From Methanobacteriota archaeon (GTDB lineage Archaea > Thermoplasmatota > E2 > DHVEG-1): DNA of 64,000 nt. Below, one piece after another: positions 1 to 64,000 of this stretch. Both the position numbers and the translations under genes were made by a program. Positions within the stretch are counted from its first letter, which is position 1, and each line of letters opens with the position of its first letter. The notes beneath the pieces were generated by a model that saw only the letters and a list, made by a program, of their open reading frames with translations, was not told where the DNA came from and searched no databases. The stretch lies in the NCBI GenBank assembly GCA_043806635.1, contig JAZDGT010000038.1:14641-78640 (forward strand). The letters are read 5' to 3'.

Positions 1-664
1 GTAATAGTAACCCTGTTTCGACGGATCCCCGTGTTCGTAATTCAAAAAATCCATCGAAGGTATTTGGTACTATAAGGTTGAATACTAATGTATCCTGTTG
101 TACGATATTGCCGCTAAAGTTGTAAGTAATCTCTTGTATCGAATAGCTTTGGTCATAATATCGAAGAGTTATTACTCCTTCAGACAGACAATTACTGTTC
201 GCAAAGAGATTACTGTAGTACTCAAGACTCACTTGGAGAGTAACAGTTGGTTGTGCAGAATGGATTTTGAAATGAACATTAGTTTGGGACACTCCGCATG
301 CCTGAGTGGAATCATTTAGGGGTTCTTGCATAATAAATTGGAGTTCTTTCTGATGGATTCTGAATCCATTGCTTAGTTGACTCCCCTCAGTGAATTCCTT
401 ACTATATGCTGTAGAGTGAGGATAATTCTCTTGCCATGCCTCTACTGAGGCGTTGAACCCTGTGTGGGAATCAGACTCCGTATTTGAGCCAAACCCTGGG
501 CTGCATACATACCCAATCGCTAACGAGTAAGGATGATAAATTTCCATACTGTTCATTGGGCGCGCTTGTAGTTTAATGGTTCTTGCTGTTGCAGTGGTCA
601 TCGTCGCCGTTGAGAGCATCACCAGCATTCCAATCATTGAGATTGCTTTCCATATGTTCTTCAT
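1..664 (-). CDS. Secreted protein of unknown function, partial (C-terminal part runs off the window)
   Basis: Absent from the ORF track because it is open at the window edge. My reverse-complement translation from ATG 664-662 reads MKNIWKAISMIGMLVMLSTATMTTATARTIKLQARP... with no stop down to position 1. GGTGA lies about 8 nt upstream. The N-terminus looks like a Sec signal peptide. Confidence 0.6.
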   Translation of the reverse strand, partial: MKNIWKAISMIGMLVMLSTATMTTATARTIKLQARPMNSMEIYHPYSLAIGYVCSPGFGSNTESDSHTGFNASVEAWQENYPHSTAYSKEFTEGSQLSNGFRIHQKELQFIMQEPLNDSTQACGVSQTNVHFKIHSAQPTVTLQVSLEYYSNLFANSNCLSEGVITLRYYDQSYSIQEITYNFSGNIVQQDTLVFNLIVPNTFDGFFELRTRGSVETGLLL

Positions 665-836
665 TTTTTTTCACCATTTTATTTTTTTAAATCCAATTGT
701 TGAGTTTTTCACTTAAATACTTTATTTACTAATTATCGAACAAAAAAATAAAAATTAAAAAATAATGATAGAAAATAAAAGATATGCTTTAGAAATAAAA
801 TGCCGATTCCTACAATCCTTGAACGGAACACTCATT

Positions 837-2111
837 CTAGAAGCGTCTTCTGAACAGTTTACTCCACTTCCGCGTACTCCCTGTCAACAACCGATCTGTC
901 CGGAATACCCACACCACGATCATGATCATCACTACCGCGAAAATGGTGACATACACGATACCACCGATCACTAATGCGTAATCATGGAAAAGTAACGCCC
1001 GTGGAGCCATCATCGGATGAGAAAACGGTATCGCAAACGCAAACACTTTCAGCACAGGCGGCAACGTATCAAAATCCATGAACATCGTCAGAAACATCGG
1101 AATCAACGCCAACATCGTCACCGGGAACGTCAACGTCTGCGCACTCTTGTAATTCTTCGCGAACGTCCCCAGAAGCATACACAACGACAATCCTGCAATC
1201 AACGCCACAAACAAAGAAAGCCCAATCCAAATGAAATCCTCAACAGTTAACGAAAGACCATACGCCGCAAGATTCCCCCCAGCAGATACCTCCATCCCCG
1301 AAAAATAATATCCCATACCAATCATGTAGATCACAGCAAGAAGAAGACCAATCACTGCAGCAGCAACAATTTTCCCCGTCACAATACTCGTCCGTTTCAC
1401 CGGTAACGTCAACAACGTCTCCAAGGTTTTATTCTCTTTTTCCAACGCCATAGATGTAATCACAATACTCCCCGCCATAATGATAATCATCATGATCACA
1501 ATCGGGATGAGCATCGACTGCGACGCCAACATCCCCGAGATCGTATTCGGAGAAAGACCAACAAACTCCCTGTCCTTGAATTTCGTCGTCTCTATCCTCT
1601 GCGTCGGCGAAAGCACCACCGAGGCATTCACTGTGATGTTCCCCTTGATGAGATCCTGTGAAATATTTGTATTAATCACAGAAATCAATGCTTCAACCAC
1701 ATTAGAAGAAATACTATCAAAAAGCCCTGCCCCTTTCATGATCCAATACACTTCAATGAAGCCTTTATGACCAGAAAGAATGCGCTCCGTGAAATTCCGC
1801 GGAATAACCAATAATGCGACTCCATTCTGGTCAGTCACCGTCTGTAAACCGATTTCTTTATCAGCAATCGAAGACGAATTATACACCACCCGTCCGTAAT
1901 GAGAAAACACCTCGGTTGCAATCATCGAAAACGTGGTATTCTCCTCATTAATCACCCCAATCACTGGCGGTGTTTTCGCTTGCTCCTGAATCCCAGAGAT
2001 ACTATTCCCCATCGACCCAAAAATCAACGCGACAAAAATAATTGGTAAAAACGTCTGAATCGTAAGCAACTCACGAATCTCCTTCCTGATGATATTCCCA
2101 AGTCCACTCAT
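837..2111 (-). CDS. ABC-2 type transporter permease
   Basis: 424 aa with one N-terminal TM, a large extracytoplasmic loop and a C-terminal cluster of about 5 TM, typical of ABC-2/NatB-like permeases. Overlaps the upstream ATPase gene by 4 nt, so they form an operon. Confidence 0.8.
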   Translation of the reverse strand: MSGLGNIIRKEIRELLTIQTFLPIIFVALIFGSMGNSISGIQEQAKTPPVIGVINEENTTFSMIATEVFSHYGRVVYNSSSIADKEIGLQTVTDQNGVALLVIPRNFTERILSGHKGFIEVYWIMKGAGLFDSISSNVVEALISVINTNISQDLIKGNITVNASVVLSPTQRIETTKFKDREFVGLSPNTISGMLASQSMLIPIVIMMIIIMAGSIVITSMALEKENKTLETLLTLPVKRTSIVTGKIVAAAVIGLLLAVIYMIGMGYYFSGMEVSAGGNLAAYGLSLTVEDFIWIGLSLFVALIAGLSLCMLLGTFAKNYKSAQTLTFPVTMLALIPMFLTMFMDFDTLPPVLKVFAFAIPFSHPMMAPRALLFHDYALVIGGIVYVTIFAVVMIMIVVWVFRTDRLLTGSTRKWSKLFRRRF

Positions 2112-2824
2112 GACCGCACCACCCTCGTAAACACCTCTTCAACATTTTGAACCTGATATTTCTCCATTAACGTTTTCGGGTTCCCTTCTTCCACGATCTT
2201 CCCCTCAGAAATCAACGCGATACGATCACACAGATATTCCACCTCAAGCATATTATGCGAAGACAATAGCACAGTCGTTCCGTTTTTTGCGGTTGTTTTA
2301 ATCAGTTTCCGGATCTCTTGTGCATTAATCACGTCTAACCCTGAGGTGGGCTCATCCAGGATTGCGAATTTCGGATCCGTCATCAACGCCCTCCCAACCA
2401 AGAGACGACGCATCATTCCCTTGCTATACGTATCAACTCGATCAGAGATACGATTCCCGAGATTCGCAATCTCTATCCCACGACGCACCATTTCTGGTAC
2501 TTGCTTCGCATCAAAAAAATTCGCGATAAACTGTAAATATGCTCGCCCCGTCAGATTCTTATACGCTCCAGCGTCCTCTGGCAAATAACTAATAATCTTG
2601 CGGATTTCACTTGCCTCTTTTTTAAGATCACGACCCGCAATCATCACTGACCCTGAGGTGATCGACAACAATGTTGAAAGGATACGTAATGTCGTTGTTT
2701 TCCCGGCACCGTTTGGACCAATTAGCCCAAAGATTTCCCCCTTATTCACCGTAAATGAGATTCCTTTCACTGCCTCAAATGATCCATAGTTTTTCACAAG
2801 ATTTTTAACCTCAATTGAAACCAT
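2108..2824 (-). CDS. ABC transporter ATP-binding protein
   Basis: Walker A GPNGAGKTT, Q-loop, degenerate signature YSKGMMRR, Walker B AILDEPTSGLD, H-loop SSHNM. Confidence 0.9.
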   Translation of the reverse strand: MVSIEVKNLVKNYGSFEAVKGISFTVNKGEIFGLIGPNGAGKTTTLRILSTLLSITSGSVMIAGRDLKKEASEIRKIISYLPEDAGAYKNLTGRAYLQFIANFFDAKQVPEMVRRGIEIANLGNRISDRVDTYSKGMMRRLLVGRALMTDPKFAILDEPTSGLDVINAQEIRKLIKTTAKNGTTVLLSSHNMLEVEYLCDRIALISEGKIVEEGNPKTLMEKYQVQNVEEVFTRVVRS

Positions 2825-2966
2825 TTTTTCTCTTCCCTCCTCATCATTTTTATTACTTTGTTGTTTACTTTGGTCTTAAACACAACATCAAATACTTCTT
2901 TGACTTCTCTAGTGAGAGATCGTTCTTTTATTGACACCAGTATTTGTTTTTTCCCTAGCAAGGTAA

Positions 2967-3146
2967 TCATTTTTTCTTTTTAAGATATTCTTTTCGGATC
3001 TCGTCGGCGATGATTCCGTCTTCAATGATGAATGCGCCGATGTATCCGCAGTCTTTACATTCCCATTTCTGTCGATCATGGGGGAGTACCCAGCCGAGGT
3101 TCGATGATCCGCAATGGGGACAAAATTTTATTGGTTTTTTAGTCAT
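2967..3146 (-). CDS. Small zinc-ribbon protein
   Basis: CPHCG...CKDCG four-Cys ribbon. I prefer the start at MTKKPIKF (ATGACTAA overlap with the stop of the upstream gene) over the longer track ORF 2967..3188. Confidence 0.5.
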   Translation of the reverse strand: MTKKPIKFCPHCGSSNLGWVLPHDRQKWECKDCGYIGAFIIEDGIIADEIRKEYLKKKK

Positions 3147-3354
3147 AGGTATACCCGCATTTTGCACAGTGATAGGTGTTTCCATCAAATCGTAGTTTCG
3201 TGTTCCCGCATGTTGGGCAGGTCCCGAGGACGCGCTCCTCGAGCATTTGAATCCTGTTGAGTTCTCGTTCAGTGAGCTGAGAGAGGTTTATCCATGGATT
3301 TTTTTTCCACCAGTTCCAGGTTTTTTCACTTAAAGTAATCGTGACTTTTTTCAT
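3139..3354 (-). CDS. Small protein with a zinc ribbon and a possible RHH-like N-terminus
   Basis: CPTCG...CAKCG ribbon. N-terminal KKVTITLSEKTW beta-strand-like segment. ATGA overlap with the stop of the hydrolase gene. Confidence 0.5.
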   Translation of the reverse strand: MKKVTITLSEKTWNWWKKNPWINLSQLTERELNRIQMLEERVLGTCPTCGNTKLRFDGNTYHCAKCGYTYD

Positions 3355-4697
3355 GGGTTTTCGTCCACTTGAGAAATCCAGGTGATGATGTCAGTGATCA
3401 CGGTTTGATTGACATGTCCTGCGGTGAGATACTCGGTATTGGTTGGTACCCCGGTTCCTTCGATAAAAAGATGATTTAACAGGGGGTGGGTGTGTAGGGT
3501 TACTCGCGGATTCTGTGAAAAGGTGGTGTTCCATCGTGTGTAATCTGCTTGGGTGACTTGATAATCGCGTAAGCCTTGCATGATCAACATGGGGATGGTA
3601 ATATTCTCTGCTGTGGAGACAGGATCATAGGTAGCAAGGTCTGCCCAGTAGCTTCTCGGTGCACCGAGGACGTATTCTCCGTCGCTGATGTTGAGAGTTT
3701 TAATTTGTATAGCAAGTTCTTGTACCGCTGCTATTTGTTGTGCTTCTGTTTCAGAGATATTCCCATCAAGGTTTCCGAGATATTCTGTTTGTTCAACAAA
3801 GAGGTCTTCCAGTGGTCTGGTGTTTCCTGCCAGTATAATGATTCCAGAGAGCATGGGTGCTTCTTGGGCGATCCGTGGAGCAAGCATTCCTCCAAGACTA
3901 TGGCCGAGGACGAAAATCTGGTTTGGATCAACCATCGGGTATCTTGTTAGTTGGTCGACAGTGATGACTGCATCGTCGATGGTTTCATCTTGTACGGTGA
4001 AGTTTTTAAGGGCAGTGAATTCAGTCGGGTATTGTTTCGTGCGTTTCACATATCGAAGAACAACGATACCGTTTGAGGCTAACCCCCAGGCGAGGTCTTT
4101 AAAAGGTTTATTGGGGCCAATGGTTTCATCCTGGTCGTTCGGTCCTGATCCGTGTACAAGGACGACTACGGGGAACGGGCCGTCGCCATGAGGAACAGAG
4201 AGGATAGCAGGGAGTAGCCATGGGTTGGTACCGATAGTGATATTCGTGTCAGAAAACGCTGAGAGGTTCACGTAGTCTGGTGGTTCGTACTCATAGGTTA
4301 CTTCGGTGGGCACGAAGAAAAATCCAACGATTTTAGTATTGTTCAAAAAAACGCATTTGATGTCAAGGTTTCCTAACTGTGAAAATGAGCAGGTGACGAA
4401 GATATAGGTATAGTTTGCTTCATACGCGGTTCGTGTGTTATCAATACCTTCGAAATCTCCATAGAGTTGTATTAATGCAGTCCAAGCGTCTTTTAGATAA
4501 GTGATATTAATTTGCTGCTGGACACTCACATCCAGGATATCGTATGCCGCTGAATAATTACCATTGCTGAGATCGGTAACCAGTTCTCTTGCAATGTCAT
4601 CCTGCGTTTTTTCTGGTGGGTTCGGTGTTTCTACGCATCCAGTGAGTGCCACTGAAAGAGTCATAATTATTATTATTACTATCACTTTTTTTTTCAT
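3351..4697 (-). CDS. Lipoprotein-type alpha/beta-fold serine hydrolase
   Basis: N-terminal signal with lipobox-like LTGC. Nucleophile elbow GHSLGG. HGSGP oxyanion-type motif. 448 aa. Confidence 0.75.
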   Translation of the reverse strand: MKKKVIVIIIIMTLSVALTGCVETPNPPEKTQDDIARELVTDLSNGNYSAAYDILDVSVQQQINITYLKDAWTALIQLYGDFEGIDNTRTAYEANYTYIFVTCSFSQLGNLDIKCVFLNNTKIVGFFFVPTEVTYEYEPPDYVNLSAFSDTNITIGTNPWLLPAILSVPHGDGPFPVVVLVHGSGPNDQDETIGPNKPFKDLAWGLASNGIVVLRYVKRTKQYPTEFTALKNFTVQDETIDDAVITVDQLTRYPMVDPNQIFVLGHSLGGMLAPRIAQEAPMLSGIIILAGNTRPLEDLFVEQTEYLGNLDGNISETEAQQIAAVQELAIQIKTLNISDGEYVLGAPRSYWADLATYDPVSTAENITIPMLIMQGLRDYQVTQADYTRWNTTFSQNPRVTLHTHPLLNHLFIEGTGVPTNTEYLTAGHVNQTVITDIITWISQVDENP

Positions 4698-4755
4698 CGT
4701 TTGTTTCTCCCAATTTTTTTTTTAAAAATACCTAGTGGTCCGATTATGGTATTAG

Positions 4756-5070
4756 TTATTTTAGTGTTACCGCAGTCCCGTAGGCGAGTATTTCGGCAGC
4801 GCTTGCCATGATGGCTGAGGTCATGAAGCGGACGTTGATGATGGCATCTGCCCCAAGTTTTTCTGCTTTTTCTTCCATTCGTTTGAGGGCGATTTCTCGT
4901 GCTTCGGAGAGCATGTTGGTGTATTCTTTGATTTCTCCGCCGACGAGGTTGCGGAATCCTGCGGCGATGTCTTTGTAGAAGACTTTGGCTTGGACGGTGT
5001 TTCCTCTGACCATGCCGAGTATTTCTTTGATTTCTCTTCCGGTTATGAAATCGGTGTTTGTGATGATCAT
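4756..5070 (-). CDS. YbjQ/UPF0145 family protein
   Basis: 104 aa. The pattern MIITNTDFITGREI...GMVRGN...GGEI..Y...L..AR..AL.RM...A..LGADAIINVRF matches the YbjQ_1 family as I recall it. Confidence 0.8.
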   Translation of the reverse strand: MIITNTDFITGREIKEILGMVRGNTVQAKVFYKDIAAGFRNLVGGEIKEYTNMLSEAREIALKRMEEKAEKLGADAIINVRFMTSAIMASAAEILAYGTAVTLK

Positions 5071-5306
5071 GGTTCGAAATCCTCCTTTTTTATTTTTTGT
5101 TTCATTTTCTTCATGGTTTTTACTTGATCGATTGCTATTGATACAATCAGAATGAGTATTCCGATGAGGATGATTCCTCCGATGAGGAGTGTTGTGAGGT
5201 CTAACGTCTGCATTATTTCATCAAAACCTAGATAGAGTCCATAGAAAGCCCATATGAGTATTCCTCCAATGAGGAGGATGAGTCCTAGTATTGTTCCTTT
5301 ATTCAT
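5067..5306 (-). CDS. Small membrane protein (2 TM)
   Basis: Hydrophobic 79-aa product starting at MNKGTILGL. 4-nt overlap with the downstream ybjQ-like gene. Confidence 0.5.
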   Translation of the reverse strand: MNKGTILGLILLIGGILIWAFYGLYLGFDEIMQTLDLTTLLIGGIILIGILILIVSIAIDQVKTMKKMKQKIKKEDFEP

Positions 5307-5318
5307 AGATACACATCC

Positions 5319-5346
5319 ATACACGTTCTAATACGTGTATACACGT
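5319..5346. promoter_or_regulatory. Overlapping perfect palindromes (candidate operator) in a divergent promoter region
   Basis: ATACACGT-tctaat-ACGTGTAT (5319-5340) overlaps the 14-nt perfect palindrome ACGTGTATACACGT (5333-5346). A TTTAAAAATA TATA-like element lies at 5361-5370. Confidence 0.5.
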
Positions 5347-5472
5347 ATACAGACAAGATATTTAAAAATACCGCTCACCAACCTCCCCAAACCTAAAAAA
5401 CGGTTATAAAACAAAACACGCTATCCGCTCCTAAAAAAGACATGATAAAAAAGTGACCGAGGACACAAACCT

Positions 5473-6654
5473 ATGAACAAACAAACCATCCTCAAAGGAC
5501 TCACCCGAAACATCATCATCGTCGGATTCGTCAGCCTCTTCACCGACCTCAGCAGCCAAATGGTCTTCCCCGTCATCCCCCTCTTCTTACTCTCACTCGG
5601 CGCAAGCGCATCAATAATCGGACTCGTCGAAGGAGCAGCAGAAACCACCGCATCACTCCTCAAAGTCTTCTCCGGATACTGGTCCGATAAAATCAAAAGA
5701 CGAAAACCATTCGTCTTCGCAGGATACGGACTCTCCACCCTCACCAAACCCCTGTTCGCCATCGCGTACATCTGGCCGTTTGTCCTCTTCATCCGCGTCC
5801 TAGAACGCATCGGCAAAGGAGTACGAGACGCACCACGAGACGCAATCATCGCAGAATCAGTCAACTACTCCATCCGCGGAAAAGCATACGGATTTCAACG
5901 AGCAATGGACGGCATCGGCTCCTTCTCCGGCGCCATACTCGCCGTGATACTCCTCCCCATCTACGCATATCGACACCTCTTCCTCATCGCGTTCCTCCCC
6001 GGGATACTCGCTGTCCTCATCATCCTCTTCATCAAAGAAAAACACACAAAACAAAAGGATAACAAACAACCAAGAATAAAACTCAGCGTTGGCCTCAGAA
6101 AACTCCCCAGAACCCTCCAACTCTTCATCCTCGTATCAACCATTTTCGCCCTCGGCAACTTCGGCTACGCATTCCTCATACTTAAAACAAAAAGCATAGG
6201 GTATTCTGACGTCACCGCACTCACCCTCTACGTCCTCTTTTATATCATATACACCCTGTTCACAATACCCGCAGGAATACTCTCCGATAAAATAGGGAGA
6301 AAACCCGTCCTCATCACCGGATACCTCATCTTCGCAGCCACCACCATTTGCCTCCTCTTCACCACACAACTCGTCCTCCTCATTCTCGTCTTCATACTCT
6401 ACGGAGTCTTCTTCGGGTTAATCGACGGAGTACAACGCGCCTTCGTCGTCGACCTAGCACCCACCGACCTCAAAGGAACCGCACTCGGAACATTCCACAC
6501 CATAACCGGGATAATCGCCTTACCCGCAGGATTCATCGCAGGATTCCTCTGGGATACCATCTCCCCACAAGCAACATTTCTCTATGCACTCAGCCTCACC
6601 CTCTGCTCCCTCGCCTTATTCACCGTAATCAAAAACCCAAAACCCACTTCCTAA
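5473..6654 (+). CDS. MFS transporter
   Basis: 393 aa with about 12 TM in two halves joined by a basic central loop. MFS-like GxxSDKxGRK(P) loop motifs in both halves. Confidence 0.85.
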   Translation: MNKQTILKGLTRNIIIVGFVSLFTDLSSQMVFPVIPLFLLSLGASASIIGLVEGAAETTASLLKVFSGYWSDKIKRRKPFVFAGYGLSTLTKPLFAIAYIWPFVLFIRVLERIGKGVRDAPRDAIIAESVNYSIRGKAYGFQRAMDGIGSFSGAILAVILLPIYAYRHLFLIAFLPGILAVLIILFIKEKHTKQKDNKQPRIKLSVGLRKLPRTLQLFILVSTIFALGNFGYAFLILKTKSIGYSDVTALTLYVLFYIIYTLFTIPAGILSDKIGRKPVLITGYLIFAATTICLLFTTQLVLLILVFILYGVFFGLIDGVQRAFVVDLAPTDLKGTALGTFHTITGIIALPAGFIAGFLWDTISPQATFLYALSLTLCSLALFTVIKNPKPTS

Positions 6655-6746
6655 CCACACAAAAAAATATTCATACAACCAAAACATTTTCCAACCAAAC
6701 TCTATTCCATCCTATAAAACCAAACGAACACAACACGAGGAAAAAA

Positions 6747-7454
6747 ATGAACATCATCTTTTTCGGCGATAGCCTCACCAAAGGACGATCCGGACTCTCC
6801 TACGTACCACTCCTTCAACAACAACTCCCCCAACACAACATAATAAATCAAGGGAAAAACGGTGACACTATCGCAAGCCTGTACTACCGCATCAAAAACA
6901 TGCAACTACCTGATGCCATCGATATCGCCTTCATCTGGATCGGAGTCAACGACATACTCACCTGCATCAAATGGCCCTTCTCATTCATCCCCAAACTCCT
7001 CGTGTTCCAACCATGGGCGAAATCCGACGAAGAATTCACACACTACTACCAAAAAATCATTGACCTCCTCCACCCCCACACAAAAAAAATCATCACCGTC
7101 TCACCCTTATACATCGGAGAAGACATCCACAACCAATGGAACACAAGACTTCAGGAGCTATCAGAGCTCATCAAAATACTCTCAGAATCTTCTCCAAACA
7201 TACGGTATCTCGATTTACGAACACGATTCCAAACAGAACGACCCTCCCTCCCACCAATCTCCCCATATATCCCAAGTAGCACCGCATTACTCCTCGATGA
7301 AATCATCTATCATACACCTGAAAAGATTACTCGGAAGGGGAAACAACGAGGATTATATTATACGGTGGACGGTGTCCACCTCAACAAACGAGGTATACAA
7401 CTCGCCGCTCAAGTATTCCATGAGCAAATCACCCAATTGACACCAAGATCATAA
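6747..7454 (+). CDS. SGNH/GDSL-family hydrolase
   Basis: Starts MNIIFFGDSLTKG (block I, Ser nucleophile). GxND block (GVNDI). DGVHLN near the C-terminus (block V, D-x-x-H). The track ORF start at 6348 is an out-of-frame run-on over the MFS gene. Confidence 0.75.
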   Translation: MNIIFFGDSLTKGRSGLSYVPLLQQQLPQHNIINQGKNGDTIASLYYRIKNMQLPDAIDIAFIWIGVNDILTCIKWPFSFIPKLLVFQPWAKSDEEFTHYYQKIIDLLHPHTKKIITVSPLYIGEDIHNQWNTRLQELSELIKILSESSPNIRYLDLRTRFQTERPSLPPISPYIPSSTALLLDEIIYHTPEKITRKGKQRGLYYTVDGVHLNKRGIQLAAQVFHEQITQLTPRS

Positions 7455-7472
7455 CACTAAAAAAAACATTAC

Positions 7473-9881
7473 TTATTTTTGCATGTTTTTTCTTTCAGTA
7501 TACTTGATCGTCTCATTCAACAAACCTTGCGTCTGACAACATATTTGTTTGTCGCCAACAATGATGACGAGACTTTTCGCTCGCGTAATTGCCACGTTGA
7601 TAAGCTGTTGTGTATTCTCTATCCAATGCAACGTCGATGATCGTACGCCTTCAGAAACCGCGAGCGAAAAAATTATCACATCTTTTTCATCACCTTGGAA
7701 CTTATGCGCAGTACCCACGGTGAGTCCACGGTTCTGCAGATACTCATCAGAGCTGATTTTTTCAAGGATTTTCTCCATCTGCGCCCGAAATAGGGTCACA
7801 ACACCAAAAGAGACTTGTGTTTTCTCGTGTACCTTGAATTGTTTAAGTAGGGTGATTACCTGATCTACTTCTTCAAGACAGTACGGGCTTTTTGAGGGGG
7901 CTGTTGTTCCATGGACATCAACCCAGATGATACCCTGGGGGATATCAGGTGTAACAATCAAGTTTTTTTCGTTTGTCCTAATGATGAGTTTCCCACCGTA
8001 GAAGTATTCGTTTGAAAACGAGATGATGTCTCGGTGTGAACGATAATGCTCGTTTAATAAGAGCGGTTGAGTCCCTTGTATCATGATGATTCGTTCCATG
8101 AGGTCGTAGAGGGAATGTTTTGTATATGAGTAATCGAGGAGGAGATGCTTGATTTTGTGTGAAGCCGCGAGTGAATTTTCTTGTGTTTCTTTGAGGAGGG
8201 ATATGTGGCGGAGTTGTTTTGGGTCTCCGATGATAACGACTTGTTTCGCCCTGTAGAGGAGGGGGAGTGCTGAGGGGATGTCGCATTGTGATGCTTCATC
8301 GATGATGACGATGTCGAATGCGGCTGGGGTGAAGGGGAGACTGTTTTTTGCTGAGAGGTTGGTGACGATCCAGACGGGGAGGATGGGGAGGATTTTTTCG
8401 AGTTCTTTTTTTTGGGTGATGTCGAGTTGTGTCCAGATGCGGGGGTTTTTGATGTAGTGTTCTAATCGTTCTGATACTTCGAGGTAGCGGGAGATATGGT
8501 GTTGGAGTGTTGGTGTTTGGGTGTTGATTTTGTGTAGCCAGTCTTGTTCGAATATTTCTCGTGATACTTTGATTTTTTCTTTTTGGAGTTCTGTTTTTTT
8601 CTGTTCTTGTTCTTCAGGTGTTAGTGGTGTAATCATGGTTTTTGGTGAGTATATTGATTGTTCCTGTATTTTTTTTGTTCTTGTGTGTCGGAGGGTCCAG
8701 TATGGTTTTTTTGTTGTTGATGGTTGGTATGTTTTGTTTTGTTGGGTTGAGTGTTGGGTATTGATTTGGTTGAGTGTGGTGGTGAGTCTGTGGAGTTCTG
8801 TTTCGTTTTGTTTGAGTCGTGATGGGTTTAGGGGGAATGGGGTTCGTGCGAGGAGGTTTTGTATCCTGTTTTTCGCGTTTTTTCTGTGGGGTTTTGTTCC
8901 CATGCGTACGAGGAGGGGGTGTGAGAGGATGGTGTTGAGTTTTTCGGTGACGACGTCGACTGCTTTGTTGTTTTTGCTGGCGAAGAGTACTGTTTTGTTG
9001 TGGTAGACTGCGTTGGCGATGATGTTGAGGACGACTTGGGATTTTCCTGTGCCTGGTGGTCCTGTGATGACGGTGACTGGGTTGGTGAGTGCGTTGTGTA
9101 CTGCGTGTTCTTGTGAGGGGTTCATCGGGTATATTTCTAGGAGGTTTTTTTGTGTTTGGGGGTGGTGTGTGGTGCGGGGTGGTCGGTTGCCGAAGAGGGG
9201 TGAGAGTGCGGTGGTTTTTAGTTCTGTGTATTTGGTTGTGATGAGTTTTTGTAGTTCGAGGAGGAGTCCATGGGTGATCGCGGTGTGTTCATCGAAGTAG
9301 ATGATGGCTTTGTTGAGGATTTGGTTGGGGTGGTGCTCGGATAGGTTCTTTTGGTCGAGTTGTGGAGAATGGTTGTGGTGTGTACTGGAGAGTAGTTCCT
9401 GGATTTTTTCGAGTTTTATTAGGGGGTCTGGTTCTTGTTCGAGTTCCGATGTGATTTTTTTTATTTCTTCAGGCTCGTACCCGTTTTGGATTAACAGCCC
9501 TTTATTGAGTTCGGTCTGATCAGATTTCCGTGTGCATTGTACGGTGTCGCCTGTTTCTTGTACGGTTACCTCGGTGAGGAATACGGGGGTTATTTTTCCG
9601 TTTTTATCCTTATAGATGGGGTATCCGTAGTACATGGATTTGTGTTGTCGGGTAGAAAGGTGGTGAAGGCAGTGGTTTGTTTGTTCTGATTTTTGGAGGT
9701 CTATCGTGGTTGCGTTCTTGTGGAAGAGTTCTTCATCTTGTATAATTGTAGAATAAAACAGGGTTCCTTCTTTTGAGACGTCGAAGATTTGTGCGAGATG
9801 ATCTTCTTGTTCAATACATCCTCTATAATATTTAAGAACGGATTTTATTTCTCGAGAGGAAAGACGTGTACCTCTGCGCAT
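7473..9881 (-). CDS. Superfamily-1 helicase (Upf1/DNA2-like AAA_11/AAA_12 type) with an uncharacterised N-terminal domain
   Basis: Walker A GPPGTGKS, Walker B IIDEASQ, motifs GDPKQL, YRS, VGTAHKFQGDEKDVIIFS and ITRAK. ATG at 9881 (MRRGTRLSS) preferred over the TTG start at 9938. Confidence 0.8.
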   Translation of the reverse strand: MRRGTRLSSREIKSVLKYYRGCIEQEDHLAQIFDVSKEGTLFYSTIIQDEELFHKNATTIDLQKSEQTNHCLHHLSTRQHKSMYYGYPIYKDKNGKITPVFLTEVTVQETGDTVQCTRKSDQTELNKGLLIQNGYEPEEIKKITSELEQEPDPLIKLEKIQELLSSTHHNHSPQLDQKNLSEHHPNQILNKAIIYFDEHTAITHGLLLELQKLITTKYTELKTTALSPLFGNRPPRTTHHPQTQKNLLEIYPMNPSQEHAVHNALTNPVTVITGPPGTGKSQVVLNIIANAVYHNKTVLFASKNNKAVDVVTEKLNTILSHPLLVRMGTKPHRKNAKNRIQNLLARTPFPLNPSRLKQNETELHRLTTTLNQINTQHSTQQNKTYQPSTTKKPYWTLRHTRTKKIQEQSIYSPKTMITPLTPEEQEQKKTELQKEKIKVSREIFEQDWLHKINTQTPTLQHHISRYLEVSERLEHYIKNPRIWTQLDITQKKELEKILPILPVWIVTNLSAKNSLPFTPAAFDIVIIDEASQCDIPSALPLLYRAKQVVIIGDPKQLRHISLLKETQENSLAASHKIKHLLLDYSYTKHSLYDLMERIIMIQGTQPLLLNEHYRSHRDIISFSNEYFYGGKLIIRTNEKNLIVTPDIPQGIIWVDVHGTTAPSKSPYCLEEVDQVITLLKQFKVHEKTQVSFGVVTLFRAQMEKILEKISSDEYLQNRGLTVGTAHKFQGDEKDVIIFSLAVSEGVRSSTLHWIENTQQLINVAITRAKSLVIIVGDKQICCQTQGLLNETIKYTERKNMQK

Positions 9882-10028
9882 GATAGAAACCTGCTTCGGT
9901 CTACCACGAAGTATACTGAGGATCCCCCAGGGGGGCAAACCATTCTGTTATATCTTTGAATCTCTATTTATAATTTAGCATAATTATAAAAAAACAGTTT
10001 TAGAAAAAGAGGATGTCCTCTGTTGTGT

Positions 10029-10571
10029 TCACCATTTTTCGTAGCGGACGATTTCAACCAAGCTCTTCCGCTTCGTCCCTCGAGTCACCGCTTTAATAAT
10101 TTTATTTGTTGTCCCCTTTTTCTCGAGAGGATACCCTAGTGGGGATAACGCGACTACTCTCATTCGTTTGGGAAGCCCTAATATCTCCTTGACTTTTTGT
10201 TCATCGAAACCACCAATCCAGCAGGTCCCGAGCCCAGCATCCGTTGCAGCAAGAACCAAATGCTCCATGGCTATCGCAACATCCACGAGGTAATAATCGA
10301 TGTCGTTCTGGTCTCCACTCTCTGAGGGATCGCCACAAGCGACGATGAGTATTGGTGCGTTTTTCAGCCATCGATTAATGATGCTTGTTTTCGCGAGTTC
10401 CTGAATTGTTTCTGTCTCTGTTACGACAAGAAAACGCCAGCATTGTTTATTCGCCCACGATGGCGCAAGGCGTGCACATTCAAGCACGTACTCAAACTTC
10501 TCCGGTTCAACCTTCTGATCACTAAAGGATCTAATGCTCGTTCGCTCTTTCACCACGTCTCTAAATTCCAT
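10029..10571 (-). CDS. Nitroreductase family protein
   Basis: 180 aa. RTSIRSF near the N-terminus, PSWANKQCWRF, and the C-terminal GxxCWIGGF pattern typical of the FMN nitroreductase fold. Confidence 0.8.
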   Translation of the reverse strand: MEFRDVVKERTSIRSFSDQKVEPEKFEYVLECARLAPSWANKQCWRFLVVTETETIQELAKTSIINRWLKNAPILIVACGDPSESGDQNDIDYYLVDVAIAMEHLVLAATDAGLGTCWIGGFDEQKVKEILGLPKRMRVVALSPLGYPLEKKGTTNKIIKAVTRGTKRKSLVEIVRYEKW

Positions 10572-10713
10572 GAAGACCCATCCAAGATACCAATTTCATT
10601 GGGGGATAAACAATTCTCTGTAATAAAGTATTACGATTCACTACTCCACTATAACGTGTTTATTAAAAAAAGAAAAAAGAGGCAGAGGATTCATTAATGT
10701 ATCTCTGTACTCG

Positions 10714-11058
10714 TTATACGGTTGATATGTAGAGTTCTTTTACGAACGATGAAAATGCTTTATGTTCCTCACCGACGTGTACAGTAGGGAGATGGTCCTG
10801 ATAGACAACTTTCATGGAATCAAAGACTACGACTACCGATGATCCATAATATGACCCATTATACACGACAATACTGTTACCATCAGCTATCGTCTCAACG
10901 GCATATTGGAGAAGACTATGATTTGCGAGAGCATTCGTTTCGACGGATACGCTTGACCGTGATGGCTCAAATGTTACTGCTGATGTTGTCGGTATGAATC
11001 CTATGCATACCATCAGAGCAATAATACCTATTTTATAGTGTGTATTCACCTTGTTCAC
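10714..11058 (-). CDS. Small secreted hypothetical protein
   Basis: N-terminal signal peptide (IGIIALMVCIGFIPTTSA). No recognisable domain. Confidence 0.4.
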   Translation of the reverse strand: MNKVNTHYKIGIIALMVCIGFIPTTSAVTFEPSRSSVSVETNALANHSLLQYAVETIADGNSIVVYNGSYYGSSVVVVFDSMKVVYQDHLPTVHVGEEHKAFSSFVKELYISTV

Positions 11059-11174
11059 CTCTTTTTTTTATTGCTGTGATAGTCTCATCATCCATATAAA
11101 ATTAACTACTGTTAATTTTTGTGTAAACAGAATAACAGAAACAATATTAAGTACTCTTTTTATATAATCAACCT

Positions 11175-12440
11175 GTGTTTCAAATACCCCGAGGAACCAG
11201 AGATTTTATACCTGATGAAATGGAAAAACGTCGGTACATAGAAACCAACATGCGACACACCTTTACGACATTCGGGTACCGCGAAATTCAGACACCCATC
11301 TTTGAACATCTCGAGTTGTTCACCGCGAAATCCGGGGATGCAGTGATTGATGAGATCTACTCTTTTAAGGATAAAGGTGGCCGCGATCTCGCATTACGAC
11401 CAGAATTGACTGCCCCAGTGATACGTTGTTATGTAGAAAAACTCCAGATGGAACCAAAACCACTCAAACTGTATTATTTCGGTAACTGCTTCCGTTATGA
11501 TAGGCCACAAAAAGGAAGATATCGGGAGTTTGAGCAAGCGGGCTGCGAGATCATAGGAACTGATACCGTAGAAGCATATGCGGAACTTGTTGCACTCGCG
11601 TATTCTTTATTAAAGAATGTTGGTGCCCATCACATACAGCTTCGTATCGGAGATTTAACGCTTCTCAGCTCAGTCTTTCATCACCTTGGCATCACCGCTG
11701 AGCAAAAAAAACAACTTATCCCACTGATCGATAAAGCACAGTATGCAGAGTTATCCACACTGTTACAAGAATTCGGTGTTGAACACAAGAAGGCGGATGA
11801 ACTCCTAGATTTTTTACAGACTTCTGATCGGCAGAAGATCCGAAAGGTTATCCAAGGAGACGCTACTGCGGAGACAGAGTTCACCCGATTCGAATCAGTT
11901 CTTGATCTACTCGAGAACAGTTTTCATATTACCGACTATCGAATCACGCTTGGGATCGTGCGCGGTCTTGATTATTATAAAGGACTCGTGTTTGAGATAG
12001 AAGCCCCTGCACTCGGAGCGGAGAAACAACTCTGCGGAGGAGGAGCCTACGAACTAGTAGGATTATTTGGTGGTACTCAAGTACCCACAGCAGGGTTTGC
12101 AATCGGGTTCGACCGCACGATACTCGCATTAGAAACAGAACAATTTCAATTCCCGTCGCACAAGATGAATGTATACATTATCCCTGTAAACGAAGACATG
12201 ATTCCTCTGTCTTTAGAGATTGCTCAAGAACTCCGCCAGAATGGTATCACCGTTGATGTTGACCTGCTCCGAAGAGGAGTAGGAAAAGCATTGAAATACG
12301 CTAATAGTGTTCATGCTCAGAACGCGATTCTTGTCGGCCCAAAAGAACTCGAAAAAAATTCGGTAACCCTACGTGACCTTCAAACCGGGGATCAACAAAT
12401 TGTGAAAAAAACCGAGATCCTGTCAACCCTCAAGAAATAA
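11175..12440 (+). CDS. hisS: Histidine--tRNA ligase
   Basis: GTG start. Class II aaRS motifs PRGTRDF, LRPELT, YFGNCFRYDRPQKGRYREF, GGGAY..L and GFAIGFDR. C-terminal anticodon-binding domain. Confidence 0.92.
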   Translation: MFQIPRGTRDFIPDEMEKRRYIETNMRHTFTTFGYREIQTPIFEHLELFTAKSGDAVIDEIYSFKDKGGRDLALRPELTAPVIRCYVEKLQMEPKPLKLYYFGNCFRYDRPQKGRYREFEQAGCEIIGTDTVEAYAELVALAYSLLKNVGAHHIQLRIGDLTLLSSVFHHLGITAEQKKQLIPLIDKAQYAELSTLLQEFGVEHKKADELLDFLQTSDRQKIRKVIQGDATAETEFTRFESVLDLLENSFHITDYRITLGIVRGLDYYKGLVFEIEAPALGAEKQLCGGGAYELVGLFGGTQVPTAGFAIGFDRTILALETEQFQFPSHKMNVYIIPVNEDMIPLSLEIAQELRQNGITVDVDLLRRGVGKALKYANSVHAQNAILVGPKELEKNSVTLRDLQTGDQQIVKKTEILSTLKK

Positions 12441-12474
12441 AAGACTACACAAGAGTTATAAAGATAGGTTTCAC

Positions 12475-13008
12475 ATGAAAACAAAGACCAAGGTTTTTAT
12501 TATTGATACATCCGCGTTTCTCTCAGGTAAACCACTCAATTTTGGTGACGCATTGCTCGTGACAACACCCGGGGTATCCTCTGAGTTAAAACCCGGGGGA
12601 AGAGATTACCGAGCGTTTGTACTCCAGGAAGAAAAAGGACTCCAGATACAATCCCCCTCAAAAGAATCACTACTCAAAGTAAAAAAAACCGCGGAAGAAT
12701 CTGGAGATATTCAACGATTATCACCCACAGATATCGAATTATTATCCTTGGCAGTCGATTATCAACACAATGAGATGAAAGAAGCGGTGCTCCTCACCGA
12801 CGACTATTCTATTCAAAACGTGGCGCACATCCTTGGTGTAGTTTTTCAAAATCTGAATCAAAAGAAAATAACAAAAAAGTTTAAATGGTTCTGCTGTTGT
12901 CCAGGCTGCGGTAAACAGTTCATCGAAACAACAACCATATGTCCAATCTGTGGAACTACAACGCGGATGGTTCCTCAGCGGAAACAGGATATCAAAAAAC
13001 CGTTGTGA
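12475..13008 (+). CDS. nob1: Nob1-like endonuclease (PIN domain plus zinc ribbon)
   Basis: PIN acidic residues (FIIDTSAF, SPTDIELL, LLTDDYSIQN) followed by CPGCG...CPICG. Confidence 0.75.
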   Translation: MKTKTKVFIIDTSAFLSGKPLNFGDALLVTTPGVSSELKPGGRDYRAFVLQEEKGLQIQSPSKESLLKVKKTAEESGDIQRLSPTDIELLSLAVDYQHNEMKEAVLLTDDYSIQNVAHILGVVFQNLNQKKITKKFKWFCCCPGCGKQFIETTTICPICGTTTRMVPQRKQDIKKPL

Positions 13009-13851
13009 ATGCCCATGAATCTTCAGACCATTAAAACTATGTTTTTGCGATTTTGGCGCAGTGAAAACGAAAAAATAGCGATCCTGCGAGATGTGTTGGT
13101 TGCGTTACTCGCGGTTTTTATTGTGTTACTCGGCCTCTGGACCTATACCGGACAATGGTTCTCCGCACCCATGGTTGCGATTGAATCCGGTAGCATGGAA
13201 CACCCGGATTCAGGGTTTGGACGACTTGGTGTAATCGACGCGGGTGACATGGTTCTCGTCCAGAAAGTGTATCAACAACGAGATCTCATCCCCTATAAAA
13301 ACGCGGAGAATACTAATGACGCGAACGCGTACACCTACAGTAACTGGGGTGACGTCATCATCTATCGCCCATTAGGAAGAACCGATGCCTCACAGATTAT
13401 TCATCGATGCATGTGCTGGGTTGAGGTGTATCAATCAGATGACATCACCACGTACACGATTACCGCGTACGGAATTCATAATTCTACTTCGGTCACGATC
13501 CCTGAATTAGGGTTGTATAATTTTCCGCCTCGGCGGGATTTAGCCTGGACGAACTCTGGGTATCTCACAAAAGGAGACAACAACAACGTCGTGGATCAAG
13601 CAACGAATATCTGCCCTGAACCAGTGAAACTCGAGTGGATCTCAGGGAAAGCACGATCAGAAATCCCCTGGATTGGTACTATCAACCTGTTCTTCGAGGA
13701 TATCCTCCATGGGAGAGACACAGTGAAAAACGTCCACCAGGATAGTCTTATTTGTCTCGCAATCGTGATCACGGTTCTTATTTCTGTACCAATCGTCTGG
13801 GATGTTCACGATTATCTGAAGGATAAGAAAAAAACAAAAATCAACCCTTAG
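13009..13851 (+). CDS. Archaeal signal peptidase I (S26B/Sec11 type)
   Basis: N-terminal TM followed by the catalytic-Ser box ESGSMEHP, KGDNN box, C-terminal TM. TAG stop at 13849-13851. Confidence 0.75.
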   Translation: MPMNLQTIKTMFLRFWRSENEKIAILRDVLVALLAVFIVLLGLWTYTGQWFSAPMVAIESGSMEHPDSGFGRLGVIDAGDMVLVQKVYQQRDLIPYKNAENTNDANAYTYSNWGDVIIYRPLGRTDASQIIHRCMCWVEVYQSDDITTYTITAYGIHNSTSVTIPELGLYNFPPRRDLAWTNSGYLTKGDNNNVVDQATNICPEPVKLEWISGKARSEIPWIGTINLFFEDILHGRDTVKNVHQDSLICLAIVITVLISVPIVWDVHDYLKDKKKTKINP

Positions 13852-13861
13852 AATTTTTTTT

Positions 13862-14569
13862 TTATTTTACTTTGTACCAAGGTGGATAATGATTGTATGG
13901 TACTGGGTCTGGTATTCCTGCTTCCTGAAACCCTTTGAGTCGGAGGAGACAAGAATCGCATCGACCACACGCTTTCTGCTCACCTCGGTAGCATGACCAG
14001 GTGTCTTTAAAAGGAACCTGAAGGCGCATCCCTTGTTTGATAATCTCAGATTTTGTGAGATAGAGTAATGGTGCTTGTATCTTCATGTGTTTTCCTTGTA
14101 CTCCTTTTTTTGTCGCGAGATTCGCGAGATGCTCAAAAGCTTGGAGATATTCAGGACGGCAGTCAGGGTACCCGGAATAATCAACCGCGTTCGCTCCTAT
14201 AAAGATTGTATCCGCATCCCGGGTCTCCGCATACGCAAGCGCCAGCGATAAAAACACGGTATTCCGTGCAGGGACATATGTTGATGGGATATCCTTTCCT
14301 ATCTTATTCTGAGTACGTGTAGGTATTGACTTCGATGATGATGTTAATAGACTCGAGCCACCAAACCGGTATAAATCAACAGGAAAAATAAGGTGTTCTT
14401 TTACGTTGGCTACACGAGCGATTTTTTTTGCACATAAGAGTTCCTTTGTATGATGTTGCCCATACCGGAAAGAAAGTGCGTAGATCTCATAGTGTTGTTC
14501 TCTGGCTAGAAATGTGGTCACACAGGAGTCTAAACCACCGGAAATCAAGACCACTGCCTTTTTAGCCAT
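13862..14569 (-). CDS. queC: 7-cyano-7-deazaguanine synthase
   Basis: PP-loop LISGGLDS and the C-terminal Zn cysteine cluster C..CGRCDSC. Confidence 0.9.
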   Translation of the reverse strand: MAKKAVVLISGGLDSCVTTFLAREQHYEIYALSFRYGQHHTKELLCAKKIARVANVKEHLIFPVDLYRFGGSSLLTSSSKSIPTRTQNKIGKDIPSTYVPARNTVFLSLALAYAETRDADTIFIGANAVDYSGYPDCRPEYLQAFEHLANLATKKGVQGKHMKIQAPLLYLTKSEIIKQGMRLQVPFKDTWSCYRGEQKACGRCDSCLLRLKGFQEAGIPDPVPYNHYPPWYKVK

Positions 14570-14621
14570 ACTATGATCCCCCTTACTATTATTATATTCT
14601 CTATTATAAGAAATGAAAACA

Positions 14622-16082
14622 TCATTTTTTTGTTTTTTTCTTCGCCTGGTAATCCTTTATCGCTTCATGCAGTGCATCTGCTGCTAGGTTCGAACAATGC
14701 ATTTTAATCGAGGGTAACCCATCAAGTTCATCAGCGACATCCTTCCGGGTTATCTTCATTGCTTCCTCCAGTGTTTTTCCTCTTGCAAGCTCTGTGATCA
14801 TACTGCTTGTTGCAATAGCTGCTGCGCAATTATGAACAGCAAATCCTTTTACGAGATAGGAATGATCATCAGAAGAAACTTCATAATTATAGACATCACC
14901 TGTATAGTGAATTTCTTCTATTTTTCTTATAGGGACTAAAAAATATTTTTCTTTTCTAAACACAAAATGATTTTTTTTCTTTATATTTTTAAATGATAAA
15001 AGATACGAGTCTGATCCGTTAATCATTCTCCCTTCAATTTTATGATTTATTCTTTTTCGAATTCTTATTGATGCAAATATCCCATTTCTCGCTAATATCT
15101 GTTGCATTTGAATTGCTAGAGATTTCGACGCAGTTTCTATTCTGTACGTTTTTGAATCTTTAGATCTCCGCTTGTATGCATTTCCATCACCTTTGAAATA
15201 GGTTAAAAAAATCATCCACTGTTTTTTTGGTGGCAATCTCATTAATTCTTCAGATAATTTTTTATGTTTCGCGTTACTGCTACAATAGTGTTTTAGAGTT
15301 TGTACCAATTTTGTTGAACAAACGTAGATCTCGGCAATATTTTTTCGAATCCGTATTGTAGGAGTCTTATCTGTTATTTTTGTTAAAAGTGATTGAAGTT
15401 CATTTATATTGTTTGTTTCATTCTTATGAAACGAAAACGCGACAACTCTGCCCTTTGAAGCAAAATATCCTTCTGAGAGATAATATCCAAGCAGTTTTAA
15501 GAAATCTTCTGATAATGTCGGATTATCTTCAGAATTATTCAATGCTGTAAATATCAAATAATCTCCTTCTCGGAGAATATGTGCATCAACATAGTAAGGA
15601 TCTGTCGCGAGGAGCTCCTTTTTGTTGATTCTTAACCATTCACAGATTGAACTTGATCTACGTGTTTTTTTCAACCATTCTCTTTTAATTGCTAGCACTG
15701 GGTGATTAGGAGTCAGCATAAAAGAGTTGTACGGTGAAATAATTGGAATAATTTTCAATATTTTACCGTCATATTTTCTGACGTATCGTTGTGAAATACC
15801 AACATAATTACCGAATTTATTGATAACTCCTGCTGAAACATCCGAAATTTTTCCCCACGTCCCATCACCTAATACAATCTCTTCATCTTTAGGGAGGCAG
15901 CCGAATGTTTTAAATTTTATATCTACTAAGCGATTATTTTTTACCTTGATGTAAATCGTCATGAGATCCCCGCAGACCGGGTTCCCGACGGTTCCTACCC
16001 CGTCTGCATCCTTGATTTCCCCCATGTTTCTAGGGTTCCGGAAATGATCCATGACTTTTTCACTATAGATTGGACTCATCAT
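14622..16082 (-). CDS. iscU: IscU/NifU-type Fe-S scaffold interrupted by an intein
   Basis: The exteins join as ...GNPVCGDLM...KFKTFG + CAAAIATSSM...KMHCSNLAADAL, which gives the three IscU ligand cysteines. A 357-aa insert lies between them. Confidence 0.85.
   Translation of the reverse strand: MMSPIYSEKVMDHFRNPRNMGEIKDADGVGTVGNPVCGDLMTIYIKVKNNRLVDIKFKTFGCLPKDEEIVLGDGTWGKISDVSAGVINKFGNYVGISQRYVRKYDGKILKIIPIISPYNSFMLTPNHPVLAIKREWLKKTRRSSSICEWLRINKKELLATDPYYVDAHILREGDYLIFTALNNSEDNPTLSEDFLKLLGYYLSEGYFASKGRVVAFSFHKNETNNINELQSLLTKITDKTPTIRIRKNIAEIYVCSTKLVQTLKHYCSSNAKHKKLSEELMRLPPKKQWMIFLTYFKGDGNAYKRRSKDSKTYRIETASKSLAIQMQQILARNGIFASIRIRKRINHKIEGRMINGSDSYLLSFKNIKKKNHFVFRKEKYFLVPIRKIEEIHYTGDVYNYEVSSDDHSYLVKGFAVHNCAAAIATSSMITELARGKTLEEAMKITRKDVADELDGLPSIKMHCSNLAADALHEAIKDYQAKKKTKK
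14829..15899 (-). mobile_element. Intein with a LAGLIDADG homing endonuclease, inserted in iscU
   Basis: Begins CLPKDEEIVLGDG (block A). LTPNHP (block B, TxxH). LLGYYLSEGYF and FLTYFKGDGN (two LAGLIDADG motifs). Ends FAVHN followed by the +1 Cys of CAAAIA. 1071 nt = 357 codons, in frame. Confidence 0.8.
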
Positions 16083-16098
16083 TCACCACCGGTTTTTA

Positions 16099-17268
16099 TT
16101 ATCGATTCCAAAGTGGAGACATCAGACGGAGATGTTGCACGATTTCTGGGAGCACCTTCACCACGTAGGAGACCTCATCTTTGGTATTCCCTCTCCCGAG
16201 GGTGAAACGTAGTGACCCGTGTACTTGTTTTGGGTCAACACCAATCGCGGTCAACACATGGGATCCTTGAAGCTTCTTTGATGAGCATGCTGACCCAGTT
16301 GCCGCAGCGACACCTTTATCATTGAGCATTAATAAGAGTGATTCTCCTTCCACACCAGTGAATCGTACATGGGCGTTATTTGGTAATCGTTTCACCGGGT
16401 GCCCGTTCAAATAACTCTCTTCAATAGGGAGAATGCCTTTGATGAGCTGATCTCGGAGCTGAGTCAAATGTTTGGTATCCTTCTCCATCCTGGTTTGTGC
16501 AAGCTCACAGGCTTTCCCTAATCCGACGATACCTGGGATGTTCTCAGTACTACTCCGCAGTCCTCGCTCATGCCCCCCACCATGAATGAGCGGTTGAATC
16601 TTGACTCCCTCATGAAGAACCAACGCGCCGACTCCTTTCGGACCGTACAGTTTATGAGAAGATAATGATAAGAGATCTATCCCGAGTTTTTGCATATCGA
16701 TCGGGAGTTTTCCTACTGCTTGGACTGCATCCGTGTGGAAGAGGACCTCATGATCTCTTGCGATACGACTAATCTCTTCCACTGGCTCAATCGTCCCAAT
16801 CTCATTATTCGCAAACATGATCGAAATCAGGAACGTGTCTTTCGTAATCGATGCTTCTAACTCTTTCAGATCAACAAAACCTGAGGCATCAACAGGGATG
16901 TACTTCACCTTGAACCCTTGTTTCTCCAGATGTCTACAGGTCTCGAGTACAGCAGGGTGCTCAATTACTGAGGTGAGAATATGTGGCCCTTTTGAGTCCC
17001 GTTTTTCTTTATGCAGATATGCGACACCTTTAATCGCCATGTTATCTGACTCGGTTCCTCCTGCAGTAAAAATGATTTCTTGTTTCCGCGCATGGACGAT
17101 ATGGGCGACCTTCTCTCGGGACGCTTGTAAAGCATCGTATGCTTCTCGCCCGAACATATGCAACGAAGATGCATTCCCAAATATCGTTGAAAAATACGGA
17201 AGCATCGCCTCGACAACCTCCGGGTCAACTGGTGTCGTTGCTGCATGATCCATGTAGATCCGTTTCAT
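16099..17268 (-). CDS. iscS: Cysteine desulfurase (NifS/IscS type)
   Basis: PLP-lysine motif SSHKLYGPKG and active-site loop ATGSACSS. 389 aa. Adjacent to iscU. Confidence 0.9.
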   Translation of the reverse strand: MKRIYMDHAATTPVDPEVVEAMLPYFSTIFGNASSLHMFGREAYDALQASREKVAHIVHARKQEIIFTAGGTESDNMAIKGVAYLHKEKRDSKGPHILTSVIEHPAVLETCRHLEKQGFKVKYIPVDASGFVDLKELEASITKDTFLISIMFANNEIGTIEPVEEISRIARDHEVLFHTDAVQAVGKLPIDMQKLGIDLLSLSSHKLYGPKGVGALVLHEGVKIQPLIHGGGHERGLRSSTENIPGIVGLGKACELAQTRMEKDTKHLTQLRDQLIKGILPIEESYLNGHPVKRLPNNAHVRFTGVEGESLLLMLNDKGVAAATGSACSSKKLQGSHVLTAIGVDPKQVHGSLRFTLGRGNTKDEVSYVVKVLPEIVQHLRLMSPLWNR

Positions 17269-17271
17269 AGT

Positions 17272-18225
17272 TTAATCTCCCCGTCCAATTGCCATCATCC
17301 GCTCTAAAGGCACCGCGGCGTTCTTGATGGTTTCTGGTGACAAAAGAACTTGGGGCTCTAAACTTTCTAAACTCTTATAAACCTTTTCCAACGTAATCTT
17401 CTTCATATTAGGGCAGACCGCGGACTGCACAGGATAAAACTGTTTCCCCGGGTTATCTTTCTGCAACCGGTAACACATCTCCTTCTCCGTACCAATAATA
17501 AACTCTTTCACGGGAGATTGTGCCACATGATGCACCATCCCGCTGGTTGAAAACACGTGATCCGCGACGTCAATAACCTCTGGTCTGCACTCTGGATGGA
17601 CAAGTATCTCAGCAGCAGGATGCTGAGTCTTCAACTGTGATAACTCTTCTTTTTTTATCTTATGATGAGTCGGACAGACACCAGGCCACAAAATCATATC
17701 TTTCTCTTTTATAAATCGCTGAATATACAACCCAAGGTTTTGATCAGGAACAAAAATTACTTTTTTACTCTTAACACTCTGAACGACTTTCACCCCATTC
17801 GCAGACGTGCAACAGATGTCTGAGACGGCTTTCACGTCAGCGGTTGTGTTAATATACGCGACAACCTAAGCACCTGGGTGATCTTTTTTTAGCCCGATTA
17901 GACTTTCAACATCTACCATATCAGCCATCGGGCATTTCGCAGTGATATCAGGGATCACCACGGTCTTCTCCGGGTTCAAGATCTTGGCAGATTCCGCCAT
18001 AAAATCAACACCACAGAAAATAATCACTTTCGCATCAGTTTTCGTCGCTTTCTTTGATAAATCTAAGGAGTCACCAGTAAAATCTGCGATATCTTGCACA
18101 TCAGGGATCTGATAGTTATGAGCAAGAATAACTGCTTGATGTTTCTTTTTCAGTGCTTGGATATTGTTGACGAGTGTTTTTTTCTCCATAGGATGACTCG
18201 AAGAACGTGTATGTAATTTTGCCAT
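17272..18225 (-). pseudogene. nadA: Quinolinate synthase NadA interrupted by one in-frame TAG (17866-17868)
   Basis: The track splits it into 17866..18225 and 17272..17835. Reading through gives ...[35 protein letters not shown]..., collinear with archaeal NadA as recalled (..NAPVVLYVNSTAE..). Cys ligand contexts AKCPMA, GVCPTH and AVCPNM are all intact. Confidence 0.85.
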
Positions 18226-18335
18226 AAATATCGATAGGTGTCATAAAGATTTGCTTTCCCCATCATATATTTTTTTTAAAGCAAATCTATTTATCTACGT
18301 TAGTAAATATCGAGTGTTAAGGATGTGGATAGAGT

Positions 18336-18770
18336 ATGGAGATTCTTACATTCGCTGTAGGGTTTATCTTGGGAGTCGTTGTTGTAGCGTTAGCGATGGA
18401 GTTCGGTTTTAAGAAACCAAGGAAAGAGCCGTCAACACGGTCAACAAAATCATGGAGTCTCGCTGAGCTTCATAACCCGCGTATTCTCGCTGAGTACCTT
18501 GGTGATGTGGATATCCCGAGGAACTCTCGTTTGTTAGTGAATCAATATCACAACAACCGTTTATTTACGGGTGTTGAAGTACGGCAGCATTCTGATATTA
18601 AGGGTAATTTTGTGTTAGGGGATGATCGTGCGCTTATTCTTGCGGGTCCTCTGAAGCGGGATGAGATTGGCGTCTGGACGGTGGAGAAGGATATCTTGGA
18701 GAAACTGGGCGCGTATTTTGAGGCGGCATGGGAGAACGGGACCGAGATTAAACCACCTGAGAAACGTTGA
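18336..18770 (+). CDS. Membrane-anchored hypothetical protein
   Basis: One N-terminal TM (ILTFAVGFILGVVVVALAMEF) followed by a soluble domain of about 115 aa with no motif I recognise. Confidence 0.4.
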   Translation: MEILTFAVGFILGVVVVALAMEFGFKKPRKEPSTRSTKSWSLAELHNPRILAEYLGDVDIPRNSRLLVNQYHNNRLFTGVEVRQHSDIKGNFVLGDDRALILAGPLKRDEIGVWTVEKDILEKLGAYFEAAWENGTEIKPPEKR

Positions 18771-18777
18771 TGCGATT

Positions 18778-20067
18778 ATGAGTATTCTTATTAAAAACGC
18801 TCGTATTATTACCCAGAATAAGAAACGGGAGCAGTTCACTGGTTCATTATATATTGAGGACGACTGTATACATCAGATTTCTCAGAAACCGCTTTCGTTA
18901 GAAGCAGATTATAAGATTGATGGGAAAAATAAACTGGTGTTACCTGGTTTGATTAATACGCATACGCATATTCCGATGACGTTGCTTCGGGGGTACGGGG
19001 ATGATCTGGTGTTGAAGCAATGGCTTGAGGAGTGCATCTGGCCGGTGGAAGCGAAACTTTCGAGTGCTACGGTGAAGGTTGGGACTGCGCTGGGTTTGTT
19101 GGAGATGATTGCTTCGGGGACTACCACTTTTTTGGATATGTATTTTTTTGAGGATGCCATCGGGGAGATAACTAGTCAAGCTGGTGTCCGTGGTTTTCTT
19201 GGGTTCCCCATGATTGATTCTGGGACGCCGGAGTGCTCAGCTGAGCAGCTGTACCCGGAATGTGAACGATTCATTAAGCGTTGGAAGACCCATGAGTTGG
19301 TTCGGCCAGTGGTGGCGCCTCATGCGGCGTACACATGTGGTCCGGAGACGTTGCAGAAAGCACGTGATCTCGCGGTGAAGCATAAGGTGTTGTTGCATAT
19401 TCATTGTTCGGAGACGCGGGAGGAAGTCTATGATGTGCAGAAACGGTATGGGGTTCGACCAGTGGAGCAGTTGAAGAATCAGGGGTTGTTGTGTGAAAAT
19501 ATGGTGCTTGCGCATTGCGGGTGGATCACGAAGAATGAGATCGTTGATATCCAGGATGGGGGTGCATCGGTTTCTCATTGTCCAGTGAGTAATATGAAGA
19601 TTGCGACGGGGGGGTATGCCCCGGTTCCTGAGATGCTCTCTGCGGGTGTACCGGTGGGGTTGGGGACTGATGGCGCGGCGAGTAATAATGTGCTTGATAT
19701 GTTTGATACGATGAAGTTTTGTGCTTTGGTTCATAAGCAGCATCGGTGGGATCCTGAGGTGATGCCTGCGCAGACGGTGCTGGATTGTGCGACTCGTGAT
19801 GGTGCCCGATGTCTCAGGATGCAGAAGGACTTGGGGAGTTTAGAGGAAGGGAAAAAAGCGGATATGATCCTGGTTGATTTGCATACGCCGCATCTCACCC
19901 CGCAGCATGATCTCATGTCTGATCTTGTGTACGCTGCGCGGGGGAGTGACGTGTGTGCAACGATTGTGAATGGGAAACCGTTGTACCTTGAGAACCGGTT
20001 CCTCACCCTGGATTATGAGAAGATCCTTACGGAAGCAGAACAGGTTGCACGGGAGTTAACGAGTTAA
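18778..20067 (+). CDS. mtaD: Amidohydrolase, MtaD/DadD-like 5'-methylthioadenosine/S-adenosylhomocysteine deaminase
   Basis: Starts MSILIKNARII. Metal-binding HTHIPMT motif, HCSET, GTDGAASNN. The track ORF start at 18661 is an upstream run-on overlapping the previous gene. Confidence 0.8.
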   Translation: MSILIKNARIITQNKKREQFTGSLYIEDDCIHQISQKPLSLEADYKIDGKNKLVLPGLINTHTHIPMTLLRGYGDDLVLKQWLEECIWPVEAKLSSATVKVGTALGLLEMIASGTTTFLDMYFFEDAIGEITSQAGVRGFLGFPMIDSGTPECSAEQLYPECERFIKRWKTHELVRPVVAPHAAYTCGPETLQKARDLAVKHKVLLHIHCSETREEVYDVQKRYGVRPVEQLKNQGLLCENMVLAHCGWITKNEIVDIQDGGASVSHCPVSNMKIATGGYAPVPEMLSAGVPVGLGTDGAASNNVLDMFDTMKFCALVHKQHRWDPEVMPAQTVLDCATRDGARCLRMQKDLGSLEEGKKADMILVDLHTPHLTPQHDLMSDLVYAARGSDVCATIVNGKPLYLENRFLTLDYEKILTEAEQVARELTS

Positions 20068-20092
20068 CTATGGTACCAATGGTGAGTCTGCT

Positions 20093-21382
20093 ATGATTTT
20101 GACGCTCCTTGGTGTTTTGATCGCATTCATCCTCATTATCGTCTTGATCCGGAAGCATTTTAATTTCGGGTTATCTCTCCTTCTTGGGGCACTCATTGTG
20201 GGTGTGTTTTCTCTTGATACGATTTCTCTTCTTGATATCCCGAAGGCATTTGTTGAGGCAAGCGTGTATTCATTCGCTGATCATCAGATTGTGACGGAGA
20301 CGATCGAGCTTGCAATTCTCCTCATGGTAGTCTATCTGCTTGCGAAATGTATGCAGGAGACGTGTGCGATCCCGCGTCTCATTCAGAGTCTGAAAACGTT
20401 TTTTTCCAAAGGCGGAACTCTCGGTTTGATCCCCGCGGTCTATGGTCTTATGCCGGTCCCTGGGGGTGCATTATTTTCTGCGCCGTTCATGGATGCTGAG
20501 GGGGAGAAACATCGTCTTAATCCGAACCAGAAAAACTTGTTGAACATCTGGTTTCGTCATATCTGGTTCCCTATTTACCCGATCTCCTCTGCCATGTTGC
20601 TTATCTGCAGCCAGGATTTTTCAAATATAAACATTTTCTTGCTCATGGGTGCGAATATCCCTGCGTTTCTTGCATTCATAGTAATCGGTGCGGTCTTCCT
20701 GAATCATTATACGAAAAAACCATCTGAGTCTCCTGCTGTATTTCGAAAAAAGGAGTATCGAGGACTCATGTTTCTTCTCCCTCCTATACTACCCGTGTTT
20801 CTTTACTTGGTCTTCCTCGTGTTCATCGATTTTGCCACGATTCGGTTGTATGAGCGTCTTATTTTTATTGCAGGGGTCCTCCTCAGTATTCTCGTTCTTT
20901 TTTTTCTTTCAAAATCAGATTGGAAAACCTATAGTGGGATCCTGAGAAAAAATGTTTCATGGAATCTTGCTTTTGTTATTTTCGGTATCATGATTTTTCG
21001 GCAGATGTTCGAAGTCGCGAAGGCGAACGAGTACATCGCGAACGTCTTCGTCGCATTTTCGCTCCCTGCGTTATTGATGATTGTCCTCATCCCTTTCTTG
21101 TTGGGGCTTATCACGGGGTATAATCTGGGGGCTGTCGCGTTATCGTATTTCCTTGTTCAGCCGTTTTTCCTTGTGACGAATATCACTATTGTGGGGTTAA
21201 CCAGCATTATTTTTCTGAGTTCGCTGGTCGGGTATTTGATTTCCCCGATTCATCTGTGTAACGTGCTGAGTAGTGATTATTTAAAAACTGATCCAACGCG
21301 GATCTATAAGTTGTTTATCCCTGCGTCGCTGTGTCTTCTTGTGGTTCAGGTCGTGTTCGTGGTTTTATTCATGAGACTCTGA
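20093..21382 (+). CDS. Polytopic membrane protein (possibly DUF401/ion-transporter superfamily)
   Basis: 429 aa with at least 10 predicted TM segments. Family assignment is from memory only. Confidence 0.5.
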   Translation: MILTLLGVLIAFILIIVLIRKHFNFGLSLLLGALIVGVFSLDTISLLDIPKAFVEASVYSFADHQIVTETIELAILLMVVYLLAKCMQETCAIPRLIQSLKTFFSKGGTLGLIPAVYGLMPVPGGALFSAPFMDAEGEKHRLNPNQKNLLNIWFRHIWFPIYPISSAMLLICSQDFSNINIFLLMGANIPAFLAFIVIGAVFLNHYTKKPSESPAVFRKKEYRGLMFLLPPILPVFLYLVFLVFIDFATIRLYERLIFIAGVLLSILVLFFLSKSDWKTYSGILRKNVSWNLAFVIFGIMIFRQMFEVAKANEYIANVFVAFSLPALLMIVLIPFLLGLITGYNLGAVALSYFLVQPFFLVTNITIVGLTSIIFLSSLVGYLISPIHLCNVLSSDYLKTDPTRIYKLFIPASLCLLVVQVVFVVLFMRL

Positions 21383-21396
21383 GGATGCTGTAGGTT

Positions 21397-21618
21397 TTAT
21401 ATTTTGAATTCCTGCATTTTTTTCTTGGTTCGGCGTCCTACTTCACAGGTGGTGATGTTCATGATGGAGTTCATCGCGATCGCGGAGCGGCCGACTTCGG
21501 TTTGAAAAATGATGCTTTCTCCGACGATGTCCGTGATCGTCCCCTGTAATGTCTCCCCGGTATCTTTTATGAGTTTCACGTATTGAGTTTTAAATGGTTC
21601 GACAAGGTTTTTTTCCAT
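21397..21618 (-). CDS. Small hypothetical protein
   Basis: Start at MEKNLVEPF is preceded by GAGAGGTG 5 nt upstream. 73 aa with a basic C-terminus. Confidence 0.35.
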   Translation of the reverse strand: MEKNLVEPFKTQYVKLIKDTGETLQGTITDIVGESIIFQTEVGRSAIAMNSIMNITTCEVGRRTKKKMQEFKI

Positions 21619-21755
21619 CGTGCACCTCTCTTCTTTTTCTATTTGGTTATGAGTATTCATCGCATCTGTTATATTTAATTCTATAGGTGCCATCCCAGGA
21701 GGGGGAACGGTGGATGATAAAGCTTTTATAAAAACAGCACCTCCCTCCCCCCTGT

Positions 21756-23345
21756 ATGGAAGCATCTAGGATTCTAACGAGTTTATGTGATCCAAAGTTT
21801 TATGATGTCCCCGTATCCAAAGTACGGGTGATTCAGACGCATATCTCGTTTGTTGCGCTCACCGGATCGTATGCGTATAAGGTTAAGAAACCGGTGAATT
21901 TCGGTTTTCTTGATTTCTCCACGCTTGAGAAACGAAAATATTTTTGTGAAGAAGAACTGAGGTTGAATCGGCGTCTCTGCCCTGATGTCTATTTGGATGT
22001 CCTGCCTGTTACCAGTGAAGATGATACCCTTCGACTCAACGGTAAAGGAACCGTTGTTGATTATGCGTTGAAGATGAACGAGTTCCCTCAAGAAAATATT
22101 ATGACGAATCTCTTACAAAAAGGACGTATAACGGAGGAGACTATCGAACATATTTGTTCGATTCTTGTTGATTTTTATGCGAAAGAGAAACGATCACCAG
22201 AGATTGATGAATACGGAAAGCTCGCTGCGGTGAAGCAGAACATTGATGAGAATTTTAAGCAAACCACATCTGTGGTTGATGTGACGATTCCGAATAAGAC
22301 GTATCAGTTTCTGAAGGATGCAAATGCAGAGTATTTCAAGAAAAAAAGTGAGGTGTTCGACCAGCGTATCCGGGAGGAGCGTATCCATGATTGTCATGGT
22401 GATCTGCATTCCGGGAATATTGTCGTCTCTGGGAAAAAAATCTTTATCTTTGATTGTATCGAGTTTAACAAACGTTTCCGTTTTTGCGATGTCGCCTCTG
22501 ATATCGGTTTTTTAGCGATGGATCTCGATTATCAGAATCAGCCGTATCTCTCTAGTTATCTCATCAATTGTTATCGAGAAAAAAGCGGTGATACCAGTCT
22601 TTTTACAGTATTGAATTTTTATAAATCGTATCGAGCATACGTGCGTGGGAAAGTCCTTGGGTTCCAGTTAAGTGATCCTCATGTTGAGTCTGCGAGGAAG
22701 CAGGAGATTGTGTCGACTGCGGGGAAGTATTTCGCGTTATCTGAGTATTACGCGCGATTATTTTCGCTTGATGTGTCTCATCCGAAGTCGTTGTTGTTTG
22801 TGGTGAGCGGGTTAACGGGTACGGGGAAGTCGACGGTGGCGGCGAAGATCGCGGTGGATTATCATGCATGTCAGATTAATACGGATGTGGTGCGGAAGCA
22901 GCGTGCGGGTGTTGATGTGTTTGAGCGTCATCATGATCAGTTCAACACGGGGTTGTATGACCCGAGAAATGTTGATGCGACGTATACGTCGGTGATTGAG
23001 GAAGCCAGAAAACGACTCGTAAAGGGTGAGAATGTGGTGTTGGATGCGACGTTCCAGAAGCAGAAATACCGGGAGTTGGCGCGCATGCTTGCGCAGGATA
23101 CTGGTTCTATGTTAATCCTGGTGTATTGTCGTTGTCCTGATGCGGTGGTGAAACACCGTTTACTGGAGCGGGTGAAGAAGAAATCGATTTCTGATGGTCG
23201 ATGGGAGATTTACCTACGGCAGAAGGAAACCTTTGAATCGTTCACAAAAAAAGAGAATGCATTGGAGATGGATACTTCTCAGACGTCCTCTGAGTATCGT
23301 CAAGGTTTTTTTATCAGCCTCCTTAATAAGGTGCAGGGGATGTAG
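21756..23345 (+). CDS. Bifunctional aminoglycoside-phosphotransferase-like / P-loop kinase protein
   Basis: The N-terminal half has a kinase-like HGDLHSGN catalytic loop and IFDCIEF (DxD-type). The C-terminal half has P-loop GLTGTGKST. TAG stop at 23343-23345. Confidence 0.7.
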   Translation: MEASRILTSLCDPKFYDVPVSKVRVIQTHISFVALTGSYAYKVKKPVNFGFLDFSTLEKRKYFCEEELRLNRRLCPDVYLDVLPVTSEDDTLRLNGKGTVVDYALKMNEFPQENIMTNLLQKGRITEETIEHICSILVDFYAKEKRSPEIDEYGKLAAVKQNIDENFKQTTSVVDVTIPNKTYQFLKDANAEYFKKKSEVFDQRIREERIHDCHGDLHSGNIVVSGKKIFIFDCIEFNKRFRFCDVASDIGFLAMDLDYQNQPYLSSYLINCYREKSGDTSLFTVLNFYKSYRAYVRGKVLGFQLSDPHVESARKQEIVSTAGKYFALSEYYARLFSLDVSHPKSLLFVVSGLTGTGKSTVAAKIAVDYHACQINTDVVRKQRAGVDVFERHHDQFNTGLYDPRNVDATYTSVIEEARKRLVKGENVVLDATFQKQKYRELARMLAQDTGSMLILVYCRCPDAVVKHRLLERVKKKSISDGRWEIYLRQKETFESFTKKENALEMDTSQTSSEYRQGFFISLLNKVQGM

Positions 23346-23351
23346 GCGAGT

Positions 23352-24371
23352 ATGGAACTCTTTGGGTACACGCTTGATGTTGAGACGCCAGTGAAAGACA
23401 TTATCGGGAAAGGATATCATACGATCGCGGTGCAGCTCCCGGATGGGTTGAAGAACGGGGCATTACCCCTTGTCGAGTACCTAAAAAAGGAGACGAACGC
23501 ACATATTATATTACTTGCGGACCCGTGTTATGGTGCCTGTGACCTAGCAAATTATGAGTTGAAGAACCTGGATGTGGATTGCATCCTGCATCTTGGTCAT
23601 ACGCCTATTTCTGATGTGGAGAATTACTGGATCCCCACCTACTTCGTGAACGCATTCTCTAATCTGGATGTGACGGGTATCGTTGAAAAAGCAGTACCGT
23701 TTCTTAAGGGGAAACACATAGGTTTAGTCACCACAGCACAGCATCTTCATATGCTTCAGAACGCAGCGGAGGTTCTTCAGAGTCATGGATTTGATCCCGT
23801 GATTGGTGAAGGCGACGACCGTGTAAGTGAAAAGGGTCAGATTCTTGGGTGTAATTTTTCTGCAGGAACCCGCATCATGGACCAGGTTGACTCGTTCTTA
23901 TTCATCGGCAGCGGCATGTTTCACCCGGTTGGTTTATTGTTGAGTACGAAGAAACCAGTGGTTGCTGCGGACCCATATACGAATACGGTGAAAATAGATG
24001 AGCTCGATGAACTCAAGGATATTATGTTGAAACAACGGTATGGAGCGATTGTTGCGGCAAGAACCGCGAAAACCTTCGGCGTACTCGTCGGGTTGAAGCG
24101 GGGGCAGCAGCGGTTACCGCTCGCGTATTCTGTTATCATGATGCTTGATGCTGTGCAGAAAAAATCTGTGCTCTTGGCTACGGATACGTTCTCACCGGTT
24201 ACTCTGCAAAGTTTTCCCACGGTTGACTGTTTTATTTCCACCGCGTGCCCACGGATCGCCATCGATGATTATATGCAGTACAAAAAACCGGTTATCACCC
24301 CTGTTGAACTTGAAATCGCGTTGGGGAAGCGAACCTGGGATGAGTATGCGTTTGATCAGATCGTCCCATAG
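23352..24371 (+). CDS. dph2: Diphthamide synthesis radical-SAM enzyme Dph2
   Basis: Collinear with archaeal Dph2 (AVQLPDGLK, LADPCYGACD, ...ACPR). 339 aa. TAG stop at 24369-24371. Confidence 0.85.
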   Translation: MELFGYTLDVETPVKDIIGKGYHTIAVQLPDGLKNGALPLVEYLKKETNAHIILLADPCYGACDLANYELKNLDVDCILHLGHTPISDVENYWIPTYFVNAFSNLDVTGIVEKAVPFLKGKHIGLVTTAQHLHMLQNAAEVLQSHGFDPVIGEGDDRVSEKGQILGCNFSAGTRIMDQVDSFLFIGSGMFHPVGLLLSTKKPVVAADPYTNTVKIDELDELKDIMLKQRYGAIVAARTAKTFGVLVGLKRGQQRLPLAYSVIMMLDAVQKKSVLLATDTFSPVTLQSFPTVDCFISTACPRIAIDDYMQYKKPVITPVELEIALGKRTWDEYAFDQIVP

Positions 24372-24410
24372 GTTTTTTATGTCCTCATTGTTTTGTCTGA
24401 TGGTTGGATT

Positions 24411-25064
24411 ATGAGTACGCTCCCTTTAGGTTGTCCACCGCTTGATGAGTTACTCAGCGGTGGTATAGAACGTGGTATTATCACAAAACTGTTCGGGGAG
24501 GCGGGGACCGGGAAGACCAACATATTGTTGCAGGCGTGTCGGGAATGCGTGCGACTCGGTGGGAAAGCAGCGTATATCGACACGGAGAGTGTCTCTGTTG
24601 AGCGACTCCGTCAGATCTGTACCCCAGAAGAATACAAAAAGACGTTGGATAACATCTTGTTTTTTTGTCCAACCTCGTTCAAGGAACAGGAGAAAACCAT
24701 CACGGAGACGCTCACGTTAAAGACCATTAAGCTCCTAGTGGTTGATACGATCACGATGTTGTATCGTGGTGAGCTCGATAGTAATACGGATGGTGCCCAT
24801 CGATCCTTTGTTCGTCAGATGACCACGTTGCAGATGGCGGCACGAAAACGTGGGTTGTATGTGATTGTTGCTGAACAAGTGTATACTGATCAACAAGATG
24901 AGATTAAACCGTTCACCTGCAAAGAAACCGAGCATATGAGTAAAACCGTGATAAAACTGGAACGGAAACGAGCGGGGGTACGGCAAGCTACGTTGATGAA
25001 GCATCGGTTTCAACCTGAGGGGAAAACCGCATTGTTTCGTATTACTCAGAACGGGTTAGCATAA
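24411..25064 (+). CDS. radB: DNA repair and recombination protein RadB
   Basis: LDELLSGGIERGIITKLFGEAGTGKTN (Walker A), Walker B LLVVD. Short RecA-core-only protein of about 217 aa, typical of RadB. ATG 24411 preferred over TTG 24393. Confidence 0.85.
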   Translation: MSTLPLGCPPLDELLSGGIERGIITKLFGEAGTGKTNILLQACRECVRLGGKAAYIDTESVSVERLRQICTPEEYKKTLDNILFFCPTSFKEQEKTITETLTLKTIKLLVVDTITMLYRGELDSNTDGAHRSFVRQMTTLQMAARKRGLYVIVAEQVYTDQQDEIKPFTCKETEHMSKTVIKLERKRAGVRQATLMKHRFQPEGKTALFRITQNGLA

Positions 25065-25114
25065 ACGAAAAAAATAACTTTTTTTGTGTCCCTTATTTTT
25101 TTTCGCTTTACCAA

Positions 25115-28100
25115 TTATTTTATTGTGAATTGGTTGAGTTCACCAGTTGTTTTGTTTAGAGAAACCGTGAAAACGGTGCCATTCGGATGATTAAAGACGA
25201 TGATCATGGTATTTACTGTATAGGTTGGTGTTTTGAGAACAGCGGACTCCGTAAACGTTTGATCTAATTCTGTGGGGTCGTATCGTAATACGTCATGAAC
25301 CAGTTGTTGTGCTTTACTGATGTAGATATTATTGAGTTGGGTGGTTTGTTTGTTTTTCTGCGTGGTTTGCACTTGTTTTATCTCATCTTTTGTGAACCCG
25401 TGTGGTTTGGCTGTATTCAACGTTAGCAGAGTTGTGTCTACTGGTGGACTATTTTGTGGTGGATCCGTGATCACTACGTATTTGTTATCGTAGTAATCAT
25501 CAGGAACGTTTAGTCGTTGGAAATAGGTGTTGGTGAAGTATTCTGCGGTGACGTAGGTGTTATCCCCTAGACCGCCCGTGCTCGGATCATTCACCCAGAA
25601 CCCGTAGATTGTTACTGGTCCGTTGAGGAGTTCATGATCACCAGGAATACTCGTATCCCACATACTGCGATTCGTATGAATACCGCGGATCACCATCCAA
25701 TGGTTGTAGTCTCCACCGGTGGGGACTGCGATCGGGACGTGATACGGATGACCCAGTTTCGGTGCATCCACTATTCTGTGTTCGTTTGATCCGCTGATGT
25801 TGTAATCTAGCCAGATCACTGCGCTCTTCAACGCATCCACTGCTTGATCATGTGCAGAGGGGTTGAAGAAGTACCCATAGATCCACCCATTCTGGTAATC
25901 GTTTATTTCGGTGTTCAAGCCACCGCAGAGTTCACTGGTGTTGATCCTGTCTCCACCGCTGTAGTTGTCGTAGAAGATTTGCTCGTTATAGAGGTCTTGT
26001 GGTTGGGGGTAGATGGTGTTGTTCCACATGCAATAATCAAGCATCTGCTTCATCACCATCGCACCACTGTCCACCTGGGATAAATAATAGGGGAAGCTTT
26101 TCAAGTCACGATAATGGATGTCTAAGATAAGATCGAGGTGGATACACCCTGACAGCAAATCATTTCGAGTGACGATGTGCTCGCTGACATTAATATTTTC
26201 TTCGTCATCCTTTGCTATGATTCGAAGAGGATCGGAGATGTTTATGATATCTCCGACATCGAAAATACGAGCATAGTGATGATTTATTGTTTCAGCTTGC
26301 CATCGCTGACCCGTATTCAGGTTAACAATATTGACGACGAGATTATCAACTGGTGTCATGTTAACGTAGTGACATACTCCTGAGATTGAGAATCCCCATG
26401 GTTTCATTAATGGGTACATATCAATATTATTATCTCCTGTGATATTGTAGGGGATGTCTCCGATGCCATCGCCTCCTGAAATGTTTTGATTAGGACCCGA
26501 GAACCGATCACTACCATCATAGTCAGACCAGTAGTTGCCACCAGAAGGATATTCTAAGTTCCAGGAATTAGAATAAGGATCAATTGCATCTCGGGTATTA
26601 TTTATAAAGTTATTATGAAAAATAACGTTGGTATAAGAATTATCTGTTAAATCAATGCCTTGTATATTTTCTGTGATTTTATTCTTTGAGATAGTGTTGT
26701 TATTACTCGCACCTAAAAATATTGCTATACCATTTTCTGAAAGGGTATTTTCGATGATTTGATTGATATCAGAATCATAGCAGTATATTCCATATCCATT
26801 ACTTGAAAGAGTATTGTTTATCAAAGTATTATTGTCACTCGCTTGAATACCAATTCCAAATTCACTATTGCTTAAGATATTGCTTTTTGAAATATTGTTC
26901 CTATCTGACAAATAAATATTAGCACCACATGAATTATTTGACATGATTAATTCCATAAAAAAATTATTATCGGATTGTATCAGATAGATACCAAATCCAT
27001 TATTTTTTAAAGAGATTCCTGATATTGAGGAATTATGTGTATTTAAAAGTTCTATGCCCACTGTTGTATTGGATAAATCTTGGTTTTGAATCGTAATGTT
27101 ATAACAATCTAATAATATGATTTGTCCTACAATTTCGTCTAAAATTGTATCTGACACATTCATAAGATAAATAAGAGGCTTATCATTCACTGTATTGTTA
27201 AAGACTATATTTTTTTCCAAACTAAAAACAAAGAGTCCGGTATGAACGAAGATATTCTCGATGATGGTATTGTTGGCAGATCCTAGATGTATACCTTCAA
27301 AAATATTTAGGTATATATTTTTTATAATAGTGTTATTTTCTGAGGATGAAAGAAATATACCTGTAGTGGTGTTAATAAAAACGTTATCTGAAATAGTATT
27401 ATTGTTAGAATTATGAGGATATACACCATACCAACTGTTACTGATTGTAAATGTGCTGATATGAACACCATCAACAGTTATTCGGATACCTGCTCCGCTT
27501 TCCTCGCTGTCGATAATCGTGTTATTTTTATCTTCACCTGTCAAATTTATTGTCTTGTTGATAACCAAATGTTCATAATATATTCCGTTATAAACAAAGA
27601 CTATATCACCAGTTGTTGCATTATTTATTCCTTCTTGGATTGTTCGAACATGCGTTTCATCATACCATTCAGGGGAAGCATCATCATCAACATACACTAT
27701 AGATTGAATGTGTAGTTCTTCCTCCTCTCCAAATGTTGTAAAAGAGTCTGGATCATTTTGATTCTTGTATTCTGTCGATATCCACGCATAACTACGCGTC
27801 GTGTTCGAGATACGTATTTCGTCAAGTAAACCACCATACAGGTAAGTACTCACCGCGTCCCATCGTGCGATACTCGCACGGTTCACTAGAGGAGCATCTA
27901 CAACGTTGGTGTTGTTTCCCCTCCAGACACCATCAATAAAAAAACGATGATCCGTACGGCTATAAGACACACCGACAGCATGATGCCAAGCTGAATCACG
28001 ATATTGTCCTGCAGGAGTAATCTCCGCTTCTTGACCACCATTTCGAATATTCCAACGGAGTAGTCCACTACCAAAATATATCTGTGCCCTCTTCGAACTA

Positions 28101-31100
28101 TCACTTGAATCACCTTGGTACACCATTGTCATACTGTTATCAGTTGATCCTGTTCTGAACCAGCATTCAAACGTAAACGGATACTGCTCCACTGTCCCCA
28201 TATCAGGGAGATTAACATAATCATTACTCCCATCAAACCCTACTGCTGTACCGATTTTTCCTTCCTCATTATACATGATGCCACCAGATTGTATTCCATC
28301 GTTATGGTGTCTAGAAGAATCAGAAAGAACTCCAGATGGTTCTTCAAAATGTTGTACAAGATGATAACCAGCATCCCAGGTTCCTTCGACATTTTGTTGA
28401 TTCATACAAAACTTATTCCCATAATACAAATATAAAACAATATCATGTGATTGAGGTAAATACGGAATGTTTACCCAAGCAAAAAGTTCGCCGGTTAAAT
28501 CGGAATACGATTCGATTTCATGGTTGAGTTGAGAGCCATCATTGGTTGTAAAAACAATATCATCGCCATCCGGTTGAACATGCGATGTGTCCAAAGTGGT
28601 GTGTACAAAAATTGGGAAATTAAACAGATTTGAATCCACTTTCATATGATTTATCGAAATACTTTTTCTATATTGCCAGTTAGTATTCCACCATGGGCCC
28701 TCATAACCTGCTTCTTCAGTCGTGAACGACCAGAAAGGTCCAGAGGTAGACATACCATGATTATCCCAGGCGATGACCCTCCAGTAATAGGTGGTATTGT
28801 ACACTGTTGTCTCTGGATAATAAATGGTTGTTGTTTGATTACTGATTTCTTTTGATAATGGAAACTCGATTCCATAATACAAATCATAGGTAACCGTATC
28901 CTCAGGATCCGGGTCTCCACCAGTCCAGTTTAAATAAGTATCAATATTCACATTTACAGATCCATTAATGGGATCAGGGTTACTCGGTGGATACGGTGGA
29001 TTCGTAATCACTACTTGGAGCGCAGGTGAAAAGTCGCTTTCATGTCCGTACGTATTTTTTGCTTTCACTTTCACAGTATACACTCCAGGTGTGCTCCATG
29101 AGTGAGGAGTATTGACTATTATTCCAGATTGGTATTCTCCTGTCCATTCATCGACGATATCATTCCCATCCCAATCCCAACCATACATGATATTTTCATC
29201 ATATGGATCGAACGAAGATGTTGAATAATTATACAAATTGTTGGGAGAACCAAGAGTTGGTCCATCAGGTATATTTGGTACAGTTGGCGCCATTTGATCA
29301 TATTTATCAGGATATGCTGCAATCCATGATACCCAAGCGGTACCACCAAAATTTCCTTGATACTCCATGATAGAAATGGTAAACCCACTACTGGATGAAC
29401 TAAGGGGATATGAAATTGAAGAAGCAGTACTTCTTTCAGCATTGGTTACAACATGCGGGGAACTTGGAAATTGAATAGTGTATGATACCACGGTTTGATC
29501 TCTAATAAATGAGCACCGTGATTCGATTTTGAGGTTGGATTGTAGATCAACATATTGATTTGGATAGATAGCAATCCAGTACACCATTGCATTATAGACA
29601 GGATGATTATCGTGATCATTTAAGATTATAATAAAATTAGTCGCTTGAGCGTCCTTTACATTAGAAATAATTGGTACCCCATCTACATTTCCGTTTGTGA
29701 GTACAACTGGCGAAGCGGGAAAACTATGATTAAAATAAATTGTTGTATGATCACTATGTAAACCATATCCTGCTTCGATACGTAATTCCTGAGAATTCGA
29801 ATATTCGTCTGGATACATTGCAATCCAAAATACTTGTACATTTTGAACTTCAACACCGTTATGATCAATGAGAGCTAATCGAAATCCATCAGTTGTTACA
29901 TTCAAAGGACATGATATTACTGGTTTTTCGGTATCAATGGAATTCGCACAGGTAACAACACGTGGGGGAATTGGAAAATGAAAATTATAAGAGATATAAT
30001 CGTCATTATCAAATACTCCATTTCCTGTTTTGATAATAAGTCCGGATTCTGTGGTCACATTTTGGGTATTCCACTGACTTTCATCATTATAGATATCCTT
30101 TGCTTTTACTTTTAAACTAAATGTATCCATAGTAAACCAAGTATGATTTACCGTGATCATGAAATCAGAGTGATACGGACCAATCCATTCTGAAGATGAA
30201 TTGTCTCCCCAATCAATATAATAGTAAACGTCATCTAAATTGGGATCATTCGTCATAAAATAATAAGAATATTCCTCATCTTTGTTTAAAACGGATGGAC
30301 CAATGATTGTTGGTTTTATTGGCGGATCATTGATTCCAGTTACGTTAATTATCTCTATATGAGTCTGTTGGTAACCATCATTATCACCAATTGTCAACTC
30401 CACCAGATATTGATCGTATTGTGAATAATTATGAATTGGGCAGACCCCAGTACTATTTGTTCCATCGCTGAACTCCCAATGATACCATTCGATTAAACCA
30501 TCTCTATCATAGGAGGAAGTGGCATTAAACATTACCGTAAAATTACTGATGATGTAACTGAAATTCGCGACAGGTCTATTTTTGCCCCATTCATATATCA
30601 ATGGATATCGATCTTGGCGACTTCCACCTGAAATATTATGGGGTGTTTCTCCAAGACCATCAAAATCAGTATCATGTCCAGTATAATCATCCCAATAGTT
30701 ACCCCCATCAGGGAAACCGTCATCCCAAACATTATACAGATTACTGTCTCTTGCATTTATATTATTGTTTACAAAATTATTGTGATAAACATGATTATTA
30801 GAAGTGCCACTTTCTAGGATGACGCCACCTTCTCTACTATTTAAAAACATATTCTGATAAATAAAATGGTTAACAGAACGAGCTCCAATAGATACACACC
30901 TGTTATTATTAAAGAAATAATTTTGGATTACGTAATTACTTGAACTTTCAGTAAAACTAAGACCATTTCCAGTATTATTACTAAAAACATTGTTCATGAA
31001 GATGTTGCCGCCACTACTAAATGCGTATACGCCATCTCCACCGTTACTTTCGAATGTATTATTAGAAATAGTATTTCCACTATTTGAACTCCTCATGTTA

Positions 31101-33025
31101 ATGCCGCAGTTTCTATTATTTATAATGATATTATTAGAAATGAAATTGTGACTAGAACCCTCCATGTATATCGCGACGATATTGTTCACCATTTTATTTC
31201 CGACAATGATATTATTGTCAGAATCGATTCCCCATCTCCCACTCTCCACTCCTGAATCACCATAGATATAGTTTCCACTATTTTGCATGGTAAAACCACT
31301 AATGTTCACACCACTACTTGTCCTGAGAGCAATCGCACTAGCAACCCCATTAGCATCAATTATGGTACCATCCCTATTTTCCCCGCGAAGTTTAATTGAT
31401 TTGTTGACAATCACATTTTCATAATACGTCCCATTGAACACAAATACAGTACCTCCAACACGTACACCAACTAAACTATGCTGAATACTATTAAAATGAT
31501 CATAATCCCATCCTGGTGTTGATTCATTATAATCATCGTCGACATATACGATCTCATACAAATATCTCTCAGTAGTAAATCGCCAAATAGGACTTATCGA
31601 AAAGGAACCATGATTATCCCAAGCTTTAACCATCCAATAGTACAAAGTACTATAATTCATTGGCCCAGGATCATATGTTAATTCAGATTGATTATTTACA
31701 ACCTGTGGCGGAGGATAAATGGTTCCAAAATAAACATCGTAGGTCACGATATCATCAGGATCAGGATCACCACCAAACCAGCTTAAATTCATAGTGACGT
31801 TCACACCAGTTGCATTATCCTGCGGAAGAGGTCCACCAGAGATATACGGCGGATAATTATCCCCAGGAAATTGTTCTTCATACCCAAACAATACGAACGA
31901 ATCAGGATCATTCATATTCTTATATTCAGTAGAAATCCATGGATAACTCCGCGTAACATTTGATATACGTACCTCGTCAATCCTTCCATTAAAAAAATAT
32001 TCACTCATAGGATTCCATTTTCCAATACTTGCACAATCTACTTCTGGAGCTGGAGCCACTCGCGTAGTACTGTTTCCTTTCCATACACCATCAACAAACA
32101 AACGATGTTGATCATTCTGATTACATACACCAACAACATGATGCCAATGATCATCACGATATTCCCCCCCAGGAGAAAAATCAACTTGTTGACCAGCATT
32201 ATTTCTTATATTCCATCGAAGAGTACCCCCACTAAAATAAAGCTGCACCCGGACAGCTGTATCACCTGATCTCCCCTGATACACCATCGTCATATCATTA
32301 TCAGTCGAAGATGTATTAAACCAACATTCAAACGTAAACGGATACTGCTCCACCGTCCCCATATCCGGAAGAGCAACATAATCATCCACCCCATCAAAAC
32401 CTGACCCACTGGATATCTTCCCCTCTGAACCATACGTGACACCACCCGATTGCACGCCATCATTATGATAGAACGTAGAATCAAAAAACGTTCCAGCCGA
32501 CTCTTCAAAATGTTGCACAAGATGAAAATCAGCATCCCAGGTATTCTCCATATTTTGCTGATTATCACAGGATGGGTTCCCATAATACATAATAAAAAAA
32601 GTGTCAAGGGAATCACTTAACGTTGGTACATTCACCCACGCAACAAGCTCACCCGACATCGAATTATATGATTCAATCTCGTGATTCATTTTCGATCCAT
32701 TCGTCATGATAAAAACAATATCACCACCATCAGATTGAACTTTTGTTGGGTCTACTATTGTTTTTATTAAGACGGGATAGTTTGATAGTGAACCATCCAC
32801 TTTTGTATGATTAATAAGCACCATTTTCCTGTATTGCCAGCTTTCATTCCACCACGTACTTCGCTCATTCGTGAATGAATAAATAAACGATGATTGTTCA
32901 GCAACCGAATTGTTCTGAACCGTTTGTTTTGTATTAGAACTCGTGGCAGGCAAAACATTTGTGCCGATTAATAAGAGAACAACGAGTATCATCACACTGT
33001 TCTTGCATACCTTTATCTTATTCAT
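25115..33025 (-). CDS. Giant secreted surface/adhesin-like protein 1 (2636 aa)
   Basis: Signal peptide. Two WWN.sWqYRK...LNHEIESY (DUF2341-like) plus LamG-like modules (~31873-32857 and ~27720-28696). FN3-like units (GGDPDPDD..TYDVY..YYW.v.AWDNHG). Two parallel beta-helix (NosD/PbH1-like) repeat tracts. PKD-like units (WDWGD/EFSDG). Three H-type-lectin-like units (...WIA.YP..Y, ~29290-30040). C-terminal module shared with giant 2. Very many N-x-S/T sequons. Confidence 0.85.
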   Translation of the reverse strand: MNKIKVCKNSVMILVVLLLIGTNVLPATSSNTKQTVQNNSVAEQSSFIYSFTNERSTWWNESWQYRKMVLINHTKVDGSLSNYPVLIKTIVDPTKVQSDGGDIVFIMTNGSKMNHEIESYNSMSGELVAWVNVPTLSDSLDTFFIMYYGNPSCDNQQNMENTWDADFHLVQHFEESAGTFFDSTFYHNDGVQSGGVTYGSEGKISSGSGFDGVDDYVALPDMGTVEQYPFTFECWFNTSSTDNDMTMVYQGRSGDTAVRVQLYFSGGTLRWNIRNNAGQQVDFSPGGEYRDDHWHHVVGVCNQNDQHRLFVDGVWKGNSTTRVAPAPEVDCASIGKWNPMSEYFFNGRIDEVRISNVTRSYPWISTEYKNMNDPDSFVLFGYEEQFPGDNYPPYISGGPLPQDNATGVNVTMNLSWFGGDPDPDDIVTYDVYFGTIYPPPQVVNNQSELTYDPGPMNYSTLYYWMVKAWDNHGSFSISPIWRFTTERYLYEIVYVDDDYNESTPGWDYDHFNSIQHSLVGVRVGGTVFVFNGTYYENVIVNKSIKLRGENRDGTIIDANGVASAIALRTSSGVNISGFTMQNSGNYIYGDSGVESGRWGIDSDNNIIVGNKMVNNIVAIYMEGSSHNFISNNIIINNRNCGINMRSSNSGNTISNNTFESNGGDGVYAFSSGGNIFMNNVFSNNTGNGLSFTESSSNYVIQNYFFNNNRCVSIGARSVNHFIYQNMFLNSREGGVILESGTSNNHVYHNNFVNNNINARDSNLYNVWDDGFPDGGNYWDDYTGHDTDFDGLGETPHNISGGSRQDRYPLIYEWGKNRPVANFSYIISNFTVMFNATSSYDRDGLIEWYHWEFSDGTNSTGVCPIHNYSQYDQYLVELTIGDNDGYQQTHIEIINVTGINDPPIKPTIIGPSVLNKDEEYSYYFMTNDPNLDDVYYYIDWGDNSSSEWIGPYHSDFMITVNHTWFTMDTFSLKVKAKDIYNDESQWNTQNVTTESGLIIKTGNGVFDNDDYISYNFHFPIPPRVVTCANSIDTEKPVISCPLNVTTDGFRLALIDHNGVEVQNVQVFWIAMYPDEYSNSQELRIEAGYGLHSDHTTIYFNHSFPASPVVLTNGNVDGVPIISNVKDAQATNFIIILNDHDNHPVYNAMVYWIAIYPNQYVDLQSNLKIESRCSFIRDQTVVSYTIQFPSSPHVVTNAERSTASSISYPLSSSSSGFTISIMEYQGNFGGTAWVSWIAAYPDKYDQMAPTVPNIPDGPTLGSPNNLYNYSTSSFDPYDENIMYGWDWDGNDIVDEWTGEYQSGIIVNTPHSWSTPGVYTVKVKAKNTYGHESDFSPALQVVITNPPYPPSNPDPINGSVNVNIDTYLNWTGGDPDPEDTVTYDLYYGIEFPLSKEISNQTTTIYYPETTVYNTTYYWRVIAWDNHGMSTSGPFWSFTTEEAGYEGPWWNTNWQYRKSISINHMKVDSNLFNFPIFVHTTLDTSHVQPDGDDIVFTTNDGSQLNHEIESYSDLTGELFAWVNIPYLPQSHDIVLYLYYGNKFCMNQQNVEGTWDAGYHLVQHFEEPSGVLSDSSRHHNDGIQSGGIMYNEEGKIGTAVGFDGSNDYVNLPDMGTVEQYPFTFECWFRTGSTDNSMTMVYQGDSSDSSKRAQIYFGSGLLRWNIRNGGQEAEITPAGQYRDSAWHHAVGVSYSRTDHRFFIDGVWRGNNTNVVDAPLVNRASIARWDAVSTYLYGGLLDEIRISNTTRSYAWISTEYKNQNDPDSFTTFGEEEELHIQSIVYVDDDASPEWYDETHVRTIQEGINNATTGDIVFVYNGIYYEHLVINKTINLTGEDKNNTIIDSEESGAGIRITVDGVHISTFTISNSWYGVYPHNSNNNTISDNVFINTTTGIFLSSSENNTIIKNIYLNIFEGIHLGSANNTIIENIFVHTGLFVFSLEKNIVFNNTVNDKPLIYLMNVSDTILDEIVGQIILLDCYNITIQNQDLSNTTVGIELLNTHNSSISGISLKNNGFGIYLIQSDNNFFMELIMSNNSCGANIYLSDRNNISKSNILSNSEFGIGIQASDNNTLINNTLSSNGYGIYCYDSDINQIIENTLSENGIAIFLGASNNNTISKNKITENIQGIDLTDNSYTNVIFHNNFINNTRDAIDPYSNSWNLEYPSGGNYWSDYDGSDRFSGPNQNISGGDGIGDIPYNITGDNNIDMYPLMKPWGFSISGVCHYVNMTPVDNLVVNIVNLNTGQRWQAETINHHYARIFDVGDIINISDPLRIIAKDDEENINVSEHIVTRNDLLSGCIHLDLILDIHYRDLKSFPYYLSQVDSGAMVMKQMLDYCMWNNTIYPQPQDLYNEQIFYDNYSGGDRINTSELCGGLNTEINDYQNGWIYGYFFNPSAHDQAVDALKSAVIWLDYNISGSNEHRIVDAPKLGHPYHVPIAVPTGGDYNHWMVIRGIHTNRSMWDTSIPGDHELLNGPVTIYGFWVNDPSTGGLGDNTYVTAEYFTNTYFQRLNVPDDYYDNKYVVITDPPQNSPPVDTTLLTLNTAKPHGFTKDEIKQVQTTQKNKQTTQLNNIYISKAQQLVHDVLRYDPTELDQTFTESAVLKTPTYTVNTMIIVFNHPNGTVFTVSLNKTTGELNQFTIK
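25134..26400. repeat. 3'-terminal repeat copy A, shared by the two giant genes
   Basis: Aligns to 33241-34505 at a constant offset of 8107 nt. Nearly identical over the first ~470 nt, with only scattered substitutions by eye, then progressively more diverged. Confidence 0.8.
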
Positions 33026-33092
33026 TTGTTTCCCCCAGATAGAATAGTAGGAATTAATAGATGTTCATAACTATAAACATTTCGTTATAAAA

Positions 33093-33112
33093 ATTGATAC
33101 AATTGTATCAAT
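33093..33112. promoter_or_regulatory. 20-nt perfect palindrome upstream of giant gene 1
   Basis: ATTGATACAATTGTATCAAT, checked by hand to be self-complementary. It abuts a TTATAAAAAT TATA-like element about 60-70 nt upstream of the ATG. Confidence 0.55.
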
Positions 33113-33200
33113 AATTAAAATAAGAATTAGAAACAATCTCAGTATGTATAATACCTAATTTCTTTTCTTTTTTTTATTTTTTGAAAAACCAAATATCACT

Positions 33201-36200
33201 TTATTTTTTTATTTGATTTTTTTCATTTATTGAAAATTGTTTGAGTTCACCAGTTGTTTTGTTTAGAGAAACCGTGAAAACGGTGCCATTCGGATGATTA
33301 AAGATTATAATCACAGTGTTTCCCTTGTAGGTTGGTGTTTTGAGAACAGTGGACTCTGTAAACGTTTGATCTAATTCTGTGGGGTCGTATCGTAATACGT
33401 CATGAACCAGTTGTTGTGCTTTACTGATGTAGATAGTATTGAGTTGGGTTGTTTGTTTGTTTTTCTGGGTGGTTTGCACTTGTTTTATCTCATCTTTTGT
33501 GAATCCTTGTGGGTTGGCTGTATTCAATGTTAGCAGAGTTGTGTCTACTGGTGGACTATTTTGTGGTGGATCTGTGATCACTACGTATTTGTTGTTGTAG
33601 TAATCCCCTGGTGTGTTTAATGGTTGGAAATACGCGGTGGTGAAGTACTCTGCGGTGACATAGGTGTTTTCACCTAATCCGCCCGTACTTGGGTCATTCA
33701 TCCAGAATCCATAGATCGTGATCGGGCCGTTGATCAGGTGATGATCACCTGGTACACTGGAGTCCCACATGCTGCGGTTCGTGTGTATCCCACGGATCGT
33801 CATCCAGTGATTATAGTTCCCACCAGTTGGTACTGCGATGGGGACGTGATACGGGTGACCAAGTTTTGGGACATCAACGAGTCTATGCTCGTTTGATCCG
33901 CTGATGTTGTAGTCCAGCCAGATGACCGCGCTTTTTAACGCATCCAGTGCCTGGTCTTGTGCTGATGGTGAGAAGAAGTACCCGTAGATCCACCCGTTCT
34001 GATAATCGTTTATTTCGGTGTTCAACCCACTGCAGAGTTCACTGGTGTTGATCCAGTCTCCGCCACTGTAGTTGTTGTAGATGGTTTGCTCGCTGTAGAG
34101 GTCTTGTGGTTGGGGGTAGATGGTGCTGTTCCACATGAGGTAATCCATCATTTGTTTCATCACCATCGCGCCACTGTTCACTTGCGATAGGTAGTATGGG
34201 AAGTGTTTCAAATCCCGGTAGTGGATATCAAGCACAGGATTTATAGTGATGATTCCTTCTTCGAAATCAGATACTGTGGTAATATAATCAGTGACATTCA
34301 CTGATTCGTTTTGGTCCCGTGCGATGATTCTCAGAACATCTCCCACTGTTATCTGAGTGTCTCTCAAAAGTTCCAAACTATAGTAATTACCATTGGTGTC
34401 TGCCATCCAGTGCAATCCAGCGTTTAAGTTGATGATCTCTACGTTTACTGGGTTCACCTCGTACCCGTTTCTATAGGAACAATATCCATTAATGATGATC
34501 GGAGTTGGAATCCCAATTTGAAAACTCAACACAGGCGTACAATTTTTATTTCCACTCAAGTCAACATAGAAAATTCTCCAACCAACCGTGGTTCCATTAG
34601 GTATCTCAGGGTTTTGCCAAGTGAAGTTCGTCCACACCCATTCACCAGGTCCCGTGTAGAGATCCATCGGTGAACCGTAGGCATAGACACTTTTCGTCTC
34701 ATCACCAACACTTGTGAATACCGTTGGCTGAGTTATCATGTTATATTCTGTTCGTATCCACGTGTTGTTTCGGGCACTATTTGAGACGTGGATCTCGTCG
34801 ATTTTTCCGTTCATCCAATAGCTATTCAAGTTAGACATACCAATGTCAAATCCGGTTGCAGGATTCACTGTACCCGTGAAGAATGTACCAGCTTCATATA
34901 CACCGTTGACAAAAATATCTAATAAATTCGTATCCGCGTTCACTCGAGAGCAGACGTAATACCATTGTGGGTTCGACGGATTTACAGCAGTATGACTATA
35001 ACAGACTGGGACACTACTTGCTGTGCGCGTCCGTGCTTTAAATGTTTCATTGGTCCAGACGAGTAACGAGACGCTTACGTCACTGTGACTCTCAAATAGG
35101 TATTTGCGTTGTCCTGCATTCCCATCAACATAGACCCATGCACTCGCGGTATGAGAACCATCAGTTAATAATTGGAATGCATCAGCTTTCAAATAATCGT
35201 TGACACCGTCGAAATCAACGCAGGTGCCTATTTTCCCTGGTTGATTAAATAATGGATTCCCACCTGCGCTGGTGATATCCCAATGATTACTTGTACTATC
35301 CTTCAAATTGGGTATCCCTACCCCGTCAAGATGATGTACCATTGCATACCCGTTACTCCAAGCGCCCTCTGAATTTTCTTGATTCGCACAATTTGGATTT
35401 CCATAGTACAGATACAATACGGTATCAGTAGTTGGACTCAAAAACGGTACTTTCACCCAAACGACCAACTCACCAGTCGTACTATTATACGATTCAATTT
35501 CGTGGTTCAATTGGACAGTATTTGTCTGATCAATAAAGACAAAATCATTACCGTTCTCCTGTGCATGGTTAATGAAATTCGGTGATGTTGTTGAGATAAA
35601 GACGGGGAAATCCGTTAGAGAACCCGGGATAAGGGTATGATTGATTAGAATTGGTTTCTGATATCTCCAGTTTGTATTCCACCATTCTCCACCAGAATAA
35701 TTAAACCAGTATCCTGACTCGTTTGTTGATAGATACGCGTAATCAAGACCTGCATTGTCTCTCCCCTGAGAATATAAGGAATTATATGTTCCTGGCGGGA
35801 CGAGTGTGTGATTTTGTCCTTGATTTCGCCATTCTGGTGGCGTGATATCAATAGTTTTAAACCACCAGATTGGTCCGCTTGTACTGAGGTTGTCAGGAGA
35901 TTTATCCCAAGCAGTAATCTGCCAGTAATATGTCGTATTATAGTTCATCGTTTCAGGATTATATGTTGTCGTGGTTTGATTTGAAACCATCTTTAGGGGC
36001 GGATTAATAGTACCAAAATAGACGTCATAGGTGACTCTGTCACCCATATCTGGGTCTCCTCCTATCCAGTTGAGATTTGCCTCTACGTCCACATTGATGG
36101 TGTGATTATCAGGGTGTGGATTGCTTGGTTGGTACGGTGGGTGGTCCGTTGTGAAACACCAAAGTGGGCTTCTCGTTGATACATTATGATTATCCCAGGC

Positions 36201-39200
36201 AATAATCCTCCAATAATACGTTGTTCCAGAGAGGAGTAACCCAGGATCGTACATGGTACTGGTTTGATTTGATACATTTTTCTGTGGCGGGTTAGTGGTT
36301 CCAAAACAGACATCATACGTTATGGTATCGCCATAGTCTGGATCAGTTGAAGGTGACCAACTTAGATCGGTATTGAATGAAATGTTGATAGAGTTATTTA
36401 TTGGATGGGGGTTACTCGGTTGGGTAGGTGGGCTGTCCTGTTTTGTTGTAAAATGCCAGAGAGGACCAATAGTGGAAGCATTATACATGTCCCAGGCGAT
36501 AATTCGCCAATAATACGTGGTATTAAAATTAAGAATCCCGGGAGTATATGTTGTTTGAGTCTGATTACTACTGACTTTTTGCACTGATGGGGTTACTCCA
36601 AGGAATACATCATATGTGCAACTATCTCCATGGTTTGGATCACCGCCATTCCAAGTCAGTATGCTATTTGTTCGAACGTCAGTTGATTCATTCGCGGGAT
36701 TTGGATTGTTTGGGACACGTGGTGGAAAGTTTTCGTATGGCCCAAAACAATACAGTTTACTGTCACGTGATCCCACGTAGACTTTCCCGTTGGCAACTGC
36801 AGGGGAAGAATAAACAGTGAAACCAGTGGTATAGTTCCAAATCTTTTCTCCAGTAGTTGCGTTTAGACAATACACATTGTGATCATACGATCCAATGTAG
36901 ACTTTCCCATCAGCAACAGCAGGGGACGAGGATATACTCGCACCGGTTGTATAATTCCAGATTTGTTCCCCAGTTGAGGCATTTAGACAATACACCTTAT
37001 AACTTGCTGATCCAATGTAGACTTTCCCATCAACAACCGCGGGAGACGAATGAATCCAGTCAAAAGTGTTGTAATTCCAAATCTTAGCTCCAGTAGTTGC
37101 GTTTAGACAATACACATTGTGATCATACGATCCAATGTAGACTTTCCCGTTGGCAATGGCCGGGGATGATGTAACATCACCGCCTGTAGTGTAATTCCAT
37201 ATCTTTTCCCCAGTTGTTGCATTAAAGCAATATACGTTATTATCATCTGATCCAATGTAGACTTTCCCGTTGGCAACCGCTGGGGAAGAATAAATAGTGA
37301 AACCGATGGTGTAATTCCAAATCTTTGCCCCTGTTGATGCATTTATGCAGTATAATGCTCTGTTTGAACCAAAATACACTTTTTCATCGGCAACAGTTGG
37401 AGAAGACCATACTACGTGATTTGTGGTGTATTGCCAAATCCAATCTCCCGTGGATGCATTCAGGCAATACAAGTGTCCATCATCTGATCCAATGTAGACT
37501 TTTCCCTTGTAAACCACAGGGGAAGAATCCACACAATCGTACGTCCCATACGTCCAAATCTGTTCCCCAGTTGATGCATTTAAGCAATACACTCTATTGT
37601 TTGATGATCCAAAATACACTTTATTATTTACAGTAGCAGGTGATGAATAAATAGAAATTATTGCAGAATAATTCCATATTACCGTGTTTGTCTCTGGTGC
37701 AGTTGATGTGGAATATCCACTATGATATTGATCATGGTGAAACATCGACCACCAATCAATTTCAGGTTCATTCCAGCCATAAGGTTGCATAAAGGGGTAA
37801 CGATCTTGATTAACTCCACCAGAAATATTGTAGGGTGTATCACCAATCCCATCTGAATAATTCATATTTTGATTTGGCCCTGAAAAAAGATCACTACCAT
37901 TATAATCGTCCCAGTAATTCCCACCAGATGGATATCCGTCATCCCAAAGGTTATTTCCTAAACCTGAGAAGATATTTGCATTTATGGTATTATTAATAAA
38001 ATTGTTATGGTAAATTATGTTATTATTTGAACTTCTAAAATACATACCGACATAATTATTTACTACTAAATTTTCGAATAACTTGTTATCCTCTGAGTTA
38101 TAAATATTGAATCCATAGCCAGAACCATTTACCGCGCAAATATTCCTATAGATACTATTATTTGAAGAATTCATCAGCATTATTCCTGAATACCAAATTA
38201 CATTATTTATTACATTATTATAGATAAAATTATGATGTGAATTAGAGACAAAACATCCTGCCCATAAATTATCACCAAAAGTATTTTCCCGTATTGTACT
38301 AAATGAACAAAAATGAAGCTGTACACCAACAACCGTTCCTGAAAAATCCAAATCCTCTATAGTTATATTTGTACAGTTTGCTAAAATTACCTGTCCCGCA
38401 TCATTTGGAACAACGAGATTATTTTGGTTTTTATAATAACGTATCGGTTTAAAATTCACATAATTATTTTCAATAGTGTGCGTAGTGAAATGATCTATTG
38501 ATTCCCCACGAATAATGATTCCTGAATGATTAAACAAGTTATTCACAATAGTCAAATTTGAAGACGATTCAATATACAATCCTTCACATAAATCCAAGAT
38601 GATATTATTTTGAATCTCATTATTATTTGAATTTATAATGCAAATAGGTGTTGCTATATACTCAAACCTATTATCTTCGACAACATTGAAAAAAGAATGA
38701 TCGAGTACGATACCACACATGTTCGACGCACCCTTACCGTCTGTATTAAAACCAACAATATTTCCAGAAACAATATTATAGCTTGAGTTTACTATTTCGA
38801 TATTTGTTTCGGTATTATTTACAATGTTGTCAATAATTATGTTACTGTCGCTCGCAATGAATATCCCTGAATCATCCATTGTGTCTCCGCCATTTTGAAT
38901 AGTGAACCCCGAAACAATGACCATGGGGGAAATAATTCTCATCACCGTATCTCTACTACCATCTATAATTGTGTTATTTTTATCTTCACCAATCAGGTTG
39001 ATTGTTTTGTTTACGATTACATTTTCATTGTATGTTCCCGTATGCACATATATGATATCATGAATTGAAGCACGGTTTATTCCTTCTTGAATTGTGCGTA
39101 CATGGGTTTCATTGTACCAGGTTGGATCTGCATTGTCATCAACATAGATATCAGCTGGAGGAATGATTCCCCAGGGCATCATCAGAGGATAGTTATCTTG

Positions 39201-40943
39201 ATTAGCTCCTCCAGAAATATTATATGGAGAGTCACCAATGTCATCGGAACCAGTGATATTTTGTCCAGGACCAGAAAAAAGATCATTACCAGTGTAATTA
39301 GACCAATAATTCCCACAAATGGGATAATCAAGATTCCAAACATTTATTGCCGAATCAAAAGCATCTTGGTTATTATCAATAAAATTATTATGATAGATAA
39401 CATTGTTATAAGAAGACCAAATACCAACTCCTAAATCATTTAATCTAATCGTATTATTAAAAACGATATTACGATTTGCTTCAGATAGGTATATCCCCAA
39501 CCCACTATTGGAACTGATATTATTATTTGAAATAATATTATCGTTATTGTTACTAGAATCCTTGAATACTATTCCATGGCCGTTTCCGATAAAAATATTT
39601 TTCTTTATCGTATTATTACTAGAATAAGACCATAAGCCAGCATTCTGATCTAATATGATTTTATTTTCAGTAATCGTACTATCATTTGAATTTGACAGTA
39701 ACCAGATACCAATTGAAACATTAACCGTATTTTGAATTGTAAATTCTGAGATAGTAACGTATTCGGCGGAAATTGAGATGACCGTATAACCATTTTTTCC
39801 ATCAATAATTGTTGTATCTTTATCTTCACCCCGAAGAGTTATAGTCTTATTAATAATGATATTTTCAGTATACATCCCATGATAAACAAAAATAGTATTA
39901 CCTGATGTGGCATTATTGATGCCTTCTTGAATCGTTCGAACATGTGTCTTATCATACCATTCAAGTAATCCATTGCCATCAACAAAGATATCAATTAATG
40001 AATCTGAAGGCCAAGGATCCATTAAAGGATAATTATCTTGATTATTTCCACCCGCTACATTATATGAAGTGTCACCAAATCCATCAGCACCGGTTGCATT
40101 TTGTCCAGGGCCTGAAAAAAAATCCTTGCCAGTGTAATCGGACCAATAATTTCCGCCCCCTGATGAATATCCATTGTCCCAAGTGTTCGTATTATCATCA
40201 TATGCATTTTCAGTGTTATTGATGAAGTTATTATGATAAATTATATTTCCCGTACTGCCCAAAATATTTAGACCATTTTGATTAAAGGAGATACTGTTTC
40301 CGATAAAACTATTGAAATTTGAAGATGATTCAAGTCTTATGCCATAATGAGTATTGTTAAGAATAATATTTTTTTGCAAAATATTGTGAGTTGAAAGTCT
40401 TAATCTAATTCCATTTCTACAATTAACAATAATATTTTCAGAAACAGTAGTATATTGAGGATGGTGCATCTCGATTCCAATTTCACCATTCTCAATTACA
40501 TTCCCAAAAAAATTATTATAATCCGAACCCCACATGAAAACAGTTGAATATAAAGTATATCCCAGGGTTCTAATCGTAAATCCACTAACATTTACATTAT
40601 CTTCTCTGATATTGAGGACATAAGTACCACCACTATTAATTATTGTGTTATCTTTATTCTCGCCAATTAAATTAATTGATTTGGTTATAATTAAATGCTC
40701 ATTATAAGTTCCGTTAAATACAAAAATCGTATAACCATCTACTGCATCGTCAATTGCAGATTGAATACTAGTATAGTTATTTGGTCCACTTCCCCCAACA
40801 TATAATGTTTGTCCACGATCTAATAAAAATAATTTATCCGCATTGGTTTCAATTTTTTGTATACTTGCGACAACCGTTGATCCTAATAATATCGCTATTA
40901 TACTGAAAACCAAACATATTCCATATCGGTTATTTTTATTCAT
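33201..40943 (-). CDS. Giant secreted surface/adhesin-like protein 2 (about 2580 aa)
   Basis: Start MNKNNRYGICLVF at 40943 is preceded by GGGGGAAAAAGA. Three beta-helix tracts. An 8-bladed PQQ/BamB-like beta-propeller (~36740-37760). Three FN3-like units (~35870-36730). One DUF2341-like plus LamG-like module (~34695-35690). Same C-terminal module as giant 1. Confidence 0.85.
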   Translation of the reverse strand: MNKNNRYGICLVFSIIAILLGSTVVASIQKIETNADKLFLLDRGQTLYVGGSGPNNYTSIQSAIDDAVDGYTIFVFNGTYNEHLIITKSINLIGENKDNTIINSGGTYVLNIREDNVNVSGFTIRTLGYTLYSTVFMWGSDYNNFFGNVIENGEIGIEMHHPQYTTVSENIIVNCRNGIRLRLSTHNILQKNIILNNTHYGIRLESSSNFNSFIGNSISFNQNGLNILGSTGNIIYHNNFINNTENAYDDNTNTWDNGYSSGGGNYWSDYTGKDFFSGPGQNATGADGFGDTSYNVAGGNNQDNYPLMDPWPSDSLIDIFVDGNGLLEWYDKTHVRTIQEGINNATSGNTIFVYHGMYTENIIINKTITLRGEDKDTTIIDGKNGYTVISISAEYVTISEFTIQNTVNVSIGIWLLSNSNDSTITENKIILDQNAGLWSYSSNNTIKKNIFIGNGHGIVFKDSSNNNDNIISNNNISSNSGLGIYLSEANRNIVFNNTIRLNDLGVGIWSSYNNVIYHNNFIDNNQDAFDSAINVWNLDYPICGNYWSNYTGNDLFSGPGQNITGSDDIGDSPYNISGGANQDNYPLMMPWGIIPPADIYVDDNADPTWYNETHVRTIQEGINRASIHDIIYVHTGTYNENVIVNKTINLIGEDKNNTIIDGSRDTVMRIISPMVIVSGFTIQNGGDTMDDSGIFIASDSNIIIDNIVNNTETNIEIVNSSYNIVSGNIVGFNTDGKGASNMCGIVLDHSFFNVVEDNRFEYIATPICIINSNNNEIQNNIILDLCEGLYIESSSNLTIVNNLFNHSGIIIRGESIDHFTTHTIENNYVNFKPIRYYKNQNNLVVPNDAGQVILANCTNITIEDLDFSGTVVGVQLHFCSFSTIRENTFGDNLWAGCFVSNSHHNFIYNNVINNVIWYSGIMLMNSSNNSIYRNICAVNGSGYGFNIYNSEDNKLFENLVVNNYVGMYFRSSNNNIIYHNNFINNTINANIFSGLGNNLWDDGYPSGGNYWDDYNGSDLFSGPNQNMNYSDGIGDTPYNISGGVNQDRYPFMQPYGWNEPEIDWWSMFHHDQYHSGYSTSTAPETNTVIWNYSAIISIYSSPATVNNKVYFGSSNNRVYCLNASTGEQIWTYGTYDCVDSSPVVYKGKVYIGSDDGHLYCLNASTGDWIWQYTTNHVVWSSPTVADEKVYFGSNRALYCINASTGAKIWNYTIGFTIYSSPAVANGKVYIGSDDNNVYCFNATTGEKIWNYTTGGDVTSSPAIANGKVYIGSYDHNVYCLNATTGAKIWNYNTFDWIHSSPAVVDGKVYIGSASYKVYCLNASTGEQIWNYTTGASISSSPAVADGKVYIGSYDHNVYCLNATTGEKIWNYTTGFTVYSSPAVANGKVYVGSRDSKLYCFGPYENFPPRVPNNPNPANESTDVRTNSILTWNGGDPNHGDSCTYDVFLGVTPSVQKVSSNQTQTTYTPGILNFNTTYYWRIIAWDMYNASTIGPLWHFTTKQDSPPTQPSNPHPINNSINISFNTDLSWSPSTDPDYGDTITYDVCFGTTNPPQKNVSNQTSTMYDPGLLLSGTTYYWRIIAWDNHNVSTRSPLWCFTTDHPPYQPSNPHPDNHTINVDVEANLNWIGGDPDMGDRVTYDVYFGTINPPLKMVSNQTTTTYNPETMNYNTTYYWQITAWDKSPDNLSTSGPIWWFKTIDITPPEWRNQGQNHTLVPPGTYNSLYSQGRDNAGLDYAYLSTNESGYWFNYSGGEWWNTNWRYQKPILINHTLIPGSLTDFPVFISTTSPNFINHAQENGNDFVFIDQTNTVQLNHEIESYNSTTGELVVWVKVPFLSPTTDTVLYLYYGNPNCANQENSEGAWSNGYAMVHHLDGVGIPNLKDSTSNHWDITSAGGNPLFNQPGKIGTCVDFDGVNDYLKADAFQLLTDGSHTASAWVYVDGNAGQRKYLFESHSDVSVSLLVWTNETFKARTRTASSVPVCYSHTAVNPSNPQWYYVCSRVNADTNLLDIFVNGVYEAGTFFTGTVNPATGFDIGMSNLNSYWMNGKIDEIHVSNSARNNTWIRTEYNMITQPTVFTSVGDETKSVYAYGSPMDLYTGPGEWVWTNFTWQNPEIPNGTTVGWRIFYVDLSGNKNCTPVLSFQIGIPTPIIINGYCSYRNGYEVNPVNVEIINLNAGLHWMADTNGNYYSLELLRDTQITVGDVLRIIARDQNESVNVTDYITTVSDFEEGIITINPVLDIHYRDLKHFPYYLSQVNSGAMVMKQMMDYLMWNSTIYPQPQDLYSEQTIYNNYSGGDWINTSELCSGLNTEINDYQNGWIYGYFFSPSAQDQALDALKSAVIWLDYNISGSNEHRLVDVPKLGHPYHVPIAVPTGGNYNHWMTIRGIHTNRSMWDSSVPGDHHLINGPITIYGFWMNDPSTGGLGENTYVTAEYFTTAYFQPLNTPGDYYNNKYVVITDPPQNSPPVDTTLLTLNTANPQGFTKDEIKQVQTTQKNKQTTQLNTIYISKAQQLVHDVLRYDPTELDQTFTESTVLKTPTYKGNTVIIIFNHPNGTVFTVSLNKTTGELKQFSINEKNQIKK
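33241..34505. repeat. 3'-terminal repeat copy B, shared by the two giant genes
   Basis: See copy A. The encoded C-terminal ~340 aa (from DIHYRDLK to the end) are roughly nine-tenths identical by eye. Confidence 0.8.
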
Positions 40944-41015
40944 TCTTTTTCCCCCGATTAAGATAGAGATAAGATACAATAACTACTCATAAATATAAAC
41001 TTTTGTAATAAAAAT

Positions 41016-41031
41016 TGTAACATTTGTTACA
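41016..41031. promoter_or_regulatory. Inverted repeat upstream of giant gene 2, positional equivalent of 33093-33112
   Basis: TGTAACA-tt-TGTTACA, embedded in the same conserved context (ATAAAC.TTT.GT.ATAAAAATTG...TAATTAAAA) as the giant-1 promoter. Confidence 0.5.
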
Positions 41032-41121
41032 TAAATTAAAAATTACTATCGACAACAACAGTATCCAGATTCTATACTTGTCTCCCTTTGCGTATCCTCC
41101 AGAAATACACAATATCAGGAT

Positions 41122-43230
41122 TTAATATTCCGTCACCTTGAATTTCCCATGAGCTGGCTCATAGATCTGACCATTCCGTTTCAGTCGATCCAAGACTTCA
41201 TCGACTTTACTGGATTCTATCCCCTGGATCTCTGCTTCACTGATAATATCAGTTCGTGCTGCATTCCCCTCAGTGGACTCTTTACTGATCCGTTTAATGA
41301 TATCAATGATGTTCCGCATCCGCTCATGCTGACTGTGACTAATCCCTGTGGCGATGACATCGATGTCGAACCGCCCGGTCTCTCGATCCATTCCGACCCG
41401 ACGCAAGTACTGATCAATGATCGAGATCGCCCGTTTCGCATCCTCAACCGTCGCCTCCTCACTCAGACGAATGCGCGCGCTCGCCTCAGCCAGACGCACA
41501 AACGCCTCAAGCTGACGAGGAGTAAACGGCACCGAATCCTCCGAAGAGCTACGGAAATCAACATAGTACGTCCGCAGCATATCTAACGCGTCATCGCTGA
41601 TGACGGGGAACACATTCCTCTTTGAATATGCGATGTACTTTCGTAACAACTCAGGCTCAAACGTCGGCATCACATGTTTCATCAACTCCGCTCCTTGCTC
41701 AGCGGAAAATAACGAATGCTTTGATTTGATGATGTTCTGCTGGATCTCCCCCGCCTTATGAGACAGCAGGATATGCGTTGCCATAGCCGTATCCTTCTTC
41801 CGATTCGGTTTATCAAGAATAGAAAAAATAAGATCAAAACGAGACAATAGCGCCGGCGGCATATTGATCTGCTCGTGAATCGGCAGGAACTCATCAAAAC
41901 GACCCAGCTTCGGGTTCGCCGCCGCCAAAATACTACACCGGGATTTCAATGTCGCGTTAATACCAGCTTTCGCCACCGAGATCTCCTGCTGCTCCATCGC
42001 CTGATGCATACTACTCCGATCAGTCTCCTCCATCTTATCAATCTCATCAATACACGCAACTCCCATATCCGCCAGCACCAACGCACCCGCCTCAAGCGTC
42101 CACTGCCCCTCACCGAACTCATCACGTACCGCTGCAGCCGTAAGACCAGCCGCGGATGACGCCTTCCCTGATGCGTACACGCTCCGAGGCGCAAGCTTCG
42201 CTATATAGGATAACAGTTGTGATTTAGCCGTACCCGGATCACCCACCAACAAGGTATGGATATCACCACGAATATGCGTCCCATCAGGCATCTCCTTCGC
42301 TATCCCACCGAACAACTGCAACGCCAATGCCTCCTTCTCAATATCCATCCCAAAGATTGTCGGCGCGATACTCTCCTTAATCTTCTCATAAATCCCTGGG
42401 TCCTGGCTCATCGACAGAATCGTTTTTTCATCCTCCTCAGTCACCTCGACTTCCTCAAACGCCATCTCCTGACTCTCCACACTCACCGCATCAACCGTCT
42501 TATCAAACGACGTCAACCGGAACGTCCCCCGACGCCGCGCCATCGAATGCAGAATACCATTCACCACCACCCGATCACCAGGCGCAATCTCCCCCACCAG
42601 ATCATCCTCCAAATACACACTGATACGCTCCGGCTGCGCACCACCACGCAACCCCTCAGGGTTCTCCTGAACCTCCACCTTCTGCGAATCAATAAACGTG
42701 GACATATTCGTCGTCAACTTAAACGAAGAAACACGACCGCATCCTCCCTGATCCTCAGAACACTCAGAAGGCTCCTTCAAAATATCTTCATCCTGATCAA
42801 TATTAATCACCGCACCACACTTCTGACACTGAAACGCACCCACAAGAAGCTTCGGACGCACCTCAGTCCGCTTCTTCACCAACCCCTCCACCGCCGCAAG
42901 CTTCCCAATATGACTCGCACGAATCTTCCGAATCAACACCTTATGCGTCTCAGGAATATTCACTACACGGAAATGCAGCACCAGCTTCTGCTCCGCCGCC
43001 ACATCAATCGACTTCAACGCCTCATCCGCATTAAACAACGTTTTATACGGCTGATTCAACAACAACTCCGCCAGCTTCGGATCCGCCTTATCAATCACCC
43101 AATAATCCACATACAAACTCTTTTTCTCAGGGTACTCCAACGCAAGCGTCTCAATCTCCGACTTGCAGTTCTCCTCAAAAAAATTCCGCCACGAAGCAAC
43201 TAAATTATCATCTTTCAATAACCGCACCAT
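41122..43230 (-). CDS. mcm: MCM replicative helicase
   Basis: Zn finger CQKCG...C..GGCG, Walker A GDPGTAKS, Walker B CIDEIDKM, arginine finger SRFDLIF, C-terminal winged-helix-like tail. 702 aa. Confidence 0.95.
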   Translation of the reverse strand: MVRLLKDDNLVASWRNFFEENCKSEIETLALEYPEKKSLYVDYWVIDKADPKLAELLLNQPYKTLFNADEALKSIDVAAEQKLVLHFRVVNIPETHKVLIRKIRASHIGKLAAVEGLVKKRTEVRPKLLVGAFQCQKCGAVINIDQDEDILKEPSECSEDQGGCGRVSSFKLTTNMSTFIDSQKVEVQENPEGLRGGAQPERISVYLEDDLVGEIAPGDRVVVNGILHSMARRRGTFRLTSFDKTVDAVSVESQEMAFEEVEVTEEDEKTILSMSQDPGIYEKIKESIAPTIFGMDIEKEALALQLFGGIAKEMPDGTHIRGDIHTLLVGDPGTAKSQLLSYIAKLAPRSVYASGKASSAAGLTAAAVRDEFGEGQWTLEAGALVLADMGVACIDEIDKMEETDRSSMHQAMEQQEISVAKAGINATLKSRCSILAAANPKLGRFDEFLPIHEQINMPPALLSRFDLIFSILDKPNRKKDTAMATHILLSHKAGEIQQNIIKSKHSLFSAEQGAELMKHVMPTFEPELLRKYIAYSKRNVFPVISDDALDMLRTYYVDFRSSSEDSVPFTPRQLEAFVRLAEASARIRLSEEATVEDAKRAISIIDQYLRRVGMDRETGRFDIDVIATGISHSQHERMRNIIDIIKRISKESTEGNAARTDIISEAEIQGIESSKVDEVLDRLKRNGQIYEPAHGKFKVTEY

Positions 43231-43290
43231 GCAAACGACACTCCCCCAAAATAAATTGGTTATCCCACATCACCAGTCTCCTATAAAAAT

Positions 43291-43621
43291 GTTAGCGGGT
43301 GTAGAAACCCCTTAAGTGGACGCACGTGCCATCTACTGACTACCCATCTGCGTTCTCAACCCCGTTAACCCTCTGAGCATCAGTAGTCTATGGTAAGGTT
43401 GCTCACTTCCGTGCCTCGCCCGGTTCCCACAGCAAAGACGCGACACATACTCCTCCGAGTATGCATCATCGTCACCCCTAATCCCAAAGGACAAGGTTTC
43501 ATAGGTAACAAATGGATCAATAGATGATCGTTACATCGCCTCGCAGATTCGACCCCAGCATATCGGCGATTTCTGGTTACAGGGAACGCCTAGCTCCCCG
43601 GTCTATTCTACACCTATCGCC
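43291..43621 (-). ncRNA. Signal recognition particle RNA (archaeal 7S RNA)
   Basis: The reverse complement contains CCCTGTAACCAGAAATCGCCGATATGCTGGGG (5' domain) and GGGAACCGGGCGAGGCACGGAAGTGAGCAACC (helix 8 with GGAA tetraloop and AGCA). Both closely resemble archaeal SRP RNA as I recall it. The 5' GGTGTAGAA pairs with the 3' TTCTACACC. An ATTTTTAT T-run follows the 3' end. The ends are approximate. Confidence 0.8.
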
Positions 43622-43631
43622 ATTTTCCTTT

Positions 43632-43922
43632 TCACCATGATCGTAACATAATAATCCGCAGATTCCTAAAGAACTGGAAGAAAATCAACGCGAACGCGAT
43701 CGACAAAAACGCGATATCACGACCAACATACAACCACGCCGTCGACAACAAATCACCAGCCCGGCCACTCGCCGCAAGCTTCCCCGCCTGATACGAATCC
43801 AGGATCAAGAACACAATACACAAAGCAATCACAACAAACAAGATAATATTAATATAGAATGATAGCCTGTTCCACGTCTTCTTCTCCATCGGATGAGCCC
43901 AACTCTCCGCCATACACATCAA
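43632..43922 (-). CDS. Small membrane protein (2-3 TM), hypothetical
   Basis: Hydrophobic segments INIILFVVIALCIVFLIL and IAFLSIAFALIFFQFF. No recognised motif. Confidence 0.4.
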   Translation of the reverse strand: MMCMAESWAHPMEKKTWNRLSFYINIILFVVIALCIVFLILDSYQAGKLAASGRAGDLLSTAWLYVGRDIAFLSIAFALIFFQFFRNLRIIMLRSW

Positions 43923-44128
43923 CCCTTGAAATATACAGGAGCATAAACTAATAGATATAAGAAAGTTATGATTCGTTCCAACCCCTTCCTAAGAAGCATT
44001 GAAGACCGTGGTATTCGCCCTTTTCTGTATATCAGCATATATTGATGAACTATGCAAACAACATATTCTTTTTTTTTATTTTTTATCATCCGTCACTTTC
44101 TTATACCGGCTCATACATTAAATCAATC

Positions 44129-44431
44129 ATGCTCACATCCAACAGTATCACAAAGATGCTGACTCAACATCAAAAAGAAATCCAACAATACGGCGTAAAA
44201 CGAATCGGGTTATTCGGTTCATATACAACAAATAACCACCATCGGAAAAGCGATATCGATATCCTCGTGGAGTTTCAAAAAGGAAAAAAAACGTTTGATA
44301 ACTACATGGAGTTAAAATTTTTTTTAGAAAAACTATTCAACCGCCCCGTTGACCTGGTCGTAAAAGAAGCACTAAAACTGGAGTTGAAACCTTCGATTTT
44401 AAAGAGTGTACGCTATGCCACGGGATTTTAG
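44129..44431 (+). CDS. Minimal nucleotidyltransferase (MNT) antitoxin of an MNT/HEPN pair
   Basis: GLFGSY...SDIDILVEF nucleotidyltransferase motif. About 100 aa from MLTSNS. Overlaps the HEPN gene by 17 nt. Confidence 0.8.
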   Translation: MLTSNSITKMLTQHQKEIQQYGVKRIGLFGSYTTNNHHRKSDIDILVEFQKGKKTFDNYMELKFFLEKLFNRPVDLVVKEALKLELKPSILKSVRYATGF

Positions 44432-44755
44432 CATCTTTCTCAAAGACATCCAGAATGCTATTCACCGAATCGACAAATACACCAAAGGTCTTTCATATGA
44501 AGAATTCTGCGAAAACCAGTTAATACAAGATGGGGTAGTACGGAATCTTGAAATCATCGGAGAAGCAGTAAAACATATCCCCAAAGAAGCACAAAATACC
44601 CTCAGATTGAATGGAAAAAGATAGCAGGATTACGAGATATACTTATACATGCGTATTTTGGGGTTGATCGAGGTATCGTCTGGGATATCATTAAAACCAA
44701 AACCCCGGTACTGAAGAAACAAGTTAGATTGATTTTGAACCAGAGAAAAAAATAA
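44415..44755 (+). pseudogene. HEPN (DUF86) toxin gene with a 1-nt frameshift in an A-run (~44593-44596)
   Basis: The first frame reads MPRDFSIFLKDIQNAIHRIDKY...RNLEIIGEAVKHIPKEAQ and then stops at 44622-44624. A shifted frame continues [33 protein letters not shown]...RKK to a stop at 44753-44755. The R-x4-H RNase motif lies downstream of the shift. Confidence 0.75.
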
Positions 44756-44836
44756 GAGTGATCTTCCGCGAGAGATAATCAATACAGATACGATATACGG
44801 GTGCTGATTTTTAAAAAAGATTATTGATTTTTTATA

Positions 44837-44880
44837 GAACAAACCCTTAAATAACAGGAGCAATATTGATTACTCTGGGG
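44837..44880 (+). promoter_or_regulatory. Conserved promoter/leader copy 1 of the small-protein family
   Basis: GAACAAACCCTTAAATAACAGGAGCAATATTGATTACTCTGGGG recurs almost unchanged at 47498-47543. It contains a TTAAATAA TATA-like box. The match is out of frame relative to the two ATGs, so the conservation is at nucleotide level. Confidence 0.55.
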
Positions 44881-44889
44881 AAAAGAGTT

Positions 44890-45297
44890 ATGCGGAAGAT
44901 ACTTACAATAGGAAGTATCGTAGCGGTTATAATTCTTGTTCTTACAACGTATCCATCGATTGTTAGTGCGCAAACAATTAAATCTGAAAATACAAAACAA
45001 GAAAAATTACCCACTATTTTACATTTATTAAGAACGAAATCAACTGTGCAATTTGGAGAAGGAATTTCGTTAATTATTCTTGCAATAAAATTTGCAATTT
45101 TTTTTATTATCTCACTTTTTTATTCTACTTTGGGAGCTATTGATCTTTTTACTTCACTCACTAATGCAGGAGTTTTAGGCGCATTGTTTATTATTTTAGT
45201 GACTCCACCTTTATGGTTATTAATATTTGTAGAGGCATTTTTAAACGCTCTCTTCGGATTAGCTTTTTCAGAAGGAAGTGGTTATTACTATCCGTAG
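44890..45297 (+). CDS. Small secreted/membrane protein family, member 1 (135 aa, multi-TM tail)
   Basis: MRKILTIGSIVAVIILVLTTYPSIVSAQTIKSEN signal peptide, then about 3 hydrophobic helices. Confidence 0.65.
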   Translation: MRKILTIGSIVAVIILVLTTYPSIVSAQTIKSENTKQEKLPTILHLLRTKSTVQFGEGISLIILAIKFAIFFIISLFYSTLGAIDLFTSLTNAGVLGALFIILVTPPLWLLIFVEAFLNALFGLAFSEGSGYYYP

Positions 45298-45313
45298 AAA
45301 TTTATGGAGGAAT

Positions 45314-45529
45314 ATGAACAAGAAAATCTTCATCGGAACAACCCTTGCTGTCATCATCGTGTTTGCGAGATTCAGTACTTTAGCAAGTGCACAATCAACT
45401 TCATTAAAAGACTCTCTATTAACTAAAATCAAAGCGAAGATTGATTGGAAACCAGGAGATATTATAGGTTCTATTCTCGGATTGATTGGTCTTATATTTT
45501 TAATTCTATTTGGTTGGATGTTCCCATAA
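45314..45529 (+). CDS. Small secreted/membrane protein family, member 2 (71 aa)
   Basis: MNKKIFIGTTLAVIIVFARFSTLASAQSTS signal. K-rich linker IKAKIDWKPGD. C-terminal TM IIGSILGLIGLIFLILFGWMFP. GGAGG lies 5 nt upstream. Confidence 0.7.
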   Translation: MNKKIFIGTTLAVIIVFARFSTLASAQSTSLKDSLLTKIKAKIDWKPGDIIGSILGLIGLIFLILFGWMFP

Positions 45530-45544
45530 ATTAGAGGAGAAGAG

Positions 45545-45811
45545 ATGAAACGCAAGATAATAATCGGAAGTATCGGTGCAATCCTTATAGTTGTGTTAGC
45601 TTCGTTCAGTTCTGTAGCAAGTGCACAAACCATAAAATCAACTGTAGATGAAAAAACCTCTTTAATTCAGAATATTGTAAATAAAAAAGATAATCTGGCT
45701 TCTGGTGGGATTATTCAAATGATTTTAACATTAATCGGTGGATGTATTGGATTAATTTTGTTCTTTTGGTTTTTTTTAATTCTTTACTCGATTGGAGCTG
45801 TGGCGGTTTAA
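45545..45811 (+). CDS. Small secreted/membrane protein family, member 3 (88 aa)
   Basis: MKRKIIIGSIGAILIVVLASFSSVASAQTIKST signal. Linker NKKDNLASGG. C-terminal hydrophobic tail. Confidence 0.7.
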   Translation: MKRKIIIGSIGAILIVVLASFSSVASAQTIKSTVDEKTSLIQNIVNKKDNLASGGIIQMILTLIGGCIGLILFFWFFLILYSIGAVAV

Positions 45812-45824
45812 TAATTGATATAGT

Positions 45825-45860
45825 ATGAAAAGAAAGATAGTAACCGGAAGCATTCTCTAA
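45825..45860 (+). pseudogene. Truncated remnant of a family member (11 codons)
   Basis: ATGAAAAGAAAGATAGTAACCGGAAGCATTCTCTAA = MKRKIVTGSIL-stop. It mimics the start of member 3. Confidence 0.5.
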
Positions 45861-46031
45861 TACCCAGACCAGAACATTATGTTTGAATGTAAAAAGTGTT
45901 AGGTGTAGGCCGTAAGCCTCTTTATCACTCCAGTAAAATAATAAATTTCGATAGTTTAGAAGACGTAATTTTTTTTGTATAGCTAAGTTTTATTAAGCAC
46001 TGTCTGATGACAACATAGCAAGGAGAAAAGA

Positions 46032-46409
46032 ATGGAATTTCAAGTACCGAATGATATTAAAAAATTGAAAGAAAATCTAAAAAAAGGAACTCTCACAGTA
46101 TATGGAATCTCGTCTGTTTTTTGTGGCATTCTCGCATTGTCATTTATTTGGATATCACCTTTTTTTAGTATGTTTCTACCTTTGCCTGAAGGTGTATCTA
46201 TGTATCATACACCGTCTTTAGGTTTTGTTGCCATTGTTCGGTATTTAACCCCAAATTTTGCAGCAGCATCACTCGCTCTTGTTTTTGGAATGCTTGCCTA
46301 TTGGAGAAAAAAACCAAGAGATCATTATGGGAAAATTGGATTTATCCTTGGACTATTTGTAATAATCCTTGGTATATTTCAGTATATAATCGCTTCTTCC
46401 GTTTCTTAA
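46032..46409 (+). CDS. Small polytopic membrane protein (about 4 TM), hypothetical
   Basis: 125 aa. Unrelated to the signal-peptide family but embedded in the array. Confidence 0.5.
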   Translation: MEFQVPNDIKKLKENLKKGTLTVYGISSVFCGILALSFIWISPFFSMFLPLPEGVSMYHTPSLGFVAIVRYLTPNFAAASLALVFGMLAYWRKKPRDHYGKIGFILGLFVIILGIFQYIIASSVS

Positions 46410-46484
46410 AAGCGTCATTCATTAGCACAAAACATGATGTTCTAAAAACATGAAATAATAGAAATGTTTTGATGTAAGAAGCAA

Positions 46485-46622
46485 TTATTTCTTCTTGATT
46501 GTTTTGTAATGATCTATTAATCTCTGAATGACCTCAGAATAAGTTTCTCCTTTTTCCGCAATTTCAAATAGTTGGTCTTTAACATGATCCATTACTCGAA
46601 TTGTCGGCATCTTTGAATCCAT
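46485..46622 (-). CDS. 45-aa ribbon-helix-helix/VapB-like putative antitoxin (below the ORF-track length cutoff)
   Basis: My translation is MDSKMPTIRVMDHVKDQLFEIAEKGETYSEVIQRLIDHYKTIKKK. The pattern TIrV.d.vk..L......GEtySdvI.rLi resembles the archaeal small putative-antitoxin family as I recall it. Confidence 0.45.
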   Translation of the reverse strand: MDSKMPTIRVMDHVKDQLFEIAEKGETYSEVIQRLIDHYKTIKKK

Positions 46623-46662
46623 AGGATTTTTAGAAGGCAACATTTTCTATTAGAGAGATAAT

Positions 46663-46740
46663 ATGAATAAGAAAATCCTCATCGGAACTATCCTTACGAT
46701 AATAATTTTGTTATGTTTGATTTTTCAGCCTCGCCCATAA
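46663..46740 (+). pseudogene. Truncated remnant of a family member (25 codons)
   Basis: MNKKILIGTILTIIILLCLIFQPRP-stop. It has the family n- and h-regions but terminates before the cleavage site. Confidence 0.5.
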
Positions 46741-46832
46741 GATTCTTTTATAACAGTGTCGAACTAAAAATCTAATTATTGTTACAAAGGGTTAAATATC
46801 ACTTGTTATTTTGTATTATGTAGGGAGGATTC

Positions 46833-47129
46833 ATGAAAGGAAGAATACTTCTCATCGGAAGTGTATTAATTACATCATATTTGTTGATGATTTTGCCATC
46901 TGTTTCTGCAATTGAACATAACACAGTTATAGAAAAAAATAAATTCGAGCTTCTTGAAGAATTGAAGGATAAAATAAAAGATGGTGGTCTAAGCTTCGAT
47001 AATGAACTAATTAGAATTCTACTGATATTTTCAGTATTTTATGTATTATATAGAATTACAATGTATATAATTGGAATTCTTATTGGTAATACACCACCAT
47101 CAACACCAAGTAGACCATCACCAGCATAA
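46833..47129 (+). CDS. Small secreted/membrane protein family, member 4 (98 aa)
   Basis: MKGRILLIGSVLITSYLLMILPSVSAIEHN signal. Linker LKDKIKDGGLS. TM region. Pro/Ser/Thr tail GNTPPSTPSRPSPA. GGGAGG upstream. Confidence 0.65.
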   Translation: MKGRILLIGSVLITSYLLMILPSVSAIEHNTVIEKNKFELLEELKDKIKDGGLSFDNELIRILLIFSVFYVLYRITMYIIGILIGNTPPSTPSRPSPA

Positions 47130-47214
47130 TTTCATAATTTAAGAAGGATAAATGTGTTAGACTGGTATCCATGGCAACCAGGCGATTAATTTTACATCCT
47201 GGATATATTTGAGC

Positions 47215-47454
47215 ATGAACAAAAAGATAATCATCGGAATCACCCTTGCCGTCATCATCGTGTTAGCGGGATTCAGTTCGGTAGCAAGTGCTCAAACAAT
47301 AAAATCAAATACGTTTTTTCAACAGATAAAAGATAAAATTGAAAATAAAGATTGGTATCCAGGAGAAATTATATTGAATGAGATTATGGCAGGTATTATT
47401 GTTTATCTTGCATTACTTTTTATGATGATATTTAAATTTCCATTGGTATTTTAA
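47215..47454 (+). CDS. Small secreted/membrane protein family, member 5 (79 aa)
   Basis: MNKKIIIGITLAVIIVLAGFSSVASAQTIKSNT signal. Linker IKDKIENKDWYPGE. C-terminal TM. Confidence 0.7.
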   Translation: MNKKIIIGITLAVIIVLAGFSSVASAQTIKSNTFFQQIKDKIENKDWYPGEIILNEIMAGIIVYLALLFMMIFKFPLVF

Positions 47455-47497
47455 TTAATATTATAATCTTTTTTTTCTTCGAAACTCTTCAAAATTG

Positions 47498-47543
47498 GAA
47501 CAAACCCTTAAATAAAAGGAGTAACATTTGATTACTATTGGGA
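47498..47543 (+). promoter_or_regulatory. Conserved promoter/leader copy 2 of the small-protein family
   Basis: GAACAAACCCTTAAATAAAAGGAGTAACATTTGATTACTATTGGG. Compare 44837-44880. Confidence 0.55.
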
Positions 47544-47550
47544 AGGTTTT

Positions 47551-47784
47551 ATGCGGAAGATACTTGCAGTAGGAAGTATCCTACTTGTTTCCATCCTAAT
47601 TCTTACTTCATATTCGTCTGTAGTTGAGGCAAGAAATATTCCGGATAATCGAAACCAAATAAATGATATTAGAGATTTATTAAGAAATTTAATTGATTTT
47701 TTAGAGTATCTATTTGGTATAATTCCTCTATTTATTTTTGGTTTATTATGGATTCTTTCTGGTTTTCGCGGTCCTATAGTTTGA
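47551..47784 (+). CDS. Small secreted/membrane protein family, member 6 (77 aa)
   Basis: MRKILAVGSILLVSILILTSYSSVVEARNIPDN signal, then an amphipathic linker and a C-terminal TM. Confidence 0.65.
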   Translation: MRKILAVGSILLVSILILTSYSSVVEARNIPDNRNQINDIRDLLRNLIDFLEYLFGIIPLFIFGLLWILSGFRGPIV

Positions 47785-47806
47785 TAAAAAAGAAAATGTT
47801 GGGAAT

Positions 47807-48070
47807 ATGAACAAGAAAATCCTCATCGGAAGCATCGTAGCACTTCTGCTTATCTTTCTTACGTGTACCTCTGTTGTAAATGCTCGAACGATAAAAATAA
47901 ACGATCTCAAACAACAACAGAAGATAATACCAGATAATCTCGCTGGGGGAACCATCCTACGAGCATTGTTTAACCTACTCCTTGGATTCCTCGCAGGCGT
48001 CGGGTTCATCACCACCGCTATTATCCTCTATCTCTGGTTAATTATACTCTCCGCATTACATAGTTATTGA
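47807..48070 (+). CDS. Small secreted/membrane protein family, member 7 (87 aa)
   Basis: MNKKILIGSIVALLLIFLTCTSVVNARTIKIND signal. Linker PDNLAGG. Hydrophobic tail. Confidence 0.7.
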   Translation: MNKKILIGSIVALLLIFLTCTSVVNARTIKINDLKQQQKIIPDNLAGGTILRALFNLLLGFLAGVGFITTAIILYLWLIILSALHSY

Positions 48071-48082
48071 GAAAAGAAAACC

Positions 48083-48352
48083 ATGCACAAAAAAAACGTT
48101 ACCATATCCATACTCATAACTGCAATACTACTTATCATAACAATGAACTCAGTAGTCTATGCAAAATGCATAAACAAGGATACGGTAATACACATCATCA
48201 CGACCCTACAGAATAAAAAAGATGAAGCAGGGAGCATGTTTCGATTCTTCTTCTTCCTCCTCGGTTTCATATTAGGGGTAGGATACATAGTTAAAATAAT
48301 CATGTTCATCCTCGAAATCTTTCTCCACATCCTCGATGGATATTCATACTAA
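48083..48352 (+). CDS. Small secreted/membrane protein family, member 8 (89 aa)
   Basis: MHKKNVTISILITAILLIITMNSVVYAKCINKD signal. Linker NKKDEAGS. Hydrophobic tail. Confidence 0.6.
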   Translation: MHKKNVTISILITAILLIITMNSVVYAKCINKDTVIHIITTLQNKKDEAGSMFRFFFFLLGFILGVGYIVKIIMFILEIFLHILDGYSY

Positions 48353-48366
48353 AACAAAATACGTAA

Positions 48367-51300
48367 TCAAAAAAAATCAGAAAGCTTCGTCACCTTCACC
48401 CGATCACTCATAAACAACGAATCAATAGACTTCTCAACAAGCGCGATCCGCTGACACGCATACTCCGGGAGATGATACTTCAACGCGATCTCCTTCGAAA
48501 TATTCAAATACTTTTTCACCGACATCTCATGCACCGTAAGCGTAAGCCTCCCCTCGCACTGCGAACACACCCCCTGCAGAGGAATACGACGAAACGTCAC
48601 ATTACACGTTGGACAACGAACCGACTGCTTACTAAACGCACGAAGATTCCCCAAGATATCCGGCAGGAAATGCCGCTCAATCACCTTATACGCCACATCC
48701 GCCTCATCCACCGGCCGAAGCTTCGCTGCAAGCGTCAACTGCGTATTCATCTTCTCCATCATCGTCTTCAACGTCTTATACAACGACTCCTTCGGACCCG
48801 CAGACACATCAAACGTATCATGCGTAAACCCGAACTGCTCAAACTGAAGCTCAGTCCCAATCCGAGAGGACACTAAACCCATCACCGACTCAAGGTTCTT
48901 CGGATGCTCATGCTTCAACGACGCCTCATACAACGCCAACGGATACCGAGACAACGTATCAATATTATGCGCCTCCTTATCCACCTCCGCAGGATCAAGA
49001 CGTGTCGTCAGAATCAACGGCAGATCCATACGACCACCCCGCTTATCAGGAATATATGCATGCGAAAAATTCAACAACGCATCCATAAGCAACATCTGAC
49101 CATCTTCATCTCCATCGCAATTTTTTGAGAGAAGAGCATCATTAATAAGGAAATTATGTAGATCCTCCACTTCAACATCATACACGTACCCTGAATCAAC
49201 ATACACCGGGTGAATCTCCTTCACCGCATCAAGAACATAATCACCAACCCGTCCCACACGAGGTTTCCGCTCCTTCATCAAAACGGATTCCAATGCCTGC
49301 TGTTTCCTTCGAAGAGCAAACCCTATCTGTTGCGCGAACACGCGCGCAAACGAGGAACGAATATCCAACGTAAACAATTCAAAAACTCGGGTTTGATGTT
49401 TCTTCTCATAAAAGGTTTTTGCTAATCCTCCCGCTGGCTTATGCTCCTCACGAATCCGATAAAATATCCCAAAACGAAGCAACTGAAACCCGATATCCTG
49501 AAGGAGATCACGATCAACAGAACAACACGTAACATGAAGCCGGTTTTTCTCCACTGACCCATCACCAGCAAAATACGCCCGCAACAACCCACGAATCTTA
49601 TACAACGGCAGAGCTGTGAATCGGCAAGGAACACGTTTCGTCTTCGCATTCTTCCCAACACAAAGAATCCGACTAAAGAAATCATGAATCAACCTACTAG
49701 ACATCGCTATCCCATGATCATCGACGTAGGCATGAACATGAAAAACCTCATGGATACAATCAACAATATCCGCGCGGATCTCTTTCTCCGTCACAGCAAA
49801 CCCGACCTGATAACAATTCTTAGTGGTGTACCTGGTATGACCCTCAGCAAGATAATACCCAAGCAACCGCATGAATGCCTCATTCACCGGGATGAACCGT
49901 GGTATCCTCGTATCGTCTCGCTTCACACCCAAGAAACAATCCCGCGGAATAGACTCACGATTCTGACCACACAAATCAAGGACTTGGAAAAGAATAGTGA
50001 GAGGGATACTATCACGATACAGATAATCGGAGAACGTTTTCTTATTCAACTGTAATTTCTGTGATATCGCTTGCAATCCACCTGCTTGTTTGATACATTG
50101 TTGAACCAGATCATGAACACCTCGCACAACGAGATCATCATACAGACCAGTCTGGAAAAACTCAGAGAGAAGATCGATCTCCACCACATCATTCTCAGGG
50201 ACAGCGATGTTCTGAGACACCAAGAGTTTATCGTCCTTAGTCACCTGGATTATTTTCTTTGTCACCGCAGCATCCTCTGACCAGACCACCATGCGATGCG
50301 CAGGAGATGATACAAACGATCTCCCCGACTGCAACGTCACATGGACAAGATGATGTGGTGCCCGTGTTTTCATGACAGAGGTTATCTTTTTAATCTCAGT
50401 CTTCCCTGTGAGCGGATTAAAAGCGAACGTGCGTAAGTTACTGACTTGTTTCGCGGTTGTTCCGAAATCATCAACAACTCTCTCTGATGATGATGTACGA
50501 TTATAAATTTCTTGGAGTGGTAACATAGCAGGTTTCCCTGAGTCAAGGACATGAATCCGGGTCTCCGGTGAAAGACAATTTCTTCGTTTCGCTGCATGAT
50601 AAAACGGGTGTGAGAAGCATACCTGTGCATTGGTAAAACCAATAATTCTTCCAAGAGCACCTGCGGAGGTATGCGGCGCAAGTCCAACTACGAGATGACC
50701 AGTGAGATCCTCCAGTGTTTTAATTTTATAGAACGCATCCATTTTGTAGTATTTCATGAGGAGGTCATCGATGAAGCGGCTTATTTGGACGAAATATTCG
50801 GCGCATGATTTCGCAACAATCACGTCTTGAACCCTGAGTTCGCAGATCTGATCATCATGCTCGAGCTCGTTTCCTAGATAATCGTTCGTGTACCCTAATT
50901 CTTTGATTCTTTTCAGTGATACTCCAAGCTCATGGGGTTTGAAGTGGGTGAGCGGTGCATCCGTCATGTCGAAACGGCTGGTTCCGTCTTTGAAGACGTA
51001 CACGTTGTGTTTCGCTCTGAGGAGTCCTTTCTCGAGGGGTTCTGGTGTTTTGTTTTTGGAGATGGTGCCGATGACTCCTTTGATCGTCTCTGGGAGATCC
51101 CGTTCTTTTAATGCTTGTTTCGCTCGTTGAAGCTCCTCTGTAAGATTTATGGTATGTGTTTTTATTCGTCCGTTTGACGTCAGGGTGTGTGTTCCGCAGG
51201 CGCAGGTGACTTTGTAGGTTCTTTTCCCGCATGTTGGGCAGTGTCGGTCTCCGGCTTCGATTTCGATCTCGGTTTTTTCTGCTGCTGTCCTGAAGAGTCG

Positions 51301-53265
51301 TTGGTTTCCCCCATAGTTGCCAAGGGGGAAGAGGACGTGTGGTGGTGGTCGCATTTTTCGTGCTGCTGCTTTCTCTGGTCGTCCCATCCTGGCTCCGATG
51401 CGGAATGGTGCGCGGGCGTTGATGGGTATGCCTGCGAGTTGTGAGACGAGCGTTACTGGGTTTTCCTCGTTATTCGTAGTGAGGAGTGGGTATCGTGATG
51501 TTTCAATGATTGTGTTGTCGGTGATGTCGAGGCCGCTGCAGCGGATGAGCGGGTACGCGTATCGATCTATGAGGAGGGTTTCTTCTCGTTGGGTGTGGAG
51601 TGCTCCGAGTTCGATGAGGATGTCTTTGATGTGTTGGTTGAATGGTAACGATAGTTTCGGTTGGTTTGTTTCATCGTTGGTTATGGTTCCTCGTTCTTTG
51701 ATATATTGTGCGAGGGTGACGATGTCGGTTCGTTGGAGGTCGTGCCAGAACAGGTTATAGTGGGGGTGAAGGGGTATCTGATATTTTTCTGAGAGGAGGA
51801 ACGCATCCTTCTGTGTTGGTTCTATTAGGGTGATTTCTCTCTGGAATGTGTCGTTTATGGTTTTTTGTGTTTGTTCATCTGCTTGGACGATATCGTTCAT
51901 CGTATAGGTTTTCGGGAGGCAGGATACTGCTTTTTGGAGGTCCTGTATCCACCATTCATACACGTAACTTGAATCCGGAAGGAGGGCGTTGTTCTCCATG
52001 AACTCACCGTAGGGGATGAGTATTTCTCCGAGGTCGATGATGCGTTTTACTTCGCCTTTGAGGTCTTGTATGTTGTTGATTTGGACGAGATCATTATTCT
52101 CCAGTAATACAATTGGTCCTTCGATTTGGTCGCAGGGCGTCCCGATGGTTCCTTTCCCTGGTCGTTCAATCTTCATCTGGGTTCCGACGGTGATGAAACT
52201 ATCAACGATGTACATAGTTGCGGGGTTGATCGCGGTGGATGCTAGCCCGCCGGTGCGTGCGCGTCCGTAGCGGAGTCTGAAGCCTCCTTTTTTTGAGGGG
52301 TGGCTGAGGACTGGTCTTCCTGCGATGACTTCGCCGATGTATTTGGATGAGGGTGGGATTTGGGGGATGTCGCCGATTTGTTGTTCTTGTGTGGTGCCTT
52401 TGTTGACGAAGGTTTCGAGGAACTCCCAGCCTTTCAATTTGAGTTTTTTGATGTGTTTATGGATTTTTGGTGCTTTGAGACAGAGTCCTTCAGCAATAAC
52501 AAGGCAGGCGCCGCCGCGGAGGCGGTTGGTTCCGGCACGGGGTAGGTCGCGGTACCCGGTGACTTCTTCATCCTCGGTTCCTTCTCCGTTTATGCAGATT
52601 GGGCAGTTCTTCACCACGAGTTCGATTTCATCAACCGTGGGGAGGTACTGGAGATGCTGTACTCGTTTGTAGAGGGGGATTTCTTCTTTGTATCGTTCGA
52701 TCTCACCGAACGTGGGTTGGTAGCCGCCGATGTTGAGTTCCCTGCGAACAATATCCGCGATGAGGACACTCATCGCTTGACCAGTTCCTCCCGCGCTTCG
52801 AATCGGTCCTGAGAAAAACAAATCAACGTATGATGAACCGTCTTTGTTCCTGCCGAGTTTCACATCAGCGATGCCTTCGAGTGGTGCGACAAGTACTCCC
52901 TCGGTTAAGATGGCAAGGCCGGTTCGTATGGCTTGATCCAGTGCTTGTTCCACCTTAGAAAACTGATACGTTGTTCCTTTCGCGATTTCTCGTGCGATCT
53001 CGATGGAGACGAGTTCTCGGTTCCCTAGTTTTTTTGTTGCGGCACGGATCTTCGGTGCAATATCTTTTGGTCCAACAAGTTGTTCTACACGTGCTGCGAG
53101 ATCAAGAGCCTGCGGTATCTCAACAGTGCATTCAGGGTCTAACCCTTTCTTCCTCGCTAGTTCTGCAACCGCATAACAGGCATCGATTTCTTGTTGTAAC
53201 CGGGTGAAGTACGCCTGCATCATTGGGCTCGCTGCGATAGAATTGGATATACCCCCGTCAACCAT
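48367..53265 (-). CDS. polC: DNA polymerase II (PolD) large subunit DP2, containing an intein
   Basis: Collinear with archaeal DP2. The exteins join as ...HPFYHAAKRRN + CDGDEDGQMLLMDALLNFS. Zn modules CPTCGKRTYKVTCACG and CPTCN...CSQCEG. Confidence 0.95.
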   Translation of the reverse strand: MVDGGISNSIAASPMMQAYFTRLQQEIDACYAVAELARKKGLDPECTVEIPQALDLAARVEQLVGPKDIAPKIRAATKKLGNRELVSIEIAREIAKGTTYQFSKVEQALDQAIRTGLAILTEGVLVAPLEGIADVKLGRNKDGSSYVDLFFSGPIRSAGGTGQAMSVLIADIVRRELNIGGYQPTFGEIERYKEEIPLYKRVQHLQYLPTVDEIELVVKNCPICINGEGTEDEEVTGYRDLPRAGTNRLRGGACLVIAEGLCLKAPKIHKHIKKLKLKGWEFLETFVNKGTTQEQQIGDIPQIPPSSKYIGEVIAGRPVLSHPSKKGGFRLRYGRARTGGLASTAINPATMYIVDSFITVGTQMKIERPGKGTIGTPCDQIEGPIVLLENNDLVQINNIQDLKGEVKRIIDLGEILIPYGEFMENNALLPDSSYVYEWWIQDLQKAVSCLPKTYTMNDIVQADEQTQKTINDTFQREITLIEPTQKDAFLLSEKYQIPLHPHYNLFWHDLQRTDIVTLAQYIKERGTITNDETNQPKLSLPFNQHIKDILIELGALHTQREETLLIDRYAYPLIRCSGLDITDNTIIETSRYPLLTTNNEENPVTLVSQLAGIPINARAPFRIGARMGRPEKAAARKMRPPPHVLFPLGNYGGNQRLFRTAAEKTEIEIEAGDRHCPTCGKRTYKVTCACGTHTLTSNGRIKTHTINLTEELQRAKQALKERDLPETIKGVIGTISKNKTPEPLEKGLLRAKHNVYVFKDGTSRFDMTDAPLTHFKPHELGVSLKRIKELGYTNDYLGNELEHDDQICELRVQDVIVAKSCAEYFVQISRFIDDLLMKYYKMDAFYKIKTLEDLTGHLVVGLAPHTSAGALGRIIGFTNAQVCFSHPFYHAAKRRNCLSPETRIHVLDSGKPAMLPLQEIYNRTSSSERVVDDFGTTAKQVSNLRTFAFNPLTGKTEIKKITSVMKTRAPHHLVHVTLQSGRSFVSSPAHRMVVWSEDAAVTKKIIQVTKDDKLLVSQNIAVPENDVVEIDLLSEFFQTGLYDDLVVRGVHDLVQQCIKQAGGLQAISQKLQLNKKTFSDYLYRDSIPLTILFQVLDLCGQNRESIPRDCFLGVKRDDTRIPRFIPVNEAFMRLLGYYLAEGHTRYTTKNCYQVGFAVTEKEIRADIVDCIHEVFHVHAYVDDHGIAMSSRLIHDFFSRILCVGKNAKTKRVPCRFTALPLYKIRGLLRAYFAGDGSVEKNRLHVTCCSVDRDLLQDIGFQLLRFGIFYRIREEHKPAGGLAKTFYEKKHQTRVFELFTLDIRSSFARVFAQQIGFALRRKQQALESVLMKERKPRVGRVGDYVLDAVKEIHPVYVDSGYVYDVEVEDLHNFLINDALLSKNCDGDEDGQMLLMDALLNFSHAYIPDKRGGRMDLPLILTTRLDPAEVDKEAHNIDTLSRYPLALYEASLKHEHPKNLESVMGLVSSRIGTELQFEQFGFTHDTFDVSAGPKESLYKTLKTMMEKMNTQLTLAAKLRPVDEADVAYKVIERHFLPDILGNLRAFSKQSVRCPTCNVTFRRIPLQGVCSQCEGRLTLTVHEMSVKKYLNISKEIALKYHLPEYACQRIALVEKSIDSLFMSDRVKVTKLSDFF
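49120..50577 (-). mobile_element. Intein with a LAGLIDADG homing endonuclease in PolD DP2
   Basis: Starts CLSPETRIHVLDSG (Cys1 codon 50577-50575). SSPAHR (block B). LLGYYLAEGHT and LLRAYFAGDGSV. Ends ...NDALLSKN (Asn codon 49122-49120), followed by the +1 Cys of CDGDED. 1458 nt = 486 codons. Confidence 0.9.
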
Positions 53266-53354
53266 CTGACCCCATCTCGAAAAATGAACAACGAAACGAA
53301 TAGCATCGTCTAGTTTTAAGGTTTGTGATTCACCAAAAAAAATTCTACTGTTTT

Positions 53355-55058
53355 TTAAGTGATTGGTTGGCTGAAATCCATCGTGGTCGCGTTCCCTGTT
53401 TTCAGATCAACGATGGGGAGTTTAGCAGAGTCTGGAATAAAATTCAGCATCTTCTGATACGTGGTCTGCGCCTGCCAGCTTGACGCATTAATCATCGTGA
53501 CACCGCGGTAATCAGCGAGCGCTGCGAGATGAACATGCCCAGTGACGAAGATATCGGGGACGCGATCAATAATCATGTAGTCCATATGCTCCGGGGCAAG
53601 CGGCGTATACCCGCCGTACGTGGGTGCGAGATGACGTTTCCTCAACATCAATTTCATGATCTCGAGGGGTTCATTGTATTTGAGCTGCGGGATGTTCGTC
53701 GCGAAATCCAGCAGACTTTGCCCATGATACGAGAGGACTTCCACCCCATGAACTGAGAAATAGCAGGGGTTCGCCGCGAAGACGACGTCGTTCCCGGAGA
53801 ACAACTGTTGTATTTCTTTCTCAAACGCGGGTTGCGGCTCCGCGGGTCGGACTGCGTCATGGTTCCCCGGCTGTATAAGAATAGTGATATAGTCCGGGAT
53901 GAGTTGGAACTGTTGCGCGAGTGCCTCGTATTGGCGGTAGATGTCGCGGATCGAGAGTTCCTTTTCCTGGTTCGGGTAGATGCCGATCCCGTCGACGAGA
54001 TCACCAGGGACGATCAGGTATTTTATTTTCCCTGCCACATCTTTTTGTCGCGTATTCCCCAGGTTCCCATTAATCCATTTCAGAAAACTATGCCATTGGT
54101 CCTCAAGAAACATTTTACTACCGATGTGGATGTCGGAGAGGAATGCGGCGTGGACTGGTACTTCTGCTTTCTGTTTATTATGCTGGATACTGATATCAGG
54201 GAAGACGATGTTTTGGATGATGAGCAGGTCACCGTTTTTACTGAGTTTACTAGTGACACCGATGATTTCATCGAGGACGACTTCGGAGGCGAGCTGTAAA
54301 GCATCCGGGTTGGTTTTCAACGCGATCAATGGTGCAGTACCGGTTTCATCTTCGAGTTCTATGAGGCGATGACCATGTGAGGTCGTCCGAACGTTTTTCA
54401 CGATGCCGATGAGTTGGACATCGTTTGTACCACTTTTTTTGATCCGGTTAATGGGGAGGACGTTTGCGAGTTCTCTGCGCTGGGTCTGAAGTATTTTCCG
54501 GATGACGGTGTATCGGTATTTGAAGAGTTTCGCGAAATCCTGCGTGGTTCCTTCGCAGGTGCTTTTCCCGCTGACATCTTTGATGATGCGCAGCTCAGCA
54601 TGATATTCTTTGGCGAGTGGTTTCCATCCTTTTATTTTTTTGATTTCGACGGGGTGCAGATCTGGTTCTTGTGTACCGTTGGTTTCCGAGAGTTGATCAT
54701 CTTTATCAGGATCATCGTCTTCTTCTTCGTCGTCTTCGTCTGTTTTCGGACGTAGATTTCCACTGTAGAGTTTGGTGAGGAGGATGCGTTGGATCTGTTT
54801 TTCTTCTTCGGTTTGTTGTCGTGTCTTTTCTGTTTCCTCAGAGGGTTTCTCTGATATGAGTGGTGGTGTTTCTTGGGGTTTTGTGTGTTCTTCGATGGTC
54901 AGTATATGGTCCATGGTGAGGATGAGCGGGTATTCCTTCAGGTTTTTGAGGAGGGTTTCCGCGAATTCTCTGGGTTTCTCCTTGTTTTGGATATAGGTCA
55001 CAGCATCTGGTTGAATAAAGGTGCCATGTTCTGAGAATAAATGGAGTACTGATTTCAT
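53355..55058 (-). CDS. polB: DNA polymerase II (PolD) small subunit DP1 (exonuclease)
   Basis: C-terminal calcineurin-like phosphoesterase motifs (FLSDIHIGS, VPGDLVDG, PGNHD, GHVH). OB-fold region. Acidic linker DEDDEEEDDDPDKDD. ATG 55058 (MKSVLHLF) preferred over TTG 55088. Confidence 0.9.
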   Translation of the reverse strand: MKSVLHLFSEHGTFIQPDAVTYIQNKEKPREFAETLLKNLKEYPLILTMDHILTIEEHTKPQETPPLISEKPSEETEKTRQQTEEEKQIQRILLTKLYSGNLRPKTDEDDEEEDDDPDKDDQLSETNGTQEPDLHPVEIKKIKGWKPLAKEYHAELRIIKDVSGKSTCEGTTQDFAKLFKYRYTVIRKILQTQRRELANVLPINRIKKSGTNDVQLIGIVKNVRTTSHGHRLIELEDETGTAPLIALKTNPDALQLASEVVLDEIIGVTSKLSKNGDLLIIQNIVFPDISIQHNKQKAEVPVHAAFLSDIHIGSKMFLEDQWHSFLKWINGNLGNTRQKDVAGKIKYLIVPGDLVDGIGIYPNQEKELSIRDIYRQYEALAQQFQLIPDYITILIQPGNHDAVRPAEPQPAFEKEIQQLFSGNDVVFAANPCYFSVHGVEVLSYHGQSLLDFATNIPQLKYNEPLEIMKLMLRKRHLAPTYGGYTPLAPEHMDYMIIDRVPDIFVTGHVHLAALADYRGVTMINASSWQAQTTYQKMLNFIPDSAKLPIVDLKTGNATTMDFSQPIT

Positions 55059-55343
55059 GCCCTCGAACCCACAAAAACTGCTTGCCAAGATTGAGTATAC
55101 GTGGTGATGTTTTTAGTATTATGGTTCTTGAACAAGAAAAAAATACTTACGCACGATAGGTATTATATATACTTTTCGATAAAAATCAGTTTGTGACGTA
55201 GATGAACACACCATACACACAAATCCGCCATGTACACACGCTTCACATGTCAACAAGTATCATTTTTTCCGAAAAAGATATAAAACAGGAAAAACTAACA
55301 TTAAAATAGAAAGACAAAAAAGACGAAAACATAAGGAATAACC

Positions 55344-55640
55344 ATGATCAGCATGAAAATATACAAACAAGGAAAAGACATCCTTGTCAGCGCCTGCGAC
55401 AAACACCTCCTCGGTAAAACATACAGACAAGGCAAACTCCAGATTGATGCCTCAGAAAAATTCTACGGAGGCGATGTCGTCGATGCAAAAACACTCCGTG
55501 GACACCTGATGATGGCGACGATCGCCAACCTCGTCGGAGAGGAAGCCGTAAACTGTGCGATACAGCTTGGTCTTGTCGACAAAACCTGTATATTAAAAAT
55601 CAAGGGAATCCCCCATGCGCAGATGGTGCGCATGCTATAA
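55344..55640 (+). CDS. DUF424-family protein
   Basis: MKIYKQGKDILVSACDKHLLGK...GIPHAQ pattern recalled from archaeal DUF424/COG2412 proteins. 98 aa. Confidence 0.6.
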   Translation: MISMKIYKQGKDILVSACDKHLLGKTYRQGKLQIDASEKFYGGDVVDAKTLRGHLMMATIANLVGEEAVNCAIQLGLVDKTCILKIKGIPHAQMVRML

Positions 55641-56108
55641 AGAAAGTTTTTTCCCAGTGATGTACTCGATTTTTTTTACCATGTTCTCATAATGAGTCCC
55701 CTTCCAATACGGTTTTTTACACTGGTCACAGAACCAGAACGTATCCTGTTGCTCAAAAACCCGTTCCGGAACCATGTTTCTTATCTTTTTCTTTTCAATA
55801 AGTATTAATCGTGTGTTGCACAGGGTGCATCGAGAAAACAGCTTATCTTCCTTGATTTCGAGATGAGGTAATATGAGATGGAGCTGCTCATCAAGATCAG
55901 TAGTGCTGAGTTCGATGAGGGCAATGTTCTGTTTCCGAGCACGTTGAATAAGGCGTTTATCACGGGAGATAAGGGTTCGTTGTTCATCCAGAGCAATTTG
56001 GAGGAGTTCATCATCGGTGATCTCTTTATTAGTAAAATAGGTATCATACCCGAGTACGCGTAACCAGAGCGCGAGTGTTCCAAGCATCTGATCGCATAAA
56101 AGTTTCAT
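55635..56108 (-). CDS. Mut7-C RNase domain protein (PIN-like plus zinc ribbon)
   Basis: MKLLCDQMLGTLALWLRVLGYDT opening typical of PF01927-type proteins. C-terminal C..CN...C..C ribbon. Confidence 0.7.
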   Translation of the reverse strand: MKLLCDQMLGTLALWLRVLGYDTYFTNKEITDDELLQIALDEQRTLISRDKRLIQRARKQNIALIELSTTDLDEQLHLILPHLEIKEDKLFSRCTLCNTRLILIEKKKIRNMVPERVFEQQDTFWFCDQCKKPYWKGTHYENMVKKIEYITGKKLSL

Positions 56109-56761
56109 ACTCTCAGTTGATAATGAAGGAGCAATCCCGACCCTACTTTTGTTGTGTTCTTCAGGGTGAGCCGGATTAGTTCATGTTCAGTGGGTATCCC
56201 ATTTCCGTCCGCTAGAGTCGGTGTTTGCATTCCACCGATGATACATGATCCGATATAGACGTACAAGTCGTCCACGAGATGCTGACGGAGGAAATTCCAG
56301 ATTACTGTCCCGCCGCCCTCAACAAGGACTGTTCTGACTCCGTTACTAGCGAGAACATCTAATGCACACGGGAGGCTTATGTGTCCTTCATCATCGGCAT
56401 CGCAACTAATCACCTGGATGTGATCCCCCGTATATGGTTTCTCATTTCCTTTCACGGTGAGTATAAGCGTCTTCGCTGCTGTGTTGAGTACGAGTGCATC
56501 AGTAGGTGTCCGACACGAGCTATCAAGGACGACTCTGAGTGGTTGCTTCGGATGAGGCACAACGGATTCTTTCACGGTTAACTTCGGGTTATCAGTCAGA
56601 ATCGTCCCCACTCCAACCAGGACTGCATCACACGTATTCCGCAACTCATACATCCGTCTGATGTCTTCATCAGAGGAAATCCGGAGTTGCCTGCGTGATG
56701 GGAGCGCGATTTTTCCATCCACGGACATCGCACAATTAATAATAACCTTCGGTCGCCTCAT
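56105..56761 (-). CDS. 2,5-diamino-6-(ribosylamino)-4(3H)-pyrimidinone 5'-phosphate reductase (RibD C-terminal domain type)
   Basis: VIINCAMSVDGKIA opening, GVGTILTDNPKLT, LVEGGGTV. 218 aa. Confidence 0.8.
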   Translation of the reverse strand: MRRPKVIINCAMSVDGKIALPSRRQLRISSDEDIRRMYELRNTCDAVLVGVGTILTDNPKLTVKESVVPHPKQPLRVVLDSSCRTPTDALVLNTAAKTLILTVKGNEKPYTGDHIQVISCDADDEGHISLPCALDVLASNGVRTVLVEGGGTVIWNFLRQHLVDDLYVYIGSCIIGGMQTPTLADGNGIPTEHELIRLTLKNTTKVGSGLLLHYQLRV

Positions 56762-56770
56762 ACTTATTCC

Positions 56771-57433
56771 TTATTTTGGGTACAGTGGGCAGTCTTTTTT
56801 GTTCTCAGGACAAACTTTTTTGGTTTTACATGACGGACCAGCGTTCTTGAAAATGGTTGGAGCCACCTTCTTGACTTCCAGTAGCATCTTCTGAGCAAGC
56901 TGCCTGATCTCCCATTGCGCATGCAGACAACACCGCAATTCAAAGAAATTCAAGAGTGATCGTGCGTTCATCGTTACCATAATATTTGTACACGTTGCAT
57001 TCGGTAGCACATATCTCGAATCCTCAGCAGGAATTCCTAACGCTAATAACTTATTGTATTCCATCCAGATATGCGTCATCGTCTCTTCATACGCTTTTTT
57101 CATCCTCTTGTTTTTCGCGATCGTCGGAGGAATCACATAACTTGGTTTTTTCAGGTTCACGTACCGTTGACTCTGCTGAGAGTAACTCGCGATACGATGA
57201 CGCACCAGCTGATGCGTCAATGATCTGCTCACGTCACTGATAGCGAACGTGAAACATACGTGCTCCACCACGCTGGTGTGACCCAAACCTACCACCTGTT
57301 GGAGGATAGCTTGCAGCTCCTTATCACTCGTTTTTTCTAACTCCGCTGGCTTACTCGTTGTATGAGTGAGTTTAGCGGCCATTGCAGGAATCTTCTCCGG
57401 GTCAGGCGTGAACCCAATCAGTTTCACATTCAT
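56771..57433 (-). CDS. thyX: FAD-dependent thymidylate synthase
   Basis: ThyX signature RHRxxSxxxxSQRY is present as VRHRIASYSQQSQRY. 220 aa. Confidence 0.9.
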   Translation of the reverse strand: MNVKLIGFTPDPEKIPAMAAKLTHTTSKPAELEKTSDKELQAILQQVVGLGHTSVVEHVCFTFAISDVSRSLTHQLVRHRIASYSQQSQRYVNLKKPSYVIPPTIAKNKRMKKAYEETMTHIWMEYNKLLALGIPAEDSRYVLPNATCTNIMVTMNARSLLNFFELRCCLHAQWEIRQLAQKMLLEVKKVAPTIFKNAGPSCKTKKVCPENKKDCPLYPK

Positions 57434-57557
57434 GAATACAATCCCCCGTCACACAATGCTGACATGTTTTTATTCTTTTTTAATAAATACCATAAGCTTT
57501 TAAAAAACAATATGATTACCCTGCGTAATAAAATATCGTATAAGGGAGGACGAAAAA

Positions 57558-58082
57558 ATGATCGCATTTCTTATTACGACCATCCTGTGTTTCATCATCT
57601 ATCTCCTGTTCACGACGGGCAGTGGAACCGCGGTGATGGGACTATGGAGCTATGAAGAACTCGCTCTTGGAGTAATACTCTCGCTACTCATCGGGTTTAT
57701 CGCCCGGAAGATTTTTGTGAAACAAAACTATCGTATGTTGAACCCTGTGAGATGGTTCCTGTTCCTCGCTTATGTGATTGGTCCGTTTTTTTTTGCACTC
57801 GCGAAAGCCAACCTTGATGTCGCCTACAGAGTAATCACGGGGAAGATTCACCCTGGTATCGTCCGGATCTCCCCTGATCTAAAAACTGATCTGGGGATCA
57901 CGATGCTGGCGAACTCGATCACATTAACACCGGGTACCTTAAGCGTGGATATCGATGAAGAAACAAATGATTTGTATATTCATTGGATCAACGTTGATGA
58001 GAAAGCATTAGAGAACAAGCCGGTTGACTGTAAATATATTTGTGGGAATTTCCCGAAGTGGGTGAGGAGGATCGCGGAATGA
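57558..58082 (+). CDS. mnhE: Mrp/Mnh antiporter subunit E (MbhA-like)
   Basis: 174 aa with two N-terminal TM and the ITLTPGT motif of MnhE. First gene of a tightly overlapping operon. Confidence 0.8.
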   Translation: MIAFLITTILCFIIYLLFTTGSGTAVMGLWSYEELALGVILSLLIGFIARKIFVKQNYRMLNPVRWFLFLAYVIGPFFFALAKANLDVAYRVITGKIHPGIVRISPDLKTDLGITMLANSITLTPGTLSVDIDEETNDLYIHWINVDEKALENKPVDCKYICGNFPKWVRRIAE

Positions 58083-58347
58083 TCGACGTGTATACAACAT
58101 ATTTGATTGTGGTGATCGCACTTGGTTTATGCACCATTTTAGCGCTTCTACGGGTTTTCCTTGGACCGACTGCTCCTGATCGTGTTGTGGTGTTGATACG
58201 ATTAACACGATTGTGATCGTGGGTATGGTGGTGTTCGGTGCTGCGTTCAATGAAGTCATCTATATTGACGTCGCGATCGTATATGCGTTTCTGTCGTTTA
58301 TCTCCACGTTGTTTATCGCGAAATATCTTGAGGGAGGGGAGTTTTAA
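58079..58347 (+). pseudogene. mnhF: Mrp/Mnh subunit F (MbhB-like) with a 1-nt frameshift near 58195
   Basis: Absent from the track. ATG 58079 gives MIDVYTTYLIVVIALGLCTILALLRVFLGPTAPDRVVVL, then a stop at 58214-58216. The next frame continues TINTIVIVGMVVFGAAFNEVIYIDVAIVYAFLSFISTLFIAKYLEGGEF to a stop at 58345-58347. The MnhF consensus ..DRVVALDTINT.. implies one missing G (TTGGAT -> TTGAT). Confidence 0.75.
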
Positions 58348-58348
58348 G

Positions 58349-58783
58349 ATGGTGCTTGCACAAGTGTTTGATGCGGTAATTTACCTGTTACTTGGTATCG
58401 GGGTTTTCTTCAACCTTTTAGCAGGAATCGGACTCTTACGATTCCCTGACGTGTATACGAGGTTGCATGCGGGGACGAAATGTACCACGTTTGGCTCTAT
58501 CTTCATTATCGGTTCAGTGATACTTATCGGATTAAAAAATTGGGTATGGTGGCCGTATAATGTGAATGGATCAGTCCTTGCAATCCACTCAGCTATCGCG
58601 TTAGTCGCGATTCTCTTGACGAACCCGGTAGGTGCGCATGCGATCGCTCGTGCTGCGCATCGAAGCGGGGTGATGCCTGCGCAGGCGGTCGTAGATGATT
58701 TGAAACAGACGCCGCCGAATAAACGGGGTAGAAAGAAAACCAATAATACGAAAAAAATTATGGAAAACGAGGGAGGGCCATAA
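58349..58783 (+). CDS. mnhG: Mrp/Mnh subunit G (MbhC-like)
   Basis: MVLAQVFDAVIYLLLGIGVFFNLLAGIGLLRFPDVYTRLHAGTK matches the PhaG/MnhG signature. Basic C-terminal tail. The track start at 58238 is a run-on. Confidence 0.85.
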   Translation: MVLAQVFDAVIYLLLGIGVFFNLLAGIGLLRFPDVYTRLHAGTKCTTFGSIFIIGSVILIGLKNWVWWPYNVNGSVLAIHSAIALVAILLTNPVGAHAIARAAHRSGVMPAQAVVDDLKQTPPNKRGRKKTNNTKKIMENEGGP

Positions 58784-58784
58784 A

Positions 58785-59036
58785 ATGCTTATTGAACTTG
58801 CGAATAGCATCATACTCATCCTCATGGTTGTTGCTGCCGTGTTCGCCGTGTTCTTAAAAGATCTTCTTGCTGCAGCTGTTGCATTAGCGGCGATGAGTCT
58901 GCTGTTATCCCTTGAGTTTTATCTTTTACAAGCCCCTGATGTGGCGATCGCGCAGGCTGGTGTGGGTGCGTGTCTATCTACCGCGATTCTTATCATTGCG
59001 ATAAAAGCGACGAAGCGTATGGAGGATGAGAAATAA
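58785..59036 (+). CDS. MbhD-like (DUF4040) membrane subunit
   Basis: 83 aa, 3 TM, with the APDVAIAQAGVGA motif typical of the MrpA C-terminal/MbhD family. Confidence 0.7.
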   Translation: MLIELANSIILILMVVAAVFAVFLKDLLAAAVALAAMSLLLSLEFYLLQAPDVAIAQAGVGACLSTAILIIAIKATKRMEDEK

Positions 59037-59309
59037 ATGGAGAAGCGGGATATGGTTGCGGCTCTCTTTTTCACGGTTGTTGCCGTTTTTTTTGTGTTCA
59101 GTATGCTTCTGATTCATCCGTTTGGTGACCCGGGAAGCCCTGCTATGGATGATTATATTATTCTGCATACTCAGGGTGAAGCAGGAACGAACAACGGGGT
59201 TACCTCTGTCGTGTTTGATTATCGAGGTTTTGATACACTTGGTGAAGCAACGATCCTGTTTACTGCTGTTGCTGGTGTGATCATGATCTTTCGGAGGGTG
59301 AAACCATGA
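59037..59309 (+). CDS. MbhE-like small membrane subunit (MnhB-related)
   Basis: 90 aa with the [23 protein letters not shown] motif. Confidence 0.7.
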
Positions 59310-59779
59310 CCGAGATGTCAAAGATTGTGCGGACGGTTACGAACATGATTTTCCCGTTGATTATGATATTCGGGTTGTATGTGATCGCCCATGGACATCT
59401 GACTCCTGGTGGTGGGTTTCAGGGTGGCGCTGTTGCTGCCTCAGGGTTGGCTCTCTTGCTTGTTGCCTATGGATCCCCCTGGGTTTTTGAGAGGATTAAA
59501 GAGAAACATCTTTCGATGTTCGAAAGCATTGGTGCGGTATGGTTTATCGTGGTTGCGTTGCTTGGTCTAGCCTTTGGAAGTGTTTTTTTCCTGAATTTCC
59601 TAGTTGGAACACCCGTGTTTGGTAACATACCTCAGTTTGGTGCCACAGTTGCTGATCTGAACACAGGTGGTGTGTTGCCATTAATGAATTTCGCGGTGGG
59701 GTTGAAGGTGATTGCTGGGTTGTTTGTGGTTGTCCTGGTGATGGCGTTCGCTAGTAATTGGAAGGAGGGGAAACCATGA
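59306..59779 (+). CDS. mnhB: Mrp/Mnh subunit B (MbhF-like)
   Basis: [15 protein letters not shown] motif. 157 aa, 4 TM. Confidence 0.85.
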
Positions 59780-60135
59780 TTCTGAATCTGCCGTTTCTTA
59801 TTGTTGTTGCGACGATATGTATTGGGTTGTTCGCTGTTCTTTTTAAGAGGAATCTGATTAAGCTCGTGATTGGGATCTCGATTATTGAGAATGGGGTGAA
59901 CCTCTTTTTGATCACCTTGGGGTATCGTGAGGGTGGTGTTGCACCGATTTACACGAGTTTCCCGTCTGAGGTAACATCTGCTGGGCAGATGGTGTTACCG
60001 GTGCCTCAGGCGTTGACCCTGACTAGTATCGTGATTGGTGTGGCGGTGCTTGCGTTGATGTTGTCGTTAGTGATGTATATTTATCGTCATTATGGAACTT
60101 TGGATGTTCGGAAGATGAGGAGGTTGAAGGAATGA
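59776..60135 (+). CDS. mnhC: Mrp/Mnh subunit C (NuoK-like, MbhG-like)
   Basis: Start [10 protein letters not shown] is preceded by GGAGGGG. 119 aa, 3 TM, IIENGVNLFLI motif. ATGA overlap with mnhB. Confidence 0.85.
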   Translation: MILNLPFLIVVATICIGLFAVLFKRNLIKLVIGISIIENGVNLFLITLGYREGGVAPIYTSFPSEVTSAGQMVLPVPQALTLTSIVIGVAVLALMLSLVMYIYRHYGTLDVRKMRRLKE

Positions 60136-61724
60136 ACGCGCCAGATTATGTGATTCCCTTGATTGTGGCGACGCCGCTTCTTGGTGCGTTTCTCACGCCC
60201 TTGGTGAGTCGGCTGGGGGAGAAAATCCGGCAGGTTTTCGTCCTTGTCATCCTTGGTATCACTGGAGTTTTTATAGGTTTGTTGGGGTCTGATGTGTTCA
60301 CGTCTGGTGTTCCTCGGACCTATATTTTTGGTGCAAAAAATCTTAGTCTTCCTGTTGTCCGTATCTTGTTTGAAGTCGACAGTATGAGTCTGTTCATGGC
60401 TCTGGTGAGCTTCGTTTTAGTGTTGGTGGCAGTAATCTATTCTTGGTCGTTTATGAAGGAGCATGATGGACTGGATAAGTATTACACACTGCTGTTATTG
60501 TTATTTACTGCGATGCTGGGTATGGAGCTTACTGGTGATTTGTTCAACTTCTTCGTCTTCTTAGAAATCACGTGTATTTCTTCTGCTGCATTGATCGCGT
60601 TTTGGGTGTACAAACCAGAGGCGGTTGAGGCTGCGTTTAAGTATATCGTGGTTAGCGCGATTGGTGCGTTGTTTATTCTGTTCGCAATCGGGTTGTTGTA
60701 CGCGCAATATAATGCGTTGAATATTGGTGTGATCGGTAGCTTGTTACAGTTCACGTTTTTAGACAAGATAGCGTTGGTATTGTTCCTTGTTGTTCTGACG
60801 ATGAAAGCAGGGTTAGTCCCGATGCATATGTGGTTACCGGATTCGTATGGGCAGGCACCGCATGCGGCGACTCTGGTGATTATTGGTGCGACCCAGGCGA
60901 GCCTATATGGGCTGTTACGGATCTGTTTCACCCTTTATGGGAACGTGTTCAACGAGATATCCCCTGTCTCCTCAATGGTTTTCGGGGGGCTCATCACTGG
61001 GTTAGCACTCCTCGCGATATTCGTTGGGGTGATCATGGCGTTGATGCAGACTGATTTCACCCGGTTGATTGCGTATGCTGCGGTTGCTGAGGTCGGATAT
61101 ATTCTCCTAGGTATCGGTGTTCGTTTATCGTCTGTGCAGATCAGCTTCGATGCTCTTGGCCTAGGTCACGTAGTCACGTATCCAGCGTATGGGGTGACCG
61201 CGTTACAAGGAAGTGTTTTTCATATCTTCAATGATGTCTTAGATATCGGTCTGTTGTTTTTGGTCGCTGGTGCCGTGTATTATGCGACGAAAGAACGTTC
61301 TTTGGATAACCTCGCCGGGTTATCTCGACAGATGAAATATACGACCGTGTTTTTCATCATCGGTTTTCTTGCGATCTCAGGGATGCCGCCGATGAACGGT
61401 TTCGCCTCTAAACTCATGCTGTATGAGTCAACGTTCCAGTTGAACCCGATCCTGGGTATCGTCGCAATCCTCTGCAGTATCCTGCTTCTTGCCGTGTTCG
61501 TGAAAGTCTTTTATTCCGTATTCCTCGGGCCACAGCTTCCACACATGATTGAGGTGAAAGAAGTCCCCCGGAGTATGTTGATTGCGATGGCGATCATCGC
61601 AGGACTCATCATCTTCATCGGGTTGTTCCCAGATCTCATATTACAGAATCTTGTACAACCCGCAACACAGGCGCTCTTTGGGTATAAAACGTATTTCTCA
61701 CAAGTTATCATGGGGGGAATCTAA
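60132..61724 (+). CDS. mnhD: Mrp/Mnh subunit D, antiporter-like (NuoM/N family, MbhH-like)
   Basis: 530 aa with about 14 TM. Proton-antiporter motifs (KAGLVPMHMWLPD, GMPPMNGF). It is the only large antiporter-like subunit in the operon. Confidence 0.85.
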   Translation: MNAPDYVIPLIVATPLLGAFLTPLVSRLGEKIRQVFVLVILGITGVFIGLLGSDVFTSGVPRTYIFGAKNLSLPVVRILFEVDSMSLFMALVSFVLVLVAVIYSWSFMKEHDGLDKYYTLLLLLFTAMLGMELTGDLFNFFVFLEITCISSAALIAFWVYKPEAVEAAFKYIVVSAIGALFILFAIGLLYAQYNALNIGVIGSLLQFTFLDKIALVLFLVVLTMKAGLVPMHMWLPDSYGQAPHAATLVIIGATQASLYGLLRICFTLYGNVFNEISPVSSMVFGGLITGLALLAIFVGVIMALMQTDFTRLIAYAAVAEVGYILLGIGVRLSSVQISFDALGLGHVVTYPAYGVTALQGSVFHIFNDVLDIGLLFLVAGAVYYATKERSLDNLAGLSRQMKYTTVFFIIGFLAISGMPPMNGFASKLMLYESTFQLNPILGIVAILCSILLLAVFVKVFYSVFLGPQLPHMIEVKEVPRSMLIAMAIIAGLIIFIGLFPDLILQNLVQPATQALFGYKTYFSQVIMGGI

Positions 61725-61726
61725 GC

Positions 61727-62062
61727 ATGTTCACGATTGATACCGGTGCAGGGTATTGGACCCCGCTTATCTGGTGCCTCATCCTTGTCATTACGTTTCT
61801 GCTCATCTACATCCTGAGAGGGTTCGGACGGAAAGACTACAAAAAAGATACGGATCAAGTGAAATCATTCCTCTCAGGGAACATCGAGGCTCCATCGGAG
61901 CAGCATATCAAAGCGAGCAATCTCTACTGGGGGTTCACAACAAGCCTGAAATGGTTATTCGGACTTTTACGACGGATGCATACGGGGAACGCGAGTGATT
62001 ACGTCCTCTGGTTCATTATTATCCTTGCGTTGTTCTTCATCGTGGGGATGGTGGTGATCTAA
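61727..62062 (+). CDS. Small membrane subunit, MbhI-like (assignment tentative)
   Basis: 111 aa with TM helices at both ends and an amphipathic middle. Its position between the MbhH-like and MbhM-like genes matches Mbh/Mbx gene order. Confidence 0.5.
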   Translation: MFTIDTGAGYWTPLIWCLILVITFLLIYILRGFGRKDYKKDTDQVKSFLSGNIEAPSEQHIKASNLYWGFTTSLKWLFGLLRRMHTGNASDYVLWFIIILALFFIVGMVVI

Positions 62063-62063
62063 G

Positions 62064-63164
62064 ATGGATATCCAAGCAATCGTTGAACTCGTCTTCCTAC
62101 GAATCATCCTTGGAGGGCTCTTCCTCACCGGTTTCGGTATCTTCTTCGGGTTACTCTTCAAAGGGATTGATCGGAAAATCGCTGCACACATGCAAGGCCG
62201 GATTGGGCCACCCATCACCCAGCCTTTCAGGGATGTTAAAAAACTGTTCGTGAAAGAAAACATCATCCCCGAGCAGGCGATACCCTGGATCTTCAACCTC
62301 GCCCCACTCATCGGGTTAATCGCCACCATCTCAATACTCCTATATCTACCGATTCTCCCATTCGGCGCACAAGGAGCATTTAGCCCGATTCTCCCAGCCT
62401 GGGGTGGAGACCTAATACTCATACTCTATCTCCTCATTATTCCCTCCCTTGCGATGGTCATCGGCGGGTTCTCCTCAGGCTCCCCTTACGCAGTCGTTGG
62501 TGCACAACGAGAGATGGCGACCATGATCGCGTATGAGTTCCCCCTCGCCATCATCATTATTAGTATCGCATGGAAACTCCTCCAAACCAACCTCGGTGGA
62601 CCAGTGTTCACATTCTCCTTACTTACCTCAACACCCGTCTGGAATCTCGCAGGCCCGTTTGGGTTCATCGGATTCATTGTCCTCCTGCTCGCACTCATCC
62701 TCGTCACCCCTGCAGAGTTATCAAAGATCCCATTCGATTCCCCAGAAGCAGAAACCGAGATTGCTGGAGGCTTACTCGTTGAATACTCCGGGCGGAACCT
62801 CGCTATGTTCTACCTCACCGATGGTGTGAAGACTGTGGTAATGGCATCACTGATTGTCGCGTTGTTTTTCCCGTATAATTTGACGCAAGCAGGGTTACTC
62901 CATGGGTTGGTAGGTACATTGCCTGGGTATGCTTTAGATATCCTGTTCTTCTTCCTGAAAGTATTCCTGATTATCTTGTTCTCCGTCACCCTGATACGCG
63001 TAGCAATCGCGCGATTAAGGATTGACCAAATCGTCTACACTTACTGGATTCCCATCACCCTCATGGCATTGATCGGGTTAATCCTGATCATGTGGGATAC
63101 ATGGACGATGGCGCAGTTCGGCTGGTCCCCCGTCCTAGAAATGCTGAGAATTATCAAACCGTGA
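62064..63164 (+). CDS. NuoH/HycD/MbhM-family membrane subunit
   Basis: GIDRKIAAHMQGRIGPPITQPFRDVKKLFVKENIIP matches the DRK..A..Q.R.GP....Q...D..KL..KE signature of complex-I subunit-H homologues. 366 aa, about 8 TM. Confidence 0.8.
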   Translation: MDIQAIVELVFLRIILGGLFLTGFGIFFGLLFKGIDRKIAAHMQGRIGPPITQPFRDVKKLFVKENIIPEQAIPWIFNLAPLIGLIATISILLYLPILPFGAQGAFSPILPAWGGDLILILYLLIIPSLAMVIGGFSSGSPYAVVGAQREMATMIAYEFPLAIIIISIAWKLLQTNLGGPVFTFSLLTSTPVWNLAGPFGFIGFIVLLLALILVTPAELSKIPFDSPEAETEIAGGLLVEYSGRNLAMFYLTDGVKTVVMASLIVALFFPYNLTQAGLLHGLVGTLPGYALDILFFFLKVFLIILFSVTLIRVAIARLRIDQIVYTYWIPITLMALIGLILIMWDTWTMAQFGWSPVLEMLRIIKP

Positions 63165-63240
63165 ATATCCTAGCGTTACACCCCTTTTATCTATCACAAT
63201 ACTCTTAAACCATATCCCCAATTACGGGACGATTCTTCCT

Positions 63241-64000
63241 ATGGATACACAAAAAAAATCATCACAAATTAATGATACCACTATTGTCGGTGTCTTCTTC
63301 CTTATTCCCACCATCATGCTTCTATTCGGATATTTTGTCTTCCCCTATCCACAGCCTGAGCCAACAATACTCGTCACCTACTCCCTCTTATTCTTAGGCT
63401 TACTCCTCCTAGGTATCGGTTATCTCAAAAAAGATAACATAACCGCGAGTAAAAGTAAAATTGCAGGATGGGTTCTTTTTTCCTCATTCTGGGCGACCTA
63501 CCCCCATCATCTCTACTACTCTGAAGGCGGAGATATTTTTAACGCAGCAGTCTGCATCATCGGCGTTTACGTCTTATTCTACCTCGCCTACCAAGAATGG
63601 CTCTCCATACAAAAAAAAGAATACCCCGCCAGTCTCAACTGGATCGCAGGAGGAACGTTTCTTGCTGGAATCATCTACTTCACCATTGATATTGGCGTAT
63701 TTCCCCAACTGAAGACTACCCTCATTGAGATAGTGGCCTCTCATAGTACGATGGTGTTAAATCTTTTTAATTTACACGCTACCAATCAAGGATCGATTAT
63801 CAAGTACGCGGGGACAACGATCACTATCATTTTTGCATGTACCGCAATTCAATCGATGGTCCTCTTTGTCGGAATGATCGGAGCATTACACACGAACATG
63901 AAAAAAAAAAACTCATTGGTATCACCATCACGGTCATCCCGATTTATTTGCTCAACCTTATCCGTAACGCAGGGGTCATCTTTTTAGTTGGAGGAAATAT
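63241..64000 (+). pseudogene. Archaeosortase-family protein, frameshifted in an A11 run (63901-63911). The 3' end is beyond the window.
   Basis: Polytopic membrane protein with the catalytic-Cys context IIFACTAIQSM. After the poly-A run the annotated frame gives nonsense (NSLVSPSRSS...). The alternative frame reads LIGITITVIPIYLLNLIRNAGVIFLVGG, which holds the conserved Arg about 41 residues after the Cys, as in ArtA. Confidence 0.7.

Follow-up and report, generated by a model that had tools for sequence, protein, structure and literature searches.

Kilobase-scale domains of strand-asymmetric base composition that disregard gene orientation in an MBG-D/Thermoprofundales-like archaeon

The window analysed here, a 64-kb stretch of DNA with a GC content of 42.6%, belongs to a sediment archaeon, an MBG-D/Thermoprofundales-like member of the Thermoplasmatota. 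Read by eye, its plus strand had been described as a mosaic of A/C-rich, G/T-rich and unbiased blocks. We called blocks with a three-state HMM on plus-strand keto skew, (G+T−A−C)/N, and obtained six A/C-rich blocks (739–2273, 5219–7468, 31230–32663, 41814–44604, 48072–49979, and 55131–55460) and nine G/T-rich ones (4603–5218, 7962–9811, 18981–19851, 20795–21689, 25079–25561, 33200–33670, 50933–52739, 54125–55130, and 58825–61284), summing to 20.7 kb or 32% of the window. These calls lie close to the blocks of the original prediction, three entries of which are corrected below. Pfam confirms each of these ORFs as a real gene on its assigned strand.

At the left end (739..2273; HMM plus-strand keto −0.23), the ABC-2 permease gene and part of the ATPase gene (Pfam) are G/T-rich on their coding, minus strand, with a third-position skew of +0.53 for the permease. 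An inserted segment follows (2825..5365), where Pfam identifies alpha/beta hydrolase, YbjQ-like and orf85 genes, all on the minus strand; its plus strand is G/T-rich and its coding strands are A/C-rich (third-position skew −0.73 for YbjQ, −0.26 for the hydrolase). In relatives L165–L169, the ABC ATPase gene (−) directly abuts the MFS gene (+), i.e., without this segment, and once the 2.5-kb insert is taken out the window block 739–7290 is continuous across ABC(−)|MFS(+). The strongest A/C-rich plus-strand block (5365..7290) comprises the MFS 5′ leader, MFS itself (third-position skew −0.81; 92% of fourfold sites A/C), the MFS–GDSL spacer and the greater part of the GDSL lipase gene. Beyond it, the N-terminal ~640 codons of the minus-strand SF1 helicase gene (7962..9811) have a G/T-rich plus strand and a coding strand almost without G/T (500-nt keto skew up to +0.60; 40-codon bins down to −100); the last ~180 codons (7473–8100) have a normal composition. 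A neutral domain (9812..17271; keto 0.00; fourfold skews from −0.29 to +0.02) carries nitroreductase, HisRS, PIN, hyp, QueC, NifU with an intein, and NifS, in a synteny kept with L161 and L170–L175. From 18336 to 25561, the plus strand is G/T-rich over orf144, amidohydrolase, DUF401, AAA_33, Dph2 and RadB, all plus-strand genes (third-position skews +0.22 to +0.59), and this domain extends ~500 nt beyond the RadB stop, where it enters a convergent giant gene, giant1, from its 3′ end; the last giant1 bins (−24 to −35) match the HMM block 25079–25561. The region 25100–41000, first described as unbiased, holds three small patches. Small blocks are found in the 5′ third of giant surface-protein gene 1 (31230..32663; minus strand G/T-rich, HMM keto −0.19, bins +55 to +75; Pfam) and at the 3′ end of giant gene 2 (33200..33670; plus strand G/T-rich, HMM keto +0.36, final coding-strand bins −55, −45, −30).

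In the right-hand part, the minus strand is G/T-rich at 41814..44604 (HMM plus-strand keto −0.23), where it takes in the initial ~470 MCM codons (bins as high as +95), the SRP RNA gene (43299–43613), orf96 and the antisense of an MNT/HepT pair. A low-GC (0.32), skew-neutral insert (44605..48071) interrupts a block that was ancestrally continuous; MCM comes ~750 nt after DP2 in relatives. The minus strand is again G/T-rich at 48072..49979 (bins +80 to +95), which covers the DP2 C-extein, the 3′ part of its intein and ~300 nt past the stop codon. After a polarity switch zone within DP2 (49980..50932), DP2 codons ~30–780 and the 5′ two-thirds of DP1 (50933..55130) are G/T-rich on the plus strand and A/C-rich on their coding strands (bins down to −95), with an HMM keto of +0.31 at 50933–52739 and +0.29 at 54125–55130, a dip to neutral at 52740–54124, and a sharp stop at the DP1 promoter region. 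A short plus-strand patch, A-rich to A/C-rich (HMM keto −0.32), takes in the spacer upstream of DP1 and the first part of a small divergent ORF; it is better placed at 55131..55460 than at 55340–55640, where it was originally reported. The Mrp/Mbh-type genes MnhE, G, B and D (57558..61284; Pfam) are G/T-rich on the plus strand (third-position skews +0.11 to +0.41; HMM block 58825–61284 inside). In the same operon, the NuoH-like gene and the gene following it (62064..64000) have weak opposite polarity with A/C-ending codons (third-position skews −0.25 and −0.24; fourfold −0.31 and −0.41); the A/C block proposed at 61730–63200 is present at third positions only (−0.25) and weak, about 0, overall.

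Over kilobase stretches, one strand is almost devoid of A+C (or of G+T) regardless of gene direction. The keto skew of 500-nt windows ranges from −0.34 to +0.60; its SD of 0.166 compares with 0.045 (maximum 0.052) in 200 shuffles, and its maximum absolute value of 0.60 with at most 0.21, which bears out the extreme mosaic originally described. GC skew is about 0.5, AT skew about −0.45 and third-position skew up to ±1; the latter reaches −100% in the helicase gene and +95% in MCM, and spans −95% to +95% within a single gene, PolD DP2. Earlier hand counts proved exact, with 38/40 A/C-ending codons in MFS, 33/40 G/T-ending in MCM, and 29/40 G/T-ending in the mtaD-like gene when counting from the ATG at 18778. 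Fourfold-degenerate sites are A.31 C.61 G.05 T.02 in MFS (n = 218) and A.10 C.06 G.57 T.27 in MCM (n = 303), against about.29/.24/.25/.21 (A/C/G/T) in neutral genes. Both polarities do occur on both coding strands (14 gene segments of G/T-type, 10 of A/C-type and 12 neutral), and gene strand explains none of the plus-strand third-position skew (r = 0.07), so that neither gene orientation nor a single replication direction accounts for it, as had been claimed. The domains, ~0.3 to 7 kb in size in the window and more than 10 kb in relatives, respect neither the orientation nor the limits of genes; there are at least 12 polarity flips within 64 kb, and block borders are hump-shaped and graded over 100–250 codons rather than stepped.

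Wobble positions carry the skew, as first noted, but they are not alone in doing so: non-coding DNA at 5365–5472 (keto −0.50) and 6655–6749 (keto −0.56) is as skewed as genes, and the skew of codon positions 1+2 follows that of position 3 across orthologues (r = 0.67–0.80). In the SF1 helicase, K/N/T/Q/H/P make up 44% of residues versus 32% in its own C-terminal part. At fourfold sites, G/T-type genes and the complement of A/C-type genes are mirror images (A.10/.05, C.08/.08, G.52/.51, T.29/.36), and this comparison revealed no strong sequence context of the bias. The skew is mutational rather than a codon choice, with A→G plus C→T on one strand and T→C and G→A on its partner. Patchwise single-strand deamination, one of the causes first suggested, is partly right in that it named the right class of chemistry, as transitions on one strand make up the bias. 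Selection on transcripts or translation, through two codon dialects (NNC/NNA versus NNG/NNU) or unstructured mRNA, would fit the strongest effect being at third positions and the mild preference of relatives' translation genes for C/A-ending codons, seen even in otherwise neutral genomes. We nonetheless consider it very improbable, as non-coding DNA and positions 1+2 are skewed too, the two classes are exact complements, polarity flips within single genes and single operons, and the most extreme genes encode a transporter, a lipase and a helicase; mirror symmetry and non-coding skew largely refute it.

The pattern recurs with conserved polarity in dozens of independent contigs from relatives; for instance, MCM skew is at or above +0.2 at 19 loci and at or below −0.2 at one. 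An assembly or sequencing artefact, be it a chimeric contig (as first envisaged) or a damaged template, might be feared from a 79.7-kb metagenome-assembled contig, but long ORFs with intact Pfam domains and reading frames cross every border, and contigs produced by many independent studies and assemblers show the same polarity pattern; this explanation is extremely improbable and, for practical purposes, refuted. Synteny is shared with L161 from hyp to GDSL and with L170–L175 from HisRS to Dph2, and inside it only some segments are skewed, their syntenic neighbours being neutral. Amino acid identity to syntenic relatives is 52–53% in skewed segments versus 63–73% in neutral ones; at the protein level, the former have diverged faster. 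The skew belongs to the DNA strand rather than to the gene: coding-strand skew correlates negatively between divergent or convergent neighbours (−0.32, −0.37) and positively between tandem ones (+0.43), and in some relatives one polarity spans genes of both orientations over 11–19 kb. In L144, 12 of 13 genes have the top-strand G/T-rich sign; in L153, the top strand is A/C-rich in six of seven genes, with the MCM and EF-2 types reversed; in L015, the top strand is G/T-rich from MCM(+) through EF-2 and ribosomal protein genes(−). Beyond what the original prediction had covered, the skew extends to non-coding DNA and amino acid composition, is conserved in a lineage, and owes two of its flips in the window to insert borders.

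Such single-polarity loci, together with these two flips and a switch beside replication genes that could be the chromosomal origin, would suit an unusually strong chromosome-wide replication skew scrambled by inversions, translocations or recombination with opposite-replichore relatives. Several observations make this improbable. Flips lie within conserved synteny of unchanged orientation (GDSL/helicase, helicase/nitroreductase, MnhD/NuoH, HisRS-to-RadB), and nine kb of fully neutral housekeeping genes adjoin saturated blocks. The patchy homologous recombination proposed earlier, which belongs to this reading, is not supported either: phylogenetically, the two sides of the DP2 flip are congruent, with L079 the closest relative of the window DP2 on both; skewed segments are more, not less, diverged; borders are graded; and opposite-polarity alleles would differ at about one-third of sites, too many for homologous recombination.

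DP2 offers the sharpest view of a switch. Skew over its codons 1–800 is at or below −0.2 in 43/121 loci and at or above +0.2 in none. In an alignment of 85 DP2 genes, all 32 intein-bearing ones have the insert at core codon 887; the window intein starts at nt ~50571 (codon ~899), and the window changepoint is at core codon 894. Mean skew of the 22 strongly skewed sequences passes zero at codon ~866–896, and in 19 of them the changepoint falls at codons 773–894, at or just upstream of the single intein insertion site. The window intein, 62% identical to that of L001/L099, came from another lineage, yet it carries the local skew (fourfold +0.47, versus +0.84 for the C-extein). For Haloferax, it is established that an intein in an archaeal polymerase gene homes by means of endonuclease cleavage (PMC3024317).

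Our best, though tentative, explanation is that the domains are footprints of DNA synthesis starting repeatedly at fixed points and running outward. Such synthesis could be induced by breaks, depend on recombination, or begin locally in an origin-like manner. On either side of a centre, the strand running 5′→3′ away from it would turn G/T-rich; this would be the newly made, leading-sense strand or, equivalently, the strand left single longest, enriched either by deamination of A and C while single-stranded or by uncorrected G·T-type misincorporation. The outcome would be an A/C|G/T doublet with arms fading with distance, and graded, hump-shaped borders are expected from a distribution of tract lengths. 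The best-defined centre would lie in the DP2 gene, where the homing endonuclease of its intein has its target site, and later insertions of foreign DNA would cut domains and add further apparent flips. In yeast, long, mutable single-stranded nascent DNA builds up during break-induced replication (PMC6765108, PMC9262586, PMC5702615). As the polarity would be reversed if it were the 3′ tails remaining after resection that were deaminated, the model requires the nascent strand to be the mutated one.

Several points weigh against outward synthesis. Five or six centres are needed per 64 kb (~7.6, 18.3, 33.0, 50.5, and 57.5 kb), and we found no motif common to them, nor an Orc1/Cdc6 gene or ORB-like repeats. 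The intein-site match is a single shared feature with a roughly 1-in-10 chance of coincidence, the second intein of the window, that of NifU, sits in neutral DNA here and in three relatives, and homing may happen far too seldom for synonymous sites to become saturated. In moderately skewed relatives, counts of polarised substitutions pointed to skew decay rather than maintenance, although parsimony bias clouds them. Finally, three centres fall at promoter regions and one arm ends exactly by the DP1 promoter, both of which transcription would predict more directly.

Transcription is the chief rival, doubtful as it may be: the G/T-rich strand would be the non-template one, pushed aside as transcription bubbles or R-loops form, sense transcription giving G/T-type genes and dominant antisense or read-through transcription A/C-type ones. 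Three A/C|G/T centres fall at promoter regions, those of NadA|orf144 (~18.3 kb), ThyX|MnhE (~57.5 kb) and giant1 (~33.0 kb); by sequence reading, a TATA-like box immediately precedes the MFS A/C-type block, and the DP1 promoter marks the end of the DP1 block. The skew takes in leaders and intercistronic spacers, varies in level by gene inside one operon and, in the RadB operon, reaches ~500 nt into a convergent gene as read-through would. Exposure may even reinforce itself, since a G-rich non-template strand stabilises R-loops, a feedback that would account both for saturation and for the neutrality of the same locus in some lineages. One has to set against this that strong antisense or internal promoters would be required in DP2 and at the GDSL and helicase convergent ends, that antisense would have to exceed sense transcription in the essential DP1/DP2 over dozens of species, and that no conserved synonymous sites marking an embedded promoter were found at the DP2 switch. 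Moreover, EF-2, ribosomal P1/L12-type and S12-like ORFs, presumed to be top-expressed, are A/C-type in strongly skewed relatives, and the 11–19 kb of single polarity in L144 and L153 would imply implausibly long transcripts.

A dedicated, locus-targeted enzyme, be it a deaminase of single-stranded DNA or a mutagenic polymerase, would fit a bias that is made up almost purely of transitions and is strand-coordinated, locally saturating and restricted to a lineage; it seems improbable to us, as the context preference typical of known deaminases is absent, A would have to be deaminated as well as C, Pfam shows no candidate gene in the window, and it would be odd for such an enzyme to target DP1/DP2, MCM and other housekeeping genes.

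We found no published description of kilobase-scale skew patches like these. In bacterial replication-associated skew, the leading strand is G/T-rich. As there, one strand here has G>C and T>A at third positions and in non-coding DNA independently of gene orientation, with a single polarity over the whole locus in some relatives; unlike there, the 64 kb hold at least 12 flips, and saturated blocks sit beside fully neutral DNA in conserved synteny. Archaeal skews are reported as weak (PMC12999951), and the amplitude here is far above the usual. Vertebrate mitochondria, through strand-displacement replication, share an accumulation of A→G and C→T changes on whichever strand remains unpaired, near two-letter third positions, graded intensities and an amino acid composition pulled along, but with one polarity, a whole small genome and a known replication mode, in contrast to many short domains of both polarities on a cellular chromosome. 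Kataegis-type clusters from break-induced replication or resection (PMC6765108, PMC9262586) resemble ours in their kilobase tracts, single-strand origin and strand switch at a break; they are single events in experiments or tumours, whereas we see an evolutionary equilibrium, filtered by selection, conserved across species and without APOBEC-like context. R-loop-prone GC-skewed promoters (PMC3787257, PMC10030826) share the kilobase scale, the G-rich displaced strand and, for several blocks, an onset near transcription starts; here, however, the sign is untied to the coding strand (14 G/T-type vs 10 A/C-type), flips fall within genes and operons, and domains span oppositely oriented genes in relatives. 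A further case is a deep-aquifer bacterium of the Microgenomates (CPR) (PMC7143001), another uncultured subsurface lineage with a strong, unexplained strand disparity shared by relatives, although that one is chromosome-wide, of one polarity, and in G/C only, without A/T skew.

The patches are thus the real footprint of mutation, passed on by inheritance, and standard models of replication or transcription leave them unexplained. They arise in place, under long-lasting mutation pressure unequal between the DNA strands, with only the residues needed by proteins retained through purifying selection, and the skew is a heritable trait of this MBG-D-like Thermoplasmatota lineage.

The keto skew of the window, (G+T-A-C)/N, ranges from -0.34 to +0.60 in 500-nt windows, with GC skew and AT skew shifting in parallel; its standard deviation is 0.166, as against 0.045 in shuffles, and its maximum of 0.60 compares with at most 0.21 in shuffles. 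A three-state HMM run on the window called 15 strongly skewed blocks covering 32% of it, with at least 12 polarity changes within 64 kb and neutral stretches of 5-9 kb between; the blocks listed by eye in the original prediction agree well with these calls, bar minor coordinate corrections. The change at block edges is gradual, taking 100-250 codons, and many of the blocks have the shape of a hump. Of the fourfold-degenerate sites, 92% are A or C in the MFS gene and 84% are G or T in MCM. Third-position skew, taken in 40-codon bins, goes as far as -100% in the helicase and +95% in MCM, and the DP2 gene passes smoothly from -95% to +95% within one ORF. Three earlier hand counts of codon endings, in the MFS gene, mcm and mtaD, were reproduced exactly.

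Polarity could simply have followed gene orientation, the outcome against which the independence claimed from the sequence alone was to be judged; it does not, since third-position skew on the plus strand shows no correlation with gene strand (r=0.07) and gene segments are a mixture of 14 G/T-type, 10 A/C-type and 12 neutral ones according to their coding strand. The same mixture, together with the full swing inside the DP2 ORF, sets aside any process giving one sign to the coding strand of all transcribed genes. Because the biased composition strips stop codons from some frames (down to 5.7 per kb antisense to MCM), skewed blocks contain long shadow ORFs or falsely extended 5' ends, as at 42256-43203, 8521-9006, 3688-4191 and 6348-6749, all on the plus strand.

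The skew is a bias of transitions at the level of the DNA and is not due to codon choice. Indeed, the non-coding leader of the MFS gene (108 nt) and the MFS-GDSL spacer (95 nt), which lie in an A/C-rich block, have skews of -0.50 and -0.56, equal to those of the genes, and first-position skew correlates with third-position skew across orthologues (r=0.67-0.80). Along about 1.6 kb of the helicase coding strand, each tolerant position is A or C, and K, N, T, Q, H and P together account for 44% of the residues in the skewed part of the protein, compared with 32% in its own unskewed C-terminus and 37% in an orthologue; the motifs GPPGTGKS and DEASQ are retained amid these saturated sites, which requires many rounds of mutation and selection and rules out a single-event mutation cluster. 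Read on the G/T-rich strand, fourfold composition is nearly the same in G/T-type and A/C-type genes (A.10/.05, C.08/.08, G.52/.51, T.29/.36), the neutral genes having.29/.24/.25/.21 for A/C/G/T. A mirror image of this kind indicates a single process working on opposite strands, which turns A into G and C into T on one of them, and it argues against translational or RNA-level selection as well as against a motif-specific deaminase; the effect of neighbouring bases is weak, and no deaminase-like sequence context was found. Among polarised synonymous changes in moderately skewed relatives, transitions predominate, with a net flux against the skew for which a parsimony bias is to be expected. Composition driven by amino acids at positions 1 and 2 was rejected as a seed of polarity, the N- and C-terminal parts of DP2 and MCM being alike in neutral relatives. 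A diversity-generating retroelement or other templated hypermutation was likewise discarded, since the changes are transitions of two kinds, A->G and C->T, spread over kilobases, and are not adenine-specific; no reverse transcriptase was found among the ORFs scanned with Pfam, and a repeat search covered 43200-48400.

The window is archaeal, with a GC content of 42.6%, and Pfam identifies in it MCM, both PolD subunits (DP1 and DP2, the latter with a LAGLIDADG intein), RadB, diphthamide synthase, NifS, NifU (also with an intein), an Mrp/Mbh-type membrane complex, an ABC-2 transporter, an MFS transporter, a GDSL lipase, an SF1 helicase and two surface proteins of about 2600 aa. The SRP RNA gene (43299-43613, minus strand) is the single RNA gene found with Rfam, which gave no further known RNA gene in the window even at E<=0.1, and no tRNA was found there. 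Every relative that DP2 retrieved is a metagenome-assembled member of the Thermoplasmatota, of the Marine Benthic Group D / Thermoprofundales type, and these relatives keep the gene order Mnh-ThyX-RibD_C-Mut7C-DP1-DP2-SRP RNA-MCM; in metagenome DP2 scans, the nearest reach amino-acid identities of at most about 73% (DP2) and 80% (MCM), and a metagenome scan with the helicase as query gave no match. In one relative (L008, about 1447-3000), an interruption of about 800 nt falls between alignment residues ~126 and ~100 of ThyX and may be another intein. The tandem giant genes of the window (25115-33025 and 33201-40979) code for surface proteins of 2636 and 2592 aa that have several kinds of domain (NosD/beta-helix, laminin-G, PKD, PQQ beta-propeller and DUF2341); the GC of these genes is below that of the rest of the window, and they occupy the place that the EF-2/S7/S12 cluster has after MCM in relatives.

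These relatives make the skew a lineage trait with conserved polarity. Excess skew variance was also present at loci of several of them (SD up to 0.17), and Archaeoglobi and Halobacteria loci from the same search had an SD of about 0.05. Counting loci with at least 55% identity as negative (<=-0.2) or positive (>=+0.2), we obtained 43 negative and 0 positive out of 121 scored for DP2 codons 1-800, 4 and 18 out of 104 for the DP2 C-extein, 22 and 6 out of 93 for DP1, and 1 and 19 out of 68 for MCM; species after species, the A/C-type stretch of DP2 stops at one same place. Chimeric assembly, one of the causes first suggested, is thus excluded, the polarity being conserved over up to 121 loci from many projects with ORFs and domains intact, and random recombination breakpoints become untenable as well. 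Such conservation is demonstrable for the DP1-DP2-MCM region only, the orthologous ABC-MFS and HisRS-Dph2 regions being mostly neutral in other relatives.

Another early suggestion, patchy homologous recombination with relatives, would import blocks of foreign polarity; the evidence shows instead that the skew is produced in place and locally. On either side of the DP2 flip, the locus L079 is the closest or near-closest relative (N1 82%, N2, mid, C 88%), and only the intein differs; in addition, borders are graded and not step-like, and the skewed parts are the more diverged ones. The DP2 intein itself has its nearest match in other lineages (62%), yet at its fourfold sites it has taken on the G/T-type skew of its surroundings (+0.47). 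The Logan contig L161 has the same order hyp-PIN-HisRS-nitroreductase-helicase-GDSL and is neutral throughout; the neutral genes of the window are 63-73% identical to it and the unskewed helicase C-terminus 65.5%, as against 52-53% for the skewed helicase part and GDSL, which indicates faster evolution in situ and no recent import. Since the entire HisRS-to-Dph2 region is syntenic with the related loci L170-L175, local rearrangement is excluded as the cause of the transition from neutral to G/T near 18 kb. Beside that transition lies NadA, the quinolinate synthase (17272-18225, minus), which is split by a frameshift or stop into an N-terminal ORF of 119 aa (17866-18225, minus) and a C-terminal ORF of 187 aa (17272-17835, minus); it is either a pseudogene or an assembly error, and NadA is a single ORF in L170-L175.

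Two apparent flips are the borders of insertions. In relatives, the gene of the ABC ATPase (minus) adjoins that of the MFS transporter (plus), and the window has between them a 2.5-kb insert of opposite polarity; once this is removed, the A/C-rich plus-strand block runs unbroken from 739 to about 7290, over a divergent gene pair. The insert (2825-5365) carries three genes, for an alpha/beta hydrolase with DUF3887, a YbjQ-like protein and a small membrane ORF (orf85). The MFS-GDSL junction is specific to the lineage of the window, and in some relatives (L162-L164) IS200/IS605-type TnpB genes (OrfB_IS605, Cas12f-like) lie 3' of the MFS gene. Similarly, a 3.5-kb low-GC (0.32), skew-neutral insert at 44605-48071, between DP2 and the SRP RNA gene, is absent from relatives, in which the block that it splits is unbroken, covering the DP2 C-extein and the SRP RNA gene and reaching into MCM. 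Encoded in this insert are five or more small paralogous ORFs that resemble one another in their signal-peptide-like N-termini (MNKKI.IG...) and show up as the direct-repeat families D1-D4; directly upstream of it lies an MNT (nucleotidyltransferase)/HepT-like toxin-antitoxin pair (44042-44624, plus strand).

Polarity behaves as a property of the strand over domains. In the related locus L144, the top strand is G/T-rich in 12 of 13 genes of both orientations across 19 kb; in L153, it is A/C-rich in six of seven genes, MCM becoming A/C-type and EF-2 G/T-type; and in three others (L015, L020, L029), it stays G/T-rich from where DP2 ends, across MCM (plus) and the EF-2 and ribosomal protein genes (minus). 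Over 111 loci, the coding-strand skews of neighbouring genes correlate at +0.43 for tandem, -0.32 for divergent and -0.37 for convergent pairs, the pairs being largely the same orthologous junctions repeated, so that the effective sample is small. Being carried by third positions and non-coding DNA irrespective of orientation, the skew shares a trait with that of replichores; a polarity constant on that scale is discarded given the number of blocks and changes in 64 kb and the flips inside conserved synteny. EF-2 and ribosomal protein genes, taken as a proxy for high expression (EF-2 and a P1/L12-type protein were identified in relatives by Pfam), are A/C-type or follow the local strand domain and are not G/T-type, which counts against a simple model of sense transcription with a mutated non-template strand.

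The plus strand of the window can be described as a run of A/C|G/T doublets with five centres, located at 7.3-8.0 kb (where the GDSL and helicase genes converge), 18.2-18.3 kb (NadA|orf144, an unnamed ORF), 32.7-33.2 kb (the promoter region of the first giant gene), 50.0-50.9 kb (inside DP2) and 55.5-57.6 kb (ThyX|MnhE). The arms are 0.5-7 kb long and end by fading into neutral DNA or by abutting the next arm, and in all doublets the strand running 5'->3' outward from the centre is the G/T-rich one. This polarity matches that of leading-sense synthesis from an initiation point, of the nascent strands of break-induced synthesis and of the non-template strands of divergent transcription; it is unlike that of the 3' tails left by resection. 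No motif common to the five centres was found. Three of the centres, and one sharp border, coincide with promoters; TATA-like boxes lie by the start or end of the MFS and DP1 blocks, and other borders are intragenic.

The centre inside DP2 (gene at 48367-53265) can be placed most precisely. We aligned 85 DP2 genes, of which 32 (about 38% of those sampled) carry an intein, inserted in 32/32 at a single site, core codon 887; two intein types, of 486 and 510 residues and about 24% identical, occupy this identical site in different relatives. Averaged over the 22 sequences whose N-terminal part is strongly A/C-type, third-position skew is about -0.45 up to codon ~750, about -0.25 over codons 751-825 and about -0.08 over codons 826-875, and it is positive from about codon 876-896 on; the maximum-likelihood changepoint falls at codon 773-894 in 19 of them, at 894 in the window. 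The switch thus lies at the target site of the homing endonuclease or at most about 115 codons upstream, in lineages with and without the intein. As this is one shared feature, with a chance expectation of roughly 1 in 10, we regard the match as suggestive rather than decisive. There is no dip in synonymous-site entropy at the switch that would betray an embedded conserved element, nor did we find origin hallmarks there: no Orc1/Cdc6 among the neighbours tested and no ORB-like repeats, the switch being intragenic. The NifU gene (14622-16082) also carries a LAGLIDADG intein, and intein-bearing NifU homologues are very widespread (top 120 database hits, several phyla); no polarity switch occurs at its intein site, which is neutral in the window and in the low-skew genomes L170, L172 and L173. 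Centres other than DP2 are without a known break site.

What has acted on this DNA is, therefore, a local, strand-asymmetric transition pressure exerted in place, with conserved polarity and regardless of gene orientation. The most economical fit to the strand-domain polarity, the geometry of the doublets and the DP2 centre would be DNA synthesis that starts time and again at preferred points and proceeds outward, be it break-induced, recombination-dependent or origin-like; in such synthesis the leading-sense strand would gain G and T through deamination while single-stranded or through uncorrected G.T mispairs. Long mutable single-stranded nascent DNA is documented for break-induced replication in yeast (PMC6765108, PMC9262586, PMC5702615), and endonuclease-driven homing of an intein in an archaeal polymerase gene for Haloferax (PMC3024317). 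Outward synthesis has its weak points: it requires many centres, which share no motif, have no origin hallmarks and in three cases, like the one sharp border, sit at promoters; homing may also occur too seldom to saturate synonymous sites. Its main rival is transcription (sense, antisense or with R-loops) that exposes one strand and reinforces itself through positive feedback, which accounts for the coincidences with promoters and for a read-through-like extension beyond RadB; it requires strong and conserved antisense transcription across essential genes, and it fits the long strand domains of the relatives poorly. Carried to its full extent, outward synthesis would mean that sediment Thermoplasmatota have an unrecognised mutational regime, in which repeated synthesis from fixed points, including the DP2 intein homing site, writes kilobase antisymmetric footprints that remodel proteins; we consider this possible but, on balance, doubtful.

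In the literature searched, we found no account of such a skew mosaic for MBG-D/Thermoprofundales or other archaea. A 2026 survey describes archaeal skews as weak and chiefly tied to gene strand (PMC12999951), and the nearest published oddity is the chromosome-wide G/C disparity of a subsurface CPR bacterium (PMC7143001). The skew of the window is a form of strand compositional asymmetry that is real, strong and conserved, and to which a testable hypothesis can be attached. Strong local strand-specific mutation alters how such genomes should be read: gene calling based on codon usage or composition, binning and the detection of horizontal transfer will misfire on them, gene callers could mis-annotate the long shadow ORFs arising in stop-poor antisense frames, and phylogenies of the affected proteins will be distorted through convergent amino-acid drift (compare 52% with ~70% identity in one syntenic block). 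It also offers, in unculturable organisms, a readout from sequence only of which strand is repeatedly single-stranded or resynthesised, and it bears on chromosome replication and repair in slow-growing archaea as well as on long-range mutational scars left by selfish homing endonucleases. If the regime of synthesis from fixed points were true, sequence alone would map recombination-dependent or multi-site replication initiation in uncultured archaea.

Follow-up and report, generated by a model that had tools for sequence, protein, structure and literature searches.

A class-1 LAGLIDADG intein at a cluster-ligand cysteine of the Fe-S scaffold IscU

Inteins are often found at conserved catalytic residues because the DNA at these sites is a conserved homing target. 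The inteins with a homing endonuclease (HEN) that have solved structures are hosted by V-ATPase, ribonucleotide reductase and DNA polymerase; none of these hosts acts in Fe-S biogenesis. The closest described systems are the inteins of SufB, which is also an Fe-S scaffold. The Mycobacterium tuberculosis SufB intein has been reported to be stress-sensitive. It is 359 amino acids long with its HEN and is bounded by G252/C253 and H610-N611/C612 (PMC8891592; here and below, a slash marks a junction or insertion point). The +1 Cys of SufB inteins aligns to Escherichia coli SufB C254, a persulfide acceptor. In E. coli IscU, the cluster ligands are C37, D39, C63, H105 and C106; Cys63 coordinates Zn2+ and becomes disulfide-linked to Cys328 of IscS (PMC4243993, PMC2854127).

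In the open literature searched, intein censuses and work on MIS/SMS included, we found no intein described in IscU or NifU, which does not prove that no earlier description exists. A sequence-only reading of this locus had supposed an IscU intein to be undescribed. The literature search is consistent with that, but the element itself is already common in public metagenomes, where database names miss the intein or label the protein ‘SufB’, ‘hypothetical’ or plain ‘scaffold protein’.

The locus lies in a 64 kb window (the whole stretch of DNA that was analyzed) and is syntenic with named Thermoplasmatales MAGs, which identifies the host as a Thermoplasmatales-related archaeon. The iscU precursor has 486 amino acids and a mass of 55.7 kDa. 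The sequence-only reading had placed an intein in iscU with a ligand cysteine as its +1 residue, and the location it gave is exact to the base (Table 1). The iscS and iscU genes share one operon orientation, which indicates the expected partnership with a cysteine desulfurase. The neighboring gene nadA has an in-frame TAG. Pyrrolysine or read-through at this codon is unsupported: TAG ends 6 of the 29 open reading frames in the window, and nadA orthologs have Ala or Glu there.

Table 1. Coordinates in the window of the iscU precursor gene, its parts and two further features
Feature	Position	Strand	Remarks
iscU precursor gene (N-extein, intein, C-extein)	14622..16082	-	486 codons + stop
N-extein, residues 1-61, end KTFG	15900..16082	-	
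First ligand Cys37 (N-extein)	15972..15974	-	
Intein, residues 62-418, 357 aa, 41.5 kDa, pI 9.7	14829..15899	-	
Block A, CLPKDEEIVLGDG, Cys62 = Cys1 nucleophile	15861..15899	-	C62 invariant 73/73
Block B, PYNSFMLTPNHPVLAI, TxxH (Thr124, His127)	15687..15734	-	T124, H127 invariant
LAGLIDADG homing-endonuclease domain, ~residues 186-375	14958..15527	-	I-DmoI / I-Tsp061I fold matches
LAGLIDADG motif 1, FLKLLGYYLSEGYFA, acidic Glu204	15459..15503	-	E204 in 72/73
LAGLIDADG motif 2, WMIFLTYFKGDGNAY, acidic Asp299	15174..15218	-	D299 in 71/73
Block F, TGDVYNYEVSSDDHSYLV	14850..14903	-	
Block G, KGFAVHN, plus +1 Cys419	14826..14849	-	H417, N418, C419 invariant
+1 Cys419 = second Fe-S ligand Cys of IscU	14826..14828	-	
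C-extein, residues 419-486, with His462-Cys463	14625..14828	-	
Third ligand Cys (Cys463, C-extein)	14694..14696	-	
iscS (class-V aminotransferase / cysteine desulfurase)	16099..17268	-	16 bp upstream of iscU
PolD (DP2) intein	48367..53265	-	class-1 LAGLIDADG, same genome

The insert belongs to the canonical class-1 inteins and contains a double-motif LAGLIDADG HEN; both its host and its site are new. Its first residue is Cys62, its block B TxxH reads T124-P-N-H127, and it ends in His-Asn followed by the +1 Cys. All of the splicing residues (C62, T124, H127, H417, N418 and C419) are invariant across 73 homologs. The intein blocks and the two LAGLIDADG motifs listed in the sequence-only reading were all found, in frame. 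In profile HMM searches, LAGLIDADG_3 (PF14528) matches the insert with an E-value of 6.6e-13 and 49.2 bits (gathering score 22.5), and TIGR01443 intein_Cterm scores 17.0 on the full precursor (cut-off 15.6). Pfam Intein_splicing (PF14890) is also positive, yet its 22.2 bits fall below the gathering score of 35.8, which is insufficient for an intein call by itself. What carries the call is the conservation of residues together with the TIGR01443 score, the matching fold and the recovery of an uninterrupted host protein.

The fold was assessed on the precursor as modeled by AF2 (pLDDT 89.7, pTM 0.80). Foldseek matches this model to the solved intein TliVMA (7qsu, E 8e-20) and also to PI-SceI and PI-PfuI; the E-values of these three matches, 8e-20 to 9e-13, support a Hint horseshoe. 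Across all the solved HEN inteins compared (7qsu, PhoVMA 7qst, PI-SceI 1vde/1ef0, PI-PfuI 1dq3 and PI-PkoII 2cw7; E 8e-20 to 2e-12), both the horseshoe and the LAGLIDADG domain are shared at an identity of only 11–16%. The LAGLIDADG domain, whose limits in Table 1 are approximate and were read from the secondary structure of the model, has the pseudo-dimeric alpha-beta-beta-alpha-beta-beta-alpha fold of I-DmoI and I-Tsp061I (TM 0.58–0.66 over ~190 columns). The extein part of the model resembles Archaeoglobus fulgidus IscU (4eb5_C) with a TM of 0.86 and an rmsd of 1.0 Å.

Removing residues 62–418 yields a 129-aa protein with the junction KTFG/CAAAIATSS, as the sequence-only reading had proposed, and this protein matches IscU. 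Pfam NifU_N (PF01592) covers it in one unbroken match (3.6e-51). TIGR03419 NifU_clost, with a curated cut-off of 187.9 bits, gives 198.0 bits for the precursor and 215.7 bits for the spliced product; this equivalog score and the ligand set place the protein among IscU/NifU-type scaffolds. Alignments to the structures of A. fulgidus IscU (4EB5_C, 8.6e-59) and Methanothrix IscU (7C8M) run over the junction without a gap. In them, Cys419 (C62 once spliced) aligns with A. fulgidus C58 and Methanothrix C63 and is the second cluster-ligand Cys, equivalent to E. coli Cys63. The HMM, alignment and model matches, to inteins as well as to IscU, far exceed chance.

The ligands C37, D39, C419, H462 and C463 are invariant in the 73-homolog alignment; C37 and D39 (73/73) both lie within the N-extein. 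Compared with an intein-free ortholog, the exteins keep 86% identity although the nucleotide identity is just 75%, a pattern that points to strong purifying selection. These observations bear on whether the gene is dead, that is, whether a non-splicing relic has inactivated iscU and the cell uses another Fe-S assembly system. The in-frame TAG in nearby nadA shows some gene decay or sequence error, and a second scaffold could lie beyond the 64 kb window. Nevertheless, the reading frame is intact across 486 codons, the splicing residues are as invariant as the ligands, the exteins are under selection and iscU has been kept directly downstream of iscS, so we consider a dead gene very improbable.

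The intein is compositionally distinct from its exteins, with a GC content of 0.319 against 0.431 (0.43 in the surrounding DNA) and a GC3 of 0.244 against 0.45. The low GC relative to the surroundings is what an assembly or binning chimera, with the intein of a foreign gene joined into iscU, could produce. The likelihood of such a chimera is close to negligible: more than 120 independent clusters, drawn from four assembly sources, have exactly this in-frame architecture, the boundaries are codon-exact and IscU is reconstituted. We also compared synonymous divergence (pS 0.65 in the intein and 0.85 in the exteins) for signs that the intein is younger than the host gene, but dropped this comparison because, with a GC3 of 0.24, a pS of 0.65 already amounts to compositional saturation.

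SufB inteins are homologous to the IscU intein (33–39% identity, E 1e-41 to 1e-74). Both are ~357–360 aa long, with the pattern G/CLP...GFAVHN/C, class-1 chemistry and a LAGLIDADG HEN. Their hosts, however, are non-homologous (the IscU fold and the SufB beta-helix), the target sites differ (KTFG/CAAAI in IscU, YIEG/CTAPI in SufB), and the +1 Cys of IscU, unlike that of SufB, ligates the cluster directly. SufB inteins form their own clade (bootstrap 99%), and the IscU intein is a relative rather than a member of the SufB allele at the C254-equivalent site. The two target DNAs are similar (GGN/TGY RCN GCN SCN AT-). As an account of ectopic homing between IscU and SufB this similarity was set aside, since no significance can be assigned to a single site pair.

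Inteins in the beta subunit of 2-oxoacid:ferredoxin oxidoreductase (OFOR-beta; P0123, L018–L021), of which we know of no description, are sister to the IscU inteins. The joint clade has a bootstrap of 99%, with 38–41% identity and the same G/CLP...HN/C pattern. Their host enzyme uses TPP and a [4Fe-4S] cluster, and the site SGIG/CGSKTPHF aligns to Cys46 of StOFOR2-beta, a putative [4Fe-4S] cluster ligand; the StOFOR structure paper names only the Cys12–Cys15 CXGC motif, and a ligand role for Cys46 was not found in it. The PolD (DP2) intein of the same genome is only 26% identical to the IscU intein across the HEN region, and it sits in a classic replication protein for which NCBIfam models exist.

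The IscU intein is widespread. At least 120 protein clusters (90% identity) from JGI, ENA, NCBI and Logan assemblies, on contigs of up to 1.1 Mb, have the identical FG/C...HN/C junction. The same insertion site is occupied in 18 GTDB species-representative MAGs from both prokaryotic domains, with a best intein match of 66%. The archaeal carriers among them are Thermoplasmatales, Nanoarchaeota, Woesearchaeota, Micrarchaeota and Iainarchaeum; the bacterial carriers are Omnitrophota, Planctomycetia, Clostridia, Nealsonbacteria and Saccharibacteria. DPANN and CPR are thus both included. All known carriers are MAGs or metagenome contigs rather than cultured organisms. Some IscU genes have a second, separate mini-intein at the first ligand Cys.

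Presence is sporadic among close relatives. The locus L081 shares synteny with the window (NadA-IscS-IscU-...-QueC-x-PIN-HisRS) and has an intact empty site, GATATAAAGTTTAAAACATTTGGA/TGCGCGGCAGCTATCGCAACGAGC; the intein is present in the window, L083, L001 and L002. Intein-free IscU alleles are 87–92% identical to the window extein. In the phylogeny, IscU inteins form one clade (bootstrap 100%) with archaea and bacteria intermixed, including a Nanoarchaeota and Nealsonbacteria pair with a bootstrap of 95%. Sporadic presence, an empty site and a single clade across both domains together form a homing signature.

An alternative is that the intein splices but its endonuclease is inactive, so that it is a vertical passenger kept because precise deletion is rare. 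Many intein HENs are degenerate, and the occupied sites in the window, L083, L001 and L002 fit vertical inheritance within a Thermoplasmatales-type group. Against this, at least 71 of the 73 homologs retain each LAGLIDADG acidic residue. The HEN does not evolve faster than the Hint domain (dN 0.17–0.25 and 0.17–0.28; dS is saturated and dN/dS values are rough only). The best 120 clusters are all too long to represent a HEN-less mini-intein at the second-ligand site. The well-supported mixing of archaea and bacteria in the intein tree and an intein GC3 far under that of the host also argue against it, and we regard an inactive endonuclease as rather unlikely.

As a whole, the locus is very probably best explained by a class-1 LAGLIDADG intein inserted in iscU between Gly61 and the second ligand Cys that both splices and homes. 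We infer both activities. Splicing would begin with an N-S acyl shift at Cys62, followed by trans-thioesterification to Cys419, cyclization of Asn418 with His417 assisting, and an S-N shift. The predicted products are a 14.25 kDa IscU, its native KTFG-CAAAIATSS sequence restored, and the released 41.5 kDa intein, and the expected junction peptide of the ligated exteins is TFGCAAAIATSSMITELAR. The endonuclease would most likely cut intein-free iscU near ...AAAACNTTYGGN/TGYGSNGCNGCNAT..., and repair of the cut allele would copy the intein into it. Homing of this kind would account for the use of a single codon boundary by this element across distantly related archaea and bacteria, and for empty sites in close relatives. 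Since the 357 residues sit at the tip used for cluster assembly and IscS docking and splicing takes the ligand thiol as its nucleophile, mature scaffold would be available solely after splicing. It is thus sound to infer, as the sequence-only reading did, that IscU function depends on splicing.

Whether splicing is also conditional, or redox-sensitive as the sequence-only reading suggested, is a matter of speculation, by analogy to the related M. tuberculosis SufB intein. The +1 Cys is an Fe-S/Zn ligand and a candidate persulfide acceptor, with Cys37, His462 and Cys463 beside it. Once the precursor has folded, splicing might be blocked by a disulfide of Cys+1 with Cys1 or with a ligand (oxidation), by bound Zn2+/Fe or by persulfidation. 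The intein would then be more than a selfish element, since redox or metal status would set how much mature scaffold is supplied. As modeled by AF2, the extein halves of the precursor are already IscU-like (TM 0.86–0.92 to 4eb5_C and 7c8o), which could allow the ligand cluster to pre-assemble around Cys+1. The Zn2+ binding and IscS disulfide of E. coli Cys63 are also suggestive, as are the nearest relatives, the SufB inteins with their reportedly stress-sensitive M. tuberculosis member, the related inteins at SufB C254 and OFOR-beta Cys46, and the second intein at the first IscU ligand Cys. However, conserved catalytic residues are ordinary homing targets, and patchy presence in close relatives speaks against an indispensable regulatory role. 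We consider such a switch unlikely.

A broader version of this idea is quite unlikely: that one intein lineage has specialized on reactive Cys residues that handle sulfur or metal in Fe-S proteins, with IscU splicing gated by the state of the cluster site. The known sites of the lineage are the second ligand Cys of IscU, SufB C254 and OFOR-beta Cys46; the mini-intein at the first IscU ligand is separate. The gating signals would be oxidation, persulfidation or Zn/Fe occupancy of a half-assembled site around the +1 nucleophile.

With the splicing and homing intein as the preferred reading, IscU, the central scaffold of ISC and minimal-ISC systems, joins the known intein hosts, with two sites that each use a cluster-ligand Cys as nucleophile. 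Automated surveys of Fe-S pathways may mis-score genomes in which such genes are misnamed. The inteins of IscU, SufB and OFOR-beta represent one lineage moving among non-homologous Fe-S proteins, and this lineage crosses between archaea and bacteria, DPANN and CPR included. With exteins of only 14 kDa, the IscU intein is a compact natural system in which to ask whether metal, persulfide or redox state at a catalytic Cys governs splicing.

The element that interrupts IscU is a homing-endonuclease intein. The sequence-only reading, which had proposed a LAGLIDADG intein here with an Fe-S ligand cysteine as its +1 residue, is real and correctly interpreted, and its boundaries proved exact (see table). 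Once residues 62–418 are excised, 129 aa remain, joined as KTFG|CAAAIATSS. This spliced product matches Pfam NifU_N as one stretch (3.6e-51), scores 215.7 bits against TIGR03419 ("Fe-S cluster assembly scaffold protein NifU"; curated equivalog cut-off 187.9), and, in alignments to two solved archaeal IscU proteins, 4EB5_C (A. fulgidus, 8.6e-59) and 7C8M_A, shows no gap across the junction. These alignments equate spliced Cys37, Cys62 and Cys106 with the three conserved IscU cysteines, so the +1 residue is the second ligand cysteine. In E. coli IscU, Cys37, Cys63 and Cys106 are cluster and zinc ligands (PMC4243993); Cys63 has also been proposed as a sulfur acceptor and makes a disulfide bond to IscS Cys328 (PMC2854127).

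Profile searches of the 357-aa insert gave matches above threshold to LAGLIDADG_3 (6.6e-13) and TIGR01443 intein_Cterm, while Pfam Intein_splicing scored positively but under its gathering score. NCBIfam intein "exception" models (Tes, PolD, V-ATPase A, GyrA, RtcB) match the endonuclease and C-terminal parts. The intein blocks and two LAGLIDADG motifs claimed earlier are conserved in a 73-homologue alignment: Cys62 (Cys1), Thr124 and His127 (block B TxxH), His417, Asn418 and Cys419 are invariant, and of the LAGLIDADG acidic residues, Glu204 is retained by 72 homologues and Asp299 by 71. By sequence, no solved structure is close to the intein (best 1.3e-5). AlphaFold2 models the entire precursor with confidence (pLDDT 89.7, pTM 0.80), and the model's top Foldseek matches in the PDB are endonuclease-containing inteins: TliVMA (7qsu, 8e-20), then PI-SceI, PhoVMA, PI-PfuI and PI-PkoII. 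The extein part matches IscU (4eb5_C, TM 0.86, rmsd 1.0 A; 7c8o_C, TM 0.92) and the central domain I-DmoI-type endonucleases.

Most likely, this is a class-1 intein that excises by the standard pathway. A thioester would form at Cys62 and be transferred onto Cys419, Asn418 would cyclise, and an S-N shift would complete the reaction. The predicted products are a 14.25-kDa IscU and a basic 41.5-kDa intein. The same arrangement is found in the M. tuberculosis SufB intein, which has been studied in detail (G252|C253...H610-N611|C612, 359 aa, intact endonuclease; PMC8891592). The 357 residues interrupt IscU at its cluster-assembly tip, the end that is also turned towards IscS in the 4EB5 complex. 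Because of this location, and because the ligand thiol is also the splice nucleophile, scaffold activity should depend on prior splicing.

Intein-free IscU proteins 87–92% identical to the window's spliced extein occur in Thermoplasmata MAGs, and are closer to it than the exteins of any intein-bearing homologue among the matches listed. One of these intein-free alleles, on metagenome contig L081, which is syntenic with the window, reads uninterrupted ...AAAACATTTGGA|TGCGCGGCAGCTATC..., where the window has ...AAAACATTCGGC|[intein]|TGCGCAGCAGCTATT...; the intein thus splits a conserved target exactly at its Gly–Cys codon boundary. The LAGLIDADG domain would spread the element by homing into this GGN|TGY... 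target. GC3 is 0.244 in the intein, against 0.45 in the exteins and 0.39–0.46 in neighbouring genes. Endonuclease-domain dN (0.17–0.25) does not exceed splicing-domain dN (0.17–0.28); the divergence ratios, about 0.1–0.25, are only rough because dS is saturated. Judged by length, no endonuclease-less mini-intein occupies this site among the best 120 matches. Together, these sequence comparisons favour, short of proof, an endonuclease that is functional now or was recently.

Redox state, zinc, iron or persulfide might conceivably influence splicing. The extein halves are already IscU-like in the precursor model, an arrangement that would bring Cys37, His462 and Cys463 close to the +1 Cys and allows the idea to be tested. 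The patchy presence of the intein among close relatives speaks against an essential regulatory role, and inteins in general occupy conserved catalytic residues owing to target conservation.

The insertion is shared well beyond the window. A whole-precursor search found at least 120 clusters (90% identity level) in JGI, ENA, NCBI and Logan assemblies, all with NifU_N and LAGLIDADG_3 and of 442–649 aa, bar one 361-aa fragment. Among the matches listed, the junction FG|C...HN|C(G/A/V/T)AA is identical wherever present, and no source name includes "intein"; the names are "iron-sulfur cluster assembly scaffold protein", "hypothetical protein", "NifU-like protein" and, wrongly, "SufB". The annotation of six listed proteins (P0002, P0007, P0010, P0015, P0017, P0119) likely derives from the intein's likeness to SufB inteins, in which case a mobile element would have carried the annotation over. 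When an intein-only alignment was used to scan GTDB genomes, one for each species, the IscU-site intein turned up in at least 18 species representatives. They include at least two Thermoplasmatales, two Nanoarchaeota, two Woesearchaeota, a Micrarchaeota and an Iainarchaeum among archaea, and at least three Omnitrophota, two Planctomycetia, one each of Clostridia, Nealsonbacteria and Saccharibacteria, and three unclassified bacteria.

IscU has a second insertion site. Seven of the proteins listed (P0071, P0079, P0093, P0102, P0113, P0115, P0116; 636–649 aa) bear an additional mini-intein of 151–159 aa at GNPV|C...LHN|CGD, without endonuclease and with the first ligand cysteine as +1. In the Planctomycetia locus L007 both inteins are seen in the DNA, the mini-intein at about 5497..5946. 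A further search found the first-site intein alone in IscU proteins of 283–317 aa (P0389, P0391–P0394). Two of the three IscU ligand cysteines are thus intein insertion points.

With the intein as sole query, 1.84 billion representatives were searched without a profile, giving 4545 matches, 41 of them below 1e-30. The best outside IscU were in SufB (intein about 235–250 residues in, 33–39% identity) and in the beta subunit of 2-oxoacid:ferredoxin oxidoreductase (OFOR-beta, 41%). In most remaining loci of the genome scan the host is SufB and the junction Y(I/V)EG|CLP...GFAVHN|C(T/S)AP, and four (L018–L021, match about 5727–7092 each) have SGIG|CLP...HN|CGSKTPHF, the OFOR-beta junction of protein P0123. 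SufB inteins (L022, L024–L080) make up the majority of at least 525 confirmed matches in species-representative genomes and are very widespread, in numerous phyla of bacteria and archaea; whenever the junction is readable, their site is (Y/N/T)xEG|C(T/S)AP. A neighbour-joining tree (100 bootstraps) sorts inteins by insertion site, with support of 100 for IscU inteins minus a divergent Saccharibacteria copy, 100 for OFOR-beta, 99 for SufB, 99 for all IscU plus OFOR-beta inteins, and 95 for a Nanoarchaeota and Nealsonbacteria (CPR) pair inside the IscU clade. By alignment, the +1 Cys of the OFOR-beta inteins is Cys46 of S. tokodaii OFOR2-beta (5b46_B), a putative [4Fe-4S] ligand; Cys12 and Cys15 are the only ones named in the structure paper. 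We know of no description of OFOR-beta inteins. When spliced hosts are aligned to solved structures, the +1 Cys of SufB inteins is E. coli SufB Cys254. A 2026 preprint (PMC13228346) describes this residue as the accepted site that receives persulfide from SufE and states that cluster assembly requires it.

Features in the window
Feature	Position	Strand	Evidence or remark
iscU-queC gap	14570..14621		52 bp
iscU precursor ORF, 486 codons	14622..16082	minus	ORF in window
Intein, residue 62 (CLPKDE...) to residues 417-418 (HN)	14829..15899	minus	exact coordinate match; residue 419 = Cys
nadA (quinolinate synthase)	17272..18189		one in-frame TAG
In-frame TAG in nadA	17866..17868	minus	HPGA*VVAYINTT
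Giant ORF, 2636 aa	25115..33025	minus	adjacent to next
Giant ORF, 2592 aa	33201..40979	minus
MCM helicase gene	41122..43230		no intein domain (Pfam scan)
Archaeal SRP RNA	43299..43613	minus	Rfam RF01857, 207 bits; adjoins MCM helicase gene
DNA polymerase D large subunit (DP2), 1632 aa	48367..53265	minus	own LAGLIDADG intein
DP2 intein	about 49114..50577		roughly residues 897-1384

The gene order nadA-iscS-iscU-queC, followed on the opposite strand by a 280-aa ORF, a PIN-domain gene and hisS, is common to two "Thermoplasmatales archaeon" MAGs (L001, L002) and two metagenome contigs (L081, L083), with neighbouring proteins 50–72% identical. This synteny and the names of the MAGs make a Thermoplasmatales-related archaeon the probable source. 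A PTPS/QueD-like gene between iscU and queC in relatives (L081, 4312..4782; L083, 9186..9671) is missing from the window. The TAG in nadA is probably a nonsense mutation or sequence error, not recoding; the L081 and L083 orthologues are intact (304 and 305 aa) with Ala or Glu at that position, and TAG terminates 6 of 29 window ORFs. In tblastn, one giant ORF matched SufB weakly (E 0.009), and this match is probably spurious. The DP2 intein, whose endonuclease region shares only 26% identity with the IscU intein, brings the count for this archaeon to at least two within 64 kb.

We found no mention of an intein in IscU or NifU in the open-access literature, including intein censuses, intein databases from 2019 onwards and minimal MIS/SMS systems, and NCBIfam has no "intein-containing" exception model for this protein. 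What is new is thus the host and the site, since the element belongs to a known, canonical kind; as a new intein allele it is of moderate interest. Three things add to that interest: the element's occurrence in uncultured archaea and bacteria alike, its relationship to SufB and OFOR-beta inteins that also sit at functional cysteines, and the additional IscU site, at the first ligand cysteine.

Follow-up and report, generated by a model that had tools for sequence, protein, structure and literature searches.

Papain-like (clan CA) cysteine peptidases, such as cathepsins L/V/K, cruzain and the papain-like toxin 9L5U, share an arrangement in which a helix begins with the nucleophile, the His opens a β-strand, and the strand after it ends in an Asn/Asp close to a Trp. 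The papain fold has also been retained in domains that no longer cut. In HlyB-type transporters, the C39-like domain (CLD) is no longer catalytic but serves to bind substrate, and the Plasmodium SERA5-type "serine-type" pseudoproteases have Ser at the nucleophile position together with the His and the Asn/Asp. A precedent of another kind is provided by the T9SS CTD of gingipains, SLH, dockerin and PGF-CTERM, where one C-terminal element is found across unrelated passengers.

The C-terminal ends of two giant proteins, g1 and g2, encoded in a window of 64,000 nucleotides from a Methanobacteriota archaeon (contig JAZDGT010000038.1), were compared with these systems. The original prediction had described these ends as resembling a C39-like peptidase with Ser in place of the catalytic Cys, followed by a PepSY-like domain.

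A C-terminal cassette in two giant proteins

The features of the two proteins in the window are as follows.

25115-33025, minus strand: giant protein g1
26129-26404, minus strand: g1 β-sandwich, first part of the cassette (aa 2208-2299; family profile match to g1 2208-2636)
25442-26128, minus strand: g1 predicted papain-like fold core (aa 2300-2528; AF2, Foldseek, dN/dS)
26066-26068, minus strand: g1 Ser2320, papain-fold nucleophile position, first residue of model helix 21-33
25700-25702, minus strand: g1 His2442, canonical His position, first residue of model strand 143-152
25586-25591, minus strand: g1 Asn2479-Asp2480 (GFWxNDP), third triad position, at the end of model strand 174-181
25118-25441, minus strand: g1 linker and α/β end domain, d1 (aa 2529-2636; AF2 model)
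33201-40979, minus strand: giant protein g2
34236-34511, minus strand: g2 β-sandwich of the cassette (aa 2157-2248; g1-g2 identity, family profile)
33549-34235, minus strand: g2 predicted papain-like fold core (aa 2249-2477; 85-90% identical to the g1 core, family profile match)
34173-34175, minus strand: g2 Ser2269, nucleophile position
33807-33809, minus strand: g2 His2391, canonical His position
33693-33698, minus strand: g2 Asn2428-Asp2429 (GFWMNDP)
33204-33548, minus strand: g2 linker and α/β end domain (aa 2478-2592; g1-g2 identity)

All of the C-terminal motifs quoted in the original prediction were found in both proteins. In g1, FPYYLSQV is located at aa 2311 (26072-26095), HVPIAVPTGG at aa 2429 and IYGFW at aa 2473, and the tail motifs KAQQLVHDVLRYDP and FTVSLNKTTGEL at aa 2571 and aa 2619, respectively; the five counterparts in g2 are at aa 2260, 2378, 2422, 2520 and 2568. 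The Ser codon assigned in g1 was right, but the one assigned in g2 (34174-34176) was off by one base. The shared module, which had been placed at 25115-26125, proved to be longer, since a β-sandwich from about aa 2208 precedes that start. The region 25115-26125 encodes the final two of the three parts of a cassette that closes both giants, as well as hundreds of other secreted proteins, and runs from the β-sandwich through a papain-fold domain to a linker and a small α/β end domain. The β-sandwich, kept in homologues, corresponds to the all-β residues 1-81 of the AF2 whole-module model (pLDDT of about 78-91). The Pro-rich DPPQNSPP of g1 closes the core part, and the linker comes after it.

The two proteins are about 85-90% identical over their final ~340 residues (from the IHYRDLK motif) and about 35% identical elsewhere, a likeness of the tails far beyond chance. 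The comparison of the papain-like cores gave a dN of 0.08, a dS of 1.22 and an omega (dN/dS) of 0.065, whereas dN was 0.65-0.76 in the remaining homologous parts. Purifying selection on the core is strong, and the cassette is the most strongly constrained portion of both giants. The DNA of the linker and end domain is 93-95% identical between g1 and g2, with a dS of 0.18. As the original prediction had stated, both proteins lack a hydrophobic anchor at the C-terminus, and their sole hydrophobic segment is N-terminal. The genomic neighbours of the two genes are radB, diphthamide synthase and MCM.

Fold of the middle domain and of the end domain

A 411-aa AF2 model of the whole module was of low confidence at residues 90-160, and the Foldseek search with it gave nothing useful (top match 4pw1, of unknown function, TM 0.27). 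Therefore, a core-only AF2 model was generated from a deeper alignment (pLDDT 95.5, pTM 0.92). When this model was compared with the PDB by Foldseek, 13 of the 15 top matches were titled papain-like Cys peptidases, and the matches included 9l5u, cathepsins L/V/K, cruzain, ZUP1 and bleomycin hydrolase. The match to 9l5u had a probability of 0.97-0.98 and a TM of 0.61-0.63 (normalised to target length) with an E-value of only about 1e-2, and no PDB match had an E-value below 1e-3. Amb a 11 and SERA5 appeared further down the list (SERA5 at ranks 33-46), and the search of viral structures (BFVD) returned no matches. The modelled core, of about 229 aa, carries a helical insert and has the topology of the clan CA peptidases: Ser2320 opens a helix, His2442 opens a strand and Asn2479-Asp2480 ends the next one, so that the proposed Ser/His/Asp residues occupy the canonical topological positions. 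The papain-like (clan CA) fold proposed for the middle domain was thus borne out by the model and its structural matches, with weak E-values. A further likeness to clan CA is the "CGP" nucleophile motif of some cassette homologues. Unlike those peptidases, the core has neither sequence-profile similarity to them nor a conserved Cys-His dyad, and it is built in as a C-terminal cassette of secreted multidomain proteins.

The end domain d1 was modelled with a pLDDT above 90 as helices (321-332, 336-355 and 362-367) and 3-4 strands, of which three span 381-387, 393-399 and 405-410. It resembles a PepSY domain in that it is small, of α+β type, and closes with a strand of the pattern "...tG.l"; nevertheless, the proposed PepSY-like nature could not be demonstrated. 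PepSY (PF03413) gave no match to the C-terminal sequence of the window at E<=10 and matched one of 25 end-domain homologues, at a non-significant E-value of 0.054. The PDB profile search with the end domain gave noise only, and the Foldseek top 50 of the whole module contained no PepSY structure. Longer homologues have an extra last domain (d2), missing in the window, and PepSY matched 2 of 24 of these (best E-value 0.0038); d1 and d2 were unrelated by hhalign.

Carriers and passengers of the cassette

The search of 1.84 billion proteins with the module profile recovered at least 767 cluster representatives. The carriers belong to uncultured archaea (Thermoplasmatales-type archaea, ANME and others) and to some bacteria, including Planctomycetota and Omnitrophota. 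In about 130 of 143 proteins, no more than a few residues follow the module, and an N-terminal hydrophobic signal was present in 81 of 104 full-length-looking members. The passengers are diverse (LamG/DUF2341, NosD, PQQ, PKD, gingipain C25, subtilase S8, M6-MAM, Kelch, FG-GAP and CARDB). Genomes carry several module paralogues, and tandem pairs like that of the window also occur elsewhere. Furthermore, stand-alone forms of about 590 aa consist of a signal peptide and the module only, which suggests an independent function of the module.

A T9SS sorting domain follows the module in the homologues P0086, P0087, P0115 and P0151; hence, the module does not act universally as a sorting or anchoring tag, nor is it a sorting signal of the T9SS CTD kind. 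Por_Secre_tail (PF18962/PF13860) is absent from g1 and g2. The cassette resembles the C-terminal modules mentioned above in that its carriers include gingipain-like C25 proteases and in its several copies per genome, but it is much larger (about 430 aa in three domains) and occurs in both archaea and bacteria.

A superficial analysis of the neighbouring genes over 59 loci revealed no conserved partner, the largest clusters being antisense or shadow ORFs of the module genes. A polymorphic-toxin reading, raised by the matches to the toxins 9l5u and 8ssm, was rejected in view of the conserved C-terminus with variable N-termini, the lack of a downstream immunity gene and the degenerate catalytic residues. 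The cassette has no Pfam or NCBIfam model, and in the sources its carriers are named only after the other domains they contain, or are called "hypothetical". Additionally, a second, word-indexed search with the core profile yielded 21 fragments, all named "hypothetical", and added almost nothing. The literature searched contained no account of this module; the methanogen "C39-like" protein of a 2026 paper is a different one, having Q-C-H-N.

Catalytic positions and possible functions

The nucleophile column of the family alignment contains S64/T52/C32/A6/N1, that is, C, S or T in 148 of 155 members (95%), and the following residue is Gly in 149 of 155. The replacement of Cys by Ser put forward in the original prediction is upheld insofar as distant homologues have Cys, within "CGP", in the Ser2320 column, but family-wide this column holds S, T, C or occasionally A. 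The accompanying Gln and His were not conserved. The Gln2317 column contains E58/Q23/D17/N12 and the His2442 column N102/H37/R8/S5..., with Asn in about two thirds of the members. In the Cys-bearing members (32 representatives and about 20 genome loci) this position is Asn (Arg in one) and His in none, and close relatives of g1 (45-60% identical) have W, S or N there. Within the proposed set, only the Asp is conserved: N2479 (163/167) and D2480 (160/167) form the only near-universal polar pair. Other near-invariant residues are Y2440, W2443, R2447, W2477 and Y2491. The residue preceding the nucleophile is variable (M/D/Y/N/W), and in five loci, titled Phycisphaerae/Phycisphaeraceae, Acidobacteria or Acanthopleuribacteraceae, the nucleophile is replaced by Ala ("AGPA") with the W/N-D motifs kept. 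The other conserved His residues (2426, 2429 and 2450) each vary among the Cys-bearing members; a metal site formed by these three was set aside, each being substituted in 10-25% of the members. The conserved catalytic Cys-His dyad expected of an active peptidase was found nowhere as a family feature, and the aligned columns show a family without a conserved catalytic dyad.

That the module is a C39 or C39-like (bacteriocin-processing) peptidase with Ser for Cys and, behind it, an inhibitor or propeptide domain of PepSY type, is very improbable. Its local motif order is similar to that of the C39 domains of ComA and PCAT1 (aromatic-Pro, an x[C/S]G(P/A)A helix, an H-hydrophobic strand and xDP), "xDP" closes the strand that follows the His-position strand, and the d2 domain of longer homologues matches PepSY weakly. 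However, Peptidase_C39/C39_2 (PF03412, PF13529) matched neither g1 and g2 at E<=10, nor 26 members at E<=1, nor 10 more at E<=10, and the searches of Pfam, NCBIfam and PDB sequences with single sequences and with whole-module, core and end-domain profiles gave noise only. The Foldseek top 50 of the core model did not contain any C39, although 8hf4, 3k8u, 4ry2, 6mpz and 3erv are in the PDB. The hhalign comparison with ComA (a target profile of the two sequences 8HF4 and 3K8U) had a probability of 0.8% over 14 columns; its sole segment paired [S]GAMVMKQMLDY with D-C17-GVASLAMVFGYY of ComA, Ser2320 being aligned to Cys17. The variable Gln and His columns and the lack of PepSY signal in d1 also argue against this reading, as does the context, with neither fusion to an ABC exporter nor such a gene nearby. 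The module instead ends Sec-signal-bearing extracellular proteins. The CLD of HlyB-type transporters has a role of the kind proposed below for the cassette, but no homology to it or to C39 was detectable by Pfam, hhalign or in the Foldseek top 50. Unlike these domains, which form the cytoplasmic N-terminus of an ABC transporter, the cassette is extracellular and C-terminal, and lacks the double-glycine substrate context.

Since no family member has a conserved Cys-His pair, the middle domain was read as a pseudo-protease. It probably binds rather than cuts, and we tentatively regard the cassette as a pseudo-protease binding or tethering module, whose function and partner we infer; this falls somewhat short of an even chance. 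Of the three options offered in the original prediction (a Ser-nucleophile variant, a pseudo-protease binding domain or a self-processing module), the second fits best. The middle domain would descend from a clan CA cysteine-peptidase scaffold, and the former active-site groove, its geometry deduced from the topology and its walls lined by near-invariant residues, would bind a shared partner (an envelope component or a further surface protein), thereby tethering or organising the upstream "passenger". The fold, the degenerate catalytic set, the strong constraint, the architecture and the giants without another anchor are consistent with this. SERA5-type pseudoproteases are like g1 and g2 in their Ser, His and Asn/Asp; nevertheless, they are among the weak structural matches only, have no sequence relationship to the cassette and differ in lineage and architecture, and the cassette family, unlike them, also dispenses with the His and may have Thr or Ala at the nucleophile site. 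On the other hand, the restriction to C/S/T and the near-invariant Gly look over-constrained for a dead site, g1 and g2 still have the complete Ser, His and Asp set in the canonical places, and the motifs GHPxHVP, RGxHT and GFWxNDP are polar-rich and in this resemble an enzyme active site. The homologues with a T9SS domain behind the module, the stand-alone forms and the lack of a conserved partner gene in the superficial neighbourhood analysis also speak against the binding reading.

A rival reading is an active, non-canonical enzyme, with Ser/Thr/Cys at the helix N-terminus and the invariant Asn-Asp pair, and with a re-formed Ser-His-Asp triad in the subclade of the window. It would act in self-processing, in the maturation or release of the passenger, or in hydrolysis or transfer on an envelope component. 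We consider this unlikely, though with a real chance. The 95% C/S/T at the nucleophile, the Gly next to it, the near-universal N2479-D2480, the Ser, His and Asp of g1 and g2 and the core omega point to it, as do the many pro-enzyme passengers (S8 with its prodomain, C25 with its propeptide). Sites of N-O/N-S acyl-shift autoprocessing typically show C, S and T in exchange for one another, as the nucleophile column does. Nevertheless, there is no conserved general base, as seen in the His column, and the rest of the site is intact in the five loci with Ala. Thr, to our knowledge, has no known nucleophile role in the papain fold, and the variable residue before the nucleophile means that no cleavage-site motif is present. 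A ligand-free structural cassette, serving as folding nucleus, cap or oligomerisation base of long extracellular proteins in a role analogous to that of C-terminal intramolecular chaperone or cap domains, is improbable. It would agree with the degenerate catalytic residues, with the many repeat-rich or β-helical passengers and with a cassette behind which no other folded unit is ever found except a sorting tag, but the stand-alone forms have no passenger, the passengers are structurally unrelated to one another and include globular proteases, and the strong constraint with many conserved exposed-type polar and aromatic residues argues for a specific interaction.

In its broadest form, the pseudo-protease or the enzyme reading would make the cassette a cross-domain device, so far unrecognised, that displays large extracellular proteins and proteases, either as a papain-derived tether of anchor-less giants or as a new catalytic type; this seems unlikely, with only a modest chance. 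The catalytic form may involve an interchangeable Ser/Thr/Cys nucleophile and an Asn-Asp pair, with no His, acting in self-processing or covalent attachment. The question touched, as we frame it, is how giant adhesin-like proteins and secreted proteases are retained at the surface of uncultured archaea in which they have no obvious anchors. Gingipain-like enzymes, invoked in protein degradation in sediments, are examples, and the cassette is the single element common to all these proteins. Its definition provides a marker by which extracellular proteins of this class can be searched for, and a concrete domain for expression and testing. The cassette adds another case in which a protease fold is used again without the catalytic dyad; catalysis at the Ser/Thr/Cys site, if it occurred, would represent an unusual mechanism for the papain fold.

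The giant genes and their shared C-terminal region

The two adjacent giant genes, g1 and g2, were delimited as follows:

25115-33025, minus strand: g1, 2636 aa
33201-40979, minus strand: g2, mechanical ORF (deposited product 2580 aa)

The NCBI entries identical to the two proteins, MFH1101422.1 and MFH1101423.1, were both deposited as 'MAG: DUF2341 domain-containing protein [Methanobacteriota archaeon]'. The mechanical call started g2 at TTG 40979, whereas MFH1101423.1 starts at Met13 of this ORF (ATG 40941-40943). A hydrophobic signal was present at the N-terminus of each giant, no further hydrophobic segment was found in either, and their bodies were built of NosD/beta-helix, PKD, DUF2341, LamG and PQQ-propeller domains. 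N-x-S/T sequons were abundant (68 in g1 and 76 in g2).

The C-terminal module shared by both proteins comprises a beta-sandwich, a papain-like core and a linker with an alpha/beta end domain (d1). The motifs quoted in the original prediction were all found in their places in both proteins; its serine codon was right for g1 (26066-26068) but one base out of frame for g2, where the true codon is 34173-34175. The region itself was real, but its start had been set too far downstream, since the beta-sandwich begins at g1 aa ~2208 (26129-26404). Over the last ~340 aa, starting at the IHYRDLK motif, g1 and g2 were ~85-90% identical, against ~35% elsewhere.

Substitution rates between g1 and g2 (region; codons; dN; dS; dN/dS)
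DUF2341-LamG; 305; 0.65; saturated; not computed
Beta-sandwich; 85; 0.76; 2.27; 0.34
Papain-like core; 226; 0.080; 1.22; 0.065
Linker and end domain; last 111; 0.044; 0.18; 0.25

This similarity is the product of selection and recent copying, acting in different parts. In the core, the divergence is old and purifying selection very strong. Across the 3' ~330 nt of the genes, which encode the linker and end domain (25118-25450 and 33204-33560), DNA identity was 93-95%. Because dS in these last 111 codons was 0.18, against 1.2 in the adjoining core, the data point to recent gene conversion limited to the 3' ends of the giants.

The genes around the giants are archaeal housekeeping genes, namely MCM (carrying an archaeal winged helix), PolD DP2 and DP1, a RadB-like gene and diphthamide synthase; the following features lie nearby:

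7473-9938, minus strand: SF1 helicase-like gene
43299-43613, minus strand: archaeal SRP RNA (RF01857, 207 bits), immediately downstream of MCM
48367-53265, minus strand: DNA polymerase II large subunit (PolD DP2) with an intein that contains a LAGLIDADG homing-endonuclease domain
53355-55088: PolD DP1 small subunit, adjoining PolD DP2

The G+C content of the giant genes (0.31-0.38 at 26000-32000 and 38000-40000) was markedly lower than that of the flanking housekeeping genes (0.44-0.47). A further ~4.3 kb of low G+C (44000-48350; 0.32-0.34 vs ~0.45 around it) held only short ORFs of 50-143 aa, mostly on the plus strand, and may represent an integrated element or a small-gene cluster. Additionally, GC skew swung sharply from -0.34 to +0.45 at 6001-10000, with an AT skew of -0.39, across the SF1 helicase-like gene.

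Fold and active-site columns of the core

The model of the whole module (pLDDT 78, with low confidence near the putative nucleophile helix) gave no useful match in structural searches. For the core alone (g1 aa 2300-2528), modelling from 58 trimmed homologues gave pLDDT 95.5 and pTM 0.92, and the top PDB matches of this model were nearly all papain-like cysteine peptidases, at weak E values (~1e-2, none <1e-3). Of these, 9l5u, a papain-like toxin, scored a probability of 0.97-0.98 with a TM of 0.61-0.63 (target-length normalisation); the others included cathepsins L, V and K, cruzain, ZUP1, bleomycin hydrolase, Amb a 11 and SERA5. In the model, helix 21-33 opens with S2320, strand 143-152 opens with H2442 and the next strand closes with N2479-D2480; judging from this topology only, these residues would be spatially adjacent. 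The predicted papain fold agrees with the model's matches and topology, and is well supported but not proven.

The more specific assignment to C39-like peptidases held as a local motif likeness, but family membership was not supported. Neither Peptidase_C39 nor C39_2 matched any family member scanned, and no C39 structure appeared among the top 50 structural matches of the core model. ComA sequences, confirmed against 8HF4 and 3K8U, aligned with the family profile over the 14-residue nucleophile helix only, with S2320 facing Cys17 and a probability of 0.8%. The Cys forms of the family read 'CGPA', like many papain-like and C39 enzymes. As for the proposed PepSY-like end, d1 (predicted as helices and three or four strands, pLDDT >90) showed no significant similarity to PepSY (a single hit among 25 members, at E 0.054). 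Longer homologues end in an extra domain, d2, which is absent from the window and unrelated to d1 by hhalign; it hit PepSY weakly in 2 of the 24 members scanned, at E 0.0038 for the better one.

Residues in the core columns across the family (g1 numbering)
S2320, nucleophile: S 64, T 52, C 32, A 6, N 1; then Gly in 149/155
H2442, His: N 102, H 37, R 8, S 5 and others
Q2317, Gln: E 58, Q 23, D 17, N 12
N2479: N in 163/167
D2480: D in 160/167

When the proposed catalytic positions were checked in homologues, the Gln, Ser and His columns varied, and N2479-D2480 alone of this set was near-universal, together with W2443, R2447, G2448, G2475, W2477, P2481, Y2440 and Y2491 elsewhere in the core. The His column was Asn in all 32 Cys-bearing representatives, and also in the ~20 Cys-bearing genome loci apart from one with Arg. 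Relatives 45-60% identical to g1 had H, N, S or W in this column. None of the other frequent histidines (2426, 2429 and 2450) was invariant among Cys-bearing members. Ala occupied the nucleophile site, with the other motifs intact, in five loci titled Phycisphaerae/Phycisphaeraceae, Acidobacteria or Acanthopleuribacteraceae. The family thus lacks a canonical Cys-His dyad, and the Ser-His-Asp set of g1 and g2 is not conserved in it.

Among the three options originally offered, a pseudo-protease, that is, a papain-fold domain kept for binding and not for catalysis, best fits these results. The other two, a Ser-variant enzyme and a self-processing module, are kept alive as a rival in which a Ser, Thr or Cys nucleophile would act with Asn-Asp, because the limitation of the nucleophile column to these residues (few Ala or Asn apart), the invariant Gly beside it (149/155) and the abundance of polar residues in the conserved motifs argue against a purely dead site.

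Distribution of the C-terminal cassette

No Pfam, NCBIfam or PDB-sequence match to the module was obtained even at E<=10. A word-indexed search yielded 24 homologues; the alignment of these was used in a full HMM search, which retrieved 767 cluster representatives at E<=1e-3, including 255 at E<=1e-30. The module stopped at most a few residues from the C-terminus in ~130 of 143 long matches, and 81 of 104 full-length-looking members had a hydrophobic signal at the N-terminus. The upstream passengers were highly diverse and comprised LamG/DUF2341, NosD, PQQ, PKD, FG-GAP, CARDB/DUF3344, InlB B-repeats and Kelch, as well as proteases (gingipain C25 with propeptide, subtilase S8 with prodomain, and an M6 InhA-like MAM domain); stand-alone forms consisted of a signal peptide and the module (~590 aa). 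The stand-alone, Cys-bearing homologue P0021 (locus L001, 1-17782, ENA contig NODE_33_length_76768) lay within a same-strand run of genes for secreted proteins (with CARDB/DUF3344, NosD, CARDB plus a dockerin, and Peptidase_C1), with several unannotated proteins of 350-540 aa in between.

Among GTDB species representatives the module was present in 59 loci, all from MAGs. Archaeal carriers were Thermoplasmatales, 'Methanobacteriota', ANME-1, Methanosarcinales/ANME-2, Argoarchaeum, Promethearchaeota and Micrarchaeota; bacterial ones were Phycisphaerae/Planctomycetota, Omnitrophota, Acidobacteria, Kiritimatiellae, Verrucomicrobiota and Dehalococcoidia. Genomes often held several copies, some in tandem like g1-g2; the MAG of the window contains at least three carriers (g1, g2 and MFH1101207.1), and several other MAGs have 3-5. 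Two adjoining module-bearing genes, comparable to the window's pair, were seen in a Thermoplasmatales MAG (L006 and L016, contig CAZTFR010000043.1).

Six representatives carried a ~113-aa tail after the module, which was a T9SS-type sorting domain (Por_Secre_tail / FlgD_ig) in all four scanned with Pfam (P0086, P0087, P0115 and P0151); gingipain C25, subtilase S8 and Kelch propellers are among the passengers of these four. Because some homologues carry such tails, the cassette itself is not a universal sorting signal. The core belongs to a cassette that many secreted proteins share as a highly constrained C-terminal unit, and this cassette would be the natural candidate to tether or organise the anchor-less giants of the window at the cell surface.
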